Part shown: positions 1 to 64,000 of the stretch, one piece after another | Layout: every line of letters starts with the position of its first letter | Numbering within the stretch: position 1 is the stretch's first letter | Assembly: GCA_010093995.1 (NCBI GenBank) | Contig: ML992512.1 | Coordinates: forward strand, 467,736 to 531,735 | DNA length: 64,000 nucleotides | Source: Elsinoe ampelina | Lineage: Eukaryota | Reading direction: 5' to 3' | Notes under the pieces: model-generated | Databases searched by the model: none | What the model was told of the DNA's origin: nothing | The model's input: the letters and a program-made list of their open reading frames with translations, nothing else | Translations under genes and position numbers: made by a program

Positions 1-562
1 CCGCAAAGGCCGCGGCTATAACCCCGCCACCACTTCAGGCGGACTCATCAACGCCGTACCGTCGCCTGAAGACCCGCTCGGCCTGCCCCCATCAACCGAC
101 TGGCGCGGCCGCAACTCTCAAAGGGAAATGCATTCTACCAGCCAGACCTTCAGCCTTGAGCGCGGGACCAGCGCCACTCGCAACCGCGCCCGCAGCACAA
201 GTCGATCCCGCGCCCCTCAGGCGGCGAGGTTCCAGAACTCGAGTGCGTACGCTGCTTTGACAGGGGCACCGGAGCCGACACAGCCCGTCGCGAGAGAGAG
301 GGAGAGGGAGAGGCAGCTCTCTGGCGGCGGCGGCGGGGGAGGTGTTGAGGCGTTTGTGCCCGGCGGATTGTTGGAGCAGGCTGCTGGAGGATGGGGAGCA
401 GGGGACAAAGGCCGCGGAGTGACAGGTACGTCTGGCAGAGGAGGTGCGGGGAAGCCGTTGGTGGACCTGAGTGAGGCGGGGATGTATGGGAAGGGGAGTC
501 TGTTGGAACGACAGGCGAGGGCGGAGGGGGTGAGAGGGCCGGTGATTGATAGAGATGGTTGA
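1..562 (+). CDS. 3' end of a gene entering from the left; low-complexity C-terminus resembling conserved fungal PH-domain proteins
   Basis: Frame 2 is open from base 2 to TGA at 562 (RKGRGYNPATTSGGLINAVPSPEDPLGLPPSTDWRGR...GKPLVDLSEAGMYGKGSLL). The KGRG...SPEDP.GLPPSTDWR and KP.VDLSE...GSLL blocks recall C-termini of Pezizomycotina PH-domain proteins (from memory). Confidence 0.55.
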   Translation, partial: RKGRGYNPATTSGGLINAVPSPEDPLGLPPSTDWRGRNSQREMHSTSQTFSLERGTSATRNRARSTSRSRAPQAARFQNSSAYAALTGAPEPTQPVARERERERQLSGGGGGGGVEAFVPGGLLEQAAGGWGAGDKGRGVTGTSGRGGAGKPLVDLSEAGMYGKGSLLERQARAEGVRGPVIDRDG

Positions 563-3379
563 GGATAGACAGTAGAGAGAAGTGAAGGAGTGATGGATGG
601 GATGTGGTTATCATGAAGGAACGGCCATGAGGGATTGAGACATGCATTTCCGAGATGAAAGATACCTCGGCGTAATGTAGCCAGCTTCTATAATAGGACA
701 TTCCGGTCTGAACAGGCCAATGCAAGACATGAACTTTTGATCTCGGTACCAGATGTCCCATGTTGACCTGCAAGACATGCTTTTCTCCACGCTGGGGGCC
801 GCGGACGGCAGGGCTGAGCTGCAGTGTACCAGACGGGTAAATGCAAATGCACCGCAGATGCAGCCGCGGACGCAGATGCACTACTCCTCCGACCACAACC
901 CCTCCCTAGTGCACCATGCAGTGCAATGCACTTCTCGAGATTATTACCCCTCTATAGCTCCTCAACCACCACTGTCACGGAGACACGTGCCCCTCCTCCC
1001 CTCCTCCGTCTCGCCGCCTTGGCCGCTGGAGCCGCACACAACTAAAGTTAGCCAAAACTCAGCGCAAATGTCCCCCCGGGTAGAGGCGTCTGGACCGACG
1101 GGTGCAAGTCAGGAAAGACGCGCTAGGTATGTGGTTGAGGACAAAGGGGCGTCCAGTGGGAGCATGAGAGGGAGGCAGAGGGGGGAGTTTGAGCACGGCC
1201 GTCGTCTGCAAATAGCTGGCAGGGTACGGATCCTGTACTGGAGGTGTCGATGCAGGGCTTGGATGACGCTGGACGAGTGCATCGGGGGGAATGAGTGATG
1301 TCGTGGATGGTGCGGGCCATGGCATCATGTTTGGTCCTGTACTACTGTACAAACCGGGCAGCGTCTCGGGCTGCAGTCACTTCGCTTCGCACGTCAGGAG
1401 GGAGTGAACGGGTATCCCAACCGGATCAATCTCGGAGCCGATACAGCGACAGAGAAGAGAGTGAAGCCGAAAATCTCGCATACCGCTCATGCAAATTCCC
1501 CTTCGCCTGGTTTGACGCGGGGTCTGTGCTGGGGTTTGACGTCTTGGTTCTGGTCATGCAGGCCTGGGCCTGGCGCTAGTGGGAGATCATTGGGCTGGAG
1601 GAGATCGTGTTTCATGGGCTAGGGCGAGGCTGCATGGTATGCATGTGCTTGGGTGAGGATGATGGTTTAATCGAGCGGTCGGGGGGAAGCAGGGAATGGA
1701 TTCAGGATGATGGAGATGTGGTTGATGTCGCGGGATCTGCGTGGAGGATGATGGCGATCATGAGTGACAGCTGCTTGTGTGTGATCTTTGTCCTTGTTCT
1801 TATTCTCGCGGTTCGCCGATGTTAGAGATTACAATGAGGCTATTACTGAACACGTGGAGAGAGAGGGCAAGTGGTTTGTTCCAGGAGGTTCTGGTCCTTG
1901 TGGTTCTGGTTCTCCTTGACATGCAACTCGACAGATCATCGTCGCCCACATGTGAGATCGGCGATTTGAGCCGCTGTGGAGTTCTTGACGAGACCAGAAA
2001 AATCAAGGTTGAGAAAGTGCCAAAGTGAACGCCAGCTCGGGCCAGTTGCTGGTTGCGATTCGTCTGGATATGACGTGGATTAAGGGTCTTGAACCATGTC
2101 TTTGGGATGTGCCTTGATTGTGAGACATTTTTCGGGTGTTGAGGAGGAATTGGACGGGAGTAGGGGTGATAGGAGGATGCGTTATGGGAGGTGAGAAAAG
2201 GTACTTGGGCCTACGCACATGGCTGAAGGCTGGATGAACAGGACCTTGGAAATATGGTAGTACAATGCTGATGAGCAGGGAAGTAGTCCGTAATAGATTG
2301 CAGATTGCTGCCGCGACGTCAGCGTCAGATGCTTCAAGGTTGTGAATGATTGCGCATATGCATGTGGATCTGTCTAGCATCCGAAAGCACGACTCGGTGG
2401 TCATGCATGCAAATGGAACGGTCTGCTCTATCAAGATCAGGCAATTGGAGTTTCTCTTCACGTGCACGAAAGCGTCAACCGCGCGGAATGGAAACAAAAG
2501 TGGATGCTCTGCTTCAGAAACTCTGCCGCGATTAAAGTGCGGCGCTGTCTTCCGATTGGTACAAATGGAAGCAAAGGAAATCCAGAGTCACGGTCGACAT
2601 GCGAAAGGATCAAAGACAAGTGGTGAGACGCTATGTGCTGACAGAGCTGTAGCCCGGGTTGAAAGGCGAGAGCTCAGTATCTTCCATCATCCGCGGGCCG
2701 AGTCAGCAGACTTGGCTGTGAGCCTGTAGTTATTTTATTGAACGTGAGTTGCAATTGCACCTGCAGGTCTTGTATACGAAAGGTACAGTAGCATCTGAGC
2801 GAAACTCGGACCCAGCGAACAAAGGGACCCTTGCCACGCTTTGCTCTCACTCGCACTGATCACATTCTTGAACTCGCGCCCAATTCACATACGAGATAGC
2901 TGCCGTCATAAACCAAAAACCATGCCCCTCGCCCTGCCAATTCTTTTGGTCTCTCACGCACAGTAGTGACATTCCCAAAACCTGCTTACAATCTACTTCA
3001 CCAGGCCTGACGGACTAGATCCGGTCCAGGGCTGAAAGAGAGCAGCACCGACCCCTCATTTGGCTCTCATTTAGATTGCGTCTTGCCTGTCCGAGACCTC
3101 AATCAAGCTTTCCCACTCGCAATCAGGCCAGGGCTTCTGATACCGATCCAGCCTTGGTTTGAGCCTGCTTCACTTGCAGAGTCCACTCTTTTTTTGACCG
3201 ACCACCCACCCACTTCTTCTCATCCATCCCTGCAGCGACCCGGACGACACTGGCTGCGACAGTCTGACGCCTGCGCTGGCGTTGGACCCCTCCTGCAGCT
3301 CCTCGACGCTACTGCTATTTTTCCGCCTCGCATCGATATACCCAATCTCACGCCCCGAAACGTCGCACAACATCCCACC

Positions 3380-4513
3380 ATGTCTGCCACCGTCGACTAT
3401 CCCGCCGCTCCGTTCGGTGCTGTGCCTCACCGGAAACCTCTGCCATCCACAGCCACGGCATATCCGAGCGTGACCGGCAATGACCAGATCTACACGCGGC
3501 AGCCATCACACAATCACACTCGCAGTGCATCATCCTCCGCCATGCCCTACAACGGCCCGCCGCCATCGTATACCAACTACCAGTCTCAAATGCACATGCA
3601 ACCAATGACACGACGCACACTCTCCAATGCCACTTCCAGTACTGCCTCCTCCGGTCCAAACACTTCCGCCATGAACCGCGCTCCGACAAATACTTCTTAC
3701 GGCAGTTCAATTCGTCGCTCCACCTCATCGCGCAGCCAGCAGCAGAATGCTACATCATATGTGGCCCTGCTCCGACGACAAAAGGCAACTGTCTGGTGTG
3801 ACCGTGCTCAACATGAGGATCCACGCGTCCTCGCTCAACAACGACAGGCAAAAGTACGCGCAAATATGGAAGTAGTCGGTGGTGTGAATCCTGCATCTCG
3901 CACATCTACATCTTCTGGTGGGGGTGTCAGGAGCAAAATTCGACATCACGGTGCAGTCAAGGCCTCCGCCTTCCAGGGGCAGAACATGTCGGGCGCTGGC
4001 GTCCCCATGCGATTGTCCGCGAGCGAGGTCGATGACAACGAAAGCGATGATGACAGACTAAAGGGCACAAGATACGCGAGGACAGGCAGTGGTCGCAGCT
4101 CACTCAGTTCCGGTCATAGGGTCAGCATGTCCGCTGCAGCCCCTCCTATGGCTCACCGGGTGAGCAGCGGTGATGCCCCATCCAGCAGACACAGCTATTC
4201 TCCTGTCGACCCAGCGAGTCTACGCCACGCCAGCGTGTCACAGGAGACCCCAGTACCGAGTGACTACGACAGCAGTCAGGACTACTTTGCGAGAAACACT
4301 CAAGGAGGGACTGGTATCAGTGGTGGATCAGGCAGCAGTGAAGAGCGTGGGTTCGGTGAGATGAGCAATCTGCCACAACGTAGGGAAGACGACGAGCAGC
4401 AGCAGAGGAAGAAGACGAGCGAGGAATTGAGGAGGAGAGGAAGTGTCGATGACAGGACCATGACCATGAGTGGAGTCAGGCTTTTTGTCGCCAACCCAGA
4501 TCTGAGCGATTGA
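3380..4513 (+). CDS. Conserved fungal hypothetical protein, Ser-rich and disordered
   Basis: Single ORF with a good ATG context at 3380 (CACCATG). Conserved-looking blocks YVALLRRQKATVWCDRAQHEDPR, GVPMRLSASEV and terminal RRRGSVDDRTMTMSGVRLFVANPD. Confidence 0.8.
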   Translation: MSATVDYPAAPFGAVPHRKPLPSTATAYPSVTGNDQIYTRQPSHNHTRSASSSAMPYNGPPPSYTNYQSQMHMQPMTRRTLSNATSSTASSGPNTSAMNRAPTNTSYGSSIRRSTSSRSQQQNATSYVALLRRQKATVWCDRAQHEDPRVLAQQRQAKVRANMEVVGGVNPASRTSTSSGGGVRSKIRHHGAVKASAFQGQNMSGAGVPMRLSASEVDDNESDDDRLKGTRYARTGSGRSSLSSGHRVSMSAAAPPMAHRVSSGDAPSSRHSYSPVDPASLRHASVSQETPVPSDYDSSQDYFARNTQGGTGISGGSGSSEERGFGEMSNLPQRREDDEQQQRKKTSEELRRRGSVDDRTMTMSGVRLFVANPDLSD

Positions 4514-5417
4514 GGTTGAAGAGCGAGGTAGAAGTGACAAGCGTTACAAACAGGGACAAGCAAAGCATTTACCGGGAGTACACAGGTTGGATCGGGACAC
4601 AATCGCTTGGGTATACCACTTTGCACAATGGGTCTGCCTTATGGCGGCAAAGAAGCATGGCATGAAATGAGATAGATTTATGGGATATGGAATGCAATGA
4701 CTGATTTTACCGACATTGAATGCCCTAACATGTCGGGGGACTGATATGCTTTACATGATCTTAGTCTGGTACACATCGAGATCGTTATTCAACCCTTGAC
4801 ATACCCTTGACAGAGGGTTGCTAATATTCTCGTAGAAGCATGCATTGACGCTGCAAAAGAAAAGATGACGCCTGGAATTGCCACTCCGTGATCTCAGGGC
4901 ACCTTTGACCACAACCGCCTGCACAGCAACACTACTAGATACATCCAATTATACACAGAATTTGATCCGACATGGTCCCAAGCCCTGCATCTCAGGTTAC
5001 ACAGTCGTCAGCGGCCCTTGCATAAATCTCGTCTGTAAGCGGCAATCTCCCAACTTCCCTCATCCGCGAGACCTCCAGGCCAGCGGTAACCGCAGAACCT
5101 TCGCGCCACACACTACCGACATCGACGTTCACTAAACGTTTATCGAACTTAGACGCCTCTTGTCGTCGTACAAGTATAAGTACATGATCCCTTGTACCGT
5201 TCCTCCAGGATTAGGACTAGGATCACGGGCATTCTCAATCACACCACCGGGACAAGCTCCCACTCACTAGTCTGTGCGGCTCACAGATCTGGTCTCTTCC
5301 TTCAAGGTCTGGCCGCCGGCCGATATTGAGACAACAGCAGCACGTGGCTGGCTCGCGTCTGAACTCTCCAAGCATATCAACAGCATCGATATCATTCTAG
5401 CTTACGACCTCGCAATC

Positions 5418-6704
5418 ATGTCGGTCACTCTTCCTCTCCCACTCTCTATCCTCCTGCCCCTTGTTGCGGCCGCCTATCTCCTGCTGCAACGGACCCTTCG
5501 CTTTCGCCGCCTCCATGCTCTCCAGTCACAGTACCCCCCCTCATCCTTCCCCAACATGACACTCACCGAAGCGTACAACATCCACTATTCGCTTACCGCG
5601 CTCGAATTCCCCACAACGTTCTCTCAATCTGTCTTTTTCGCCCTCTTCAAGACATATGGCATTCCTACCATATCCTCTCTACTTCTTCACACATCCGAAC
5701 TTTCTGGCCCTACAGCCTCGAAGAGAGCTGCAGACACGGGCGTACTTCTCACCGAAATCTTCCTCAATCCACCAGGAAGCGACCGCGCCAAGAGAGCCAT
5801 GGGAAGGATGAACTACCTCCACTCCAGATGGCAGAAAGCAGGCAAAATCTCAAACGAAGACATGCTCTACACCCTCTCCCTCTTCGCTCTCGAACCAGCT
5901 CGATGGGTCTCGCGATACGAATGGCGCCCCCTCTCCGACGTCGAACAAAACGCCCGAGGCATCTACTGGCGCTGGGTGGGCGAAGGCATGGGTATCGACA
6001 TGTCGCCACTCCTGCACCACTCCACCCCAAACAAGCTGCCAGACGCCACGCCCCTACCACAAAACAAACCACCATCATGGCCCCACGGTCTCGCCTGGAT
6101 GCGCTCCCTCGAAACCTGGTCCCTCTCCTACGAAGAATCCCACATGCTCCCCGCCCCGAGCAACCGCTCCGTCGCAACCGGCACCGTCGGCATCCTCCTC
6201 ACCAACGTGCCCCCCTCCCTCCACTCCGCCGCAGACCAAGCCATCCGCGTCCTCATGGAGCCCCGTCTCCGGCGGAGCATGATGTATCCCGACCCTTCCC
6301 CCCTCGCTTCCCGCTTGGTCCTCGGCATCCTAGCCCTGCGCAAATGGATACTTCTCCACCTCGCGCTTCCCCGACCCTGGGTGCTGAGGTGGAAATGGTT
6401 CGATCCCCAAGAGGACGCCGAGGGACGGATTCACGCGAGGCAGTTCACGGCGCATCCGTGGTACGTGCGGCCGTCGACGGGGTGGCGGTGGGGGGTTAAG
6501 GGGTTGTTGTTGCGGTTGGCGGGAGGGGTGGTGCCGGGTGATGAGGGGGGGAGGTATTTGCCGCAGGGGTATCGGATTGAGGATGTGGGGCCGGAGAGGC
6601 AGGTGGGGAGGGGGAAGGAGGAGATGAGTAGAGAGGTGGAGAGGTTGGGGAGGGATGAGAAGGTGGATGGGGAGGGGAGGGGGTGTCCTTTTGGGATGTG
6701 GTAG
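5418..6704 (+). CDS. ER-bound oxygenase, MpaB/rubber-oxygenase-like family
   Basis: N-terminal TM helix (LSILLPLVAAAYLLLQ); family-type motifs FALFKTYGIPTISSLL, KRAADTGVLL, RMNYLH, ISNEDMLYTLSLFALEP, HPWYV and terminal GCPF. Confidence 0.85.
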   Translation: MSVTLPLPLSILLPLVAAAYLLLQRTLRFRRLHALQSQYPPSSFPNMTLTEAYNIHYSLTALEFPTTFSQSVFFALFKTYGIPTISSLLLHTSELSGPTASKRAADTGVLLTEIFLNPPGSDRAKRAMGRMNYLHSRWQKAGKISNEDMLYTLSLFALEPARWVSRYEWRPLSDVEQNARGIYWRWVGEGMGIDMSPLLHHSTPNKLPDATPLPQNKPPSWPHGLAWMRSLETWSLSYEESHMLPAPSNRSVATGTVGILLTNVPPSLHSAADQAIRVLMEPRLRRSMMYPDPSPLASRLVLGILALRKWILLHLALPRPWVLRWKWFDPQEDAEGRIHARQFTAHPWYVRPSTGWRWGVKGLLLRLAGGVVPGDEGGRYLPQGYRIEDVGPERQVGRGKEEMSREVERLGRDEKVDGEGRGCPFGMW

Positions 6705-7432
6705 GGGGGGGAGGGGTACTTGGATACGCATTGGGAGATGCAAATCGATTCGGATTACACGCATACCGTGGTAGAAGAGGTTTATTCTCGATGTCACTAC
6801 ATGACTGCCCGACTCAATTCGATGTCTGCTACGAGGAGAGCCCCATACCGATCTTGTCTCAAGCTTCACCACAGTGGAGCAGACGACAGAAATTGTCATT
6901 GGCGCCGTACACAGGTTACTTTGTCTTCGTATGCCCGCCATCGCTCTCTCATCATCAGTCCTAGTAGCGGCTATTTTGACTTCCCATCCACCACGAAGCC
7001 AATAGCTTATATGTCAGCCCTCCCGTTCCTTCCGTTTCGTCGGACCTCAGGGTTCAGGGACTGATCGTGCCATCTGATATATCATGTAGGTCATGCATGT
7101 AGATAGTCCCAAGGTCATCGAGATAGCTGCACCGGAACCGTGAGGAAGCATCCATTATTCGGTATCGCGGTTCACCGGAAGTTGCTGAGATCTGTCCGGC
7201 GTCGGTCATTTGGCGTACGAGCCTATGCAGACCAAGCGAGTCGATCTTCTCTTTGGCGACGTCGACGAGCGGTAGTAGCCCAGCGGATGGGTCGCACATG
7301 CCTTCTCTCCAGCTGGTAGCCTAGGAGAGTGCTGATCTAGGCGGCGGAGCTAGCTGCATTCTACTGTCCAGATACAGCTTCTTGACCCCACGCTGGAGCG
7401 CACATGCCATATCGCCGTTCCCCTACTGTGAA

Positions 7433-8374
7433 TCAAGCAAGTTCACTCAACCTCGGGATAGCATCCATAGCACCACTCCTCTCAACCGTCTTCGCCGCAG
7501 CTCTATTCGCAAACCGTATAACCTCCCACGGCTCCTCCAGCCCCTTCCCACCAGCAGCCGCAATCTTCGTCGCCAACCCACCAACAAACGTATCCCCAGC
7601 AGCAGTCGTATCCACCACCCTGACCTTCTCAGCCGGCACACTCATCACCCGTCCAGCATTCGGCCCCGTCCTCGAGACCCACTCCACACCCTTCGATCCA
7701 AGCGTCCGGATGGCGATATCCCGCACACCACGCGCGAAGAAGAACTCATCCCACGACTGATCCTGCCCTTGGCACATGATCTCCGCCTCCGTCTCATTGA
7801 CCACGATACAGTCTACACTAGCGTAAACCTCCTCTGGCAGCGTGATCGCCGGCGCCGGGTTGAAGATGACATACTTTCCCTTCTCGCGGGCGATGTGGCA
7901 ATTATGCACCACCTGCGCCACGGGGATTTCCAGCTGGAAAACCATCACGTCTGCCTCATCGGGCACCAGATCCCGAAGTGTGTCCTGGTTGGCGTGGTTC
8001 GCGTTCGTGGCGACCAGGATCCTGTTCTCGCCCGTCTCGGTCTCGACGATGATGTTGGCGATGCCGGTCTTTTGTCCTTGGATCACGTCGATGTGGGAGG
8101 TGTCGATGCCTTCTTGCTGTAGGGCGGCGAGGTAGTCGGTGCCGAAGGAGTCGGAGCCGACGTTGCCTACCATCATGGTTTTGACGGTGGAGGAGGTGGC
8201 GTCGCTGGTGCCGGAGAGGCGGGCGCAGGCGACTGCTTGGTTGGCGCCTTTGCCTCCGAAGCCGGTGTTGAAGGAGGTTGCGGTCAAGGTCTCGCCGGCT
8301 GAAGGGACCCGGGGGGTGTTGGTGATGAAGTCGATGTTGAGGGAGCCGACTACGGCGACGATACCGGATGGCAT
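7433..8374 (-). CDS. RBK1: Ribokinase (PfkB family)
   Basis: VVGSLNID, GGKGANQAVACARL, NETE and DTTAAGDTFVG PfkB signatures; intronless, 313 aa. Confidence 0.93.
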   Translation of the reverse strand: MPSGIVAVVGSLNIDFITNTPRVPSAGETLTATSFNTGFGGKGANQAVACARLSGTSDATSSTVKTMMVGNVGSDSFGTDYLAALQQEGIDTSHIDVIQGQKTGIANIIVETETGENRILVATNANHANQDTLRDLVPDEADVMVFQLEIPVAQVVHNCHIAREKGKYVIFNPAPAITLPEEVYASVDCIVVNETEAEIMCQGQDQSWDEFFFARGVRDIAIRTLGSKGVEWVSRTGPNAGRVMSVPAEKVRVVDTTAAGDTFVGGLATKIAAAGGKGLEEPWEVIRFANRAAAKTVERSGAMDAIPRLSELA

Positions 8375-8635
8375 GTTGAATGGTGTTCTCCTGGTTTGCT
8401 ACTTTTTGGGAGTGGGTTTGAGAAGGAGGAGACATGCATGAAATTCTGTGCTTGAAATGTGGACTCTATCGGACTAGGCCGAAGAACTGGCTCGGCCCAG
8501 CGACTTACCTGTGATCTATGGTCAGTGCTACATCCTGCCACTGTGAACATGGCATGCACGAACAGTCTTACAACTGATGATGGTTTCGACGTGAGAGAAA
8601 CAGAGGACAGTCTCTCCTGAATGACAACATCGGCC

Positions 8636-8664
8636 CCCCACCTCCCCCGGGGCTCAACCCCCAC
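8636..8664. promoter_or_regulatory. Cluster of four CreA/Mig1 consensus sites (SYGGRG) in the divergent RBK1/SDR promoter
   Basis: CCCCAC 8636-8641, CCCCGG 8645-8650, CCGGGG 8647-8652, CCCCAC 8659-8664, lying between two sugar-metabolism genes. Confidence 0.45.
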
Positions 8665-8863
8665 CGGACCCTGTCCATCAGCAATGGTCCCCCGAATATC
8701 AAAGTCCCAGAATGACAAACATAGAAGCGGTCAGATCTTTTCATTATTGTATGAATTTGCTTATAGTACTTGTCTTGTCTACACATTGTCAGAACACTAT
8801 TGCAAGCAAGGCGTACACTAGACATTACCTGTGCTTAAGAACACTGATATAGCATTACCAATC

Positions 8864-9977
<1,114 letters not shown>

Positions 9978-10197
9978 AGGTGATGGAGGACGTCAGAGAC
10001 ATGCATATGGTGCGGCCGGTGCATAGAATGTACATCAGAATGGACAGATGAATATATCCACCGTCCGACGACCTGTGAAGAAAGCTGAGATTGGTCCCGA
10101 AAGCTCTTTACATGCTGTGCAAGGTATCGACAAACAAGTCCACATAATACAAGTGTTCCCTTTTCTTCCAGGGCCAACCTACTCTACAAATATGCCA

Positions 10198-11956
10198 CTA
10201 CCGCTGCTTCTTCATCTCTTGACTCTTTTGATACCGCTTCTCATACTCTTCCGCCCGCTTGAGGTAGTCCTTGTTCCTCGCGCTGCCATTGTGCGGACCC
10301 GTCTGCCCTCTGAACCTCCTATACTTCTTTATCGCATTGTTATATGCGTCCCCAAAGTCGTTCAATTTTCCCGTCACACTGTTGTAGAACCTATCCACCA
10401 GACCCTTCTCAGGCTGAGGAGCAGGCTGGACTTCTTCTTCGCTGGGACCCGAACGTCGTCCTGCTATGGATGCAGCAGCAGAAGCGCTGGCCGTGGAGGC
10501 ACCATATGCACTATTTTTGTACATTTTCCTTCCTCCGTTGTTGCTGGCGCCGTTAGCCGCGGTCGTTGTAGCGCTCGACGTCGACTTTACTCTTGGTGCC
10601 TGATACTCGACTCCTCCAATGGATGATTTGTTGATGTTTTCAACATCGATCGTCTTCTTGGGCGCATCCGCGTCGTCCTGGTTGAAAATTGACATCATGC
10701 CGCCGCCTCCTTTGTTGTGTCCTGGAGGTGGTGGTTGCATGAGACCGAATCTGTCCCGGAAGGCTGGATTCTGGAGGAGCTTTCCAACCGTGATGGAGAC
10801 GACACCTGCGCTTGCGAACCACAGGTTGAGAGCGGCTGAGAACCACGCCATACTGAAGAAGACAATACCGGGAAGACCGTATAGCATGAATTTGCGCATG
10901 CCGGGACTATTTTGTAGCTGCATCGACGGATCTGCACCGAAGCGGAACACACCATGGATAGTGCCCGCCATCATCAAAGGTAGCAGGTAGTACGGATCGG
11001 CGACCGTGAGATCTGTGAACCAGAGTGCACCACCATTCAAGAACCCAGGTACCGGGAGTGCAATCATTGCTCGTAGAAGCTTCAGTGACGCTATGGCGAA
11101 GACCATGTTGACGCCGAAATTGAGAATCATTGGTTGAAAGGAAACACCGGCTCGCAATCGCAAGTTCTGCATCTCAGTCTTAGCAAGCGATGTGGCGTTG
11201 TTATCTTGGGCACGGTAGGCTGTCATCATCGCCCGATTGAGCCTGTTGAGTTCTGGCTGGATATGCGACATGCGTGCCTGATTGTCGGAAGTCTTCATGA
11301 GAAGAGGAGTGAATGAAAGACGGATGAGCGCGGCAGTAATGGCAATGCTCCCCCACCAAGGAAGACCGGTATAGACGTGTATGTGTTCCAAGAGCCATTC
11401 CACCAGAGCAGTCGGTCCATAGCTGTACTCGAGCCCCAAGGATTTGAGATAACCTATTTCCTCCACGGGGAGAGGTATGGTGGACACATCCGGGGTGTTG
11501 ACCTCTGTGAGGTTGCTGAGTGGGGAGGACTCTACTGCTGCCGGCGTGGCTTGCTCTATTGGTGCAGGCGCATTCGTTTGGGACACTGTACTCTGCGCAG
11601 CTGGAGCTTGTGCGGCCGGAGAAGGAGTAGAGGCGGGCGCGTTCGTTGCTGGAGTTGCGCTTGATGAAGCCGCGGAGTGGATCTCGGAGAAGGGTTTGGT
11701 CTCGTTATTGCTGGGCCACCAAGTTGTCGGATTCCATGATATGCTTCTCTTCTGCTCAAGTATTGATCGCTGGATTATGGTAGGCCGAGTCCGAGATTGT
11801 ATGAATGCGCAGGATGTGCTGGACGAGAACTATTACAGGATCAGCGGAGTTGACGAAGTGACTCAAGATACATACTGCCCGGGCTGGATACACTGAGCGA
11901 TATTGAGTAGCCTTGATGGCCCTCGAGCCTAATTGGGCACCTCGACTGGGCATCAT
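10198..11956 (-). CDS. OXA1: Mitochondrial inner-membrane insertase Oxa1 (YidC/Oxa1 family); exons 11956-11876 and 11829-10198
   Basis: Arg/Ser-rich presequence; IGYLKSLGL, LEHIHVYTGLPWWGSI, GGALWFTDLTVADPYYLLP motifs; one GTATGT...AG intron. Confidence 0.92.
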
Positions 11957-12340
11957 CTTGACTCGTGCCAGTGGAAGTTCAAGAAGAGAGACTGAACACT
12001 GTCACGGTCAAATGCAGGTCGGCGTCGAAACTTTTTTGGCCGACCAAAGCGCGACCTGGGGAAATCTTGGGCAACATCACGCGAAGACCGAGGCACAGCG
12101 AGGTCATGAGGTGTGATAAATTGGAACAACGTTCCTCAATGATATATTTTCTCGCACTGGATGAGTGTATTGCATGAGAGACAGCTGCTTCGTGATCATC
12201 GTCGTGCATTCAGGGCGCTCCCAATCTACCCTGATGTAAAGCCAGAGATATTCCCAACCATGCTGTCCTTCTATACAGACTGTACTGTTTGTGATATTGA
12301 CCCATGACTCCTTTCCATAGGCATTGCCAATCCCTGATCC

Positions 12341-12845
12341 CTATTCTAGCGAACTGTATGCATCGAGCTCTTTGCCGTTCCGTCTTCGTCTTTCGATAGG
12401 ATCGTCCCTCATCTCCACACCAGGACCTACTCTCCGTGTACTCGATCGATGGGACGGGAAAATCTTTTGTAAAGGTCAGTAATCAGTGCCGGATTCCAGA
12501 GCCAGGATTCTCCTGCTCATGCTCATGCAGATGCAGGGTGAGGTGCCTGCTATTCAGCGCCTGTGAGCTCACCTTTGTACCGCCCCATCCGAATCTAAAT
12601 GCCAGCTCGTTGGCGAAAAGCTCTCCAAAACCGAGCATGAGTCCATTGACGAAAGGCAACAACAAGTTGATGGCAGCACCTCTAAGCAGACTCCAGACGG
12701 TCGGCGGTGAGTATAGGATCATTGGGGAGTTCGAAGACTCCGGTGGATCCGACTCTGACATGTCATGATTCGCATCATAGTTCTCGCTGTCCGAAGGTAT
12801 CGTCATTTGCGAAGCGCTCAAGTCATTTGAAGGTGAGCCCGACAT
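12341..12845 (-). CDS. MIM1: Mitochondrial outer-membrane import protein Mim1/Tom13; exons 12845-12573 and 12463-12341
   Basis: LYSPPTVWSLLRGAAINLLLPFVNGLMLGFGELFANELAFRFGW is the Tom13/Mim1 signature; GTGAGC...CTGAC...AG intron, then IFPSHR...SSLE*. Confidence 0.9.
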
Positions 12846-13237
12846 GGTGTGTGATGTGGTGGGGGAGTGCGTCCCTGCAGCTGTCTTGAGTAGATCGTCG
12901 TTCGTATGGTATACTACAGTGCCCGCGTATGGATTGGAAGAGCGTGCATCCTCGGGCTCTGCAGTGTCAGTGAGTAATGTCGTCCTCAGAAATGTAGTAC
13001 AACCATACAAGTGAAGTTACTCATGCAGCGTCCCACACGCTCACGGGAGTTCCCGCTGCTGGCGCGCCATCTCGCCGACGGGACGGAACCTTGAGCTCTG
13101 CAGAAGCTGTCCCGCGAAAGCCATGACGTTGAGCATCTGTTTTGGAGAAATCACCTGTCGCGAATCTCTCAATATTCAACAATCTCACTTCACATTCGAC
13201 CAACCAAGCCTCTTGATACATTGATCGCTTTTCGGTC

Positions 13238-14546
13238 ATGGCATCGAACCAAGACGAGCTCATATCTGAAATATGCAGCATCACAGGAAGCACACCTGCA
13301 GCAGTAAGCCCCACCTTGAACATTTCCGCACACAAGCTTGTGTTATCCACACTAACTCTCCTTTCACAGGCCAGACAAATTCTTGAGGCTGCCAACTGGA
13401 ACTCCGAAGAAGCTGTGCGCTTGTACTACGAATCACAGGACGCCGACGAAGCTGAAGAGCCAGCTATGGATGAGAATGATACACCACAGAGAGCCGGCGG
13501 AGCTGGAGCTTCGCAAGGCGGCCAATCATCTGGGCCATCACGAGTACCTCCAAATCAGTCACGCATGCGCACCCTTAGAGACCTGCAAAGTGGTAGCGCC
13601 GGGGATGATAGCGATGATGAAGATGAGAGCAAGCAAGATTTCTTCGCAGGAGGCGAGAAGTCAGGACTGGCAGTGCAGAACCCCAACAACCCCAACAACT
13701 CTTCCGACCATTTCAACAACATCATGAATCAAGCTAGGCAGTCGGTGATGACCTGCTCCCTTCTTCATTGCAAAATCTGACATGTACAGAAACCGACCAC
13801 GTCCCGGCGGAGAGGAGCAGCCTTCACGATCGACCAATTTTAGCGGAAGGGCTCAGACCTTGGGCGGCGATGATGCGGAGTCTAGGGTCATTGACGACCC
13901 AACAGCTGCTCCTCGACCTGGCAACAACTCCAACCTACCAAGAGTGACCAGAACACTGCATCTCTGGCAAGACGGCTTCTCGGTCGACGACGGACCTCTC
14001 TTCCGCTTTGATGATCCAGCCAATGCTCCGACACTGGCGCTGATCAACCAGGGCCGCGCGCCGCTGGCATTGCTCGGTGTGGAACCAGGACAAGAAGTGG
14101 ATCTTCAACTCAACCCTCACAAAGACGAAAAGTATGTGCAGCCCAAGAAGAAGTACAAGCCATTCGAGGGATCAGGGCAGCGACTGGGTAGTCCAACACC
14201 GGGACCTTCAGCGGCTACCTCGCAAAGCAGTGCGCCTGCTGTTGCCGCACCAGCCACATCGAGTGTAAGCCCATCTGCGGCGACAGTATCAGTGGACGAG
14301 TCTCGACCTACAATCCAGCTCCAGATTCGCCTGGGTGATGGCACGCAGTTGAGATCGAGATTCAACACGAGTCACACGATCGGTGACGTCTATGAGTTCG
14401 TCAATGCCGCGAGCACTCAAAGTCGCAGTCGTGGATATGCTCTCATGACCACTTTCCCATCCAAGGAGTTGAGCGACAAGAGCGCGAAGCTCGGTGACCT
14501 TCCAGAGTACAAGCGCGGCGGAGTAGTGGTGCAGAAGTGGACATGA
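13238..14546 (+). CDS. SHP1: Cdc48/p97 adaptor Shp1/Ubx1 (UBA-like, SEP, UBX); exons 13238-13303, 13370-13740, 13790-14546
   Basis: FFAGGEKSGLAVQNP, SEP domain LHLWQDGFSVDDGPL...GRAP, SHP box FEGSGQRLGS, UBX QIRLGDG...FPSKEL. Confidence 0.92.
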
Positions 14547-16219
14547 AGAAAGGGCATGGAACGACGGCGAAAGGGAAGATGAGCGATTGCTGGAATTGAC
14601 ACAAGCGATGGCGTCGGGTGACGGTCGCTAAGGGACAAGTACTGCAGTGTACTTACCCGCCGGGAGGATCAATCAAAGCAGTCAATTTAGGATGTTATAC
14701 AGGCAGAGCCATGAAGGCGTGGGCCAAGCTCTGGCGATCACAAAATGCTAAGGTCGGCGACGGTTTCAGGTCGGCCTCGGAACGACTTGGAAGCTTCTTG
14801 GCAATAATCTCTGCGGCTGACATGTCTGTTGTGCAGTCTCACTGATGTCTCGTCCGTCTGACAACGAGACAGGACCTGCTATCAAATTTTGGTCGTTGTG
14901 ATCACCTCATTTCATCAATTGATTAGAGTGCCCGAAGCATCGTGGCGGCGACAATCAGGCAGAGTTCCGGGATTGGCAGCCAGTCATACGTATCCGAAGC
15001 CACTTGCGCAAGCTGTGTGGGTCATAAATTAAAAATCCATCGCTGCCGCTTGAGACATCTCGAAATAGAGCCGTGAGATATTCAGCCGACAGCAAAGTTG
15101 GATAAGCACCAAACTTCGGTTGAGATTAATTGCATGCCATCATGACAGGTACAGAGGCAGCTTCGGACATCAAGTTCGATAGTCTTGATTTTCCAAGCTG
15201 CCATGAACAGTGTGCCATCCCTGCAGTGCGCCACCTTCATCCTTCCACCATCGGTACCTGAAGATCGTGGGGCCGAATCAGTAGAAAATGCAGATACGTG
15301 CATGGCAGTCCCGGACATTTTGCCTGGGCAGCTTCTCAACAACTGTCGTCGTGTCTTTCCCGGACGATCGCAGACGGACGAAGCATTCAGAGGTAGAGGA
15401 GTGCGAAATGAAGGATAGCCGGTGAAAGCTTGGCGTGCATTGGGTCGTGGCTGAGATCCTGATCCATATCGATGGGAGAGATAGGAGACTTTTCTAGCGA
15501 TAGGGAGGGGATCTAGGACAGGTGCAATGTCTTTGACGATGTGATGGTAGACTTGTATATCGCTGGATTACGACTTTGGAAGCCTAGCAAAATATCCACC
15601 ACAACAATTGAGATCTCCTCCCGCGCCTGGAAAAAGAGACACATCTGGTGCCCTCGTGGTGGAGACGTTTCAGGGGAGGCCCCAGTTTTTGGTGCCATCC
15701 ATCTCCTGCTGCTCCTGGAGTGGGCGCAACCTTGTCCTTCACAGTCAAGTTAAGTTAGCTGCACGCCGCAGAGACACCAAAGCTTGCCGGAGAAAAGCCT
15801 GGAACGATCGTTCACAAGTTCACAACCCACAGGGGCCAGCTTCTCTTCGTCGCACGACCTTCCGTAGTGTGTTAACTTTTAGTATCCAACATCCCACGTC
15901 TTCCTTGCTCCGCGTTCAGACGCTGAACGCTTGGCCGACCACTTCACTTTGTCCAACACCCTTTTGCGCGACCAACCTCTGCCCTTCCACCTCTCCAACC
16001 TTCACCGTCGACACGTTAGATCGTCGTCACCTAATACCGGTCGCGAATTAAATCGTCGACGTACACTCTTTTGGCATCTCGACTGCATACCACGACCCTG
16101 CATACGGCGCATATTCCCTTGGATCATGTTCGTCTTCAGCCTGTAACAACCTCCCTGCGCGATCTCCGTAGAGTCACGCCTCTCTACTGGGACTTTTTGA
16201 CACTCTCGCTCTACGCTCT

Positions 16220-18756
16220 ATGGCCATAATGTTATTCTCCCCTTCCTCTTCGCTCCGCCGACTGGCATTGCTGGCAGTGCTCGTCCTCTTCTCCACAACC
16301 ATACTCTTCCGCAATACAGAGTACCGAGAAAAACTTTCGTCATACACATTCACAGGCGCGCGGCCGATAGACGCAGACACAGATGCATCGGAAGAGCCGA
16401 CGAGAGACCATCAAAAGCCGGTCGGAGAGCCTCTCAATGATTTGGTGGCGGATAAGGTAGCGACTGGGAGGCAGAAGCACCAACACAAGGGTCAGAAGGT
16501 TCCGATATCGAGCTTCGAGTTACCCAAGGCAAGGAATTACATGGAAGGGGAGATCACGCCTGTCAAGCATTTACCATTCGAGGATCAACAAAAGTTTGTA
16601 AAAGACCTGAAAGATTGGCAGACGTTGGACACGAAAGATCACTGGCCTTCATGGGATGCATACAGGGATTCAGATTATGATCCCAACCGGTGGGAGGCTT
16701 TTGACTGGTGAGTGAGGCGATCTCGGTAAACTGAACTCAGCTAACATTCTGCAGGGAACTAGGATACTTTACCAGAAATGGTATCAAGCACCTTCAGGAG
16801 AAATCGGTCAAGCCGGAACCTTACTTACCGTACCCCAACTACAACAGCCCCGAATGGAGCTCACAATGGCGAGGAGAGTGGAATCCCTGCGAAGGTCCTC
16901 GAGGGAAGAACTTGGACGAGAGTATTGAGGATATTGTACTGGCATACAGAAATCCACCACCAGGTTTCCCTGCGCCTGCCGTGGGAAGCGCATCCGTCAC
17001 TGGTCTGGACGAGAATGTCTGCTTTGATCGATTCAATCGCTATGGGCCATATGGTCTCGGTCAGACCCAGATGAGTATACCACAAGATTGGACCCGCCCC
17101 GAAGTACGTCCCGACTGGTCGGAGAAGTGGTGGGGTCAACTGCAAGATCAGTGTCTCCAGAAGAACAAGCATCGATACGCCCCGGAGGCACGGATACCCA
17201 TGAATCTGGTTCCGTCAAAGGTTGAGCCTGAGAATGTCGACGCTCTAGATGAGACGGAAGCTGCGCCTTCCAGGAATACGGCTTTCCCAAAGTACCAGCA
17301 CAGGACGGCGCTACTCATCAGGACATGGGAAGGGTACACATACACCGAGAACGATCTACAAGCTATCCGCTCGTTGGTGACAGAGTTGTCTCTCCTGTCT
17401 GGCGGCGAGTATCAGGTCTACTTGTTCGTCAATGTGAAAGAGCACGATGCGGACATCTACAACAACCCGCAGAAGTACCAGGACGTCCTCCGCCGGGTCG
17501 TCCCAAAGGAGCTTCGCGACATTTCCCTTCTCTGGACAGAAAAGGTGTGCGAAGAATGGTATCCCAAAGTCGGCGACTGGCAAGTCTACTGGCAACAATT
17601 CATGCCTCTCCAATGGTTTAGCAAGACGCATCCGGAGTTCGATTATGTCTGGAACTGGGAGACAGACGCGCGCTACACCGGCAACCACTACCACTTCCTC
17701 GAGAAGATGGTCGAATTCGCCCGCAACATGCCCCGGAAGAACGTCTGGGAACGAAGCTCCCGCTTCTACTTCCCGGAAGAGCACGGCAACTTTGCCTCTT
17801 TCCTCGCCGATACCGATGCCGCCGTCCTCAACGCCTCTCTCGCCGGCACCATGAAACCCGTCTGGGGCCCCCAACCCTACACAAAAGAACAACCCGTCAT
17901 CGGCCCCCTCCCGCCCACCAAATGGGAAGACGACAACTTCACCTGGGGCGTAGGCGAAGAAGCCGACCTCATCACGCTCCAACCCATCTGGGACCCCACC
18001 CAAACCGAATGGTCCTACCGCTACAAGATCTGGAACTTTGTCCCCGGCAAACGGCCTCACTTCACCCAATCCGACCCAGGCGACGACGCCTACTTCCACC
18101 CGGACTTTGCCAAAATCCCCCGCCGCGTCTTCATCAACACGGTCGCCCGCTTCTCCAAGAAAATGCTCCACGCAATGCACCTCGAGAACCGCGCCGGGCG
18201 CTCCATGCAAGCGGAAATGTGGCCGGCCACGGTCGCGCTGCAACACGGCCTCAAAGCAGTCTACGCCCCGCACCCCATCTGGCTCGACCGCAAATGGCCG
18301 AGCTGGTTCATGGACGCCACGTTCAACGCGGACAACGGCTCCGCGGCGGGGTGGGGCAGCAAGTCGGACTCGCCGTACAACCACGACCGCGAGGCCGCGT
18401 TCAGGGGCTGGAGCTGGTACTACTCGACGGGGTTCCCGCGGATCCTCTACCGGCGCTGGCTGGGGTGGAAGGCCAAGGACATACTCGGCGACGTCGGGGG
18501 CAGGTCGTACGAGGAAGCGACGGTCAAGGCGAGCGATGACGCGACGGGGTTGGAGGAGGGGGAGAGGTCGTTTGGCGGGAAGGGCAGGATGTGTTTGCCT
18601 GGCATGTTGCTGCATCCGGTCAAGAAGGTCAAGGAGGATGATGGCGTGAATGTGGATATGAAGAGGGCGGGGGACAGGGATCGCGAGAGGGAGAGGGAGA
18701 TTGGGGAGGAGGTGAAGAGGGTCAAGGAGGAGAGGGGGTTTGTGTGGGGGACGTAG
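16220..18756 (+). CDS. DUF3405-family type II membrane protein; exons 16220-16707 and 16755-18756
   Basis: N-terminal signal anchor; family-type motifs CFDRFNRYGPYG, WGQLQDQC, RTALLIRTW, LSLLSGGEY, WNWETDARYTG, HGLKAVYAPHP, RMCLPGMLLHPVK. Confidence 0.8.
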
Positions 18757-19305
18757 CAGGGAAGATTAAGGTATGTTCACGAGGGAGAGGAGGGGAGAGA
18801 GAGAGAAAGGGATGGGGAGAAGCGTGTATCTATTTGTTAGCATTTTCACTGGGCAGGGTCAGTCATGTTTGGACTTTTTTCTGTAGCACGAGGAGAGGGA
18901 AAGGCATATTGCGCTGACACAAAATGGTGGACAGGGTAGGGTATATATGCATGCCGGATAGACAAGTGTCAAAGCCCCACTTTTGTGTTCATGTGGAATG
19001 TCTACTGTGCCCTGTGACCTTTTTTGCTGTTCCTGTGACCTCGGGGTGGGAGGGTCGATCCGACTCCTTCTGTTATGCGATGCTGAATGGCAGATGCTAG
19101 ATGCTAGACGCTAGGTATTTCCAAGTTTCCAAATTGCCGGTGTGACGCGGGAAAGTCCAAAGTGCTCCAATATGCTCATCTCCCGTTGTCATCATCATCA
19201 ATACAGTCCTTCCCTCTACCTTGTTTGGGCCTTTCCTGCCCCGTTCCTGCTCTTCAACCACTCTCCTCCTTATTCTGTGCATCTCCTGTGTAGAGTGTGA
19301 TACAA

Positions 19306-22300
19306 TCACTCCCTCCCACTAACAAATCCCCCAGCCAGCTTGTCCCCTCCTTTCGCGGACAACTCCATCCAATGAAAAGCGACACACATCGTCTCAGCAT
19401 CGTACTTCCTGCCATCACTATTCTCCCTCGCCCATTTCGCGGCTTGACTCGCGCGGAAGACATCCTTGACGCGGCTCATCGGTGCGAGAACCCGAGGCAC
19501 CAATTCTGGGTGCGTGAGGTACAGTGTTGCTAGCTCCCGTTGAGCGACGGGATGGTTCTGTGCAGCTGCGAGACGGAGAAGGGCGGAGGCGCGGGTGAGT
19601 GGGTGTTCGTCACTCTGAGGGGCGAGGGTCGGGGATGGGGAGGGAGCGCCGCGAGACGTGTGCGAGGAGATGAGGGCGTCGGCAGCTTCAACGATGGATT
19701 GGGTGGCGGTGGATTTGAGCGTGAGGGCTGCGAGAGTGGCGCTCCAGAAAGTCTTTCCTTGCGGGGTTTCGTCGAGGGTCTCGGTGGGGAGGAGCGAAGC
19801 GATGGTTTGCAGGTCGCGGAAGAGGTGGGCGGGTCGGGTGGATGGATCCTGAAAGAGAGTGGTGAAATGCGTTATGGATGCGTGAAGGTGAGTAGAGGAT
19901 TGTCCCGAGAGAAGTAGAGGCTCAAGGCGAGTACGGAGGAGGAAGGTCGGTGGGTGGGCAGATGGAGAAGTGCTGGAATTCGAGGTGGACGAAAGCAACA
20001 TCTCCAGGTCGTGGAGTATCTTAAGCTTCTCGTACGGTCCGTTGGTGAGATCAAAACGTCTCACGAGACGACGTTTGGCAAGATCAAGATCGAAAAGGGA
20101 CTTGTCCACCCCATTCGTCTTTGACTTCTTCTGTCTGCTGGACGGTCGACCATTGGTGCTTGCTTCGGTATGGTCATCCTTGATCGATGAAGTTGGCATC
20201 TTAGAGTCTCGCCTTGTATCACGATCACGATCGCCGTCCCGGCCATACCCAAAGTTGGAGTCATGACTGGCCACTCGTCGTGGAGAATGTGACAGTGATG
20301 CCGCCACATACTCACGACCTACACCATAAAAGAACGAGATGTCGGTCTCGCTTCCCATGGGATAAGTGGCTTGCATGATGTCCGAGACGAGTAGCCCAGT
20401 CACCCTCTGACGGAGGTCACTCAGAAGTCCTTTGACTTTAGTAGCAGATTGAAAAGACTCCCTGGAGATCGACTGACGCAGGTGCATAGGCGACCATGTC
20501 CTGGATGGAGGGCTGATGTTGCTCAGCGGCGACTGCGAGCGATAGCCGGTGGGAGACCAAAAAGTCGTCGAAGACCTTGTCAGTAGCGTCGGACTCCTGT
20601 TCTCGAGGTAGTCAGACGTAAAATCCTGGCTATTCATGCTGGCCGTGGCAATGTTGAAATCGGACTTGCGTCTCAAAGGGCCTGGATAGTCACCATGTAT
20701 GAATTCTGACCCCTTTGAGCTGGGGCGCGAGATCATGGTGTAAGTGTCCCGACTATCGTTGCTTGCAATTTCGATCTGAAGTGCTTCATTCTCGCCGTCC
20801 ATGCGGTCTCGCTGAAAGAGCTCGCTGCCCCACAAGACTGGGCTTGCCACAGGGTCAGAACTGATGAGTTGGCTCAAGCACTTGGCTACCTCACAAAGCA
20901 ATCTGTGGAGACGTTCTTCACCCACGCAGATGTTTTCGATGCCAGACTTGTCCATCCATTGCTGAGCGATGGTGACTTGGTCATCCTTGAGCTTGTTCAG
21001 CACCCGGTAGATAGGGTCCGTGACCATGACGTCCACGAGGGTTGCTTCGCCCTTCTTGACAGCACTGAGATTCTTCGGCTTGAGAGTACCCTTGTGACGA
21101 AGCGGTGGTGGCTCGGTCTTCTTGGTGTTGAGCTGTCTGGGCAGATCCATTGTCTTGATGGCCGAAGCAAGCTTCTCGAGCTCTGAGTAGGGTGCAGCTG
21201 CGCGGACATCGGTGCAGTACCACATCTTGATTCTCGTCCTGCTCGTCGTGGAGGCAACAATCCTTACCAATGACTCGGTCTCGATGTTCTGCTGTTCCAG
21301 CAAAGAAGCCAGTACTTCGAGCTTGGCTGAAGCGCTCCTGGACCGAGCTACCGACTGCTCGACATCCCTGGTGAAGTACCGCAGCATAGACGATTCCGTG
21401 CTGGGATTCGAGGAAGATAAGATCTTGATCCTTGACAAAGTCTGGGAGTACCCGAAAGCTTTCGTGAAATCTTCGGCCTGTTCCAGCTGCCGGATAGCCC
21501 AAGAGAATGCTTCAGACAAGGTTGACGGCCATCTCGAAGGGGAGCCTCGACTGTTACTTGACTGTGAGGTAACATTTGTTGCATGCACAATCTCGGTAAG
21601 CGATAAACTGCGGTTCCTGTAGGGATTCGTCCTTGACCTTTCTGAAGGCTCAGGTGATGGCGAAAACGGATTGTGTTGTCTCCGAGGTGATGGAAAGGGC
21701 AACATCATGTCACTGCTCCGTATTTCGACATTGGATGATTGCGGGCCACCAAGTGCCGGGTCCGCGAGTAGTCGCAACAAGCTTCTCCGGATCTCGAGAT
21801 AGGTGCTGTTCTTGTCCGAGTCATTTCGAAAGCCATTGTCGTGCTCACTGTCGCTCTGAATCTCAAACTCAGACTGCTCGACCGTGAATGTCTGGATGCG
21901 ATCAATGTTGCGGACGCGACCGTCGCGAAGCTCGAGCAATGCCCAGGATTCACTCGCTGGATTGTTAATTCCATTGACGAAATCGGCTTTTGTGACTGCC
22001 AGTATCTCCGAGCATGCACTACGTAGAGTGACAGCTCTGACACCAGAGTCCTCGTCAGTCGTGCTACTAGATACATGACCTCCTGGACTCGTAGGTCCAC
22101 GAGAGCTGACGTCAGACTCGGTAGACAAGTTGGAATCGTTACCTGGAATGGGTGGAAGCCGGTCGTGATCAAGGTCGTCAAACACAGACTCCCGGAATAT
22201 AGACAAGCCAGACACCGACGAAGCGGAAGAGGTGACCGGTGGAGAGATGGCTGCATTGAGGAACAAGGATCCAGTGATGCTATTGGCCCGCTTATCGGGA

Positions 22301-23823
22301 TAGAGAGCCTGGACTAACGTGTAGACATCGGCAGGACTCAAGCTCCTCAGGAAGTAGTCAGACGATCGTGCATCTTGTTGATCCCAAGATCGATTGTCAG
22401 GAGTGGGTTTGAAGATGGCTGCGATTGCATCTACATCGGCTTTGAGAGCTGCGTCGATAGGGCCGGTGTGGCTCCTGGACAATGTCAGCAAATCACCGCC
22501 ATGTACTCGGTGATTCTCATACCAAGCATACGACACATCGAAGACAACCTTCTGTGCCTTCAGGATTGTCTCGCGCAATATCCGATGACGAGCAGTCTCA
22601 GGGAACGAGTCGCTCAACATTAATCCCCTTGCCTGTCAAATATTAGCTTGAATTGAGAATGAATTATGGGGAGGGGTCACCTCTGGTGTTATGATATTGT
22701 CGAGCATGAAGGTCGAGAACAGCCAGTGGGCTAAGAAGAAGAAAGGCGCCGTGCGGAACCTGGTGTCCGAGTCTCTAAGCTTGTCCACGGTAAACCGGCA
22801 CAGATTAAGAACCCTAGAGGGGATGATATGCGTCCTGTCATTGTCCTTGAGTAACGCAAAGAGCTTCCTGGTCGCAGAGGTGTAAAAAGCGTCTGCTTCC
22901 TCGGATTCGGCTGGGATATCTGTTGTGATGCCTTGACTCCTCACACGGAACGAGGGATTGTCGGATCTCGAGAGCAGGAAGTGGCCATCCTGAAGAGTTT
23001 CCTGGATCCAAGTTTCTAATGCTCTCTTACCTGATGGTTCAATTTCATTTGCCATACCATCGAGGATAGCTATGATGAACTTTTCCCGTCCTGGGCGGTT
23101 CTCGGAGAGCATGCGAGCACAGACGCTTGCCCAGGTGAGCTCCTGTCGGCGCCGTACAGACCCACCGTTGCTCGCGGGGTAGAGTCCGACAAGGTCCAGG
23201 AGCAGGGCAAAGGCATCGTGCCGGCATAGGTCCCACACTTGCGAAGAAGCTCTTGATTCCGTCTGGCCAGATCCCGGAATGGATCCCTTGCGCGAAGAAG
23301 ACGGTGTGGAATGGCCAAAGACGGATTTCTTGTCCGGGATTGCCAGATGCTGTCCAAGCTGGATGTTCTCGAGTTGGCGCTGATTCAGAGACATGAGCCG
23401 ATTGATCAGAAAATCTTCATTCGATACAATGTCCGAAACAAACCGGAGCACTTGGTCACGTGAGTCCCGTGATATCCTGTCCAGAAATGATTGAGAGTCG
23501 GCATGCTTGCTGAGCTCCTGTCGTAGCAGGTCATCAGATATAGCTGTGGAGATGCGTCCCGCGGCAAGGTCAGTGGCCAGCCCCTTGACGTCCTTGAAAG
23601 CATCAAAAGCACTTCGAAAGTCGTTCTTATTCCCGGTCCGGATACAGTCTGCGAGCGTCCTCTGGAGATTCGGCTGGCTGCTTATGAGTCTCTTCTGGAT
23701 CTCACACGATACCTTGAGCTTGTTGACCCTGTCCTGCAGGTCTCGTCGTTTCCGTTTGTGGTACTTTTGCAATCTGAGCAGATGAGCCAGCTCCTCCACT
23801 GGATTAGAATTGGGATGATCCAT
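19306..23823 (-). CDS. Large conserved fungal protein (about 1490 aa), possibly VPS9-superfamily-like C-terminal region; exons 23823-22681 and 22632-19306
   Basis: Two long ORFs joined in frame by a GTGACC...CTAAT...AG intron. Conserved-looking blocks RIKMWY, ENICVGEERLHR, ETDISFF, PYEKLKIL, LFRDLQ and AQRELATLYLTHPEL...HWMELSAKGGD. Confidence 0.8.
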
Positions 23824-25412
23824 TAGAGAATTACAGTCGTCACGAAGTTGGAAAAGAAGTTGATGGGCAGTTCGGACCTAATTGGGAACCAGTGTGGTCC
23901 GAGTCCATGTCAAAGGTTGATACAAGAGTGGCTCAGGAATTGAAGAAAGGGAGGGCCAGGAGGTGATGTCGGGAAAAGTGGTGACACGAGATGTTTGTCT
24001 ACGAGGGGTCCCCGACTCGTAAACGATAAAGGAAGAATGCTTGTCACGGATGACAGAGTCGAGACGGCGTGTCGGAAGCAGCTCGAGACATGTACATGTC
24101 AGTGGTAGTGCATATGTATTGCCAGCTCACAAACAGCGATGGAGAGAGGGCGATTGTGGTGGATTACTCGGTGGTCTGGTCGAGGTATGCAGATCTGCGC
24201 AGCTGCCAGCGAGTCGTGCAGCTCTGAGCATGCAGGAGTAAAACTTCGTCGCCAGAGGTAAAAAGGAGGTTCGTTTGGTTCTGATGCGAGATCCCGACGC
24301 CGGACGCGGGTGCTGAGGTGTCCAAGTGTCGGATGTGGAGCTTGTTCTTTTGAACTCGAAAAGGTATGCGCTGGCGGCCTTGATGAAGCTGTCGAGAGAA
24401 GAATTCCTCAGTCTTGTGCTACGGATAACGCGTTTTGGGGAGAGGGAGAAAATCCTTTGACCACGCGTTGAAGATTTGACTTGTATTACTGATGAATGAC
24501 ACGCGTCTGTACTTGGGCTCGTCCAGCAGATGGAGCAGAGCAGAGCAGAGATGGCATGCATCGAGTGATGACCAGGGTCTGCAAGCAGGAAAGTAGCGTC
24601 CTTGGTCAAGGGGATGCCGCGGGGCGTCACATGCGCCAACGCATCGCCTCATCCCGGTCTGGTGCCATCTCGTCTCGATCCAATCAGCTTGCCATCATTC
24701 CCAAAAGCCATGCATGCCACCGAGCCGGACTTCTTCTGGCCGTTTGCATGCATCTCGTTGGTCATGCTCGCTATTGGTTCGCTACCTCTGACTACTCTTC
24801 AATTATTTATTCTGCAGAGCTGCAGCCCGAGTTCAAGCTCCCGGACACAAGCCACGTCGATCGTGTCCCGTCCATGGAACCATCGTGGCAGACAGACCGC
24901 TTGTGCGACCGATATGGGTCAAGCACATCGTATCATTCCTGCCGTCAGACATCATGTACGACGGTGGCGACGGGAGCGTCACATGACAGCTGGGGATCTT
25001 GGTCGGATCCAGTAGCTCGGGTAGTGGTGGGTTCACAGTATTTGAATATCCGCTTTCCCACGTATCTGGGCTGCTGGCATGTCTCTCGACCATGGTTGAC
25101 ATATCTTTTGATGCCTCATGACCCATGTCTGGCATCCATGCCGGTAAGTAGCGGCAGGTAAGGTGTCCCTGACTCTGGTATTTCTCTCCATGCTAGACGT
25201 TACTGCCGTCATGGCAAACAACAATACTGCCATGCTAAACGCCACTGCCGCCTTGTACAATATCGCCACAGCCACGCTGAAGATCGATTGCTATGCTTAG
25301 CCATCAGGAGCCGCATCCAGTAGGCGAATTGTCATGCTACTCCTCTCAAGGCCATGCTACTCCTCCGTATTGCCATGCCAGACCAGCCTGCCGTCATGTG
25401 TGGACCCTTCCC

Positions 25413-26731
25413 TCACTTCGAGGCCATCGCCTTCCTCAACATCGGCGCAATCTGCTTCCGACTCGCTGCCAGATTCCTCTGCTGCCAAACGTAACTCACC
25501 CACCCCTCCTCATCCTCATGCCGAATCTCCTCCAAACGCAACCCCTCCGAGCACTCCTTCCTAAACCTCTCCACCACCTCTCTCCCCTCCTTACTCCCCG
25601 CCCCGACCATCAATTGCCTCCTGAACTCCCCCTCCACCATATAACCCGTCATAACCGACACCACCCTCAGCCCCATCTCCTCCGCGAAACCCCTACACAC
25701 CTCCCCCAACACCTTCCCCTCCCCCTTCGCCTTCCCCTCCAAATCCTCCCACGCCCTCACCACCGCCCCCGTCCCCAACTTCCCCTCCCCCTCACTCCAC
25801 TCCTTATAATCCCTCCTCAACACATCCCTGACCCCCATCCCATCCAAATCCTCCTTCGCCTTCTGCACCCCCTCCCAGAACCCCTCCCTAGCATACCCCC
25901 TCCCCACCTTCCCACTCATCCCCACCTTGGCCTCCAAATACCCCACCACCTCCCGATCCACCTCCTCCGTCTTATTCCCATCCTTCAAACACGCCGTATC
26001 CACCAACATGGCCCCCAACCCCAACAACGCCACCTGCGCGTCCCACAGCGTGGCAAACGCCCCGTCCTCAATGAGATTATCCCCCTGCCCGTTCGCCGCC
26101 CCCGAGAACGAAACACTGAGGAACCACGCGTCCCACTTCTCCCTGAAATGGCGCACGACGAGCGAGGTGCAGCTCCCCGCCGTCTCGATGACGCGTGGTT
26201 CCCCTCCCCCGGTGTTGTCGACGGGCACTTTCCCCTCGTCGACGTGGTGGTCGATGCACCCCACCACGCGATGGGCGTAGTGCTGACCCAGGACCCCCGA
26301 GAGGGCGTTGTGGTCGACGAGGATCCAGCGGGTTTTGTCCGCGGGGAGGCGGGAGGGGAGGGTGGAGGGGTCGCCGAGGTCGGAGAGCGTGAGGAGGTGT
26401 GAGGCGGTGATGTTGGCGTGGGGGAGGAGGTGGAGGAGTTCAGGCCGGAGGGGGAGGTCGGTGCGCGGGATGTTGAGGAGGGGGATGTGCACTACCGGTG
26501 GGGACACGGGTTGCGGGGAGATGGTGGCGATGTAGGAGTAGATTATGGCGGAGGAGATGGAGTCGAGGTCTGGTGGGGTTAGTCTGAGGAGTGAGAGATA
26601 AAAGGCTATGTACGACCTGCGCTCTCGTTGCCAATTACAAATGTCACTGGTGATTGTCTCGTTTGTGCTACCTGAAGGAGATATTTGGCGTGGGTGAGGA
26701 AGCCTCGTAAGGAGGTCCTCGCAAGAGCCAT
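25413..26731 (-). CDS. PPX1: Exopolyphosphatase (DHH/DHHA2 family); exons 26731-26617 and 26569-25413
   Basis: Splicing a 47-nt intron restores GNESADLDS; LVDHN, IDHH, GSCTSLV, RRDYKEW and SRKQIAP motifs present. Confidence 0.9.
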
Positions 26732-27104
26732 GACCTAGTACTGAGATATATGCAATGCCTGAAGCCGGAAGCGCAAATGTCAGAACCTGGCGAAGATTGG
26801 AAAGGTCTCTTCCAGGCAAGGTTATGAAATTGAATCAGAAAATAACAGGAAGAGATTTGACGACCAGGATGGCTCTTCCAGCGGCGGCCAGGAAAGCCAA
26901 GAAGGATTCAATAACAAAGATAGACATGAGGTCAAGATAACTTTTGCATTTGGATGTATGCTCCGACCTATCCAGCAGTGCCTCCCTCAGACCACTCGAG
27001 GTGATCATTAGTCTGAAAGCACTTTCTCTAAAGAAAGAGTAAAAGGTATCTAACTATATGGAAACTTGGACTGCTCGCTAAAACAAACGACTTCTCGCCG
27101 AACC

Positions 27105-28450
27105 TCAACGACGGCCGTGGGATCTCGTACCCATGCTGCCCTGAAGATTCTCGAGTTCCTGCTCGAGTTGCTTGATCTGCTGGTGACTCGTCTCTAGATC
27201 CTTATTGAGACGGTCTCGCTCGTTGATGAGCTTCTGTTCCCAGGAGCGGAAGCGCTGTTCCTCCACCTTGACCTGCTCGGTGAAGCGCTTGCGAAGAGCC
27301 TCTTCCTCCTCCTTGAATTTGGGGTTGTCCAGCTTCCTCGGACGCGCTTCGCCGAACTTGCGTGTCTCCATTTGTTGCGCGCGGTATGCCTCGTAGTGGT
27401 TCTCCTCGGTCGTGTGGATGAGGTCGAGCATGTGGTTACGGATCAGGACCGACCTCAGCTTGCGGAAATCGCAGTGGTCCTCGTTCTCTACCTCAGCGAC
27501 ACCCCACGCGTACTGGCGACCCTTGACGCTGCGGCCATCCGTTGTGGTCACGTCCTTTTCTGATCCAATGACGGCGAATGGCATGGCAGTAATGAGCTCG
27601 CGAGTAACCTTGAGCATACCCTCATCATCGTCGTCGAGAGCAGGCTGGTAAACCCTGATGTTCTGAGCCTCAATTGTGGTACGGACTCTTGACTTGAACC
27701 TCTGAAGGTCTGCTGGGCTGAGGGTGTCTGCCTTTGCGATGACCGGGATCAGGTTCACACGGGTACAGAGACGTTTCATGACCTCAATGTCTAGCGGCTT
27801 GAGAGTGTGACCAGTGGGACGAATGAAGTACAAGCAAACGTGTACACGAAGGTCAATCCTATCAGACCTGCGAGGCTGCTGCTCCTGAAGCATGTAGGAC
27901 TCGTGCTGGTCGTCAAGGAACTCGATGATGGGCTGCCATGAGTCGCGATTGTTGACGTAGTCCCCGAAGCCGGGTGTGTCAATAACGGTCAGACGAACTG
28001 TACAGTGTCAGGTTGTGCTTCTCCCACCTCGTGACCCTACTGACCCTTGAAGAACTTCTCTTCTAGCTCGGCCTTTGTGATCTCAATCTCAACCGTCTTG
28101 TCCACCTGCTTCGCATGCCTTCGGCGGTGGTCGGCGTAGTTCTTGATTGTGGTGGAAAAGAGGGTATTGATGAAGGTGGTCTTTCCGAGGCCCGACTCGC
28201 CAGCAACCTGCAAGGTGTTAAATCGAGGCGTTGATATAGCGAAGCTGTTAATTGCGTACCATGATCGTGAAGGACGCGCCACGCTTCGCGACAATCTTGT
28301 GGCTGTTGGACCATTAGTGTCTTGCTTGTAGGGAGATGCAGCCTGCTGTACCGTTGGTTGGGGAGCTTTGGAATGGTTAGCACATGGTGACGCGATAGCG
28401 TTGACAATACTTACATTGGCAATGCCAATTGGGGAGGCGACGTCGGCCAT
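27105..28450 (-). CDS. CDC12: Septin Cdc12/AspC; exons 28450-28415, 28365-28352, 28302-28260, 28207-28045, 27997-27105
   Basis: Spliced N-terminus [52 protein letters not shown], C-terminal coiled coil. Confidence 0.93.
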
Positions 28451-28900
28451 ATTGAGCTGTTGAGCTTCGTTGATCTTGCGATAGATTTGGTCTGGTCCGT
28501 CAGAGGGCGTTTCAGGAGTCGAGGGTTTGGAAGCTCTGTAGCTGCCAGTGGTGTTGAAGTGCGGAACGAGAACGCTGAACAAGCGGGGACGAGGCAATTG
28601 GTGATGGTGCAAGGCAGAAGAAAAGACAGTCTGATATGCTCAGACCTCCTGAAGGGACTCACCAAATGAAGCCGACTTGGAGTGAGAGAAGTACCTGGCT
28701 CGAGCGTTGGAGCGGCCGAGCAGGGGAAGAGGGACTGAGGAAGCAGAGCCGCAATCGTCCTTTCCCGTTTCGGTGCTGGTGGACCCTTGACTCTGGCGTG
28801 CAGATGTCTTGGCTTGATTTTCCTCCATCTGCAGTTTGATTGAAGAAACCGACATGGTCGATGAAGAATTGTAATCGACAAAAAATGATATCGTGACACC

Positions 28901-28910
28901 TGAAAATTTC
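28901..28910 (+). promoter_or_regulatory. RRPE-like element upstream of ribosome-biogenesis gene PWP2
   Basis: TGAAAATTTC 27 nt upstream of the PWP2 ATG; imperfect match to the yeast RRPE consensus. Confidence 0.25.
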
Positions 28911-28927
28911 GATAGAGGAAGAAGGAG

Positions 28928-31704
28928 ATGAAGACGGACTTCAGAGTAAAAAACCACTCCTGATCCTGACATGTGAAATAGCTGCTGACCACATGTATCA
29001 GTTTTCGAATTTGCTGGGCACGGTATACAGGCGAGGAAATCTACACTTTACGCCTGATGGAACGTGTCTGCTGTCACCAGTCGGCAATAGAGTGACGGTC
29101 TTCGATCTCGTCAAGTAGGTAGCCTCGGCTTCGGCTCACACATGCACTAATCGCCACAGTAACAAATCACATACTCTACCTTTCTCGCACAGAAAAAACA
29201 TCTCCAGGCTCGCCTTAAATCCTCGCGGAAATCTCCTTCTCACCGTCGACGAAGATGGACAGACAATCCTGACTCATATACAACGCCGCATTGTCCTCTA
29301 CCACTTCTCCTTCAAGGGTCCTGCATCCGCTCTTGCCTTCTCTCCATCTGGCGACCATTTCGCAGTGGCAATAGGCCGTCGGATAGAGACATGGCGAACG
29401 CCCTCCACTCCCGGTGACGATGAACAAGGCGGTCTGGAGTTCGCACCATTTGTCAAGCATAGAGACTACGTAGGCCACAACGACACTGTCTCGAGCATAG
29501 AGTGGTCTAGCGATTCTCGATTCTTCCTCTCAGCGTCCAGAGATTTGACTGCTCACATATGGAGTCTCGATCCAGAAGACGGCTTCACACCGACTACACT
29601 TGCCGGACATCGACAGGCCGTCCACGCAGCATGGTTCTCCGCCGATCAAGAAACCATCTACACCGTCTCTACAGATGGTGCGCTTTTCGCCTGGCGGTTC
29701 GTTGCACCCGCCGAGATCGAGGACCCGGATGGCACGCCGGCAGATGATCAATTTCGATGGCGAATCACTGACCGGCATTACTTCAACCAGACACCAGCGA
29801 CCTTAACTTGCGCCGCTTATCATCCATCAAGTAATTTGCTGGTAGCTGGGTTCTCGAACGGCGTGTTCGGTTTGTACGAGCTGCCGGACTTCAATCAGAT
29901 CCACAATCTCAGCATTTCACAAAACGACATCGACTTTGTAACAATCAACAAAACAGGCGAATGGCTTGCTTTCGGCGCTTCCCACACTGGTCAACTCCTC
30001 GTTTGGGAGTGGCAGTCGGAATCATACATCCTCAAGCAACAGGGGCATTTTGACTCGATACATGCACTTACATATTCTCCCTCCGGTGATCGCATCATCA
30101 CATGTTCGGAAGATGGCAAGGTCAAAATATGGGATGCTACTTCTGGGTTCTGCATCGTCACCTTCACTGAGCACACTTCATCGGTCACGGCTTGCGAATA
30201 CGCAAGGCGTGGTAATGTCTTATTCACAGCATCCCTGGACGGCTCAATCCGCGCTTGGGACTTGATCCGATACAGGAATTTCCGGACATACACAGCTCCC
30301 TCAAGACTTGCTTTCACTTCTGTAGCCGTGGATCCATCAGGAGAGGTCGTGGCTGCGGGATCGCAAGACAGCTTCGACATACACCTGTGGTCTGTTCAAA
30401 CCGGTCAATTGTTGGACCGACTTGCCGAACATGAAGGTCCTGTGTCCTCGCTGGCTTTCTCACCTGATGGCGGGTCTCTCATTTCAGGATCATGGGATCA
30501 TACCGTTCGTATATGGTCGGTGTTTGCTCGAACACAAACGAGTGAACCTCTCCAATTACAAGCAGATGTGCTCCGAGTGGCTGTGAGGCCTGATTCGCGG
30601 CAGGTCGCAGTCAGTACACTGGATGGGCAGCTCACCTTCTGGTCTATCTCGGAGGGATCACAACAAGCAGGACTTGACGGAAGACGGGATGCTTCTGGAG
30701 GTCGAAAGGCGTCGGATCGTCGGACCGCTGCCAATGCTGCGGGTACGAAGGCCTTCAACAGTCTCTGTTACAGTGCAGATGGTGCGGTCGTGGTCGCTTC
30801 AGGCAACAGCAAGTATATTTGCTTGTACGACGTGGAATCTGGTGTGTTGCTCCACAAGTATACTGTCAGTGTGAATCTATCTCTTGATGGCACACAAGAA
30901 TTTCTGAACAGCCGAAATTTGACAGAAGCTGGAGCTCGAGGACTCATTGACGAGACTGGAGAGGCTTCAGATCTGGAGGACCGACTAGACAAGTCCTTGC
31001 CTGGCGCTAAACGAGGCGATGCCGCGCAAAGACGACTCATACCAGAAGTCAAGGTGCCTGACGTCGCTTTTGCCCCCACAGGAAGGGCATTTTGCGCTGC
31101 CAGCACGGAAGGTCTGTTGATCTACAGTCTGGATACAGCCGTTGCCTTTGACCCCTTTGACTTGGACATCACTGTCACTCCGGCGTCGACCTTGAAGACG
31201 TTGAAGCAGGGTGATTATCTACGCGCACTTGTCATGGCGTTTCGCTTGAATAGCACAAATCTGGTTACAAGGGTATACAGGGCTGTGCCACCCGCAGATA
31301 TCTCTCTGGTCGTGAGAGATCTCCCTACAGTCTACCTCGACAGACTCGTTCGCCACATTGCGGAACAAGCAGATCAGACGCCTTTCCTTGAGCTCAACCT
31401 GACCTGGCTCAATGCCATCATCAGATCACATGGCGCAGCATTGAAGAAACGGCAAGGCGATTTTGGCGAAGTGGTCCGGATGATGCAAAGAGTGGTTGCA
31501 AAGGTACAGAGAGAAGTCATGGGTGTTGCAAGTAACAACGAGCATACCATTGACTTCCTTCTCGCTCAGAAACAGCCAGAGACTAATGGCCATGGCTTGC
31601 TGAACGGCGGTGAAGTGAAGGCTATCACCAATGGCGATGGTGAAGCTTCCGAGGATGAAGACATGGCGGAGGACGGTGAAGGGGAGTGGATAGGACTGGA
31701 CTAG
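28928..31704 (+). CDS. PWP2: U3 snoRNP/UTP-B WD40 protein Pwp2/Utp1; exons 28928-28945, 29002-29114, 29160-31704
   Basis: Spliced N-terminus MKTDFRFSNLLGTVYRRGNL, GQLLVWEWQSESYILKQQGH, many WD repeats, FDPFDLD and Utp12-type C-terminus. Confidence 0.95.
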
Positions 31705-31876
31705 ACAGACTCAAGATACCCAATGTAATGACAAGGAAATGCTCAAATGTTCTACCTCATCACTCTGCCATGACCTCACCGTCAACCATATATCGATGTA
31801 CCCTAACCCTACGCACTCAAATCCATTCCCTACCCCCCCACTTTCCACATCTCTCCCCCTCCATCACGAACATGGG

Positions 31877-33065
31877 ATGACATCCTTCCCGACAAAGCCC
31901 CTAGCCCGTCTAGGCGGTCACAATGGTCCGTTTCCCCCCTCGCTCTCACTCCCACACCACCCTAACGAGGCCCGCAGGCCAAGTCCTCGCCCTCACCTAC
32001 TCCTCCGGCTCAGGCCAATACGTACGTCCCCGCTCCCCTCCCTCCCCCCCTCCTCAAAACCTCCCACTAACCCGCCCCCCCATCAGCTCCTCACAGCCTC
32101 CACCGACCGACTCATCCGCCTCTTCTCCCCGCTCTCCCGCAACCCCCTAATCCAAACCTTCTCCGCCCACGGCTACCCCGTCTCAGACCTCTGCATCGCC
32201 CCGACAAACGCCACCTTCGTCTCCAGCGGCGGCGACAAGATCGTTTTCCTCTGGGACGTCGCCACCGCCTCGACGCTGCGGCGGTGGGCGGGGCACGCGG
32301 GGCGCGTCAACGCGGTGCGGTTCGCGGGGGACGGGGAGAGTTTGGTCGTCAGCGGGAGTTATGATGGGACGGTGAAGGTGTGGGATGTGAAGCAGAGGGG
32401 GGAGAGGCCTGTGGTGACGTGGGGGGAGGCGGGGGATAGTGTGGCTGCTGTTGAGGTGGGGGGTGCGGAGGTGTGGGTGGGGAGTGTGGATGGGAGGGTG
32501 AGGGGGTATGATGTGCGGATGGGGAGGGTGGTGGTTGATGTTATTGGGGGTGAGTTTGCGGGAAGAAAGCTGGGGTGGAGGGGACATGGCTGACGGGGGT
32601 AGCACCGGTGACGAGCTTGAGTTTGGCAAAGGCTGGCGATGCGTACCTCGTGGGGACGCTGGATTCGACGTTGAGGCTGATGGATAGGAGGGATGGGAAG
32701 TGTTTGCAGACTTTCAAGGATGGGGAGGTGGGCAAATGCTAAGGTCGTGTGGGTGTGGATGTGCTGACGAGCAGCAGTTTGACAACAAGAACTATCGACT
32801 TCGATCGACTTTTGCCGCGGCTGATTCGCTGGTCATGTCTGGAAGCGAAGACGGATATGTGTATGTCTGGGACGTCATGACAGGGAAGGTGGAGCATAAG
32901 CTGCGGCACACGCAGTCGTTGTTGGGAGATGGAAGGGGTGGTGATTCTGCAGGTGATGCCTCGAAAAAGTCAGTGGTTAGTGCTGTGGCGTGGAATCAGC
33001 TCAAGAAGCAATGGGCGTCTGCTGGAGGGGATGGCACGGTAGTGGTATGGGGCAGAGATGAATAG
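31877..33065 (+). CDS. WDR83: WD40 protein WDR83/MORG1 homologue; exons 31877-31925, 31978-32021, 32087-32549, 32603-32727, 32778-33065
   Basis: IQTFSAHGYPV, SSGGDKIVFLWDV, RRWAGH...VNAV, GSVDGRVR.YDVRMG, TLDSTLRLMD, SGSEDG; four GT-AG introns with CTAAC/CTGAC branch sites. Confidence 0.85.
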
Positions 33066-33559
33066 AGTATGATACTCGGTCAGATCGACAAAGGTGAATG
33101 TCAAGGTCGGCTTGAGAGTCGGCACATTGTTCGCATGGTCAGAACAAATGTGCTTGAGTAAGTGGTACGTGGATCTCGATGGAGGAGGGAGCCCAATGAA
33201 GTACTATAAATCACAAGGCTTATCTGTCACGCGATGGCAAGTCGGGAACATGTGCATGATTCAAAATCGTCTCCGTGAGTATAGGAATCTGTATTGGCAA
33301 TCCAAGCAAAAGCAAATTGTTATGAAAGTCCTGTGTACTCTGGTCTCATGCGTCTCCCGGCAGGCCCATTACTTGCGACCTCGGAAGCAGTGTAAAGACC
33401 AGATAGACCGTCTCGCAGGTCCTCGTCTCCCATCTCAGCCATCAAATTACATTGCTGCCATTGACACCTTTGTCGCACGGCAGGTATGAGTTTAGCTCCT
33501 CATCTGAGACCGACGCAAATTCTCCATCGAATTGCTAGCGTGAAGCCGTCCCATGCAGC

Positions 33560-36388
33560 TCACATAACCACACACTTGTTGATAGTCACCTGACTCTCCT
33601 CTTGTATCAAGTCAGCGTTGGGACAATTGCCGAGCCTGGGCCAATAAGAGAATCGTCGAATGTGCATCGCTGTATCGTGGAACAAGTCGGACAAGACTTC
33701 GATCGTCCCAGGGTCTTCAGTCTCGAGAAGCATCCTCCCGAGCTGGCGTCGAATGTCTTCCCCTGTCTCTTTCGATATCGCGAGGGCTTCTTCCCACACA
33801 GGACTTTTGGCGGTCTCGAGCTCCGCCATAAGCCTGTTGTACATGCCCTTGAGGTTGGCTGCGATGGCGAGCATGTGCAGTCCTGCGAACTGGTCATCGC
33901 CCGCGACATCACAGAAGATATCACAGGTGAATAGAGACAAGTATTCGAGTTTGCTCTTGACAACCGACATCTTGGACAAGTTGTCCGAGTGATCAGCAGA
34001 CTCTGAATTTTTTGCGATTGGACCGACACGCAGGACCGCTGGACCAGCAAGCGCGGCGCCCATGCTGACGAGATTGGATGCAGGCTGTACGCTCTTCGCG
34101 GTACCTTTGTGTTTCTGTAGGATGCTTTCGGTCATACCTGCGGCTCGAGCTCGCGCAAGGAGACGTTTTTGCGACTCTGATTGAGGCTCTTCTTGACATA
34201 ATGCCAGACCAATGCGATGGCGTGCGAGTGCAGAATCGAAGTACAGAGCGTCGTCATCGATCCGGTCGGCCGCCCAGTTGGCATCAGACAGGTTACCTAG
34301 TTCAGATTTCTGATTGAACAGCTTGTTGCCAGAGACATCTAGACAGCTTCGTAGATCAGGCTTGCGTCTAAGCTGGTCCCTCAAAGCCGCTTCTCGGAGT
34401 CGTATATTCCCTGCCTTTTGACGGGCAATTTGCCGCTCGAACTCCTCCCGGAAGTTTTTCACGGGTCTCTTGCCGTCTGCGAAACAAGCATGGGGAAGAT
34501 GGAGCATGAAAAGTTCAAACACTTGGTTTGTATGTGGGATTTCGTCCAAGTGCGACATTCGATTGTAGACATGAATGAGCATGATCGACTCATGGATCAC
34601 GTCCAGCACTCGCATGCCCACGCGGGTTGCCAACTCCATTGCTTCCACCAAAGCTGAGCCGCATGCCATTGGCGAATAAGTCCACAAACCGTTCTGGTCG
34701 TTTGCTGCGAAGCGGGATTCATGGCCGCATGAAGAATCACGAGCGAAAGGCGAGCGAGGGTAGTCTTTCGGAATCTCTTCGCGCAGTAGACGAAGCGCTT
34801 CGAGAGTGCCCGCGTAAGGCTTACTGTGTGAACAGGAATGGAATTCCAGTCCTTCCTCGAGGAGGTCTATGATGGAGTGAAAGTCAAGAGCCGTGTCCTC
34901 CCATTGCAGGAAACGCTCAATGTCTCGACGAGAATGGAAAGTATGTCGTCCCAAGAATGGCTCATGACCACCATGAACGTTGTAGCTCCAGCCCTTAGAA
35001 ATGACGAATGAGTCGACTGCAATTTGCAGGAAGAAGACCACGCTCGGCAAGACCTTAGGTTCTGCATTGCTGCCTGAGGAATTCGTCGCTAGCGCTAGGA
35101 TCGACCCTCCAAACTCCTCAAGTCCAGGTAGCCACTTTTGTCCCTTGAATGTTGTGCCCTTGTCAGCTGATCTTCGCTCAGACTTGGCGTTCAAGACGGA
35201 CCTCGATCCTGAAGAAGAGGCTGCAGCATTGACAAGATCATATAGCCAGTTGATCGTGTACAATCGACACCACTCCCTCCGCCCAACATCATTGAGCCGG
35301 CTGAGATCGTGTGCAGGATCCCAACCATCGAGGTCAATCCGCAATCGCTTTGTTGGACGCCCGGTACGATTCTGCTTGTAGTCCTTCAGAAAATCGACCA
35401 GGTTCTTGTACGTGTGTACAGAAAGAAGTTCTTCGATATCTACGGCGACTGATTCGTCTGCTGAATTCGTGCGGGAAGCCACAATATCACCGATCTGGTA
35501 ATTGTGTTGAAAAGCAGAGAGCAGAGGCTGGTAATATTCGTCCCCAGGGAAGTCTGCAGCGATCATAGCCTCTGTGCGGTGAATCATAGCAACAGCTACC
35601 TTGGTCAAAGCTGCCGCGCCTGCCGAGTTGAGGTCACGATAGACCACTTGCATCCAAATGTCCTGAAGTTGATTCCGGAAGGTCGAATAGTCCAGGACGA
35701 GGGAGTGGAGAGCCATGTGGTAGTCGGTTAAGGCGGTCTCGGCATCCTGTAAGATTTTATAACTTTGCAAGGGAAGGTCGTCGAGGTCGGCCGTCGCGGA
35801 CTGAGGGGTTTTTCTCTGTTCTTTGGTTTGTTTCCCTTTGGACTTGACTTTTCGTGGCCTCTTTTGGTGCACAGATTTGAATACCTGCTCCGTGTCGGCT
35901 TCGGTGTCCGATGTCTCGGATTCACTCTGCAGTCTGAGCAGCAAGAAACCCTTCGTCGTATCATCCACATGACCTGATCCTTGACCAGACGACGCTCGTG
36001 TAAGCCACTGGTCTCCGCCCAGCACTGTGAAGGCGGCTCGAAGGACACTGATGAAATGTGCATGAGATCTGTTGCTGGCGATGAGGACGGGGTCTTCATG
36101 ACTACTGTTGACACACATGTCCTCGTACATGCGATGGAAATTCGTTCGCGCAGCAATGATGTTTTGCAGCATGCTGAAAATCATTGACGGCACCTTGCGA
36201 ACATGATCGTGAATCAGGTGTGCGACGGGTAGTATGTCTACCAACTTGATCTGACCAGTTGTATTCATCTTGATATTGGGATCGGACGAGCGACCGGCTT
36301 TGATGATCGTATTGGAAGCCCGGAGCATCCAATGCAGCAATTGCTGCGTATCCTGCTTATAGCCCAGGTAGGCATTGCGGTTGTCCAT
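33560..36388 (-). CDS. DUF6604-like protein, paralogue A (942 aa), C-terminal CaaX box CVVM
   Basis: N-terminus NAYLGYKQDTQQLLHWM...IIAART...SNRSHAHFISVL is typical of the fungal DUF6604 N-domain (from memory); intronless. Confidence 0.75.
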   Translation of the reverse strand: MDNRNAYLGYKQDTQQLLHWMLRASNTIIKAGRSSDPNIKMNTTGQIKLVDILPVAHLIHDHVRKVPSMIFSMLQNIIAARTNFHRMYEDMCVNSSHEDPVLIASNRSHAHFISVLRAAFTVLGGDQWLTRASSGQGSGHVDDTTKGFLLLRLQSESETSDTEADTEQVFKSVHQKRPRKVKSKGKQTKEQRKTPQSATADLDDLPLQSYKILQDAETALTDYHMALHSLVLDYSTFRNQLQDIWMQVVYRDLNSAGAAALTKVAVAMIHRTEAMIAADFPGDEYYQPLLSAFQHNYQIGDIVASRTNSADESVAVDIEELLSVHTYKNLVDFLKDYKQNRTGRPTKRLRIDLDGWDPAHDLSRLNDVGRREWCRLYTINWLYDLVNAAASSSGSRSVLNAKSERRSADKGTTFKGQKWLPGLEEFGGSILALATNSSGSNAEPKVLPSVVFFLQIAVDSFVISKGWSYNVHGGHEPFLGRHTFHSRRDIERFLQWEDTALDFHSIIDLLEEGLEFHSCSHSKPYAGTLEALRLLREEIPKDYPRSPFARDSSCGHESRFAANDQNGLWTYSPMACGSALVEAMELATRVGMRVLDVIHESIMLIHVYNRMSHLDEIPHTNQVFELFMLHLPHACFADGKRPVKNFREEFERQIARQKAGNIRLREAALRDQLRRKPDLRSCLDVSGNKLFNQKSELGNLSDANWAADRIDDDALYFDSALARHRIGLALCQEEPQSESQKRLLARARAAGMTESILQKHKGTAKSVQPASNLVSMGAALAGPAVLRVGPIAKNSESADHSDNLSKMSVVKSKLEYLSLFTCDIFCDVAGDDQFAGLHMLAIAANLKGMYNRLMAELETAKSPVWEEALAISKETGEDIRRQLGRMLLETEDPGTIEVLSDLFHDTAMHIRRFSYWPRLGNCPNADLIQEESQVTINKCVVM

Positions 36389-36809
36389 GATGCTGTAGAC
36401 TGCATCGCAAAGTTTCGGTAGGAATTGATTGTGGGAAGTTGTGAAGGGCGGGTGAGTGGGTTGAAGCCAAGAGGTGTTGAGTACAAGCGCAATCCTTCCA
36501 GGCGCGGGTCACACTGCCCCTCAAATAAGGTGCGGTGTAGCGGGATTTACTTTGTGCGTGTCTCCAAAGGTCAGGTATCGTTGAGAGGTCACTGTCTGGG
36601 CAGGTCTGGATTGACAGTGCGCCGCGGAGCTTCGGTCAATGGCATTCAGCATTCGACTGTGCGTGTGTCTCCAGGAGCCAAGTACAGCAATCGATTCGTT
36701 CAAGCGACGCCAAACGCCGTCTTGGTCGCGCGCCAATTGAGAAACAACAATAACGCCCCGGCTTGCCTATTTCAACCATATCGGCCGCGAGCATACATCG
36801 ACCTGATGC

Positions 36810-39800
36810 TCAAATCACAGGCCATGGCCTAGGAAGAAGTACAAAGCCTGTTTCGACAGGCCTCAAAGTCTTCTGCTGTTCCATAAAAGACTCAAGAATT
36901 GACCGGAAGATCAGAGCGCCCAAAAGCGCTGTGAGCATCAGGATGAGTAATGATATCTTGTCGATCTGCTTCGGCTGGGGCTTCTGAGCGTAGCCTGGTA
37001 GTGGGATGGCTAGATCGTTGCCCGGCACCTTTACATTAGTGACCGTGGCCCAGGCTGACTGGCCCAAAATCTGTCTTTGGATCTCTGTCGCTAATTTGGA
37101 TATGTGGCTATTGACGAATGCCACCTCTTTGGCGTCCGGCATCATTTGTAATCGTCTCCAGTACAGAAACACCTCAAAATCCTGTGCTTGCTTTTGGAAC
37201 ACTTTAGCGATCATACTCAGGCACTTCTTGTCGTCGGTCGCCAGGATCATGCGAGTGAATGCATCTTTGAGGTCTCGAATACCAAGATTCTTCGCCATCA
37301 AGACTTTCTGCCAGAATGGTCTATAATTGCTCTCAATTTCCTCCTTGAAGGCTGTTGACAGGTCCAGGAGCTTGGAGGCGAAAAAGAAGTAATTGACGCC
37401 ACTGTAGGGGAAGCGGCCCCAGATGTCCTGGTTATATTCTGCCTTGGATAAATAGAGAGTGTCCGCATTGTCACCGCAGCATGCATGACCAATGTGGTTG
37501 TCTCGGCTCAAGCTTGCAAAGCCCACAGGACCACGAGAGGTCGAATTTGCTGTGGTGCCAAGATCACCACTGCCCATGAAAGCCTTCAGCTTTGCGGATG
37601 TGCATCCATCTGCAATCTCCCGATGATGTTTGACGACTTCCATTACTAGTTCTTCTTTGACACCGAAGAGCTTGCAACGATCTCGTAAGACGGGACGAGA
37701 GGCGGGGACACGGCCATCTACCGAGCAGCGAGCAATGACGAGTGAACCCCAGTGAGAGTACACAGAGATATCCTCGTCGGAGATGTTCTCATGATTGTAG
37801 TCGACGTCTCGAAATACCGCCCACTGCGACTTGTGGCGGAAGAGCCTGTTGCTCTCCGAGGAGATGTCATAGGCCTCCAGGTTCTTCAGCAGATTACGAG
37901 TGCTTGGGTGCATGGAACGAGCAGCCACTCGCTCAATGTATGTCGTTTCGAAACCGTTGGCCGGCACACGAGATCCCCCGAAGACGTAAACCCTGAATAT
38001 GTTCTGCATGTTTGTGTGCATGGAGATTGTCTCCTTGAGTGCCTTGGTCTGAATGAGTTTGTGGTAGATATGGGCGACCTGTAAAGGCTCCGGCATAATA
38101 TCGAAGACTTTCATGCTGACCTCGTAGATGACCTCAAGACATTTTGCCAGTGCCATACCAGCCAGGTAGGGAGAGTATTCCCAAAGACCATTCCTGGTAG
38201 TTCTCGTGAAACGTGATAAGGTTTCGTTCTCCCCAGAAACTAGGTGAGAAACTCCCAGATCCTTTACCACATCCCATTGAAGCTTGCGCAGCAGGCTGAT
38301 CAGTGCTTCTGGGTAGACGAACTTGCCTGCTGCCTCGTTCTCCATCTCGAGCCGCAGGTAGAGGTCCTGGATCGTGGAAATGAAACAGACATCGTCTTGT
38401 GGGAAGCCTCTCAGGAAGGTTTCAACATCACGCAACGACTCGTATGGCTGAGAATTCCCGTATTTGGGAGCGTCGTGGAACAAGTGACCTTTGAAAGGAT
38501 CTTCGATCCATCCACGGCATGCAGTGAAGGAATCGACCATCATCTGGAGTTGGAAAACGAGGGCAGGCGTGATCTCCGATCGAAAAGCTTTGTTCGGCTT
38601 TTGCATAGCGAACTCTGCGATCACTTCCGCAAATGGAGCGAGCCCAAAGAGGCCACGATGGTCTCCGAACAGGTTGACTGGCACTGTGTGGTCTGACTTC
38701 TGGGGATCTCCGGTTGGAGAGGCAGCCACTGGAGCATTCCGCCATGCGTTGACGAGCTCGTAGAGATAATTGATCGTATACTTCCGACGCCATAGCAATC
38801 TGGAACTGTCTGACATGGCTGTGATGTCGGCATTGGGATTCCAGAGATCGAGCTGGAGTTTCTTTGCCATGTCTTTGGTAGGCTTCCCATTGCGATTCTG
38901 CTGATAATCTGAGATGAAATCGATGAGATCGTAGAATGTGTGCATGGACAATGCCTCTTTGGCGTCAAGGAATGGAACATCCTGGCCTGTCATGATCACA
39001 GAGCCAGGGCGAGACGATCCAGCGTTGTGTGAGATCTTGAAGATGTAATCCAGGGTGAATAGCATATTGTCGAAACCGTCTTCTCCGGGGAAGTCTTGAG
39101 CAATGGTATGCGCGGCACGCCTAATGATACTCAGGGCGTGGTTGGAGGTTCCTCCAATTACTGCCGCATTATCTTTGCCGAAAGCCACACGGGACCAATT
39201 CAATTGCATCTCCTTTCGCAAATTTACCCATTCGTGGAAGAAGGAGAAGATGGCCATGAAGTAGTCTGTGCGACGATCGGCATCTTCATGCACGAATCGG
39301 CAAGCTTCTAGAGGAATGTTGTCCTCAAACATCGAGTCCAGCTGCTGGTCAGGCGATGGTAGGGTGGAGGATCGTGTCCTATGCTTTCGTCCAGCACCAG
39401 ATTTTGCGCGCTTCCGAGCTTGCTTGCTGTTGATTGTTTGACTGGGTTCCTCGACATCCTTGTCGACTTCATCGTTGCTGAAGTCAAGGGCGAGGTCTAG
39501 CGACGAGAAGGCATTGGCGAAGCTCGAGTCCTTTCGATCGCCATGGATTTCTGCATGGCCGCTGGCTAGCCATTCCTCGCCTCTCAAGGCTTTGAATGTA
39601 TCTTGCAACAGGCCGATGAAGTGGGCATGGGTCTGATTGCCTAGCTTCACATGGGGATCCGAGGATTGTGCGGATCTGGCCTCGAAGCTCTTGTTGAAGG
39701 CAGTCCGTGCATCGATAACATGTTTGAGAAGACTGAGGACTACGTCTGGTATTTTTTTCGTATGTCTCGCGACGAGTCTTGCAAGAATCACCAGCTCGCG

Positions 39801-39944
39801 GGGCTTGATGTGGCCGGTGGTGTTGACACTCAGGTCACTCTTGCCGGCTCTCGCCTTGATGATGGCATTCGAGACTCGTACGAGCCATTGGATGAGCTGT
39901 TGGGTGCTTTGTTTGTAAGATAGGTAAGCGTTTCGTTCCAGCAT
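36810..39944 (-). CDS. DUF6604-like protein, paralogue B (about 1044 aa), C-terminal hydrophobic helix
   Basis: Start placed at MLERNAYLSYKQSTQQLIQWL by alignment with paralogue A. Shared blocks NTTG.IK, HAHFI..L, YTIN.LY.LVN, VF.LQ..VDSF...GW, NGLW.YSP. Confidence 0.75.
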   Translation of the reverse strand: MLERNAYLSYKQSTQQLIQWLVRVSNAIIKARAGKSDLSVNTTGHIKPRELVILARLVARHTKKIPDVVLSLLKHVIDARTAFNKSFEARSAQSSDPHVKLGNQTHAHFIGLLQDTFKALRGEEWLASGHAEIHGDRKDSSFANAFSSLDLALDFSNDEVDKDVEEPSQTINSKQARKRAKSGAGRKHRTRSSTLPSPDQQLDSMFEDNIPLEACRFVHEDADRRTDYFMAIFSFFHEWVNLRKEMQLNWSRVAFGKDNAAVIGGTSNHALSIIRRAAHTIAQDFPGEDGFDNMLFTLDYIFKISHNAGSSRPGSVIMTGQDVPFLDAKEALSMHTFYDLIDFISDYQQNRNGKPTKDMAKKLQLDLWNPNADITAMSDSSRLLWRRKYTINYLYELVNAWRNAPVAASPTGDPQKSDHTVPVNLFGDHRGLFGLAPFAEVIAEFAMQKPNKAFRSEITPALVFQLQMMVDSFTACRGWIEDPFKGHLFHDAPKYGNSQPYESLRDVETFLRGFPQDDVCFISTIQDLYLRLEMENEAAGKFVYPEALISLLRKLQWDVVKDLGVSHLVSGENETLSRFTRTTRNGLWEYSPYLAGMALAKCLEVIYEVSMKVFDIMPEPLQVAHIYHKLIQTKALKETISMHTNMQNIFRVYVFGGSRVPANGFETTYIERVAARSMHPSTRNLLKNLEAYDISSESNRLFRHKSQWAVFRDVDYNHENISDEDISVYSHWGSLVIARCSVDGRVPASRPVLRDRCKLFGVKEELVMEVVKHHREIADGCTSAKLKAFMGSGDLGTTANSTSRGPVGFASLSRDNHIGHACCGDNADTLYLSKAEYNQDIWGRFPYSGVNYFFFASKLLDLSTAFKEEIESNYRPFWQKVLMAKNLGIRDLKDAFTRMILATDDKKCLSMIAKVFQKQAQDFEVFLYWRRLQMMPDAKEVAFVNSHISKLATEIQRQILGQSAWATVTNVKVPGNDLAIPLPGYAQKPQPKQIDKISLLILMLTALLGALIFRSILESFMEQQKTLRPVETGFVLLPRPWPVI

Positions 39945-40417
39945 TGTTACTGAATGATGAGGTATGCTGGTAGGAGAAAGGAAACGAAACCAAACCTCTG
40001 AGACGGTAAGGACCTCTTGAAGCTGCACGGTGCCCTGCGGCGCGGTCATGGAGGATGCCCAGAGTCGATATGCATGGCGTTGCAGTAGCTGGACGCGGTG
40101 ACACCACCCAGCGGCGTAGATAACGCCATCTTGGCCGTCGCGGTATCCCTTAATGCACTAGCTCACAGCATAGTGGCAACGCGCATGCAGTAGCTGAATA
40201 TGGACATGCAGGCGGTCAATGGTGTCGATGGAAAAGAAAGCGAAGAGGATGCAGGGATGTCACCTTTCCAACGGGTCCAGAACGCGTCGCCCGCATCTGC
40301 CCCCTCCACGCCGAGCCGCGCCAAAATTTCCCTCGCTCGCAAGTCACAAGGCAAGCACCAGTTCCTCAAACATCTTCCCTCTCAGTCACCAATTCGGCAA
40401 GGCCAAACCCGAGAAGC

Positions 40418-41344
40418 ATGGCGCTAGAGCTCTTCTCTGCCCCTCCGACAAAAGACCTATTCCAGACCCTCGAGGACTTCCAAGCCTCCACCCCCGCCAC
40501 CTTCTTCGACGGCAAGCCAGTGCTCCACTACCACAACCCCTCTTGCACCCTGACCATCTCCACCTCGACCCTCGCTGGCTCGCCCTTTGCTTCCCTTGGA
40601 CCTCAATCATCCCAATCCACAACCAATGGCGACCACACGAACGGCCATCACCCCTCGACATCCGACGAAACAACCATCACAGTCGAAACATGGATAACCT
40701 CACGTGACTTCACCCTATACTCCCCCTCTGCCTCGTCGGGTCTGCACATCCCTTACCCACTCATCTCGCTCCACGCCCAGCAAGGTGAAGGACTGTACAT
40801 GCAACTCGTCCTCAACTCATCCCCGCACACCACCGATGACGAGCTCGAGACATTAGAAGTAGTGCTCACTCCCTCGCCGCAAGCACCATCAGACCCGGAC
40901 CCGGCAGCCGAATCGTCAAGCACAAACGGCCACGGCCAAGGCGGAGCAAGCGAGGCGGCTCTCCTCTACACCGCACTTTCGACGTGTGCAGACCTGCACC
41001 CTGACCCCAATCCTGACGATGAGGCAGAGGGCAATGCCGCAGGGCTTATGGCCATGTTGCAACAAGCAACTACAGAGGGAGGGGAGGTGGATCTTTCGAG
41101 CGGAGGCTGGGTGACGGCGGAGAACATGCATGAGTTCTTGGATGCGGATGGGAATGTGACGTTTCCGAGCCAAGTATCTGGAGAGGCGGAGGGTGCAGAT
41201 GAGGGTGAGCATGAAGGTTTAGGACCTGGAGCAGGAACGAGGAGAGGCGTGGAGGATGGAGAGGACGGGGCCGAGGAAGGAGATGATGGAGCTACGGAGG
41301 ATGGTGAGGGGAGAGGGGAGACGAAGTGGCGGAGAACGGGATGA
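40418..41344 (+). CDS. LOT5: Lot5/ICln (Voldacs domain) protein
   Basis: TPATFFDGKPVLHY, GLHIPYPLISLHA, LYMQL, LYTALSTCADLHPDP, GGWVTAEN and acidic tail. Confidence 0.82.
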   Translation: MALELFSAPPTKDLFQTLEDFQASTPATFFDGKPVLHYHNPSCTLTISTSTLAGSPFASLGPQSSQSTTNGDHTNGHHPSTSDETTITVETWITSRDFTLYSPSASSGLHIPYPLISLHAQQGEGLYMQLVLNSSPHTTDDELETLEVVLTPSPQAPSDPDPAAESSSTNGHGQGGASEAALLYTALSTCADLHPDPNPDDEAEGNAAGLMAMLQQATTEGGEVDLSSGGWVTAENMHEFLDADGNVTFPSQVSGEAEGADEGEHEGLGPGAGTRRGVEDGEDGAEEGDDGATEDGEGRGETKWRRTG

Positions 41345-41608
41345 GGATTTGATCACCGTTAATGTATCAAATCAAATGGGACCCGAATGGCATGAGAAGA
41401 GAGTCATCCAGGAGAAGACGACAAACCAGACCGTCAGAGCAGCTCCGATCGATCTTGCGAGTCAGACCGACTCGGAAGAGAAGAACTGTGATCAAGCTGA
41501 GCAGGACACACGCGCTGTTCTCAGAAATAGATACCCCAACGCTATGAGATCATTACATCCACCCCATCTCCCCTCAACATCCCCACCATCCCCTCCCCCC
41601 ACGACCCC

Positions 41609-44600
41609 TCACCTCACCCTCTCATTCAAAAACCCCTCCCGATCATACAAACTCCCCGGCGTCCCCACCACTCCCCTCCTCCCCATCCCCAGCGGCGTAC
41701 CCGGCTCCACCTTCATCAACTCCTCCATCTCCCCCAGGGACATTCCCGTCCCCGAGCCCATACCCTTCCACGCCTCCTTGCTAACCCCTGACCCACCGCC
41801 ACCTCCCTCCAAACACGAACCCTCGAGTCCCGACCCACGCCCAGCCAGAGGAACGTCCCATGCCCTCTCCCCGTCCTCCCAAACCGCGCTCCCCCTCCTC
41901 ACCGCGCTCCCCCTCCTCACCCCCTCCCCCGCATCACCTCGCTCAACAGACCTAAACACAGCCGCAGCCTGCGCCGTCTCGTCCTCGAGTGCACGGAGGA
42001 TGTCATCAGCCACTCCGCCCAGGGTGGAAGCGCAGGGGAACTCGAAGCGGAAGTCGAAGCTACTCCCCCCCGTCCAGGTACTTCCCGACCCGACAACCGA
42101 CGCGTGAGAAGCCGGACGAACCCAGGATTGGAACCGGGGAGGCTCGGCGTCGAACGAGTACGGCCTGATCTCAGGCTGGCGTCGTGACCGGGACAGAGAC
42201 GGGGATGAGGAAGGACAGAGCACGTTCTCCTTGTCTTCCTCCTCTGCGACTTCGTACAGCGCCTTCTCCCGCTCACCTCCACCGACCTTGCCCACGTCTG
42301 ATCTGGTGAAATCCACTTCGTCACCTTCCTCCGTCGTCTCTACGGCATATTGATCCGACAACAACGACTCCCCGTCCCCATCATCAAAGACTGGAAAGCC
42401 GCCAAACGTAAACGGCAGTATCGGACTCGCCTCCCGGCCCAGCTTCATGTACCGCCTCGCTTGCGGGGTGCTGTACCCCGCTCCTTGCACCGAGCTGTTC
42501 ATGCGTCGGAGCTGCATGATGGAGCGTCGGAGATCTTTCACCGGGGCTGTGCGAGGGCCGGAGACGCGTTTGGTGAGGAGGGAGCGGGAGTGCGAGGAGA
42601 TGGGGCGGAGCGGAGACGGGACATCCTGCGAGGAAGGGCGGAGGGGGGAGGGGTGGGACGGGAGACTGCTTGCTGAGTGGGATTCCGGGAGGGGGGTTGT
42701 GGTTTGGGGGAGGTTGGATTGGGAGGGGAGTTTGGTGGGCGGGTGTGCGCCGAGAGGGGAGAATGTGGTGGTGTCTGGTGGGAGGGAGGTGGCCCATGGT
42801 GTGCTGTCGGGAGAGACCCCACGTCGTCTGCGGCCGAAGGATGGTAAGTCGGTATTGATCAGTCGAAGGTGGGATTGTGCATCGAGGGGGTCGGAACACA
42901 TGATTGGGTCGCCGCCGTCTGCAAAGGGGAAGTCTAGCGAGCTTGATGATGTGGAAGCTGTGACAGTGACATTGGTCATGCGCAGTGCGGACTGAGGCCA
43001 GTCGTCGTCGGCCCACACAGGGAGCGAGATATTCTTCTCATCGTCAAAGTAATCTGCGGGAGGTGGTGACCATGACATGTCTGAATCATCGAATGATTGT
43101 GCCTGAAGAGGAGCTACGTCAAAGTCGAGCTCGAACGGGAAGCCGGTCCTACAGTCGTCGTACTCGCCACTTGGTCTCGTGAGCTCAATTGTGGGCGTTG
43201 GTGTCCTTTCGTCAATCCCTCCTAGGCGACTTCCAAAACTTGGTAGACTCGGTATGCTAAGCATGTCCGTGGACGGAACACGCTCAATGTCCACAAATGC
43301 GCCTCGTCCCGTGAAAGTTCGAGAGTGTCTTTGCGTCCGCGTGTCTTGCTCAAATCTCGACATTGATAGCGTAGGCGAGCTCGGTGTAAGTGAAGCTCTC
43401 CATTTGACAGGATCGGTATGACTTCTCGGTGACAGTGCAGGTCGGAACAAGTTCACTTCCGTCGGCGCCGAGATGCGCATGACTGGGACACGAGCATGAT
43501 TTAGATTTTCCGGCGACTCCTCCCAAATGCCGTCTAGCAACGAGTTTGCAGAAATGCCTTCACCTAGCACCTCCGGTGGCAGGGTCGAGATCCTAACACA
43601 GTTCTGTCTCCTGTGCCCTCGACGAGGGGAGTCCGGACTTCTGAGGGCAGATCTCTTCCGTACAGGAGAGCTACTTGTGCTACGAGGTGCGTTACCAGAT
43701 CCATGGATTGGTTGAGCTTCTTGACCAGGGCCATAGGCATTGCCTGCCACTTCTTGTAACGCTGAGGCGCGTCTGCGTTGAGCCGGAGATCCTGTGAACG
43801 ATACTCTTGTTTGTAGTCGACGATGAGGTGTGATCTTCGCAATGGAGCCCGAGGGTGAACGGAGACTGCTTCTCGGAGACTGGATGCTGATTGAGGTATC
43901 CTTGGTCACTCGAACGCTACCTATTTGGCGACTCGGTATCAGCGAATGACGACTGGCTCTCCGCTGGGACTCAGCCGGAGAGATGGAAGACCTCCAGGTG
44001 TTTACAGATGCTGACTGCGAGTGCGCGACATGCGCGTCTGATTGCGTCGCCGTCGAGTGAGTCGGTATGCACCATTTTGACAAATTCGAGCAGACGCTGA
44101 TCGCATTTGACACCGGCCTAGGGCTCTGCAGCTTCTCGCCCACGGCGGTAATAGACTTGGTGGGTGAGCTACTCGATCGATGGTATCTATCCACGGTACT
44201 CGAGCTGTTACGGCCGTTTGCGATACGAGGAAGTGGCGGTAGAGGACCGAGTGGCGCCGGACCGATGAACCCAGCACCATAGCTGAGGGAGCGGTTATGG
44301 AGGACGGGCCGTTCTGTACCAAGATCTTGTACGATCGTGGAACTGAAACTTCGTGGAAGGACGGCGCTTGCCGACCTCCTTCTGGTCGCGACAACTCTCG
44401 TATATCTGTCAGGAGACACGGAAGAGCTCCTGCGTCGAAGCAGTCGTAATCTCGGATCGTCCTGATGCGTCCTCTCCACGCGTACCTCATCAACAGGCCA
44501 CCCGGTATGATCCGACTCTTCCACCAATAACCTAGCTGGCATAGGATCGGTTCTCTGCACATCCTTGAGATTCTTCTTTGACAATTTCCTCCTACAAGGC

Positions 44601-45049
44601 CTCTCGTCACAGTCGTCTTTGGATCTCATGCGCTTCAGACGAAATGTCCTGAACTTTCCCTGGTTACCGATCTCAATCTCAAATTGTGTCTGTGGCGTGG
44701 GATTGATCGATTTAGACAGCCTTGCAGATATGCTGCGGTGAATCTTTTCGGGTGCAACTCGTGCTTGCGCCGGAGCCACAAGAGTTGTGTTTTTGGCATT
44801 GCTGGTTCCCGATCGCAAGAAGCTCGACATTCGATGCACAGCATTGGGGTGGTCAAATGTGCTTTGTCTTCCATGTCCGTTGGATTCAAGCTCTATGATT
44901 GAGTCTCTGAACTTGCGCCGTCGTATGCAAACCCAGAGAATGATGCCGAACAGCGATAACACAAATAGTCCTCCCAGACCAGCTCCGAGACCAACAGCCA
45001 GATGTCGCTGGCTAGCTGAGCCATCGTCGTTTCGTGCCGTATGATGCAT
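41609..45049 (-). CDS. Single-pass membrane protein with long disordered cytoplasmic tail, unknown function
   Basis: 1146-aa ORF; N-terminal TM (AVGLGAGLGGLFVLSLFGIILWVCI) followed by RRRK; short conserved-looking motifs GHRRQNCVRIS, LRRSIMQLRRMNS and TPGSLYDREGFL. Confidence 0.75.
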   Translation of the reverse strand: MHHTARNDDGSASQRHLAVGLGAGLGGLFVLSLFGIILWVCIRRRKFRDSIIELESNGHGRQSTFDHPNAVHRMSSFLRSGTSNAKNTTLVAPAQARVAPEKIHRSISARLSKSINPTPQTQFEIEIGNQGKFRTFRLKRMRSKDDCDERPCRRKLSKKNLKDVQRTDPMPARLLVEESDHTGWPVDEVRVERTHQDDPRLRLLRRRSSSVSPDRYTRVVATRRRSASAVLPRSFSSTIVQDLGTERPVLHNRSLSYGAGFIGPAPLGPLPPLPRIANGRNSSSTVDRYHRSSSSPTKSITAVGEKLQSPRPVSNAISVCSNLSKWCIPTHSTATQSDAHVAHSQSASVNTWRSSISPAESQRRASRHSLIPSRQIGSVRVTKDTSISIQSPRSSLRSPSGSIAKITPHRRLQTRVSFTGSPAQRRRASALQEVAGNAYGPGQEAQPIHGSGNAPRSTSSSPVRKRSALRSPDSPRRGHRRQNCVRISTLPPEVLGEGISANSLLDGIWEESPENLNHARVPVMRISAPTEVNLFRPALSPRSHTDPVKWRASLTPSSPTLSMSRFEQDTRTQRHSRTFTGRGAFVDIERVPSTDMLSIPSLPSFGSRLGGIDERTPTPTIELTRPSGEYDDCRTGFPFELDFDVAPLQAQSFDDSDMSWSPPPADYFDDEKNISLPVWADDDWPQSALRMTNVTVTASTSSSSLDFPFADGGDPIMCSDPLDAQSHLRLINTDLPSFGRRRRGVSPDSTPWATSLPPDTTTFSPLGAHPPTKLPSQSNLPQTTTPLPESHSASSLPSHPSPLRPSSQDVPSPLRPISSHSRSLLTKRVSGPRTAPVKDLRRSIMQLRRMNSSVQGAGYSTPQARRYMKLGREASPILPFTFGGFPVFDDGDGESLLSDQYAVETTEEGDEVDFTRSDVGKVGGGEREKALYEVAEEEDKENVLCPSSSPSLSRSRRQPEIRPYSFDAEPPRFQSWVRPASHASVVGSGSTWTGGSSFDFRFEFPCASTLGGVADDILRALEDETAQAAAVFRSVERGDAGEGVRRGSAVRRGSAVWEDGERAWDVPLAGRGSGLEGSCLEGGGGGSGVSKEAWKGMGSGTGMSLGEMEELMKVEPGTPLGMGRRGVVGTPGSLYDREGFLNERVR

Positions 45050-45269
45050 GATGGCGTTTCACAATTGTCCACATTACCGGAGTCGAAACTATCTTTGTTG
45101 CATCGGCGAAGTCGAGATCGTTGCGAAAGACCATCATGTCGTGAAATTCTGACATTGTCGCTGCGGATTGTAGGCCAGCCATGCGGTGCATAACAAGGGT
45201 GGCACTGTGGAATGTGAAATGCTAACAGACGCGACGTTTCCGCGCCGTCACGCAAGGGGCCAGGCTCAC

Positions 45270-47350
45270 CTATGTCCGGACCCCTCCCCTTTGATAGCGA
45301 CAGCTTGCGTGACCGCACAAGCATTTTTTGTCTAGATGTCGCCAGTACTCGTCGGAATAGTCAACCGTGACCTCCTCGTTGGCTTCCACGCCCTTGGAGA
45401 CGAGGATTATGCGCTGAGTTCCAAGCCAGTTGAAGCGCTCAAACTGGCAATTCGGCACGCATGAGTGATTCACGAACTTGGTGAAGTTGCCCATATTACC
45501 TTGATAGATCTGGTATCTTCCAAAGCCAGTCTGGCCCTGCATGACATCCTTGTCACGCAAATCTCTGGTAATAAGTCCTGTAAACTCGCCAATGGCTTCA
45601 CCTCGCTCGAACGGCTGTTTTGTCAGCAGAATCGATAATGGACATTGCGATACTTACCAAGTTTGCGATAAGCCCATTGTTTCTGCCGTCGTTTGTCCTG
45701 AAGATCTGGGTCGGACTGTGGTGCCTTGGAGATCCGAAAACCGTTGGGTAGCACCCGCACCCGTTCGCCTGGTGGTCGTCGGACTGGAACTCGCCACAAA
45801 CAGAACAAAGGAAAGTCTGGCCTGGTTGTCCCATAGTCAATGCTCTTGGATCAATTTCACCCCATGCGTCTCCATCAATGATCGATTGATCCAGATGCTG
45901 GTAGTGGAAATGAGGGTCCCATTGGATGTAGGTGTTCTTCAGTGGGACAGGTGGGTCACTGTCGCTGACTACCCAGTCGTGAGGGTGGCCATGGTAGCGC
46001 CGTTCGGTTTGTCCAGCTACGACGGATAGCAGTTGACGCCAATTCGGATGTATCGTGTCTGCGGCAACTTCAAATCTTGACTTGAGCTTTGCAAGCTCTC
46101 GCATGGTGCTTTCGGTGAAGCAGCCTCTGTATTTGCAGAAGCGATAGATTCCCATACCAGCAAAGACCAGAATAGCCCAGCCTCCAGCATCCTTGAGTTC
46201 CTTGTAGCCGCGCCAGACGGCCCTGATCAGGTCAGATAATATTATTCGTGTAGCACCCGCTTTCGTACATCTTGTTCCGCATTTCCTTCTCTGACCATCC
46301 AAAGTCCTCGTATGCTTCTTTCAACGCCAGCATCTTGACTCGAGTTAGTGATAAATCGAGATTTTCGCGTAATAAGGTTTGTATGCGAGCATCGAAGCAC
46401 TCGACCCATCGAGCTTGGACTATAACCTCGAGTGCGCGTGTACATCGACTCGCTTGGGTGACCTTCTTGCAAAAAGTGTTCATCTGACTGTAATCCAGAT
46501 CGGCTTGACCGGAAATCAGGCTGTGTCGTCCAACGTCTTCAATGAGTGATCGATCGCGCCACTCGAGTGATGCAGATCCAAACTAGGCAAGGTCAGTAAT
46601 CCCAACGCGGTTGTGCTATGCAAGGTCACAGCTCATTGACCGTCAACATACGATCTCTGCCAAATCGAACTTGATACCACCATAGATTTGCTCCCACACA
46701 CCATTCACCAGTTTCGCGACGCTAGTAGGCTGCATTGCTGGTAAGATCTCACGCGACTTGGGCTTCTTTCTTTGTGGGAAGGCCCGCGAACTGTCCATGG
46801 ATCGAGGACCCGATGGTATGGTGTCGGTCGTATCGATCGATTGCTGTCCTCGTTTGACATGTAAGCCACCTGTGGCTTTACGACGTATAGAAACGTCATT
46901 GTTGATACCTTCCTCCGAGCTAGAAGAGGGCGAAGGTGAATGTCGAGAGAGCCGCCTGCGAAGGTTTCGTGGGGAAGTAGGATTAGTCGTCAAGGACGGA
47001 GGGGCCAGCGAGGTCGTCAATAATGGACTAGTAGTATGCGAATCGACGGGTTGTCTGGAAAGATTTGGTGATGTTGATTGTGAGAAGTGGACTGTACCCT
47101 ACGAAAGCGAGTGAGCGAAGGGTGTACCCCAGTACGATGAGGGTGAGAGCCGTACAAGGTGAATCTGACGAGGCTCAGCTAAGCCGGACGACAGAAAGCC
47201 CTCGAGTCGCAGAGACGCATTTCGTAAGTCGTCCAATGAGAGACCTCCGGTAACACGATTCTGGCGACGTAATTGCTCTCGGATCGTGCTGGCAATGTGC
47301 AGCACTAGTCCATCCGGGTCAGGGTCAGGGTCATGGTCGCTGGTGTCCAT
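45270..47350 (-). CDS. SET-domain protein with Cys-rich pre-SET-like and post-SET motifs; exons 47350-47156, 47098-46652, 46582-46269, 46222-45658, 45614-45270
   Basis: Four GT-AG introns join the ORF fragments in frame. CSVC...CGC, NNGLIA, GEAIGEFTG, GNFTKFVNHSCVPN, EEVTVDY, CLCGHASC. Confidence 0.85.
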
Positions 47351-48507
47351 GGTGTGTCAAAGGGCATGATTATCTGTGATGAAGCGAGCCGGTCACATAA
47401 AAGCATGCAATAGTCCCTTTCTGGAAGAACGCTTAAACTTGTATAAAACTGGAACAGGACAGCAGGCTTTTGGCTTTTTCTGGTCGAAGCTTGCATAGTT
47501 TCCACGATCGTGGTAGGCCCCCGGGGTCCAATGATAGCCACGGCAAGACGGCGATCCTGAAGGTATGGCATTTTGATGCCAAGAATGCGCATGCCAGCTG
47601 AGAAGAGCAAAGGCCGACCAGGGCACAACGGACACAAACGTGGCCATGTCAGAGTTCAATGTTTCTGATTCCCGTCGCAACGGGCGCAGCACCTGCTCGC
47701 TTGCAGAGATTGGGGGATTGCCCGAGCAGAGAAGCTGCGGACGAGTCGCTACGCAGGGGAGAGGCAGACGAATGGCGAATGGGAGGCGCCGGTCCTAGCT
47801 GTCATAGATCGGGTTGTTTTTGTGGCACGTGCGACGGTTGTCTTTCGTCTAAGCGTCAAAGAAGTGCTGTAGTTCAAATTGGCGGGCCGAGGATCTTCCC
47901 CTCGGGGCATCATCCGGCAGCATGCCATGTCGTCTGCCGAGACGAATCGTTTGACCGACAACTGCGCTCCTTGTCGATCACGCTCCACATGGCGCCCCTT
48001 GGAGAGACATGAGCACGTTTGTGCCCTCGTGGAAGGGTGGAAAAGCCTCGTGAACCTTCCAGGGTCTGCTCGTCGGTTCGGCCAAGTCCTTGCAGCGATT
48101 ATTGCCTGTGATGCTCCTTTTTGTCGAAGGTCAATAATTCAAGCCTCACATGTCGGCTCCTGATGCGCCCGGATGTCCTAATTTGAACAAGGAAAGCATC
48201 GTTTGGAGACAGGTTAGGGGCGCCCATTTGGACTAAGTCCGACTTTTGGAGTGCTGACAAACAGACTTCCGCGACTGCGATCTACAAAAGGACAACATAC
48301 ATCACGTGAAGCACGCTGGCATACTCATGTTACAATATCACAGCCTATCATGCAATGATCTCCATGGCAAAGTAGTCGATTTGACAATCCATGGCAGGGA
48401 TATCTATCGGAGAAAATTCGCCATATCTCCCTCATGAATTCGTGACAGATGCATCATGTCCCAACGCCATTCGCTATTGAAAGAAGCACATGTGTATCCC
48501 TTGTAGC

Positions 48508-49063
48508 TCATTCGAGGCCTAGCCCACGTCGAACCTCTTGCCTAACACGCTGTTCATAGTCCGCCCTGCGTTCCCTCCACATTCGAGCTGCGTCGACGTT
48601 GGCTGGACTCTCGTCGTTGGGTTCTGCCAGCATGCTCATGACGCTAATCAATATCTTCTCGACCGATTGTATGGGTGACCAGCGTTCCGAGGCCAACTCG
48701 TAATGGTTCGGATCGTCGCCTGGAGGATGCAGGATGGATATGCAGACGGTGCCGTTGGGATAGACTAATGATCTGTCAGCCATGATCGGCAGGAGGCTGA
48801 TGTTCTAGAAGCTGCGTACCATTAGGATGCCAGAGGTCGCAGGTGAACTTCATGGTTGGCGGCATGAGCGGATAGTCGCGAGGGAACTTCAACTCCGCGG
48901 GAAAGACACCACCTTCGAATGGCGTGCCTTCTGGACCCTCTATCAGGGCCTCCCATACGAACATATCATCTTCCGAGACCGGACCGGCGGTGATCCCTTC
49001 TGGCGGATCCGTGGACAGGTGTTTGTATTCGCTGAATAGGCGCTTGGATGCCACAGATGTCAT
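48508..49063 (-). CDS. UBC7: Ubiquitin-conjugating enzyme E2 Ubc7 (ERAD); exons 49063-48820 and 48764-48508
   Basis: [42 protein letters not shown] includes the Ubc7/Cdc34-type acidic loop. Confidence 0.93.
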
Positions 49064-49587
49064 GACGACCAGTATATCAGGCGGTGTGGTGGACTTTACA
49101 GCGAGGTGATTGACGGAGGGGGTGGTGGTAAGCGGAAGAAGCCTGATGGATGACGACGATTGCGTGGTTGTCGGTCCGGGTAGAGTTCCCGACCGGATTT
49201 TTAGGAAGAGCGTGGAGGAAAGCAAGTTTGCAAACCTTCACAGCTTTACGGCCAAGCAGTGTGGGGGAGAGACAAATCATGTCGTTTAGTTTTCAAGCTT
49301 GCGGCTTTCGCAAACGTGGCTGTCTCGAGGAACCGACCCGGACAGTTTTTTTTGTTGCCGATCAATTAGGGCCAGGTTGGTCGTCTCCACTTCAGACTTC
49401 ATTATTCACTCCAAATCATCGGGACCTTTACCCGCCCCTGTGTCTCTAGCGAGTGCTGTCTGCGCAAGGGCTGTGAGCTTGGACTTGAATTTATCCGACA
49501 TCAAACAGCCACACGACCTCCTCTCGTTACCGCCTTTTCAGGATACTGTCGCTGTCTCTAAACCGTGGTTAACACGGTATGATCCGC

Positions 49588-50964
49588 TTAGTCCCGACTA
49601 CGATTGGCCAACCATCTTCTCACGACAAACTCTCTGACCCTGTAACCCTGGAAGATCTTGCCGACATTGTCCTCCAAATGAATGCCATGATCGTCTACGC
49701 TCAGGTTCATGCTTGGTGGCACCTCCACGTAGCACAGAACTAGTGTTTTTCTGACCTGGCTCTGCACCCTGTTCGTACAGTGTACTTCCCACCACTTCTT
49801 TTGTGCAACCTGTTGCCATTGGTCTTTATTCCCGTCGTTGCTTAACTTTCGCTGTCCATCAGGGTACTCGGGAACAATCATGACCGCGAATTCAGCATGG
49901 GAAAATACCGGGCCACGATTGTATAGGAGCCAGTCGGCCGCAAACTTGGCTCCTGGTCGAACTACCCATCCGAGGCTTCTGTAGTGGTGGTAGACCACAT
50001 ACTGCAAAAGGAAAGGGTTATCGGGCCGAATTTGATCCGCCCGGCAAGGCGGAAATATGCTATGACGGGCAAATTCTCGTAGAAGGGTCGAGGTGTTTAT
50101 AGATTTGGTTGCAGGATTTTGGCTTGATCCCGAATGTGTGGCCAGCACTTGAAGTGCACCCACAGCATACGCCAAAAATAGTGCTTCGCATAGGTCAAGT
50201 TGAAGATGTTCCTGGTCAACTAATGGCGCGTCCAGTTCGAGCTCATCTTTCGTGTCTCGTTCCAGTTCATCGTCCTCGATCTGCTCAACGTTGTCTGACA
50301 TAGTTCTTGGTTCCATGTTCACGCCGTTTGTGGATGGTACGATCTGCCGTTGCTCGGTTCCATCGATGAGGCCGACGTCTTTGGTTACTGAATCCGTCTC
50401 TGGTCGTAGTTCAGCAAGCTTCCCTTCTCGTCTCAATTGCTCCTCAATGGCTTCCCGCTCGGCACGGGCGCGCTCCAGCTTGAACATCCTGCGTTCTTCT
50501 CTTCGTTTCGAGGTCGCCTCTTCACTGGTGCCGCCAGCACCAGCTTTCCGCCGTGCGAGCTCTCTGTTGAGCCAACTAAGCTCACTACGTGACAAGTTGC
50601 CTTTGCCGAAGAAGCCCATTTCCCATAGTGCTCGACCGTGATCTACATTCGTCACATGGACCGATCTCGTCTCGGGAGAGAAGTAGCCAGTATACAGTGG
50701 CGGAGGATGGCCCGAGTGTCTGGAGATGAGTTCACTCACCAGAGCGTTCAGAATACGCACCAAAGACAGAGGATTGTGAGGTACGAAGGCTGGCAGAGGT
50801 ATGATTTCTAGTGGTAAAGGCTTCGCATGTATCTTGGCGTAGTTTGGTCTGGGTGGTCTTCGAGGTTTCGTGCTTGGTTTCGCTTCGGTGGATTCGACAG
50901 TGGCCTTTGCAGCTGATCCGTTTCCCATGACTGGCGTTGCACGCCCATTGTCCAGGATCGCCAT
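49588..50964 (-). CDS. SEN2: tRNA-splicing endonuclease subunit Sen2
   Basis: LWEMGFFGKGNLSRSE, EHLQL, YHHYRSLGWVVRPGAKF, catalytic LLYNRGPVFSHAEF and VRKTLVLCYV. Confidence 0.93.
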   Translation of the reverse strand: MAILDNGRATPVMGNGSAAKATVESTEAKPSTKPRRPPRPNYAKIHAKPLPLEIIPLPAFVPHNPLSLVRILNALVSELISRHSGHPPPLYTGYFSPETRSVHVTNVDHGRALWEMGFFGKGNLSRSELSWLNRELARRKAGAGGTSEEATSKRREERRMFKLERARAEREAIEEQLRREGKLAELRPETDSVTKDVGLIDGTEQRQIVPSTNGVNMEPRTMSDNVEQIEDDELERDTKDELELDAPLVDQEHLQLDLCEALFLAYAVGALQVLATHSGSSQNPATKSINTSTLLREFARHSIFPPCRADQIRPDNPFLLQYVVYHHYRSLGWVVRPGAKFAADWLLYNRGPVFSHAEFAVMIVPEYPDGQRKLSNDGNKDQWQQVAQKKWWEVHCTNRVQSQVRKTLVLCYVEVPPSMNLSVDDHGIHLEDNVGKIFQGYRVREFVVRRWLANRSRD

Positions 50965-51293
50965 ATTCGGTGCAAGTGTTAGGGTGTGCCTCTCAGCTGA
51001 GTACCGCTCAAACGCCGACTAGGCGAGCTTATCAGTGCGGATGATGACTGCGAATTGTCCTGAGGATGAATCACAGACGATGGTCAAGTTTTCCGGGGCT
51101 TATGCGAGGTCGCCGTCAATTGAAAGTATATCGAGCCTTGACGAAAGCGGTATAGTACGTATCATAGAAGGGTGCGTTCGATACCAATTTTGTGTTTTAG
51201 ACGAATAATTGAGAAGTCAATCGATGTTCTGACAGAGCCTTGAAGCTCTGCAGGTTTGTGACTGATATTTTGGCAGGGAAGGTCGAGCCGGCA

Positions 51294-51317
51294 CTGCGGC
51301 TCTGCGGCTCTGCGGCT
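51294..51317. repeat. (CTGCGGCT)3 tandem repeat in the SEN2/AIM25 divergent promoter
   Basis: Three perfect 8-mers seen directly. Confidence 0.7.
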
Positions 51318-51401
51318 TCGGCCAAATCATAGCAATGACAAGCAGTGATCAAATTCCGCCACCACTTCTTCGAACTTGTTCTGTCCTATCTTCAACTATA
51401 G

Positions 51402-53078
51402 ATGCGTAGACAAACGTTTCGAATCACAGTGAAGGCGCAGGAGGTTCGGAATTGTCGCTCGCTTGCGAGCCGGACCTCCTCGGCTCAAAAGAGGTCCTCG
51501 GATTTCAGTGCTTCCAGGCTTCATCGCAATGATCTATCGAGACGGCCTCCATCCATATCAGGACGACTCATCGGAGCCGCAGCTCAGAAGTCCACACGAG
51601 ACCACAAAGACGAACCTGTCCCGCCACCTACAAAGACTGAGCTTCTAGCCTCGGCTCTATCGGAACACGAAGCTTCTGATCTGGTAGCACCTGTTCGGAT
51701 ACCGGAGGATCGCCATGGCGTCCTTCAAAAGGACCATCCAGCGATGGGCATCCTGAACAACTCTGCCGTCGTGATTCAGAGGCAGATAGAGATGATGAAC
51801 GTATTCCTCGGCTACGAACAAGCTAATCGATACGTTATAATGAATGGCCGTGGAGAGACGATAGGTTATCTCGCTGAAGAAGACCATGGCTTTGGCCGTG
51901 CTATAGTACGACAGATGGCACGCACACACCGTAGCTTCACAGCACACATTTTCGATATTTCTGGTCGAGAGATACTGAGGATCCACCGGCCCTTTGCATG
52001 GATCAACTCTCGCATCCGAATCTACGACCCAATCACGTCAAGCTCCTCTACCCCTCACACATCCCCTGCGGCCAGTGCCTCTGACGGCACCACCGTAGCA
52101 AATGAGAGATCAACCTCTACGATACCTCTCTCAGACATGCGAATCATCGGTGAAGCACAACAGGAATGGGCCCCACTCCGGCGCAAGTACAACCTCTTCG
52201 CCTACCGTCCTTCCCCATCCACCCCCGCTCCAGAATCCCCCACCTCCGACGTCTCCAAATCAATGGTTCAATTCGCCCGCATCGACTCCCCCTTTCTCTC
52301 CTGGGACTTCCACCTCGAATCCTCCACCGGCGCCACCATCGGCAGCGTGAACCGCAACTTCAGCGGCTTCGCCCGCGAAATCTTCACCGACACAGGCGTG
52401 TACGCACTGCGAATGGACTCCGTCGCCTCCCCTAGCCCTAGCGCTTCGCCGCAAGCCCAACCCTCGGACAAAGCCGTCGAAATCCTCAGCGAACCCCTCA
52501 CCCTCGACCAGCGTGCCATCATGCTCGCTACGGCAGTGAGTATCGACTTTGATTACTTCTCCCGCCACTCCAATTCCGTAGGCGGTATGCCACTCCCGAT
52601 CTGGATCCCCGGCATGGGCGGCGCAGCAGGCGAAGCAGGCGCCGGGGCGGGAGCCGCCGGTGCCGCAGGAGCAGCAGGCGAAGCCGGCGTTCTCGGCGGG
52701 GCAGGAGAAGTGGCCGGTGCTGCAGGCGGGGCAGTTGCTCGGGGCGCCGGAGTGGCCGGGACTGCCGGACTGGAAGCCGGGTCGGCGGGTGTTGCTGGCG
52801 CGGGAACAATGGCCGGGTACGAGGCCATGCAGCGCGGGATGGGGAGAGGGGAGGGGCAGGCGCAGCAGGCACCGCCGGATGATGCGAGTCCGATGGCGCA
52901 GGGGTATGATCAGGGTCCGCCTGGAGAGTCCCCTGGAGCCGGCGCGGGAAATGGTATGCAGGAGGATACATGGGGTACGGACGCGGATCCGTTCGACAAG
53001 GTTGACGTTCCGGGCGGGGACGGTGGAGGGGATGGAGGGGGCTTGTTGTCTTCGCTTTGGGACTTCTTCGGTGAGTGA
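51402..53078 (+). CDS. AIM25: Mitochondrial phospholipid scramblase family protein (Aim25-like)
   Basis: Arg/Ser-rich presequence; VIQRQIEMMNVFLGYEQANRY, RPFAWINS, WAPLRRKYNLF, PFLSWDF, REIFTDTGVY, LDQRAIMLATAVSIDFDYFSRHS; Gly/Ala-rich tail. Confidence 0.9.
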   Translation: MRRQTFRITVKAQEVRNCRSLASRTSSAQKRSSDFSASRLHRNDLSRRPPSISGRLIGAAAQKSTRDHKDEPVPPPTKTELLASALSEHEASDLVAPVRIPEDRHGVLQKDHPAMGILNNSAVVIQRQIEMMNVFLGYEQANRYVIMNGRGETIGYLAEEDHGFGRAIVRQMARTHRSFTAHIFDISGREILRIHRPFAWINSRIRIYDPITSSSSTPHTSPAASASDGTTVANERSTSTIPLSDMRIIGEAQQEWAPLRRKYNLFAYRPSPSTPAPESPTSDVSKSMVQFARIDSPFLSWDFHLESSTGATIGSVNRNFSGFAREIFTDTGVYALRMDSVASPSPSASPQAQPSDKAVEILSEPLTLDQRAIMLATAVSIDFDYFSRHSNSVGGMPLPIWIPGMGGAAGEAGAGAGAAGAAGAAGEAGVLGGAGEVAGAAGGAVARGAGVAGTAGLEAGSAGVAGAGTMAGYEAMQRGMGRGEGQAQQAPPDDASPMAQGYDQGPPGESPGAGAGNGMQEDTWGTDADPFDKVDVPGGDGGGDGGGLLSSLWDFFGE

Positions 53079-53595
53079 AGTTTTGGAGTCTGCGGAGCCT
53101 CGGTATTTGTCCTTTGTGACATCGTTCCTTTTTCGGCATATACGCATGCATGGTGGGTCGTATCACTATACTCTCGGATGTATATCATGGGGAGGCGTCT
53201 GGCATGAGCACACATCGGCTGGGGTTTGGGAGTGAAGAGAGATGGGGTTCTGTATGTCATAATCTGGGCCCAAGGTGCCTATCACGATACTCACGATTAG
53301 AAACGAAAATGTACATGTCGACACAACTTGGTTTAGCATGACTCTGTGAAGATGGTTGTGAACGTGGACAGCATCGGCCGTTGAGTTGATGTGCTTGATG
53401 GCAGCAGGCATATGATGTGTATGTTTGCATTCCATTTCGTGTACTTCGTTATTGAGACCCCCGCCTCATACTGGTGTATAGCTACGCTCAAAAGCATCCG
53501 CGCCTCGCTAATATGATAATATACTTCGTATCACCATGCTATGCTTGTAAGATATGATTCTACTGCAGATCTGCTCATTCTCAGAGCTGTGAGGA

Positions 53596-54861
53596 TTATG
53601 ACCACTTCTTCGCCTCCATCCCATCCGGTGGCGTGACTGGCACCGTACCCTTCTGCACCTCTGACCAGTTTGTACTCAATGCTGTCCCGCCACTCTCGGT
53701 GTATGATTTGATCATGGCTTTGCGGACATCCTCGGAGGCACCAGAGTAGAGCTTCTTGAAGAAACCATTGACTTCGTCACCGTCATCCTTCTCGTAGTCC
53801 CAGTCGTCATCGTCCTCGCCTCCCTTCTTGTCCGATTTCTCTCCATTAGCGTCTTCCTTCTTTGGCTTCTTGGTTGTGAGATCGTTGGCAAGCTTGTCCC
53901 AATTTTTCGGCCCACTTCGAGAGGAAGTAGGGTAGGCAGGACCGGCGGCCGGGTTGAGGACGGCGGAAAGAATAGGCTTGGGCTTGTCCTCTTGTGATGC
54001 AGATGCGGGTCCAGTGCCTTCAAGAGCATGCCATTTCTGGCCGGCTTGCACTTTTTTGAGCGTGATTTCGATCTTTGTAGAGAGTATGCTACTTTTGGAT
54101 TGTGCTGGGTCGATGGACGCATATAGCGGGTCTAACGAGAAGTCGTAGGTCGAGCCATTGAGCAGAGGGTAGGAGATGGACAGTGATGCTGGCTCAATGT
54201 TGATCGTCGTCTTGTCCTTGGGTACCCCTTTAGCGAGGAGAGTGAAGATGACATTCTCGTTGTTCTGGTACCAATCATGGCGTATCTTGTCTGCAGGTGT
54301 TTGTGCTGGGGCAGGAGATGGTGCGGTCGATCCGTTCGTGGCTGCTGGCTTCGCAGTATTCTGAGCCTTGTCCTTCTCCTTTGACTCTGCCTTTTCCTGC
54401 ACCACCTCTGACTTCTGAGCTGGTGCAGCTTGCGCATCCGGTATCTCCTTCACATTGACCACGACTGCTGGATCGTCTGGACCTAACGCAGCGATCTTTG
54501 AATCAACCTTGTTCTGCCACAGAGCCAGACTCTTCTCCTTGGGATCCATTCGCTTCACAACACCCAAGATGGAGCCCGCATCGCCGTATCTGCCCAATCC
54601 AAAAAGCGCTATTGCCCTTCTCAGCTGTGCTTGAACGATGTATTCACGCTTGGCTCTTTGGTGACCGAAGTTTACGCCCTGTTCAGCATCTGCAAGCGCT
54701 GCGGCATTGTCTGGTGGTGTGCTACGCTGGTGGGCAATGGATCTCTTGATGTAATAGTCAGGTGCTGTTGGTGAGACCTTGATGGCCTGTGTGAATGCTT
54801 CGATGGCTTCGGGATAGTTGCGAGCCTCAATGGCTGTATTTCCACGTTTGGCGTGGTCCAT
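53596..54861 (-). CDS. SGT1: Hsp90 co-chaperone Sgt1 (TPR, CS, SGS)
   Basis: N-terminal TPRs, CS domain IRHDWYQ...KIEITLKK, SGS domain YPTSSRSGPKNWDK...FFKKLY...SYTESGGTALSTNW. Confidence 0.95.
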   Translation of the reverse strand: MDHAKRGNTAIEARNYPEAIEAFTQAIKVSPTAPDYYIKRSIAHQRSTPPDNAAALADAEQGVNFGHQRAKREYIVQAQLRRAIALFGLGRYGDAGSILGVVKRMDPKEKSLALWQNKVDSKIAALGPDDPAVVVNVKEIPDAQAAPAQKSEVVQEKAESKEKDKAQNTAKPAATNGSTAPSPAPAQTPADKIRHDWYQNNENVIFTLLAKGVPKDKTTINIEPASLSISYPLLNGSTYDFSLDPLYASIDPAQSKSSILSTKIEITLKKVQAGQKWHALEGTGPASASQEDKPKPILSAVLNPAAGPAYPTSSRSGPKNWDKLANDLTTKKPKKEDANGEKSDKKGGEDDDDWDYEKDDGDEVNGFFKKLYSGASEDVRKAMIKSYTESGGTALSTNWSEVQKGTVPVTPPDGMEAKKWS

Positions 54862-55150
54862 TGTGCTTGCCGCGAAGGGCGCAGCCACTGTTCGCAAATA
54901 TAAGCTCTCTCGTGAGTCTAACAGGACCGCTTGTGAGACCAAGGCAGCCTCTGAAGAAGGACGAACGAAGGTGTGCAGAATTGTTTGGAAGAAGAATGAA
55001 CACAAGCACAGAAGCACTACTGAGGCTGTTTCCCCGCGCTTCTCCAAGACTGCAGCTCCCTTATCGATAAGACTACCATGAATGAGCCTCCGTACTTCCA
55101 GAGCCTACTGGAGTTCTCCAATTATCCTCTCTTATTGACCTGCGACCTGC

Positions 55151-55581
55151 ATGACTTTTTTCAATGCTCTGATACGGACGCACCACATCACTTCACGTAA
55201 GAAGGTCATGAAACTGAAGCAAGCAACGAGGAACCATGACGTGTTTGCATTGCTTCGTAGTGGAGGCGCACCTGGCATCATGTACGTTGAAGGTCCGGAG
55301 CAAGGCGTTCGATCGTGGATAGATACCGTCCATGTACGTCTCGATAACTTCCTGGTGGTTAGTACCTCTGATGTTTGGTGCAGGGTCTTCGGTACAAAGA
55401 CTATCAACTTGCTATAAAACCTGCCGAAGTCGTGCATAACAATGAAGCGCGACCACCAGAGCGCAATCTCAGTTCGCTGCGTGAAGTCGACACAGTCAAA
55501 GAATTCTCCGTTGAGATGAAACGCCGAGGCCTTTTCTCATGGTGGCGAAAAGGTATGGGCTATGAGAATGATGCTTTTTGA
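55151..55581 (+). CDS. Small conserved protein (about 126 aa), stand-alone DUF1115/Prp3_C-like domain; exons 55151-55333 and 55384-55581
   Basis: GTACGT...CAG intron joins two ORFs. LIRTHHITSRKK...GGAPGIMYVEG...V..W...V..LRYKDY resembles the RWDD2-type DUF1115 pattern (HHI..K...G.PG...VEG). Confidence 0.7.
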
Positions 55582-55721
55582 TGGCTTTGTCCGGTCGTAC
55601 CGGGCTCTTCCTGGAAGATGCTGTGGTGTATTAGCACATCCGTATTCATGGCCTTCGAAATGCATCTCCCCCGTGGAGATGACCTTTTTGCGCACGCGGG
55701 GTCAATGATCGTCACAGAAGC

Positions 55722-55794
55722 AGAGACGAAGAGAGGGGGAGAGAGAGAGGAAGAGAGAGAGAGGGAGGGTGGGAGGGAGAGAGAGAATGAAGAA
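55722..55794. repeat. Near-pure purine (GA-rich) tract
   Basis: AGAGACGAAGAGAGGGGGAGAGAGAGAGGAAGAGAGAGAGAGGGAGGGTGGGAGGGAGAGAGAGAATGAAGAA; intergenic. Confidence 0.75.
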
Positions 55795-56096
55795 TCGCCA
55801 TGAGAAGATCAAGGTAGCCGATATGTAGACTTTGAAGTACACGGAGAAGTGACATGCGGATAGTCTTGTGTTATAAGACCGAATCCAATGGCTACTATAG
55901 ATAAACTACAGTCATGCAATGATACTTTACTGCATCACCATGTTGGCGTGAACATTTGCTGAACAGGGTCTATCCGACGTCACTTGTCGCTCTCGTTGTG
56001 CCGCACCTCTTCTTGCATCAGACATATATAGAGCAGTGAAACCCACAATGACTATAATATAGCACTTCCTCGGCTCGCTCATCAAGAGCTATAACC

Positions 56097-58081
56097 ATGA
56101 TGCCGAGTGCGCAAGATGTCTTTGTCTGCCTTAGCTCGGCTTCGCTTCGCGTGTTCAGCTACATCTTCCTTAGATGGGTGAGTACCACCAAACATTTCAC
56201 AATAGACCAGTACTGACAGACCGTAGATACCAGGTCATGTAAGACTGATGGACCTGAGATGATGTACGTTCACTGATGATCTAGCATTTCCCGCCTCTTA
56301 TCCTTTCTGCGCTTGTCCTCTACCTGGCTACACTATTCTGGGTCTACCCTGACAGGTTTTTGGTTGCAGATACGCGGTCAGCCAAGGACTATAGAAGCAT
56401 CACCAGTGAGAAAGAGGCTCTTCGAAATGGCAGTGCGCGTCCCTCTGGGGGCAATTCTCTTAGGGACGATGGCAAGATTACACCTCTGCAACACTCAAGT
56501 GCAGTTTGGACTACACTTCTTGGTCTACCCAAGTCTAAATACAGACTTCTGAACTGGAGTACTATCTTGATCAACATATTGCTTGCAGGGATGATGGTGG
56601 ATCTGACCTATGGTCCAAAGTGGTTTTATCCTTCTCGTGACCTCTCCTTCGCCAGGGTCGGCTTTGTCTCCTACGACAGTGCGAAGATAATGGTCCGAGA
56701 GCCAGACATTAGACGACTACCGATTCATCTTGAATATCGTCTAGATCCCAAAGTACCAGACGACACTGTTAGTGCCTGGACATCGGTAGCTACAGCCTCC
56801 AGTCTCAAAGACGACAACGACTTTACTGCAGCATTCGATATCCCGTACTTGTTACCTGCCACAAGGTACCAGTATCGCGCTTCGACCAACCACACTGGTG
56901 TCTTCGTCACAGCTCTTCGGCCAGGGGTCAACCCTTCATCATTCACATTCCTTCACTCTTCTTGCATAGTCCCAAATTTCCCCTACGTTCCTTTCCGACA
57001 CCACCTCTCCTTCCCCGGTTTCAAGCACCTCTCCAACAACCTTCCCTCCTTGAAGGCCCAATTCATGCTCTTCCTCGGCGACTTCATCTACATCGACGTC
57101 CCTCACCGTCACGGAACCGACCGCGAATCCTACCGCCGCGAATACCGTCAAGCCTACGCCAGTCCCGACTGGCCATCCATCTCATCCTCCCCACCAAACA
57201 CCACCCACTCCCTCCCCTGGATCCACGTCTACGACGACCACGAAATCGCCAACGACTGGGACAAGAACGAAACCGGCGTCTTCCCCGCCGCCCTCGACCC
57301 CTTCACCCACTACCAATCCAGCATCAACCCCCCCTCCGACCGCCCCAACGTCTCCTACTACTCCTTCACCCAAGGGCCCCTCTCCTTCTTCCTCCTCGAC
57401 ACCCGCCGCTACCGCACCCCCTTCGACGGCACGCCCGGCCACTGGACCGAACCCACCACCCCGCCGACGGCCCGCAAATCCATGCTCGGCGAGACACAAC
57501 GCCAGGACCTCCTCACCTGGCTCGCCGCCCCCGCACCCCGCGGCGTGCACTGGAAAATCCTCGTCTCGTCCATCCCCTTTACGAAAAACTGGCGCTTCGG
57601 CTCAGAGGACACATGGGCCGGCTACCTGGGCGAGCGCAAAGTCATCCTCGAAGCCATGTGGACCGCCTCTGCGGAGCTCGGGGTGGGCGTCGTCGTGCTG
57701 TCGGGGGACAGACACGAGTTTGCCGCTACCAAGTTCCCGCCTCCTCAACTTGATGATACAAAGGACGTGGAGTCGACCCAAGCTGGCGCGGGCAGGGAGG
57801 GCACTTGGCCTGAGTATGCGGCTGTGCATGAGTTCTCCGCTAGTCCGTTGAGTATGTTTTACTTGCCGGTGAGGACGTATAGGCAGGAGGATCGCGAGGA
57901 TGTGGTGATCAAGTATTTGCCGGACGGGAATAGTAAGTTTGGAGCGGTGACGGTGGGCAAGGAGGGGGGGTTGGGGTATAGGTTGTTTGTGGATGGGAGG
58001 GAGGCGTGGAGGTATGAGTTGCCGCCGCCGGGACGGGGAGGGAAGAAGAAGGGGGAGGGGGAGGGGTGGGGGATTTGGTGA
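56097..58081 (+). CDS. phoD: PhoD-family alkaline phosphatase, membrane-anchored; exons 56097-56177, 56227-56238, 56285-58081
   Basis: FMLFLGDFIYIDVP, YDDHEIANDW, LLDTRRYR, SMLGETQ, DTWAGY..ER, VLSGDRHEF; N-terminal TM segments; 12-nt micro-exon (IPGH). Confidence 0.9.
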
Positions 58082-58646
58082 GAGGGGGAGGGATCGCCGT
58101 GGGACAGAGGAGGGTAGGGTTTGTGTGTCTGGGTGAAAGCTGCCCGTAGAAGTTGTAAAAGGTGTATAGATCGGTTTCGATATTTTCTCGATGTAGCAGG
58201 TCTGTACAATGGTGCGGTGAGGTGCAGATGCGGTAGCCGTATCATGTCTGCTCTGGAAGTAACTTGATGACTTGAGTCTTGAACTGTCCCATAAAGTAGC
58301 TCACATGGTCTGGCAGAACGTGAGCCGTCCTGGAACAAAGCAATCGCGGCTGCCCGGCAGTGGTCATCACGATCTGATAGTATCTTCTCGAACGATATCC
58401 AGCAGCTCAGTCGACGCCGATGCAGGCATGGCACGCTGGTAATACCCCAAGTGCTTACTTACCTTCCAGGAATCTTACTGTCAAGGCCATAAACATAATC
58501 ACTAGCGCGAAAGTGGCAAACAGGGAATAAGCTGAAACCACAAACATCCTCCGTTGCATTTGTGCATTTGAGAACAATCCTGCTCCCTGGGTATCATATC
58601 AAACACGACGTGCCCCGAAACGCCAAAAAGATTTTCACCCCTGCTG

Positions 58647-61511
58647 TCACTCCCTGATCTCCCCCTCCTCCGACCCCTCCTCCTCCATCACCACATCCCC
58701 ACCCTCATCCTCCTGCGTCTCCTCCACCACCGCCCCCTCCTCTACCTCCATCTTCCTCCCGACCAGAACCACCTCCCTCCCGCCCGCCTCCACCCTCACC
58801 GACCCCACCACCAACCCCTCCCACTCCTCCCCCAACTCCCTCTCCACCTCCCGATCATGCTCCTCCCACTTCTTCCGCCCACACGACCGCGCCGCCAAAA
58901 CGACATCCAGAATCTCCACCACCAGCCCCTCCTTCCTCCCCTCCGCCCCCATCAGCGAATTCCACACCCTCATCCCCACTTTCTTCTCCTCCCAACGCCC
59001 CACCGCCTCCCCCGCCGCAGGGACATGCACTGTACCCCTCTCCTCCACCCCCAGCGCCTCCACCAGCTGCTCCTCCGAGTCGACCACCGCGGCGCCGTGC
59101 TGGAGCGCAGCGGCCTTGGCGGACGCGTACTCCGCCGGATCTTCGTGGCGGCGGCGGATGCATACTACCGTCCCGCTGAGGGGGCAGGCGGTGTGCTCCC
59201 CTCCGCTGGCGCGGGTGAGGTATGCGCAGCGGCCGTGGAGAGGTCCAGGGCCGGTGGGTGGTGGGATGCGGTTGGACATCTCTGCTGTTCGAGACGGGGA
59301 GATCTGTGCTGGTGGCGGATGATGTGGTTTGATAACAAGAGGTTGTGGGAGCTGTATGCGTGGTTTTTTGCGAGGAGGTGAGGACGAAGGAGTACCTGAG
59401 GCTTGTTGTTGTGGTGGAGATTTTCGTTTCAGGGGCGAAGTCGGGGTTGTTGTTGCGCTTGCACGGGCGATTTTTCGGCGGCAGCTTTTCTCGATTCGGG
59501 CCATCCAGCGCAGGTTTTCTTGCGATTCCGAGTCCACGGGGGCGGAGAGGGCCTGCTTGGCGAGCTTTTGCAGGTCGATGAAGGGCACACAATCTCGCCA
59601 CGTTCGGTCTTCGTGCAGCTTTTTGACGCGAGGGTGGCGTAGCATCCAGTATCCGCAATTGGAGGGCTTCTCGTAGGAGCTGCCGAGGACTTCGAAGACG
59701 AATGGCACACGAAGCGTGATGTCCATGCGAGGATGATCTGAAACGAGATCGAAAGAGCTTGGAGGCTGTGAGGGAGTGAAGTCCTCGGCGGAGAGACGAG
59801 CGAGGGTTATGGCTTTGGGCAAGATTGTTGGTAGTATACAGCTGTCTGCTGAGATGGTGCCGACGACTCTGAAGCGAGGTCTTTCTTGGTATCTCTCCAC
59901 ATCCTCCTGGTTCATCAAGCAGCCCACATGGAAATGAGTATAGCTGTTGCGACCCAGACCCTTAGTGATGGCTAGCTGAGCATCATAGGATGCTCCGACT
60001 ACAGCCAGATCAGCTTCATCTCCTAGACCATTGATGTAGTCCTTCTTCAGCTTGATCACCGACGACCTCTCGTTATCGTCTCCTGGAATAGCTAGATACG
60101 GACGACCACATGGCTTCAGGACGAGTCCTTCATGTCTTGCGGCGACTGAGGCGGCGAGATGATTCATGAGCTTCCGCTTGGAGTCATCATCTGCAAAGTC
60201 GAGCACCTTGGACTCTGCGACAATTGCTCGGCCTATCTTGGTCTTGACTAGGTTGACCAGGAGAGATTTGCGTTCCTCGAGAGGCTTCTGCATAACATTG
60301 TTGTCATCATGAAGCAGTAGATCGAAGAAGACAATCATCAGATGCTCGTGCTGATGGCGTGGAGAGTCCTTTGCTGTTCCAAGGTATGTTCCAGACCTGG
60401 GTACGTATTTCCGTATCTTGTGGAAAGGCATGATCTGCTTCTCCTGTTCGCTGTATACAACCATCTCTCCCAACAGGACGCACTTTGATTTGACCTTGCA
60501 CCTGTCAGAGCCGATCGACAGACTCTTCCTCAAGGTCTCCCGGAGAGCCACCCTATCGTCGGTGGAGTTTTTGCCACTCTTTGAGAAGATCTTCAGCCAG
60601 TCTGTGCCCTTCGAAAGATCGATGTGCATCTCGCAATACTCTCCATCGTACTTTCTTTCGATCATCCATCGTCGCTGTCCTGTAATCTGGAGACAGTGGT
60701 CGATGGATCTGGCCTTGACGAAGCTTGATCTGGAAATTTTGATGCCGACTTGAGGTCGATACGAGCCAGAGACTAGCTTGCGGAGGAGACTTGCCGATTG
60801 TGCATCTGGACAACTTGGATACTTTCGGAAAGGTCCTTTCAAAGTCTCTGCCGCTACTGTGAAGTCATGCTGGAATCGAAGAATGTCCGGGAGGAGAAAG
60901 TGCAGAGATCTAAGCACGAGATACTCGTCAAGCTTGACTGGTGAGAGGTCCTTCAAGATGAGACGGATAAGCCACTTTGCCTCGCTCGGTGAGGAACGGC
61001 GTATGATATTGGTCAGAGCCGCCTGAGGATCGACTTGCGGGTTGTATTCTTGTCGCACCTCGGGCGAAGAGTATTTATAGCCACTTGCTAGTGCGCAAAG
61101 CATCTTGTCGACTTCATCGAGGGTCACGGGTGGTGTAGCCGGGGGGCCACCGCCTTCCAAGACTCGTTCCAAGCAGTCAGCCAGATCGCCATTACCTGGC
61201 TGTTTGTACACATTGAGGTCTCTTGATCGAGATGACGAAAGCCCTAGCGTCCGACAGAGAATTCTCGAAAGAGTTGTGTGTTGCATGCCATAGACCCGAT
61301 CTGTGCGGCGCTCAGGTAGAAAGGACGACAGCAGTGCCGCCGCTTCTGCAGCGTCAAGACCATCTATGGCTCTTCGATGAGCTCTGAACCAGCTTCGGAT
61401 CTCTGTCGTGACACGAGCATCTCTGTCGACCGGTAGAAGAGGAGGGTCACGCTGGTGAAAGTCTTCTAGACTCGATAGTAAGTGGCAGAAGACTGAGAAT
61501 CGTAAGGTCAT
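58647..61511 (-). CDS. ATP-dependent DNA ligase, ligase-IV-like fungal paralogue without canonical tandem BRCT
   Basis: DNA-binding N-domain (LPERRTDRVYG, KWLIRLILK); motifs I ERKYDGE, III LLGEMV, IIIa VFFDLL, IV EGLVLK, V KLKKDY, VI LRHPR. Confidence 0.85.
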   Translation of the reverse strand: MTLRFSVFCHLLSSLEDFHQRDPPLLPVDRDARVTTEIRSWFRAHRRAIDGLDAAEAAALLSSFLPERRTDRVYGMQHTTLSRILCRTLGLSSSRSRDLNVYKQPGNGDLADCLERVLEGGGPPATPPVTLDEVDKMLCALASGYKYSSPEVRQEYNPQVDPQAALTNIIRRSSPSEAKWLIRLILKDLSPVKLDEYLVLRSLHFLLPDILRFQHDFTVAAETLKGPFRKYPSCPDAQSASLLRKLVSGSYRPQVGIKISRSSFVKARSIDHCLQITGQRRWMIERKYDGEYCEMHIDLSKGTDWLKIFSKSGKNSTDDRVALRETLRKSLSIGSDRCKVKSKCVLLGEMVVYSEQEKQIMPFHKIRKYVPRSGTYLGTAKDSPRHQHEHLMIVFFDLLLHDDNNVMQKPLEERKSLLVNLVKTKIGRAIVAESKVLDFADDDSKRKLMNHLAASVAARHEGLVLKPCGRPYLAIPGDDNERSSVIKLKKDYINGLGDEADLAVVGASYDAQLAITKGLGRNSYTHFHVGCLMNQEDVERYQERPRFRVVGTISADSCILPTILPKAITLARLSAEDFTPSQPPSSFDLVSDHPRMDITLRVPFVFEVLGSSYEKPSNCGYWMLRHPRVKKLHEDRTWRDCVPFIDLQKLAKQALSAPVDSESQENLRWMARIEKSCRRKIARASATTTPTSPLKRKSPPQQQASGTPSSSPPRKKPRIQLPQPLVIKPHHPPPAQISPSRTAEMSNRIPPPTGPGPLHGRCAYLTRASGGEHTACPLSGTVVCIRRRHEDPAEYASAKAAALQHGAAVVDSEEQLVEALGVEERGTVHVPAAGEAVGRWEEKKVGMRVWNSLMGAEGRKEGLVVEILDVVLAARSCGRKKWEEHDREVERELGEEWEGLVVGSVRVEAGGREVVLVGRKMEVEEGAVVEETQEDEGGDVVMEEEGSEEGEIRE

Positions 61512-61849
61512 CGTGTCACGATTGTACTGTGAGCTTCTGAAGACACTGTCAGGCACGTCATCGTCGAAAGTCTGACTCCTGTGTCACTGATAGTTGATAG
61601 GAGTGCATGTCAATGTCGGACCTATCGAGGCAATGATGGAGAAAGTTGGGAGGTGGAGCTTGACAGAAAGCCGGCAGCAAACGCGTCGGACAAAGGCGGC
61701 CGAGGTCTGACAACGCCAAAGCACATGACTTCAATCTCGATTCTTCTTTGTATCTTTCAGCAACTTGACATTCTTCGCTCTGCGCAATCTACGGAACCTC
61801 TGCTTCATCTCCATCTTCACTATGTAGGACGTTGTAAGTCTGATCGTCC

Positions 61850-62893
61850 TCACAAACTTATAACAATCTTCTTGAGACTGACGCCTCCTCTCACAACGTC
61901 CAATGCCTCGTTGAGGTTCTTCAATCCTCGGCCAACAACCTCCACTGGCGGGCTCGGAACCACTGATCCTGCCTCGAACTTCCCAGCGAGCCAGCCTTGG
62001 AAGACGTCGGCAAAGTGAGCATCGCGTTCCTTGGGGCTCGCTGGAGGGAAATTAAACTTGATTTCTGTGTTGTCGAGGGTCGGATGGCCTTCTGGCAGCA
62101 TTGGTGAGTGCGATACCACGGCTTTGACGCCATTGTCTTTGGTAGCCTTCAAGACTTCAAGCGTCGGTTCCAAGCCGCCAGTGACTACCACATGAGCTGT
62201 CTGGAGCTTGACACCATCCTTCTCGATGTCGTCAACGATCTGCTTCACAACGTCCGCGTCATGGTAGTCATAGATCTTGTCCGCGCCGAGGTCTTTGATG
62301 TAAGCGTGATGCTTGCTGCTGGCGGTCGCGTAGACCGTGAACCCGAGGATCTTTGCTGTCTGGACTGCAAAGGTCCCGACACTGGCAGCGGCACCCCATA
62401 CTAGGATCGCCTGCTTGTCCTTTGCCGAATGCCTGGTGTCGAGAGGGATGCCAACAGTCGTATAGGCAGTGAGAGCAGTCAACGCGGCGACTGGGAGAGA
62501 AGCACCTTGCTCGAAGCTCAGCTGCTCTGGTAGCACGACTACGCACTCACTTTGCGCAAGAGCAAACTGTTGAAAAGCGCCATATTCAGGTCGACCATCT
62601 TGGTAGAACGCCGAGGCAAAGGCAAAGACGCGAGTGCCAGGCTGCGGAGCGCTGGATGGGACCGCAGAGCCAACCTTGACTACTACACCAGCAGCATCTG
62701 AGCCGAAACACGCAGGGTAGGAAGAAACGGGTGGCATGCCATAGTCGCGCTGGTAGTAGTCCACCGGGTTGATTGCCACGGCTTTGACTTCGATGAGGAT
62801 CTCATTGGCTCCAGGTGTAGGGGTCTCTCGCTCCTGAATCGTGAGAGGTTCTCCCTTCTGCAGTGAGACTGCCGCTAGGTGTTTACCGGACAT
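61850..62893 (-). CDS. Medium-chain dehydrogenase/enoyl-reductase-like oxidoreductase
   Basis: VKAVAINPVD, GSDAAGVV, GAFQQF, LSFEQGASLP, ILVWGAAASVG, LGADKIYDY. Confidence 0.88.
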   Translation of the reverse strand: MSGKHLAAVSLQKGEPLTIQERETPTPGANEILIEVKAVAINPVDYYQRDYGMPPVSSYPACFGSDAAGVVVKVGSAVPSSAPQPGTRVFAFASAFYQDGRPEYGAFQQFALAQSECVVVLPEQLSFEQGASLPVAALTALTAYTTVGIPLDTRHSAKDKQAILVWGAAASVGTFAVQTAKILGFTVYATASSKHHAYIKDLGADKIYDYHDADVVKQIVDDIEKDGVKLQTAHVVVTGGLEPTLEVLKATKDNGVKAVVSHSPMLPEGHPTLDNTEIKFNFPPASPKERDAHFADVFQGWLAGKFEAGSVVPSPPVEVVGRGLKNLNEALDVVRGGVSLKKIVISL

Positions 62894-63103
62894 CGTGTGA
62901 GTGCGAGCAAATGCGACGCCTTGCGATTGGTGATTGTATGAGTACCGGTGTGGTCGAAAAGCAGCAAGAAATGCAATCGGACTTGAGGCACCATACAGCT
63001 CTTTATGGGAATTTCCGTCAAACAATTCATGCATTCATGGACTTACCATACATGCTTACAACGTGGGATGACCACATGAAAGACCAGAGTAAGCACACTA
63101 GTG

Positions 63104-63114
63104 CGGAGTTACCG
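63104..63114. promoter_or_regulatory. Candidate Zn2Cys6 binding site CGG-N5-CCG in the divergent MDR/epoxide hydrolase promoter
   Basis: CGGAGTTACCG, with GGAGTTAC repeated at 63124-63131. Confidence 0.3.
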
Positions 63115-63358
63115 GTATAGTATGGAGTTACGGGATGGAGATAGGCGGAGCGCTGACACACCTAGAGCAAGACATAACAACTCTTCACATTGTTATTCCT
63201 GACACAAACAATTCTAGAATTATATCGACGAATTCACATTCGCCTTCGCGGTCAGGGATTGTAGCTGATCAAGGTCTTGTCGTGTCTAATCAGCTGTTCT
63301 TCCGCGCACCGTCTTAGAAACACATGGTAAAGCCACCCAAGAAAGAGTATCCTCCATA

Positions 63359-64000
63359 ATGGCCAACGGCACCATTTCTCCTTTCCACCTATCGATCCCT
63401 CAAGCCGATCTCGACGACTTACAAACACGTCTTCGGCTGACTCGCTGGCCAGTCAGAGAGACTGTCGAGGACTGGTCTCAAGGCGTCCCGCTATCAGCGA
63501 TACAAGAGCTCTGCACTTATTGGCAGACAAAATACAATTGGCGGCGATGTGAAGACCTGCTTAACTCGTATCCTCAGTTTACGACCACCATCGACGGTGG
63601 GGATATCTATTTCCTGCACTTTCGTTCGAAGCACGAAGATGCTTTGCCTATGCTCATTACACACGGCTGGCCTGGCTCTGTCTTGGAGTTCAGGCATGTA
63701 GTCCCCAGACTTGTCAATCCGGAGGCTCATGGTGGCACCTCTGAAGACGCCTTTCATCTCGTCATTCCCGCACTTCCTGGACATGCCTTCTCTAGCAAAC
63801 CCACAGGTACAGGCTGGAATTACCACAGAGTTGCACGAGCATGGGGGACGTTGATGGAGCGACTTGGCTATAGTGACGGCGGATGGGTTGCCCAGGGTGG
63901 TGACTGGGGTTCTCACGTTACCTCGAGCCTTGGTCACCAAGCACCTAAAGGACTGGAAGGTGTCCACATGAATTCGATCTATTTCGAAACCAAGGTAGAT
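63359..64000 (+). CDS. Epoxide hydrolase (EHN + alpha/beta hydrolase), 5' part, runs off the window
   Basis: Absent from the ORF track because there is no stop in the window. Translated by hand: MANGTISPFHLSIPQADLDDLQTRLRLTRWP...THGWPGS...IPALPG..FS...AQGGDWG (oxyanion HGWP and nucleophile Asp). Confidence 0.92.
   Translation, partial: MANGTISPFHLSIPQADLDDLQTRLRLTRWPVRETVEDWSQGVPLSAIQELCTYWQTKYNWRRCEDLLNSYPQFTTTIDGGDIYFLHFRSKHEDALPMLITHGWPGSVLEFRHVVPRLVNPEAHGGTSEDAFHLVIPALPGHAFSSKPTGTGWNYHRVARAWGTLMERLGYSDGGWVAQGGDWGSHVTSSLGHQAPKGLEGVHMNSIYFETKVD

Follow-up and report, generated by a model that had tools for sequence, protein, structure and literature searches.

The 64,000-nucleotide stretch of Elsinoe ampelina DNA analysed here (the window) holds about 27 genes and is punctuated by blocks in which the plus strand is strongly C-rich and then strongly G-rich. 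Measured in 200-bp windows, GC skew extends from -0.86 (at 25701) to +0.80 (at 6501 and 32401). With a switch called wherever the skew of the right 300 bp exceeds that of the left 300 bp by at least 0.6, the window contains 13 C-to-G switches (300, 6420, 9380, 18540, 19450, 26300, 32280, 41020, 41960, 42510, 52610, 57790, and 59090). At a threshold of 0.8, 50-bp block shuffles (200 rounds) yield a mean of 0.01 C-to-G switches, compared with eight observed. The 200-bp windows and the shuffles thus place the C-rich stretches of 0.2-0.9 kb and their G-rich continuations, as described by the first-pass annotation, well beyond chance. Twelve of its 15 switch points are recovered within approximately 250 bp, while the remaining three (1075, 4200, and 8000) show a weaker or a gradual change and stay uncalled; the regions that it listed as lacking the pattern (20-25, 27-31.7, 33-40, and 43-52 kb) contain no called switch of either polarity. 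The skewed stretches show 0 differences from RNA-derived contigs of other studies, so the blocks are not assembly errors. In the following list of domains, the third-position step (M) denotes the third-codon-position skew of the last 100 codons minus that of codons -300 to -100.

1..700, plus strand: terminal part of a gene (ORF 2-559) that the window edge truncates, with a C lean at 1-200 and a G block at 301-600 that extends about 100 bp past the stop; switch at 300 (step +0.75), 259 bp before the stop, and G-to-C flip at 680.
900..1300, no strand: small C-to-G change (proposed switch 1075) with no confident gene placed; 100-bp skew -0.46 at 901 and +0.51 at 1101, uncalled at 0.6.
3201..4510, plus strand: weak domain (proposed switch 4200) in an ORF of 500 codons that has no Pfam family and lies in tandem with its downstream neighbour; C block 3201-3700, weak G lean 4301-4500, M = 0.39, uncalled at a step of 0.6.
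5401..6800, plus strand: most of a 477-codon ORF; C block 5401-6300, G block 6401-6800, fourfold-site skew from -0.8 to +1.0; switch at 6420 (step +1.02), 281 bp before the stop, and G-to-C flip at 6780, 79 bp past it.
7401..8400, minus strand: PfkB-family kinase gene (PF00294, E 7.9e-51; proposed switch 8000), M = 1.14; coding-strand fourfold skew starts at -0.91/-1.00 (5' end) and climbs to +0.89 (3' end), gradually and without a call.
9001..9980, plus strand: short-chain dehydrogenase gene; C block 9001-9300, switch at 9380 (step +0.87), G block 9501-9900 with two G-rich introns (+0.64 and +0.62) deduced from GT..AG ends and reading frame.
17801..19000, plus strand: last ~1 kb of a 2.5-kb DUF3405 gene (PF11885); C block then G block, switch at 18300-18540 (step +0.64), 213 bp before the stop, flip at 18970; 5' half unskewed.
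19201..20000, minus strand: 3' portion of a long gene, seen as ORF 19309-22635 and likely to extend to 23877; the switch (+0.83) is at 19450, 141 bp before the stop.
25401..26700, minus strand: DHH/DHHA2 exopolyphosphatase-like gene, skewed over its full length; plus-strand C block 25401-26100 and G block 26301-26700, switch at 26300 (+0.88); coding-strand quarters -0.60, +0.25, +0.83, and +0.67.
31701..33100, plus strand: small WD40 gene, skewed throughout; C block 31701-32200, G block 32301-33050, switch at 32280 (+1.25, the sharpest in the window); four inferred introns follow the local skew (-0.56, -0.78, +0.70, and +0.52).
40301..41450, plus strand: Voldacs (ICln-like) gene; C block 40301-40900, G block 41101-41400, switch at 41020 (step +0.82); flip at 41510 between two convergent stops.
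41501..42900, minus strand: last ~1.3 kb of a SET-domain gene (>5.5 kb), whose exons are joined by spliced RNA-derived contigs up to 47155; plus-strand C block 41501-42000 and G block 42501-42900, switches at 41960 (+0.65) and 42510 (+0.90); remainder unskewed.
52101..53100, plus strand: 3' part of a scramblase gene; C block 52101-52400, G lean 52900-53075, switch at 52610 (step +0.64), 465 bp before the stop.
56801..58300, plus strand: 3' two-thirds of a PhoD-like phosphatase gene; C block 56801-57500, G block 57801-58300 extending some 200 bp beyond the stop codon (58078), fourfold skew from -1.00 to +0.90; switch at 57790 (step +0.68).
58501..59500, minus strand: terminal part of the gene for an ATP-dependent DNA ligase; plus-strand C block 58501-59100 and G block 59201-59500, switch at 59090 (+1.02), 440 bp before the stop; skew of +0.9 over the last 150 codons.

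The position of the switches is tied to the genes. Each of the 13 C-to-G switches falls within a gene body, at a distance of 141-898 bp (median 348) from the stop codon on its 5' side (P ~6e-5, with a chance expectation of 47% of genic positions). G-to-C switches fall in intergenic spacers in eight out of eight cases, seven of them 49-217 bp past a stop, and every convergent spacer (7/7) passes from positive to negative skew between its two stops. The claim that the polarity is always C then G results from the delimitation of the domains; G-to-C switches are also common (8 versus 13 at a step of at least 0.6; 3 versus 8 at 0.8 or above) and sharp (steepest step -1.07 at 41510). This near-parity in sharpness and frequency largely speaks against the bidirectional fixed sites envisaged by the first-pass annotation. 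Its claim of independence from gene strand carries no information, because reverse-complementing the pattern leaves it unchanged; read on the coding strand, each host gene is C-rich and then G-rich, with the switch near its 3' end.

The same order extends to genes without a called switch. With ORFs defined mechanically as stop-to-stop frames, not as curated genes, here and in the metagene profiles, neighbour comparisons, and ORF count for other fungi below, M is positive in 19 of 20 window ORFs of at least 300 codons. This nearly general 5'-3' gradient likewise tells largely against fixed sites, albeit with very uneven strength: M reaches 0.6 or more in seven of the 20 ORFs, and the genes for septin, the Utp12-type WD40 protein, both DUF6604 proteins, SGT1, and the tRNA-splicing endonuclease are nearly flat. 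Aligned at the stop codon, the metagene third-position skew takes values of +0.67, +0.40, +0.43, and +0.10 over the last 120 codons, lies between -0.18 and -0.41 further 5' out to about codon -450, and is approximately zero beyond; the all-site profile is similar in shape, with positive skew persisting for about 200 bp past the stop. The unit thus measures approximately 1-1.4 kb and has two blocks, with the 3' end of the transcription unit as its anchor: on average, a G block covering the last 100-120 codons plus 100-200 bp beyond the stop, and a C block from ~120 to 450 codons 5' of the stop, upstream of which the skew is near zero. Third-position G+C rises to 0.8-0.96 within the unit (0.9-0.96 beside some switches), and G+C over all sites is highest (0.62-0.63) some 300-500 bp 5' of the stop, close to the median switch position. 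In long genes (ligase, SET-domain, DUF3405, PhoD, scramblase, and ORF 19309-22635), the unit is restricted to the 3' end. Between tandem genes, the region 200-500 bp past the upstream gene's stop, which forms the 5' region of the next gene, has a skew of -0.24 to -0.33. This resembles the C-skew that Fujimori and colleagues reportedly described in 2005 for plant and fungal transcription start sites, to which the background section of PMC3315797 refers broadly, in that the coding strand is C-rich near starts; that skew is anchored 5', whereas the strong blocks here are anchored 3'.

Silent positions carry the skew most strongly. Fourfold sites are C.59 and G.09 in C blocks, G.64 and C.10 in G blocks, and C.30 and G.25 elsewhere. 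The fraction C/(C+T) of two-fold pyrimidine sites is.77 in C blocks,.61 in neutral bins, and.23 in G blocks, while G/(A+G) at two-fold purine sites is.42,.68, and.91, respectively. The six inferred introns inside blocks follow them (-0.56, -0.78, +0.70, +0.52, +0.64, and +0.62), compared with -0.10 to +0.27 in seven RNA-confirmed introns outside. The skew therefore does not vanish at synonymous and intronic sites, a check proposed in the first-pass annotation, which was also right that protein family does not explain the blocks. Amino-acid usage differs from block to block (in G blocks, Gly 13.8% versus 6.0% elsewhere and Glu 11.5% versus 5.5%), as it would if Pro/Ser/Thr-rich segments followed by Gly/Glu/Val-rich tails caused the pattern; this explanation can be practically dismissed, because the fourfold skew (to -1.0/+1.0) equals or exceeds that at the first two codon positions, introns and 3' flanks show skew too, and orthologues outside Elsinoe mostly lack a strong shift at matching alignment positions. 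In the DHH protein, the amino-acid shift at the same alignment positions is +0.57 to +0.63 in the window versus +0.02 to +0.37 in orthologues outside Elsinoe, with one exception (+0.30 to +0.50). The footprint is common to three Elsinoe species, the genus to which the closest named relatives of the source belong, and the position of the block is therefore long-lived. The skew has thus shifted amino-acid usage, the protein following the DNA and not the reverse.

The gradient is also present in other fungi. On 848 kb of fungal metagenome contigs, where near-duplicate organisms are included and n thus overstates independence, 81 of the 107 ORFs have a positive M with the bait gene left out (sign test 9e-8), and the step is positive in all 45 full-length DHH orthologues (median 0.22, maximum 0.85; 0.93 in the window). 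The gradient on these contigs is usually weaker than in the window, and their switch density per 10 kb is 1.52 (C-to-G) and 0.98 (G-to-C), compared with 2.03 and 1.25 in the window. Gene arrangement is correlated with its strength: mean M is 0.76 for convergent (n = 13) versus 0.18 for tandem neighbours (n = 6) in the window (p = 0.0065), and 0.45 (n = 32) versus 0.20 (n = 43) in the other fungi (p = 0.004), or 0.52 (n = 25) versus 0.16 (n = 38) when ORFs neighbouring the bait gene are also dropped (p = 0.0006).

Very probably, the pattern is the known fungal gene-oriented GC-skew gradient (McLean & Tirosh 2011, PMC3315797), unusually strong and anchored at the 3' end. The accessible part of that paper describes a 5' C-bias and a 3' G-bias, an effect at fourfold sites, an extension into UTRs, and an influence on amino-acid usage; the species list includes filamentous Dothideomycetes, and the accessible part of it does not name Elsinoe. 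The window shares with the gradient, as far as that part describes it, a coding strand that favours C upstream but G at the 3' end in either gene orientation, the fourfold-site bias, the spread into flanks, and the amino-acid shift. It differs from the same account in its extreme amplitude (fourfold skew to +/-1.0; third-position G+C 0.8-0.96), in the C zone of long genes, which adjoins the 3' G block and not the 5' end, and in the keto/amino character seen at two-fold sites.

Replication origins at each C-to-G switch, with an asymmetry between leading and lagging strands, were among the causes suggested initially and are very improbable. The skew of bacterial replication origins switches from C-rich to G-rich with a keto/amino character, and mammalian origins show upward skew jumps; the sign and the keto/amino character of the switches here are the same. 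However, replication asymmetry is replicon-wide and should reach the next termination zone, whereas the blocks here span at most 0.9 kb and the skew is approximately zero within about 1.3 kb. Origins would have to number 13 in 64 kb, all within coding sequence and 141-898 bp before stops. Eukaryotic replication skews are subtle, and the silent-site amplitude of 0.6-1.0 far exceeds them; besides, the pattern tracks gene orientation in 81 of the 107 ORFs of other fungi. Both the scale and the place are wrong for origins.

Conserved meiotic double-strand-break hotspots, located a few hundred bases 5' of some stops, constitute an unlikely alternative. Biased heteroduplex correction on the invading strand would enrich C to the left and G to the right and raise G+C if C/C and A/C mismatches were corrected worse than G/G and G/T; the polarity derived in this way would fit the observed one. 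The C and G blocks form a single unit of ~1-1.4 kb, which resembles gene-conversion tracts in size; G+C peaks near the median switch, with the highest third-position values beside some switches, and the C block of long genes adjoins the G block, away from the 5' end. Strand-coordinated mutation clusters at resected double-strand breaks likewise show a strand bias that reverses across a point, with about 1 kb on each side. Yet damage to 3' overhangs would be expected to give a G/T-rich left and a C/A-rich right side, a polarity that matches the intergenic G-to-C flips but not the C-to-G switches. The fall of C/(C+T) from.61 to.23 in G blocks is directed towards A+T, opposite to plain GC-biased conversion. 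Since the gradient occurs in most ORFs of many fungi, most genes would require a 3' hotspot, and the DHH footprint in three Elsinoe species implies a long-lived position. In baker's yeast, moreover, convergent spacers are cold for breaks.

Selection on nascent or mature RNA is unlikely, although several features agree with it. G-rich 3' ends might favour pausing and R-loop-assisted termination at closely spaced gene ends, while the C-rich zone upstream could prevent premature RNA hybridisation; a related published idea is that C-avoidance at 3' ends controls polymerase flow, and an adaptive C-avoidance hypothesis appears in the accessible part of McLean & Tirosh (PMC3315797). The G block has the same orientation as the gene, reaches across the stop into the 3' flank, and is more pronounced beside a convergent neighbour. 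In the part available of Ginno et al. 2013 (Genome Res 23:1590, PMC3787257), terminal GC skew and mapped R-loops coincide at the 3' ends of closely arranged human genes, with an example at the ends of two convergent genes. According to that part, the human skew resembles the present one in its co-oriented coding-strand G-richness around the gene end, beginning before the poly(A) site, and in its enrichment where the next gene is close. It differs in that the enriched class is tandem in humans and convergent in the window and the other fungal contigs, no preceding C-rich block is described there, and the human R-loops were mapped, whereas the present pattern is known from sequence only. Selection would have to act on almost all silent sites over about 1 kb despite the protein cost in Gly and Glu, and the pattern is absent from many genes with convergent neighbours (e.g., SGT1 and DUF6604a). 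No specific structural element is evident: G runs, four-run G motifs, and G-quadruplex motifs do not exceed the frequency predicted by base composition, which lends no support to the G4 part of the initial R-loop/G4 suggestion.

A strand-asymmetric process, as first proposed, is likely, acting on DNA or nascent RNA (judging by fourfold sites and introns); bidirectional sites fixed without regard to genes are not supported by the placement of the switches (13/13 and 8/8). The favoured cause is a mutation pressure that differs between the strands and is linked to the transcription unit; whether this, as opposed to selection or recombination, is the origin of the pattern is an evenly balanced judgement. 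Transcription-linked mutation or repair would affect one DNA strand, with a sign that changes along the unit. In the terminal zone, the non-template strand would lose C (to T and G) and A (to G), as expected from damage to exposed single-stranded DNA, e.g., in R-loops at slowing or terminating polymerases; just 5' of it, the opposite strand would suffer the same losses. The reversal itself is left unexplained by this model, and we know of no transcription model that accounts for a reversed zone beside the terminal one. Three further observations count against the favoured mutation pressure: the uneven strength across genes is not predicted by plain transcription dependence, the G+C rise within the unit is not a product of plain cytosine deamination, and the C block of long genes does not lie at the 5' end, unlike in the simple 5'-C/3'-G description. 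R-loop-type and hotspot-type causes are conceivable only as processes anchored at gene 3' ends.

On the whole, a gene-anchored gradient combined with a transcription-linked mutational cause is rather probable for this locus. The larger step beside convergent neighbours sets the window apart from the gradient of McLean & Tirosh, as the strings 'convergent', 'tandem', and 'neighbo' are absent from the text of PMC3315797, and the larger step at facing gene ends may be novel.

The strand-asymmetric composition of the window constitutes an extreme, 3'-end-anchored example of the published gene-linked skew of fungi. The window has a G+C content of 54%, and its GC skew in 200-bp windows reaches -0.86 and +0.80; the skewed stretches have a G+C content of 0.56-0.69, compared with approximately 0.51-0.53 in the rest of the window. 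With a switch called from the skew of the right-hand 300 bp minus that of the left-hand 300 bp, a threshold of 0.6 yields 13 C-to-G and 8 G-to-C switches, and a threshold of 0.8 yields 8 and 3, respectively (mean for shuffled 50-bp blocks at 0.8: 0.01-0.02). Twelve of the 15 switch points proposed in the first-pass annotation are recovered; the other three (1075, 4200, and 8000) show a weak or gradual change. The skewed sequence is real, as it shows no differences from RNA-derived contigs of other studies; the contigs of four runs (X3, X4, X7, and X8), which behave as spliced RNA of the same strain, differ from the window at three single-contig positions in 20 kb. At four sites inside the skew blocks (42630, 57944-57978, 58808-58839, and 59035), the contigs of separate studies coincide in where they break off or fork, continuing into unrelated, likewise C- or G-rich sequence. 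Evidently, short-read assembly is confused by low-complexity blocks of this kind.

The observation is thus real, but its original framing, as a series of fixed sites independent of gene strand, hid its anchoring to genes, and a reading as sites independent of genes lacks support. A C-then-G pattern is its own reverse complement, and therefore the presence of host genes on both strands carries no information; the distance of the switches from stop codons does. All 13 C-to-G switches fall within gene bodies, 141-898 bp (median 348) 5' of the stop codon, where 47% of genic positions would lie that near a stop by chance (P ~ 6e-5). All eight G-to-C switches fall in spacers, seven of them 49-217 bp past a stop. 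In the following six long genes, the unit, i.e., a block C-rich on the coding strand followed by a G-rich one, is confined to the final 0.8-1.4 kb.

Long genes with a unit at the 3' end only
DUF3405 gene
ORF at 19309-22635, minus strand
SET-domain gene, longer than 5.5 kb
scramblase gene
PhoD gene
ligase gene

Stop-aligned profiles define the shape of the unit. For ORFs of 400 codons or more (n=11), third-position skew is +0.67, +0.40, +0.43, and +0.10 across the last 120 codons, -0.18 to -0.41 out to approximately 450 codons before the stop, and close to zero further upstream. The all-site profile stays positive until approximately 200 bp 3' of the stop; for genes with convergent neighbors, the first 200 bp of the 3' flank show values of +0.33 and +0.12, and within each of the seven convergent spacers, positive skew on the side of the first stop gives way to negative skew on the side of the second. 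Regions at the 5' side that lie downstream of tandem genes are C-rich (-0.24 to -0.33). Short genes are C-rich right from the 5' end, while in long genes at least the first 200 codons have a skew near zero and the C block occupies the stretch 120-450 codons 5' of the stop. In long genes, the feature is a self-contained unit tied to the 3' end, as opposed to a gradient over the whole gene. The difference in third-position skew between the last 100 codons and codons -300 to -100 (hereafter M) is positive in 19 of the 20 window ORFs of at least 300 codons, reaching at least 0.6 in seven and -0.6 or lower in none; gene-level counts of this kind rest on approximately 27 genes.

The silent sites, binned by codon position in 25 ORFs or exons, reveal the character of the asymmetry. 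Fourfold-site skew swings from -0.9/-1.0 to +0.9/+1.0 inside single genes (PfkB, the DHH/DHHA2 exopolyphosphatase-like gene, a small WD40 gene, PhoD, ligase, and a 477-codon ORF). The pooled figures for each site class point to an asymmetry of G+T versus A+C (keto/amino), alongside which third-position G+C rises to 0.8-0.96.

Silent-site composition pooled from 30-codon bins (C blocks; neutral bins; G blocks)
Fourfold sites, A/C/G/T:.17/.59/.09/.15;.23/.30/.25/.23;.11/.10/.64/.15
Two-fold pyrimidine sites, C/(C+T):.77;.61;.23
Two-fold purine sites, G/(A+G):.42;.68;.91

Six introns within blocks, deduced from GT..AG ends and reading-frame continuity, follow the local skew (-0.56, -0.78, +0.70, +0.52, +0.64, and +0.62), while seven RNA-confirmed introns outside blocks range from -0.10 to +0.27. 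The encoded proteins are shifted accordingly: G blocks are enriched over neutral bins in Gly (13.8 vs. 6.0%), Glu (11.5 vs. 5.5%), and Val (10.8 vs. 5.8%), and C blocks in Pro (9.1 vs. 5.5%) as well as Ser and Thr.

The DHH/DHHA2 protein (gene in the skewed part at 25401-26700, minus strand) allows this shift to be followed across relatives. Its nearest named relatives are those of Elsinoe batatas (91% identity) and E. fawcettii (70%), followed by Sphaceloma murrayae (61%) and Myriangium duriaei (57%). For bins 5-7 of the eight alignment bins, the amino acids by themselves imply a skew of +0.57 to +0.63 for the window protein; the values for E. batatas and E. fawcettii are +0.52 to +0.67 and +0.32 to +0.61, respectively. 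Eleven orthologs outside Elsinoe and Sphaceloma lie at +0.02 to +0.37 or below, with the exception of Rhexocercosporidium, in which the implied skew is raised (+0.30 to +0.50); low values are also found in an ortholog of 62% identity (+0.13 to +0.36) and in S. murrayae (+0.19 to +0.29). The shift is thus common to the three Elsinoe species and much weaker in all but one of the 13 more distant orthologs compared. Protein composition as the cause of the skew is ruled out by the fourfold sites, the introns, and the ortholog comparison, and the earlier view that protein family does not explain the pattern is upheld; composition is shaped by the DNA skew, not the reverse.

A skew of this type has been described before. 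According to McLean & Tirosh 2011 (PMC3315797), the coding strand is C-biased at the 5' end and G-biased at the 3' end in most surveyed fungi, among them filamentous Dothideomycetes; the bias is present at fourfold sites, reaches the UTRs, and alters amino-acid usage, and one mutational and one adaptive hypothesis are put forward for its cause. The window shares with this gradient the C-then-G polarity in either gene orientation (seen in M and in the metagene profiles), the fourfold-site bias, the spread into the flanks, and the matching amino-acid shift. It therefore belongs to a phenomenon known since 2011. No paper on the pattern in Elsinoe was found in the open-access literature searched.

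The generality of the pattern is reflected by 80 stretches of fungal metagenome contigs (848 kb) encoding DHH orthologs. C-to-G switches number 1.52 per 10 kb in these stretches (window: 2.03) and G-to-C switches 0.98 (window: 1.25), and 3.5% of the 200-bp tiles have an absolute skew of at least 0.5 (window: 7.8%). The 5'-to-3' step is positive in all 45 full-length DHH orthologs (median 0.22, maximum 0.85; 0.93 in the window). When the DHH ortholog used as bait is left out, 81 of 107 ORFs have a positive M (sign test, 9e-8). The window is thus an extreme member of a continuum. Steps of 0.62-0.85 in the DHH gene of four contigs (L059, L057, L060, and L061) come near the window's value, which indicates that strong forms of the gradient exist beyond Elsinoe.

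The size of the step varies with the orientation of the downstream neighbor, here defined as the closest ORF of 200 or more codons no further than 2.5 kb away, with ORFs taken as mechanical stop-to-stop frames. In the window, mean M is 0.76 with a convergent neighbor (n=13) and 0.18 with a tandem one (n=6; Mann-Whitney p=0.0065). The other fungi give 0.45 (n=46) vs. 0.20 (n=59) with the bait gene included (p=1e-4), 0.45 (n=32) vs. 0.20 (n=43) without it (p=0.004), and 0.52 (n=25) vs. 0.16 (n=38) when the ORFs neighboring the bait gene are also dropped (p=0.0006); as several contigs come from closely related organisms, these tests overstate independence. The larger step beside convergent neighbors is an additional regularity and possibly a new detail. 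No paper on it was found in the open-access literature searched, which is not proof of its being unpublished, and the terms "convergent", "tandem", and "neighbo" do not occur in the text of PMC3315797. In Ginno et al. 2013 (PMC3787257), human terminal GC-skew zones likewise show a co-oriented G-skew peak around the gene 3' end; however, they are enriched near close neighbors that are mostly tandem, whereas the neighbors favored in the window and the other fungal contigs are convergent. Two tandem DUF6604 paralogs (982 and 1,115 codons), side by side at 33563-40157 (minus strand), lack the unit, though one of them has a convergent neighbor.

One alternative explanation regards the two-block units as long-lived meiotic break sites, located a few hundred bp before the stop and mainly at converging genes, with the strand flip left behind by unequal correction of mismatches on the invading strand. 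Such a process can reproduce the polarity on paper and is compatible with both the length of the unit and a G+C maximum close to the switch. It is nevertheless improbable: GC-biased conversion would shift every class of site from weak to strong bases on either strand, whereas two-fold sites are shifted toward A+T (C/(C+T).23 in G blocks, G/(A+G).42 in C blocks); the gradient is general across genes and fungi, and its position is long-lived within Elsinoe. By analogy, Zymoseptoria also speaks against it, as PMC5844332 reports weak or absent GC-biased conversion and unstable hotspots there. Were break sites responsible after all, silent-site skew could reveal sites of recombination initiation straight from fungal genome sequence. 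A second, likewise improbable reading holds that convergent transcription feeds a self-reinforcing loop of R-loops and damage, which would rewrite the final kilobase of a gene and thereby the C-terminus of its protein. The replication-origin reading of the first-pass annotation fails on density, scale (blocks of at most 0.9 kb, a skew near zero beyond approximately 450 codons upstream, and no replicon-scale persistence), and position (13 of 13 switches inside gene bodies, 141-898 bp before the stop). G-quadruplexes or other run-based structures are ruled out as a separate feature, since runs and four-run motifs do not exceed what base composition predicts in the G blocks (runs of at least three G: 204 vs. 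235.5 ± 9.6 in shuffles; motifs: 7 vs. 8.6 ± 2.6) and the C blocks (runs of at least three C: 255 vs. 289.0 ± 9.8; motifs: 15 vs. 13.1 ± 3.0).

The target of the pressure behind the gene-linked skew is DNA or nascent RNA and not the protein; the pressure is strand-asymmetric, keto/amino in character, limited by the ends of transcription units, and G+C-raising. At the silent sites of G blocks, G is well above T, and T is above A and C. This order suggests that the coding strand there would have lost C to T and G, and A to G. Such losses might arise from damage on exposed single-stranded DNA followed by bypass, putatively in R-loop-prone terminal zones, and encounters between polymerases at the ends of convergent genes could boost the damage. 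The proposed mechanism leaves the opposite sign of the adjoining upstream zone unaccounted for.

The genes of the window form a typical filamentous-ascomycete set (DUF3405, DUF6604, TOM13, septin, PhoD, scramblase, SGT1, DNA ligase, and others). A codon-usage scan found no confident frame in 600-3000, 14.6-16.2 kb, 23.9-25.4 kb, and 47.2-48.4 kb. The first of these holds the switch point proposed at 1075, which is thus assigned to no gene. Within it, the plus strand is also G+T-rich for approximately 800 bp at 1500-2300 (1501-1600: A 9, C 21, G 41, T 29), with no confident reading frame on either strand; the stretch may belong to a UTR, a promoter, or a non-coding transcript. The long ORFs at 19309-22635 and 22639-23877 (both on the minus strand) are in frame with one stop codon between them, and 19309-23877 is probably a single gene of approximately 1,500 codons with the stop in a short intron, or a case of read-through or a pseudogene. 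At 56177-56285, the spliced contigs of three runs omit 107 bases and insert 12 other letters between the flanks, which may represent a 12-base micro-exon of the PhoD-like gene, in its 5' part. One contig of run X3 (41977-51164) spans several minus-strand genes, including those for the SET-domain protein, a ubiquitin-conjugating enzyme, and a tRNA-splicing endonuclease, with five introns removed; the transcripts may overlap or read through into one another, or the assembler may have merged them.

The amplitude of the skew is big enough to alter proteins, with Gly, Glu, and Val roughly doubled in G blocks, and work on codon usage, dN/dS, and gene prediction in genomes of this kind needs to take into account that composition varies with the position inside a gene. 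The effect of convergent neighbors restricts the candidate causes to what happens at the ends of genes, such as termination, read-through, polymerase collision, or the cohesin-rich zones of convergent genes, and is worth genome-wide testing. Because the skew alters proteins and the DHH shift is shared within Elsinoe, the lineage is well suited as a natural system in which to look for the cause.
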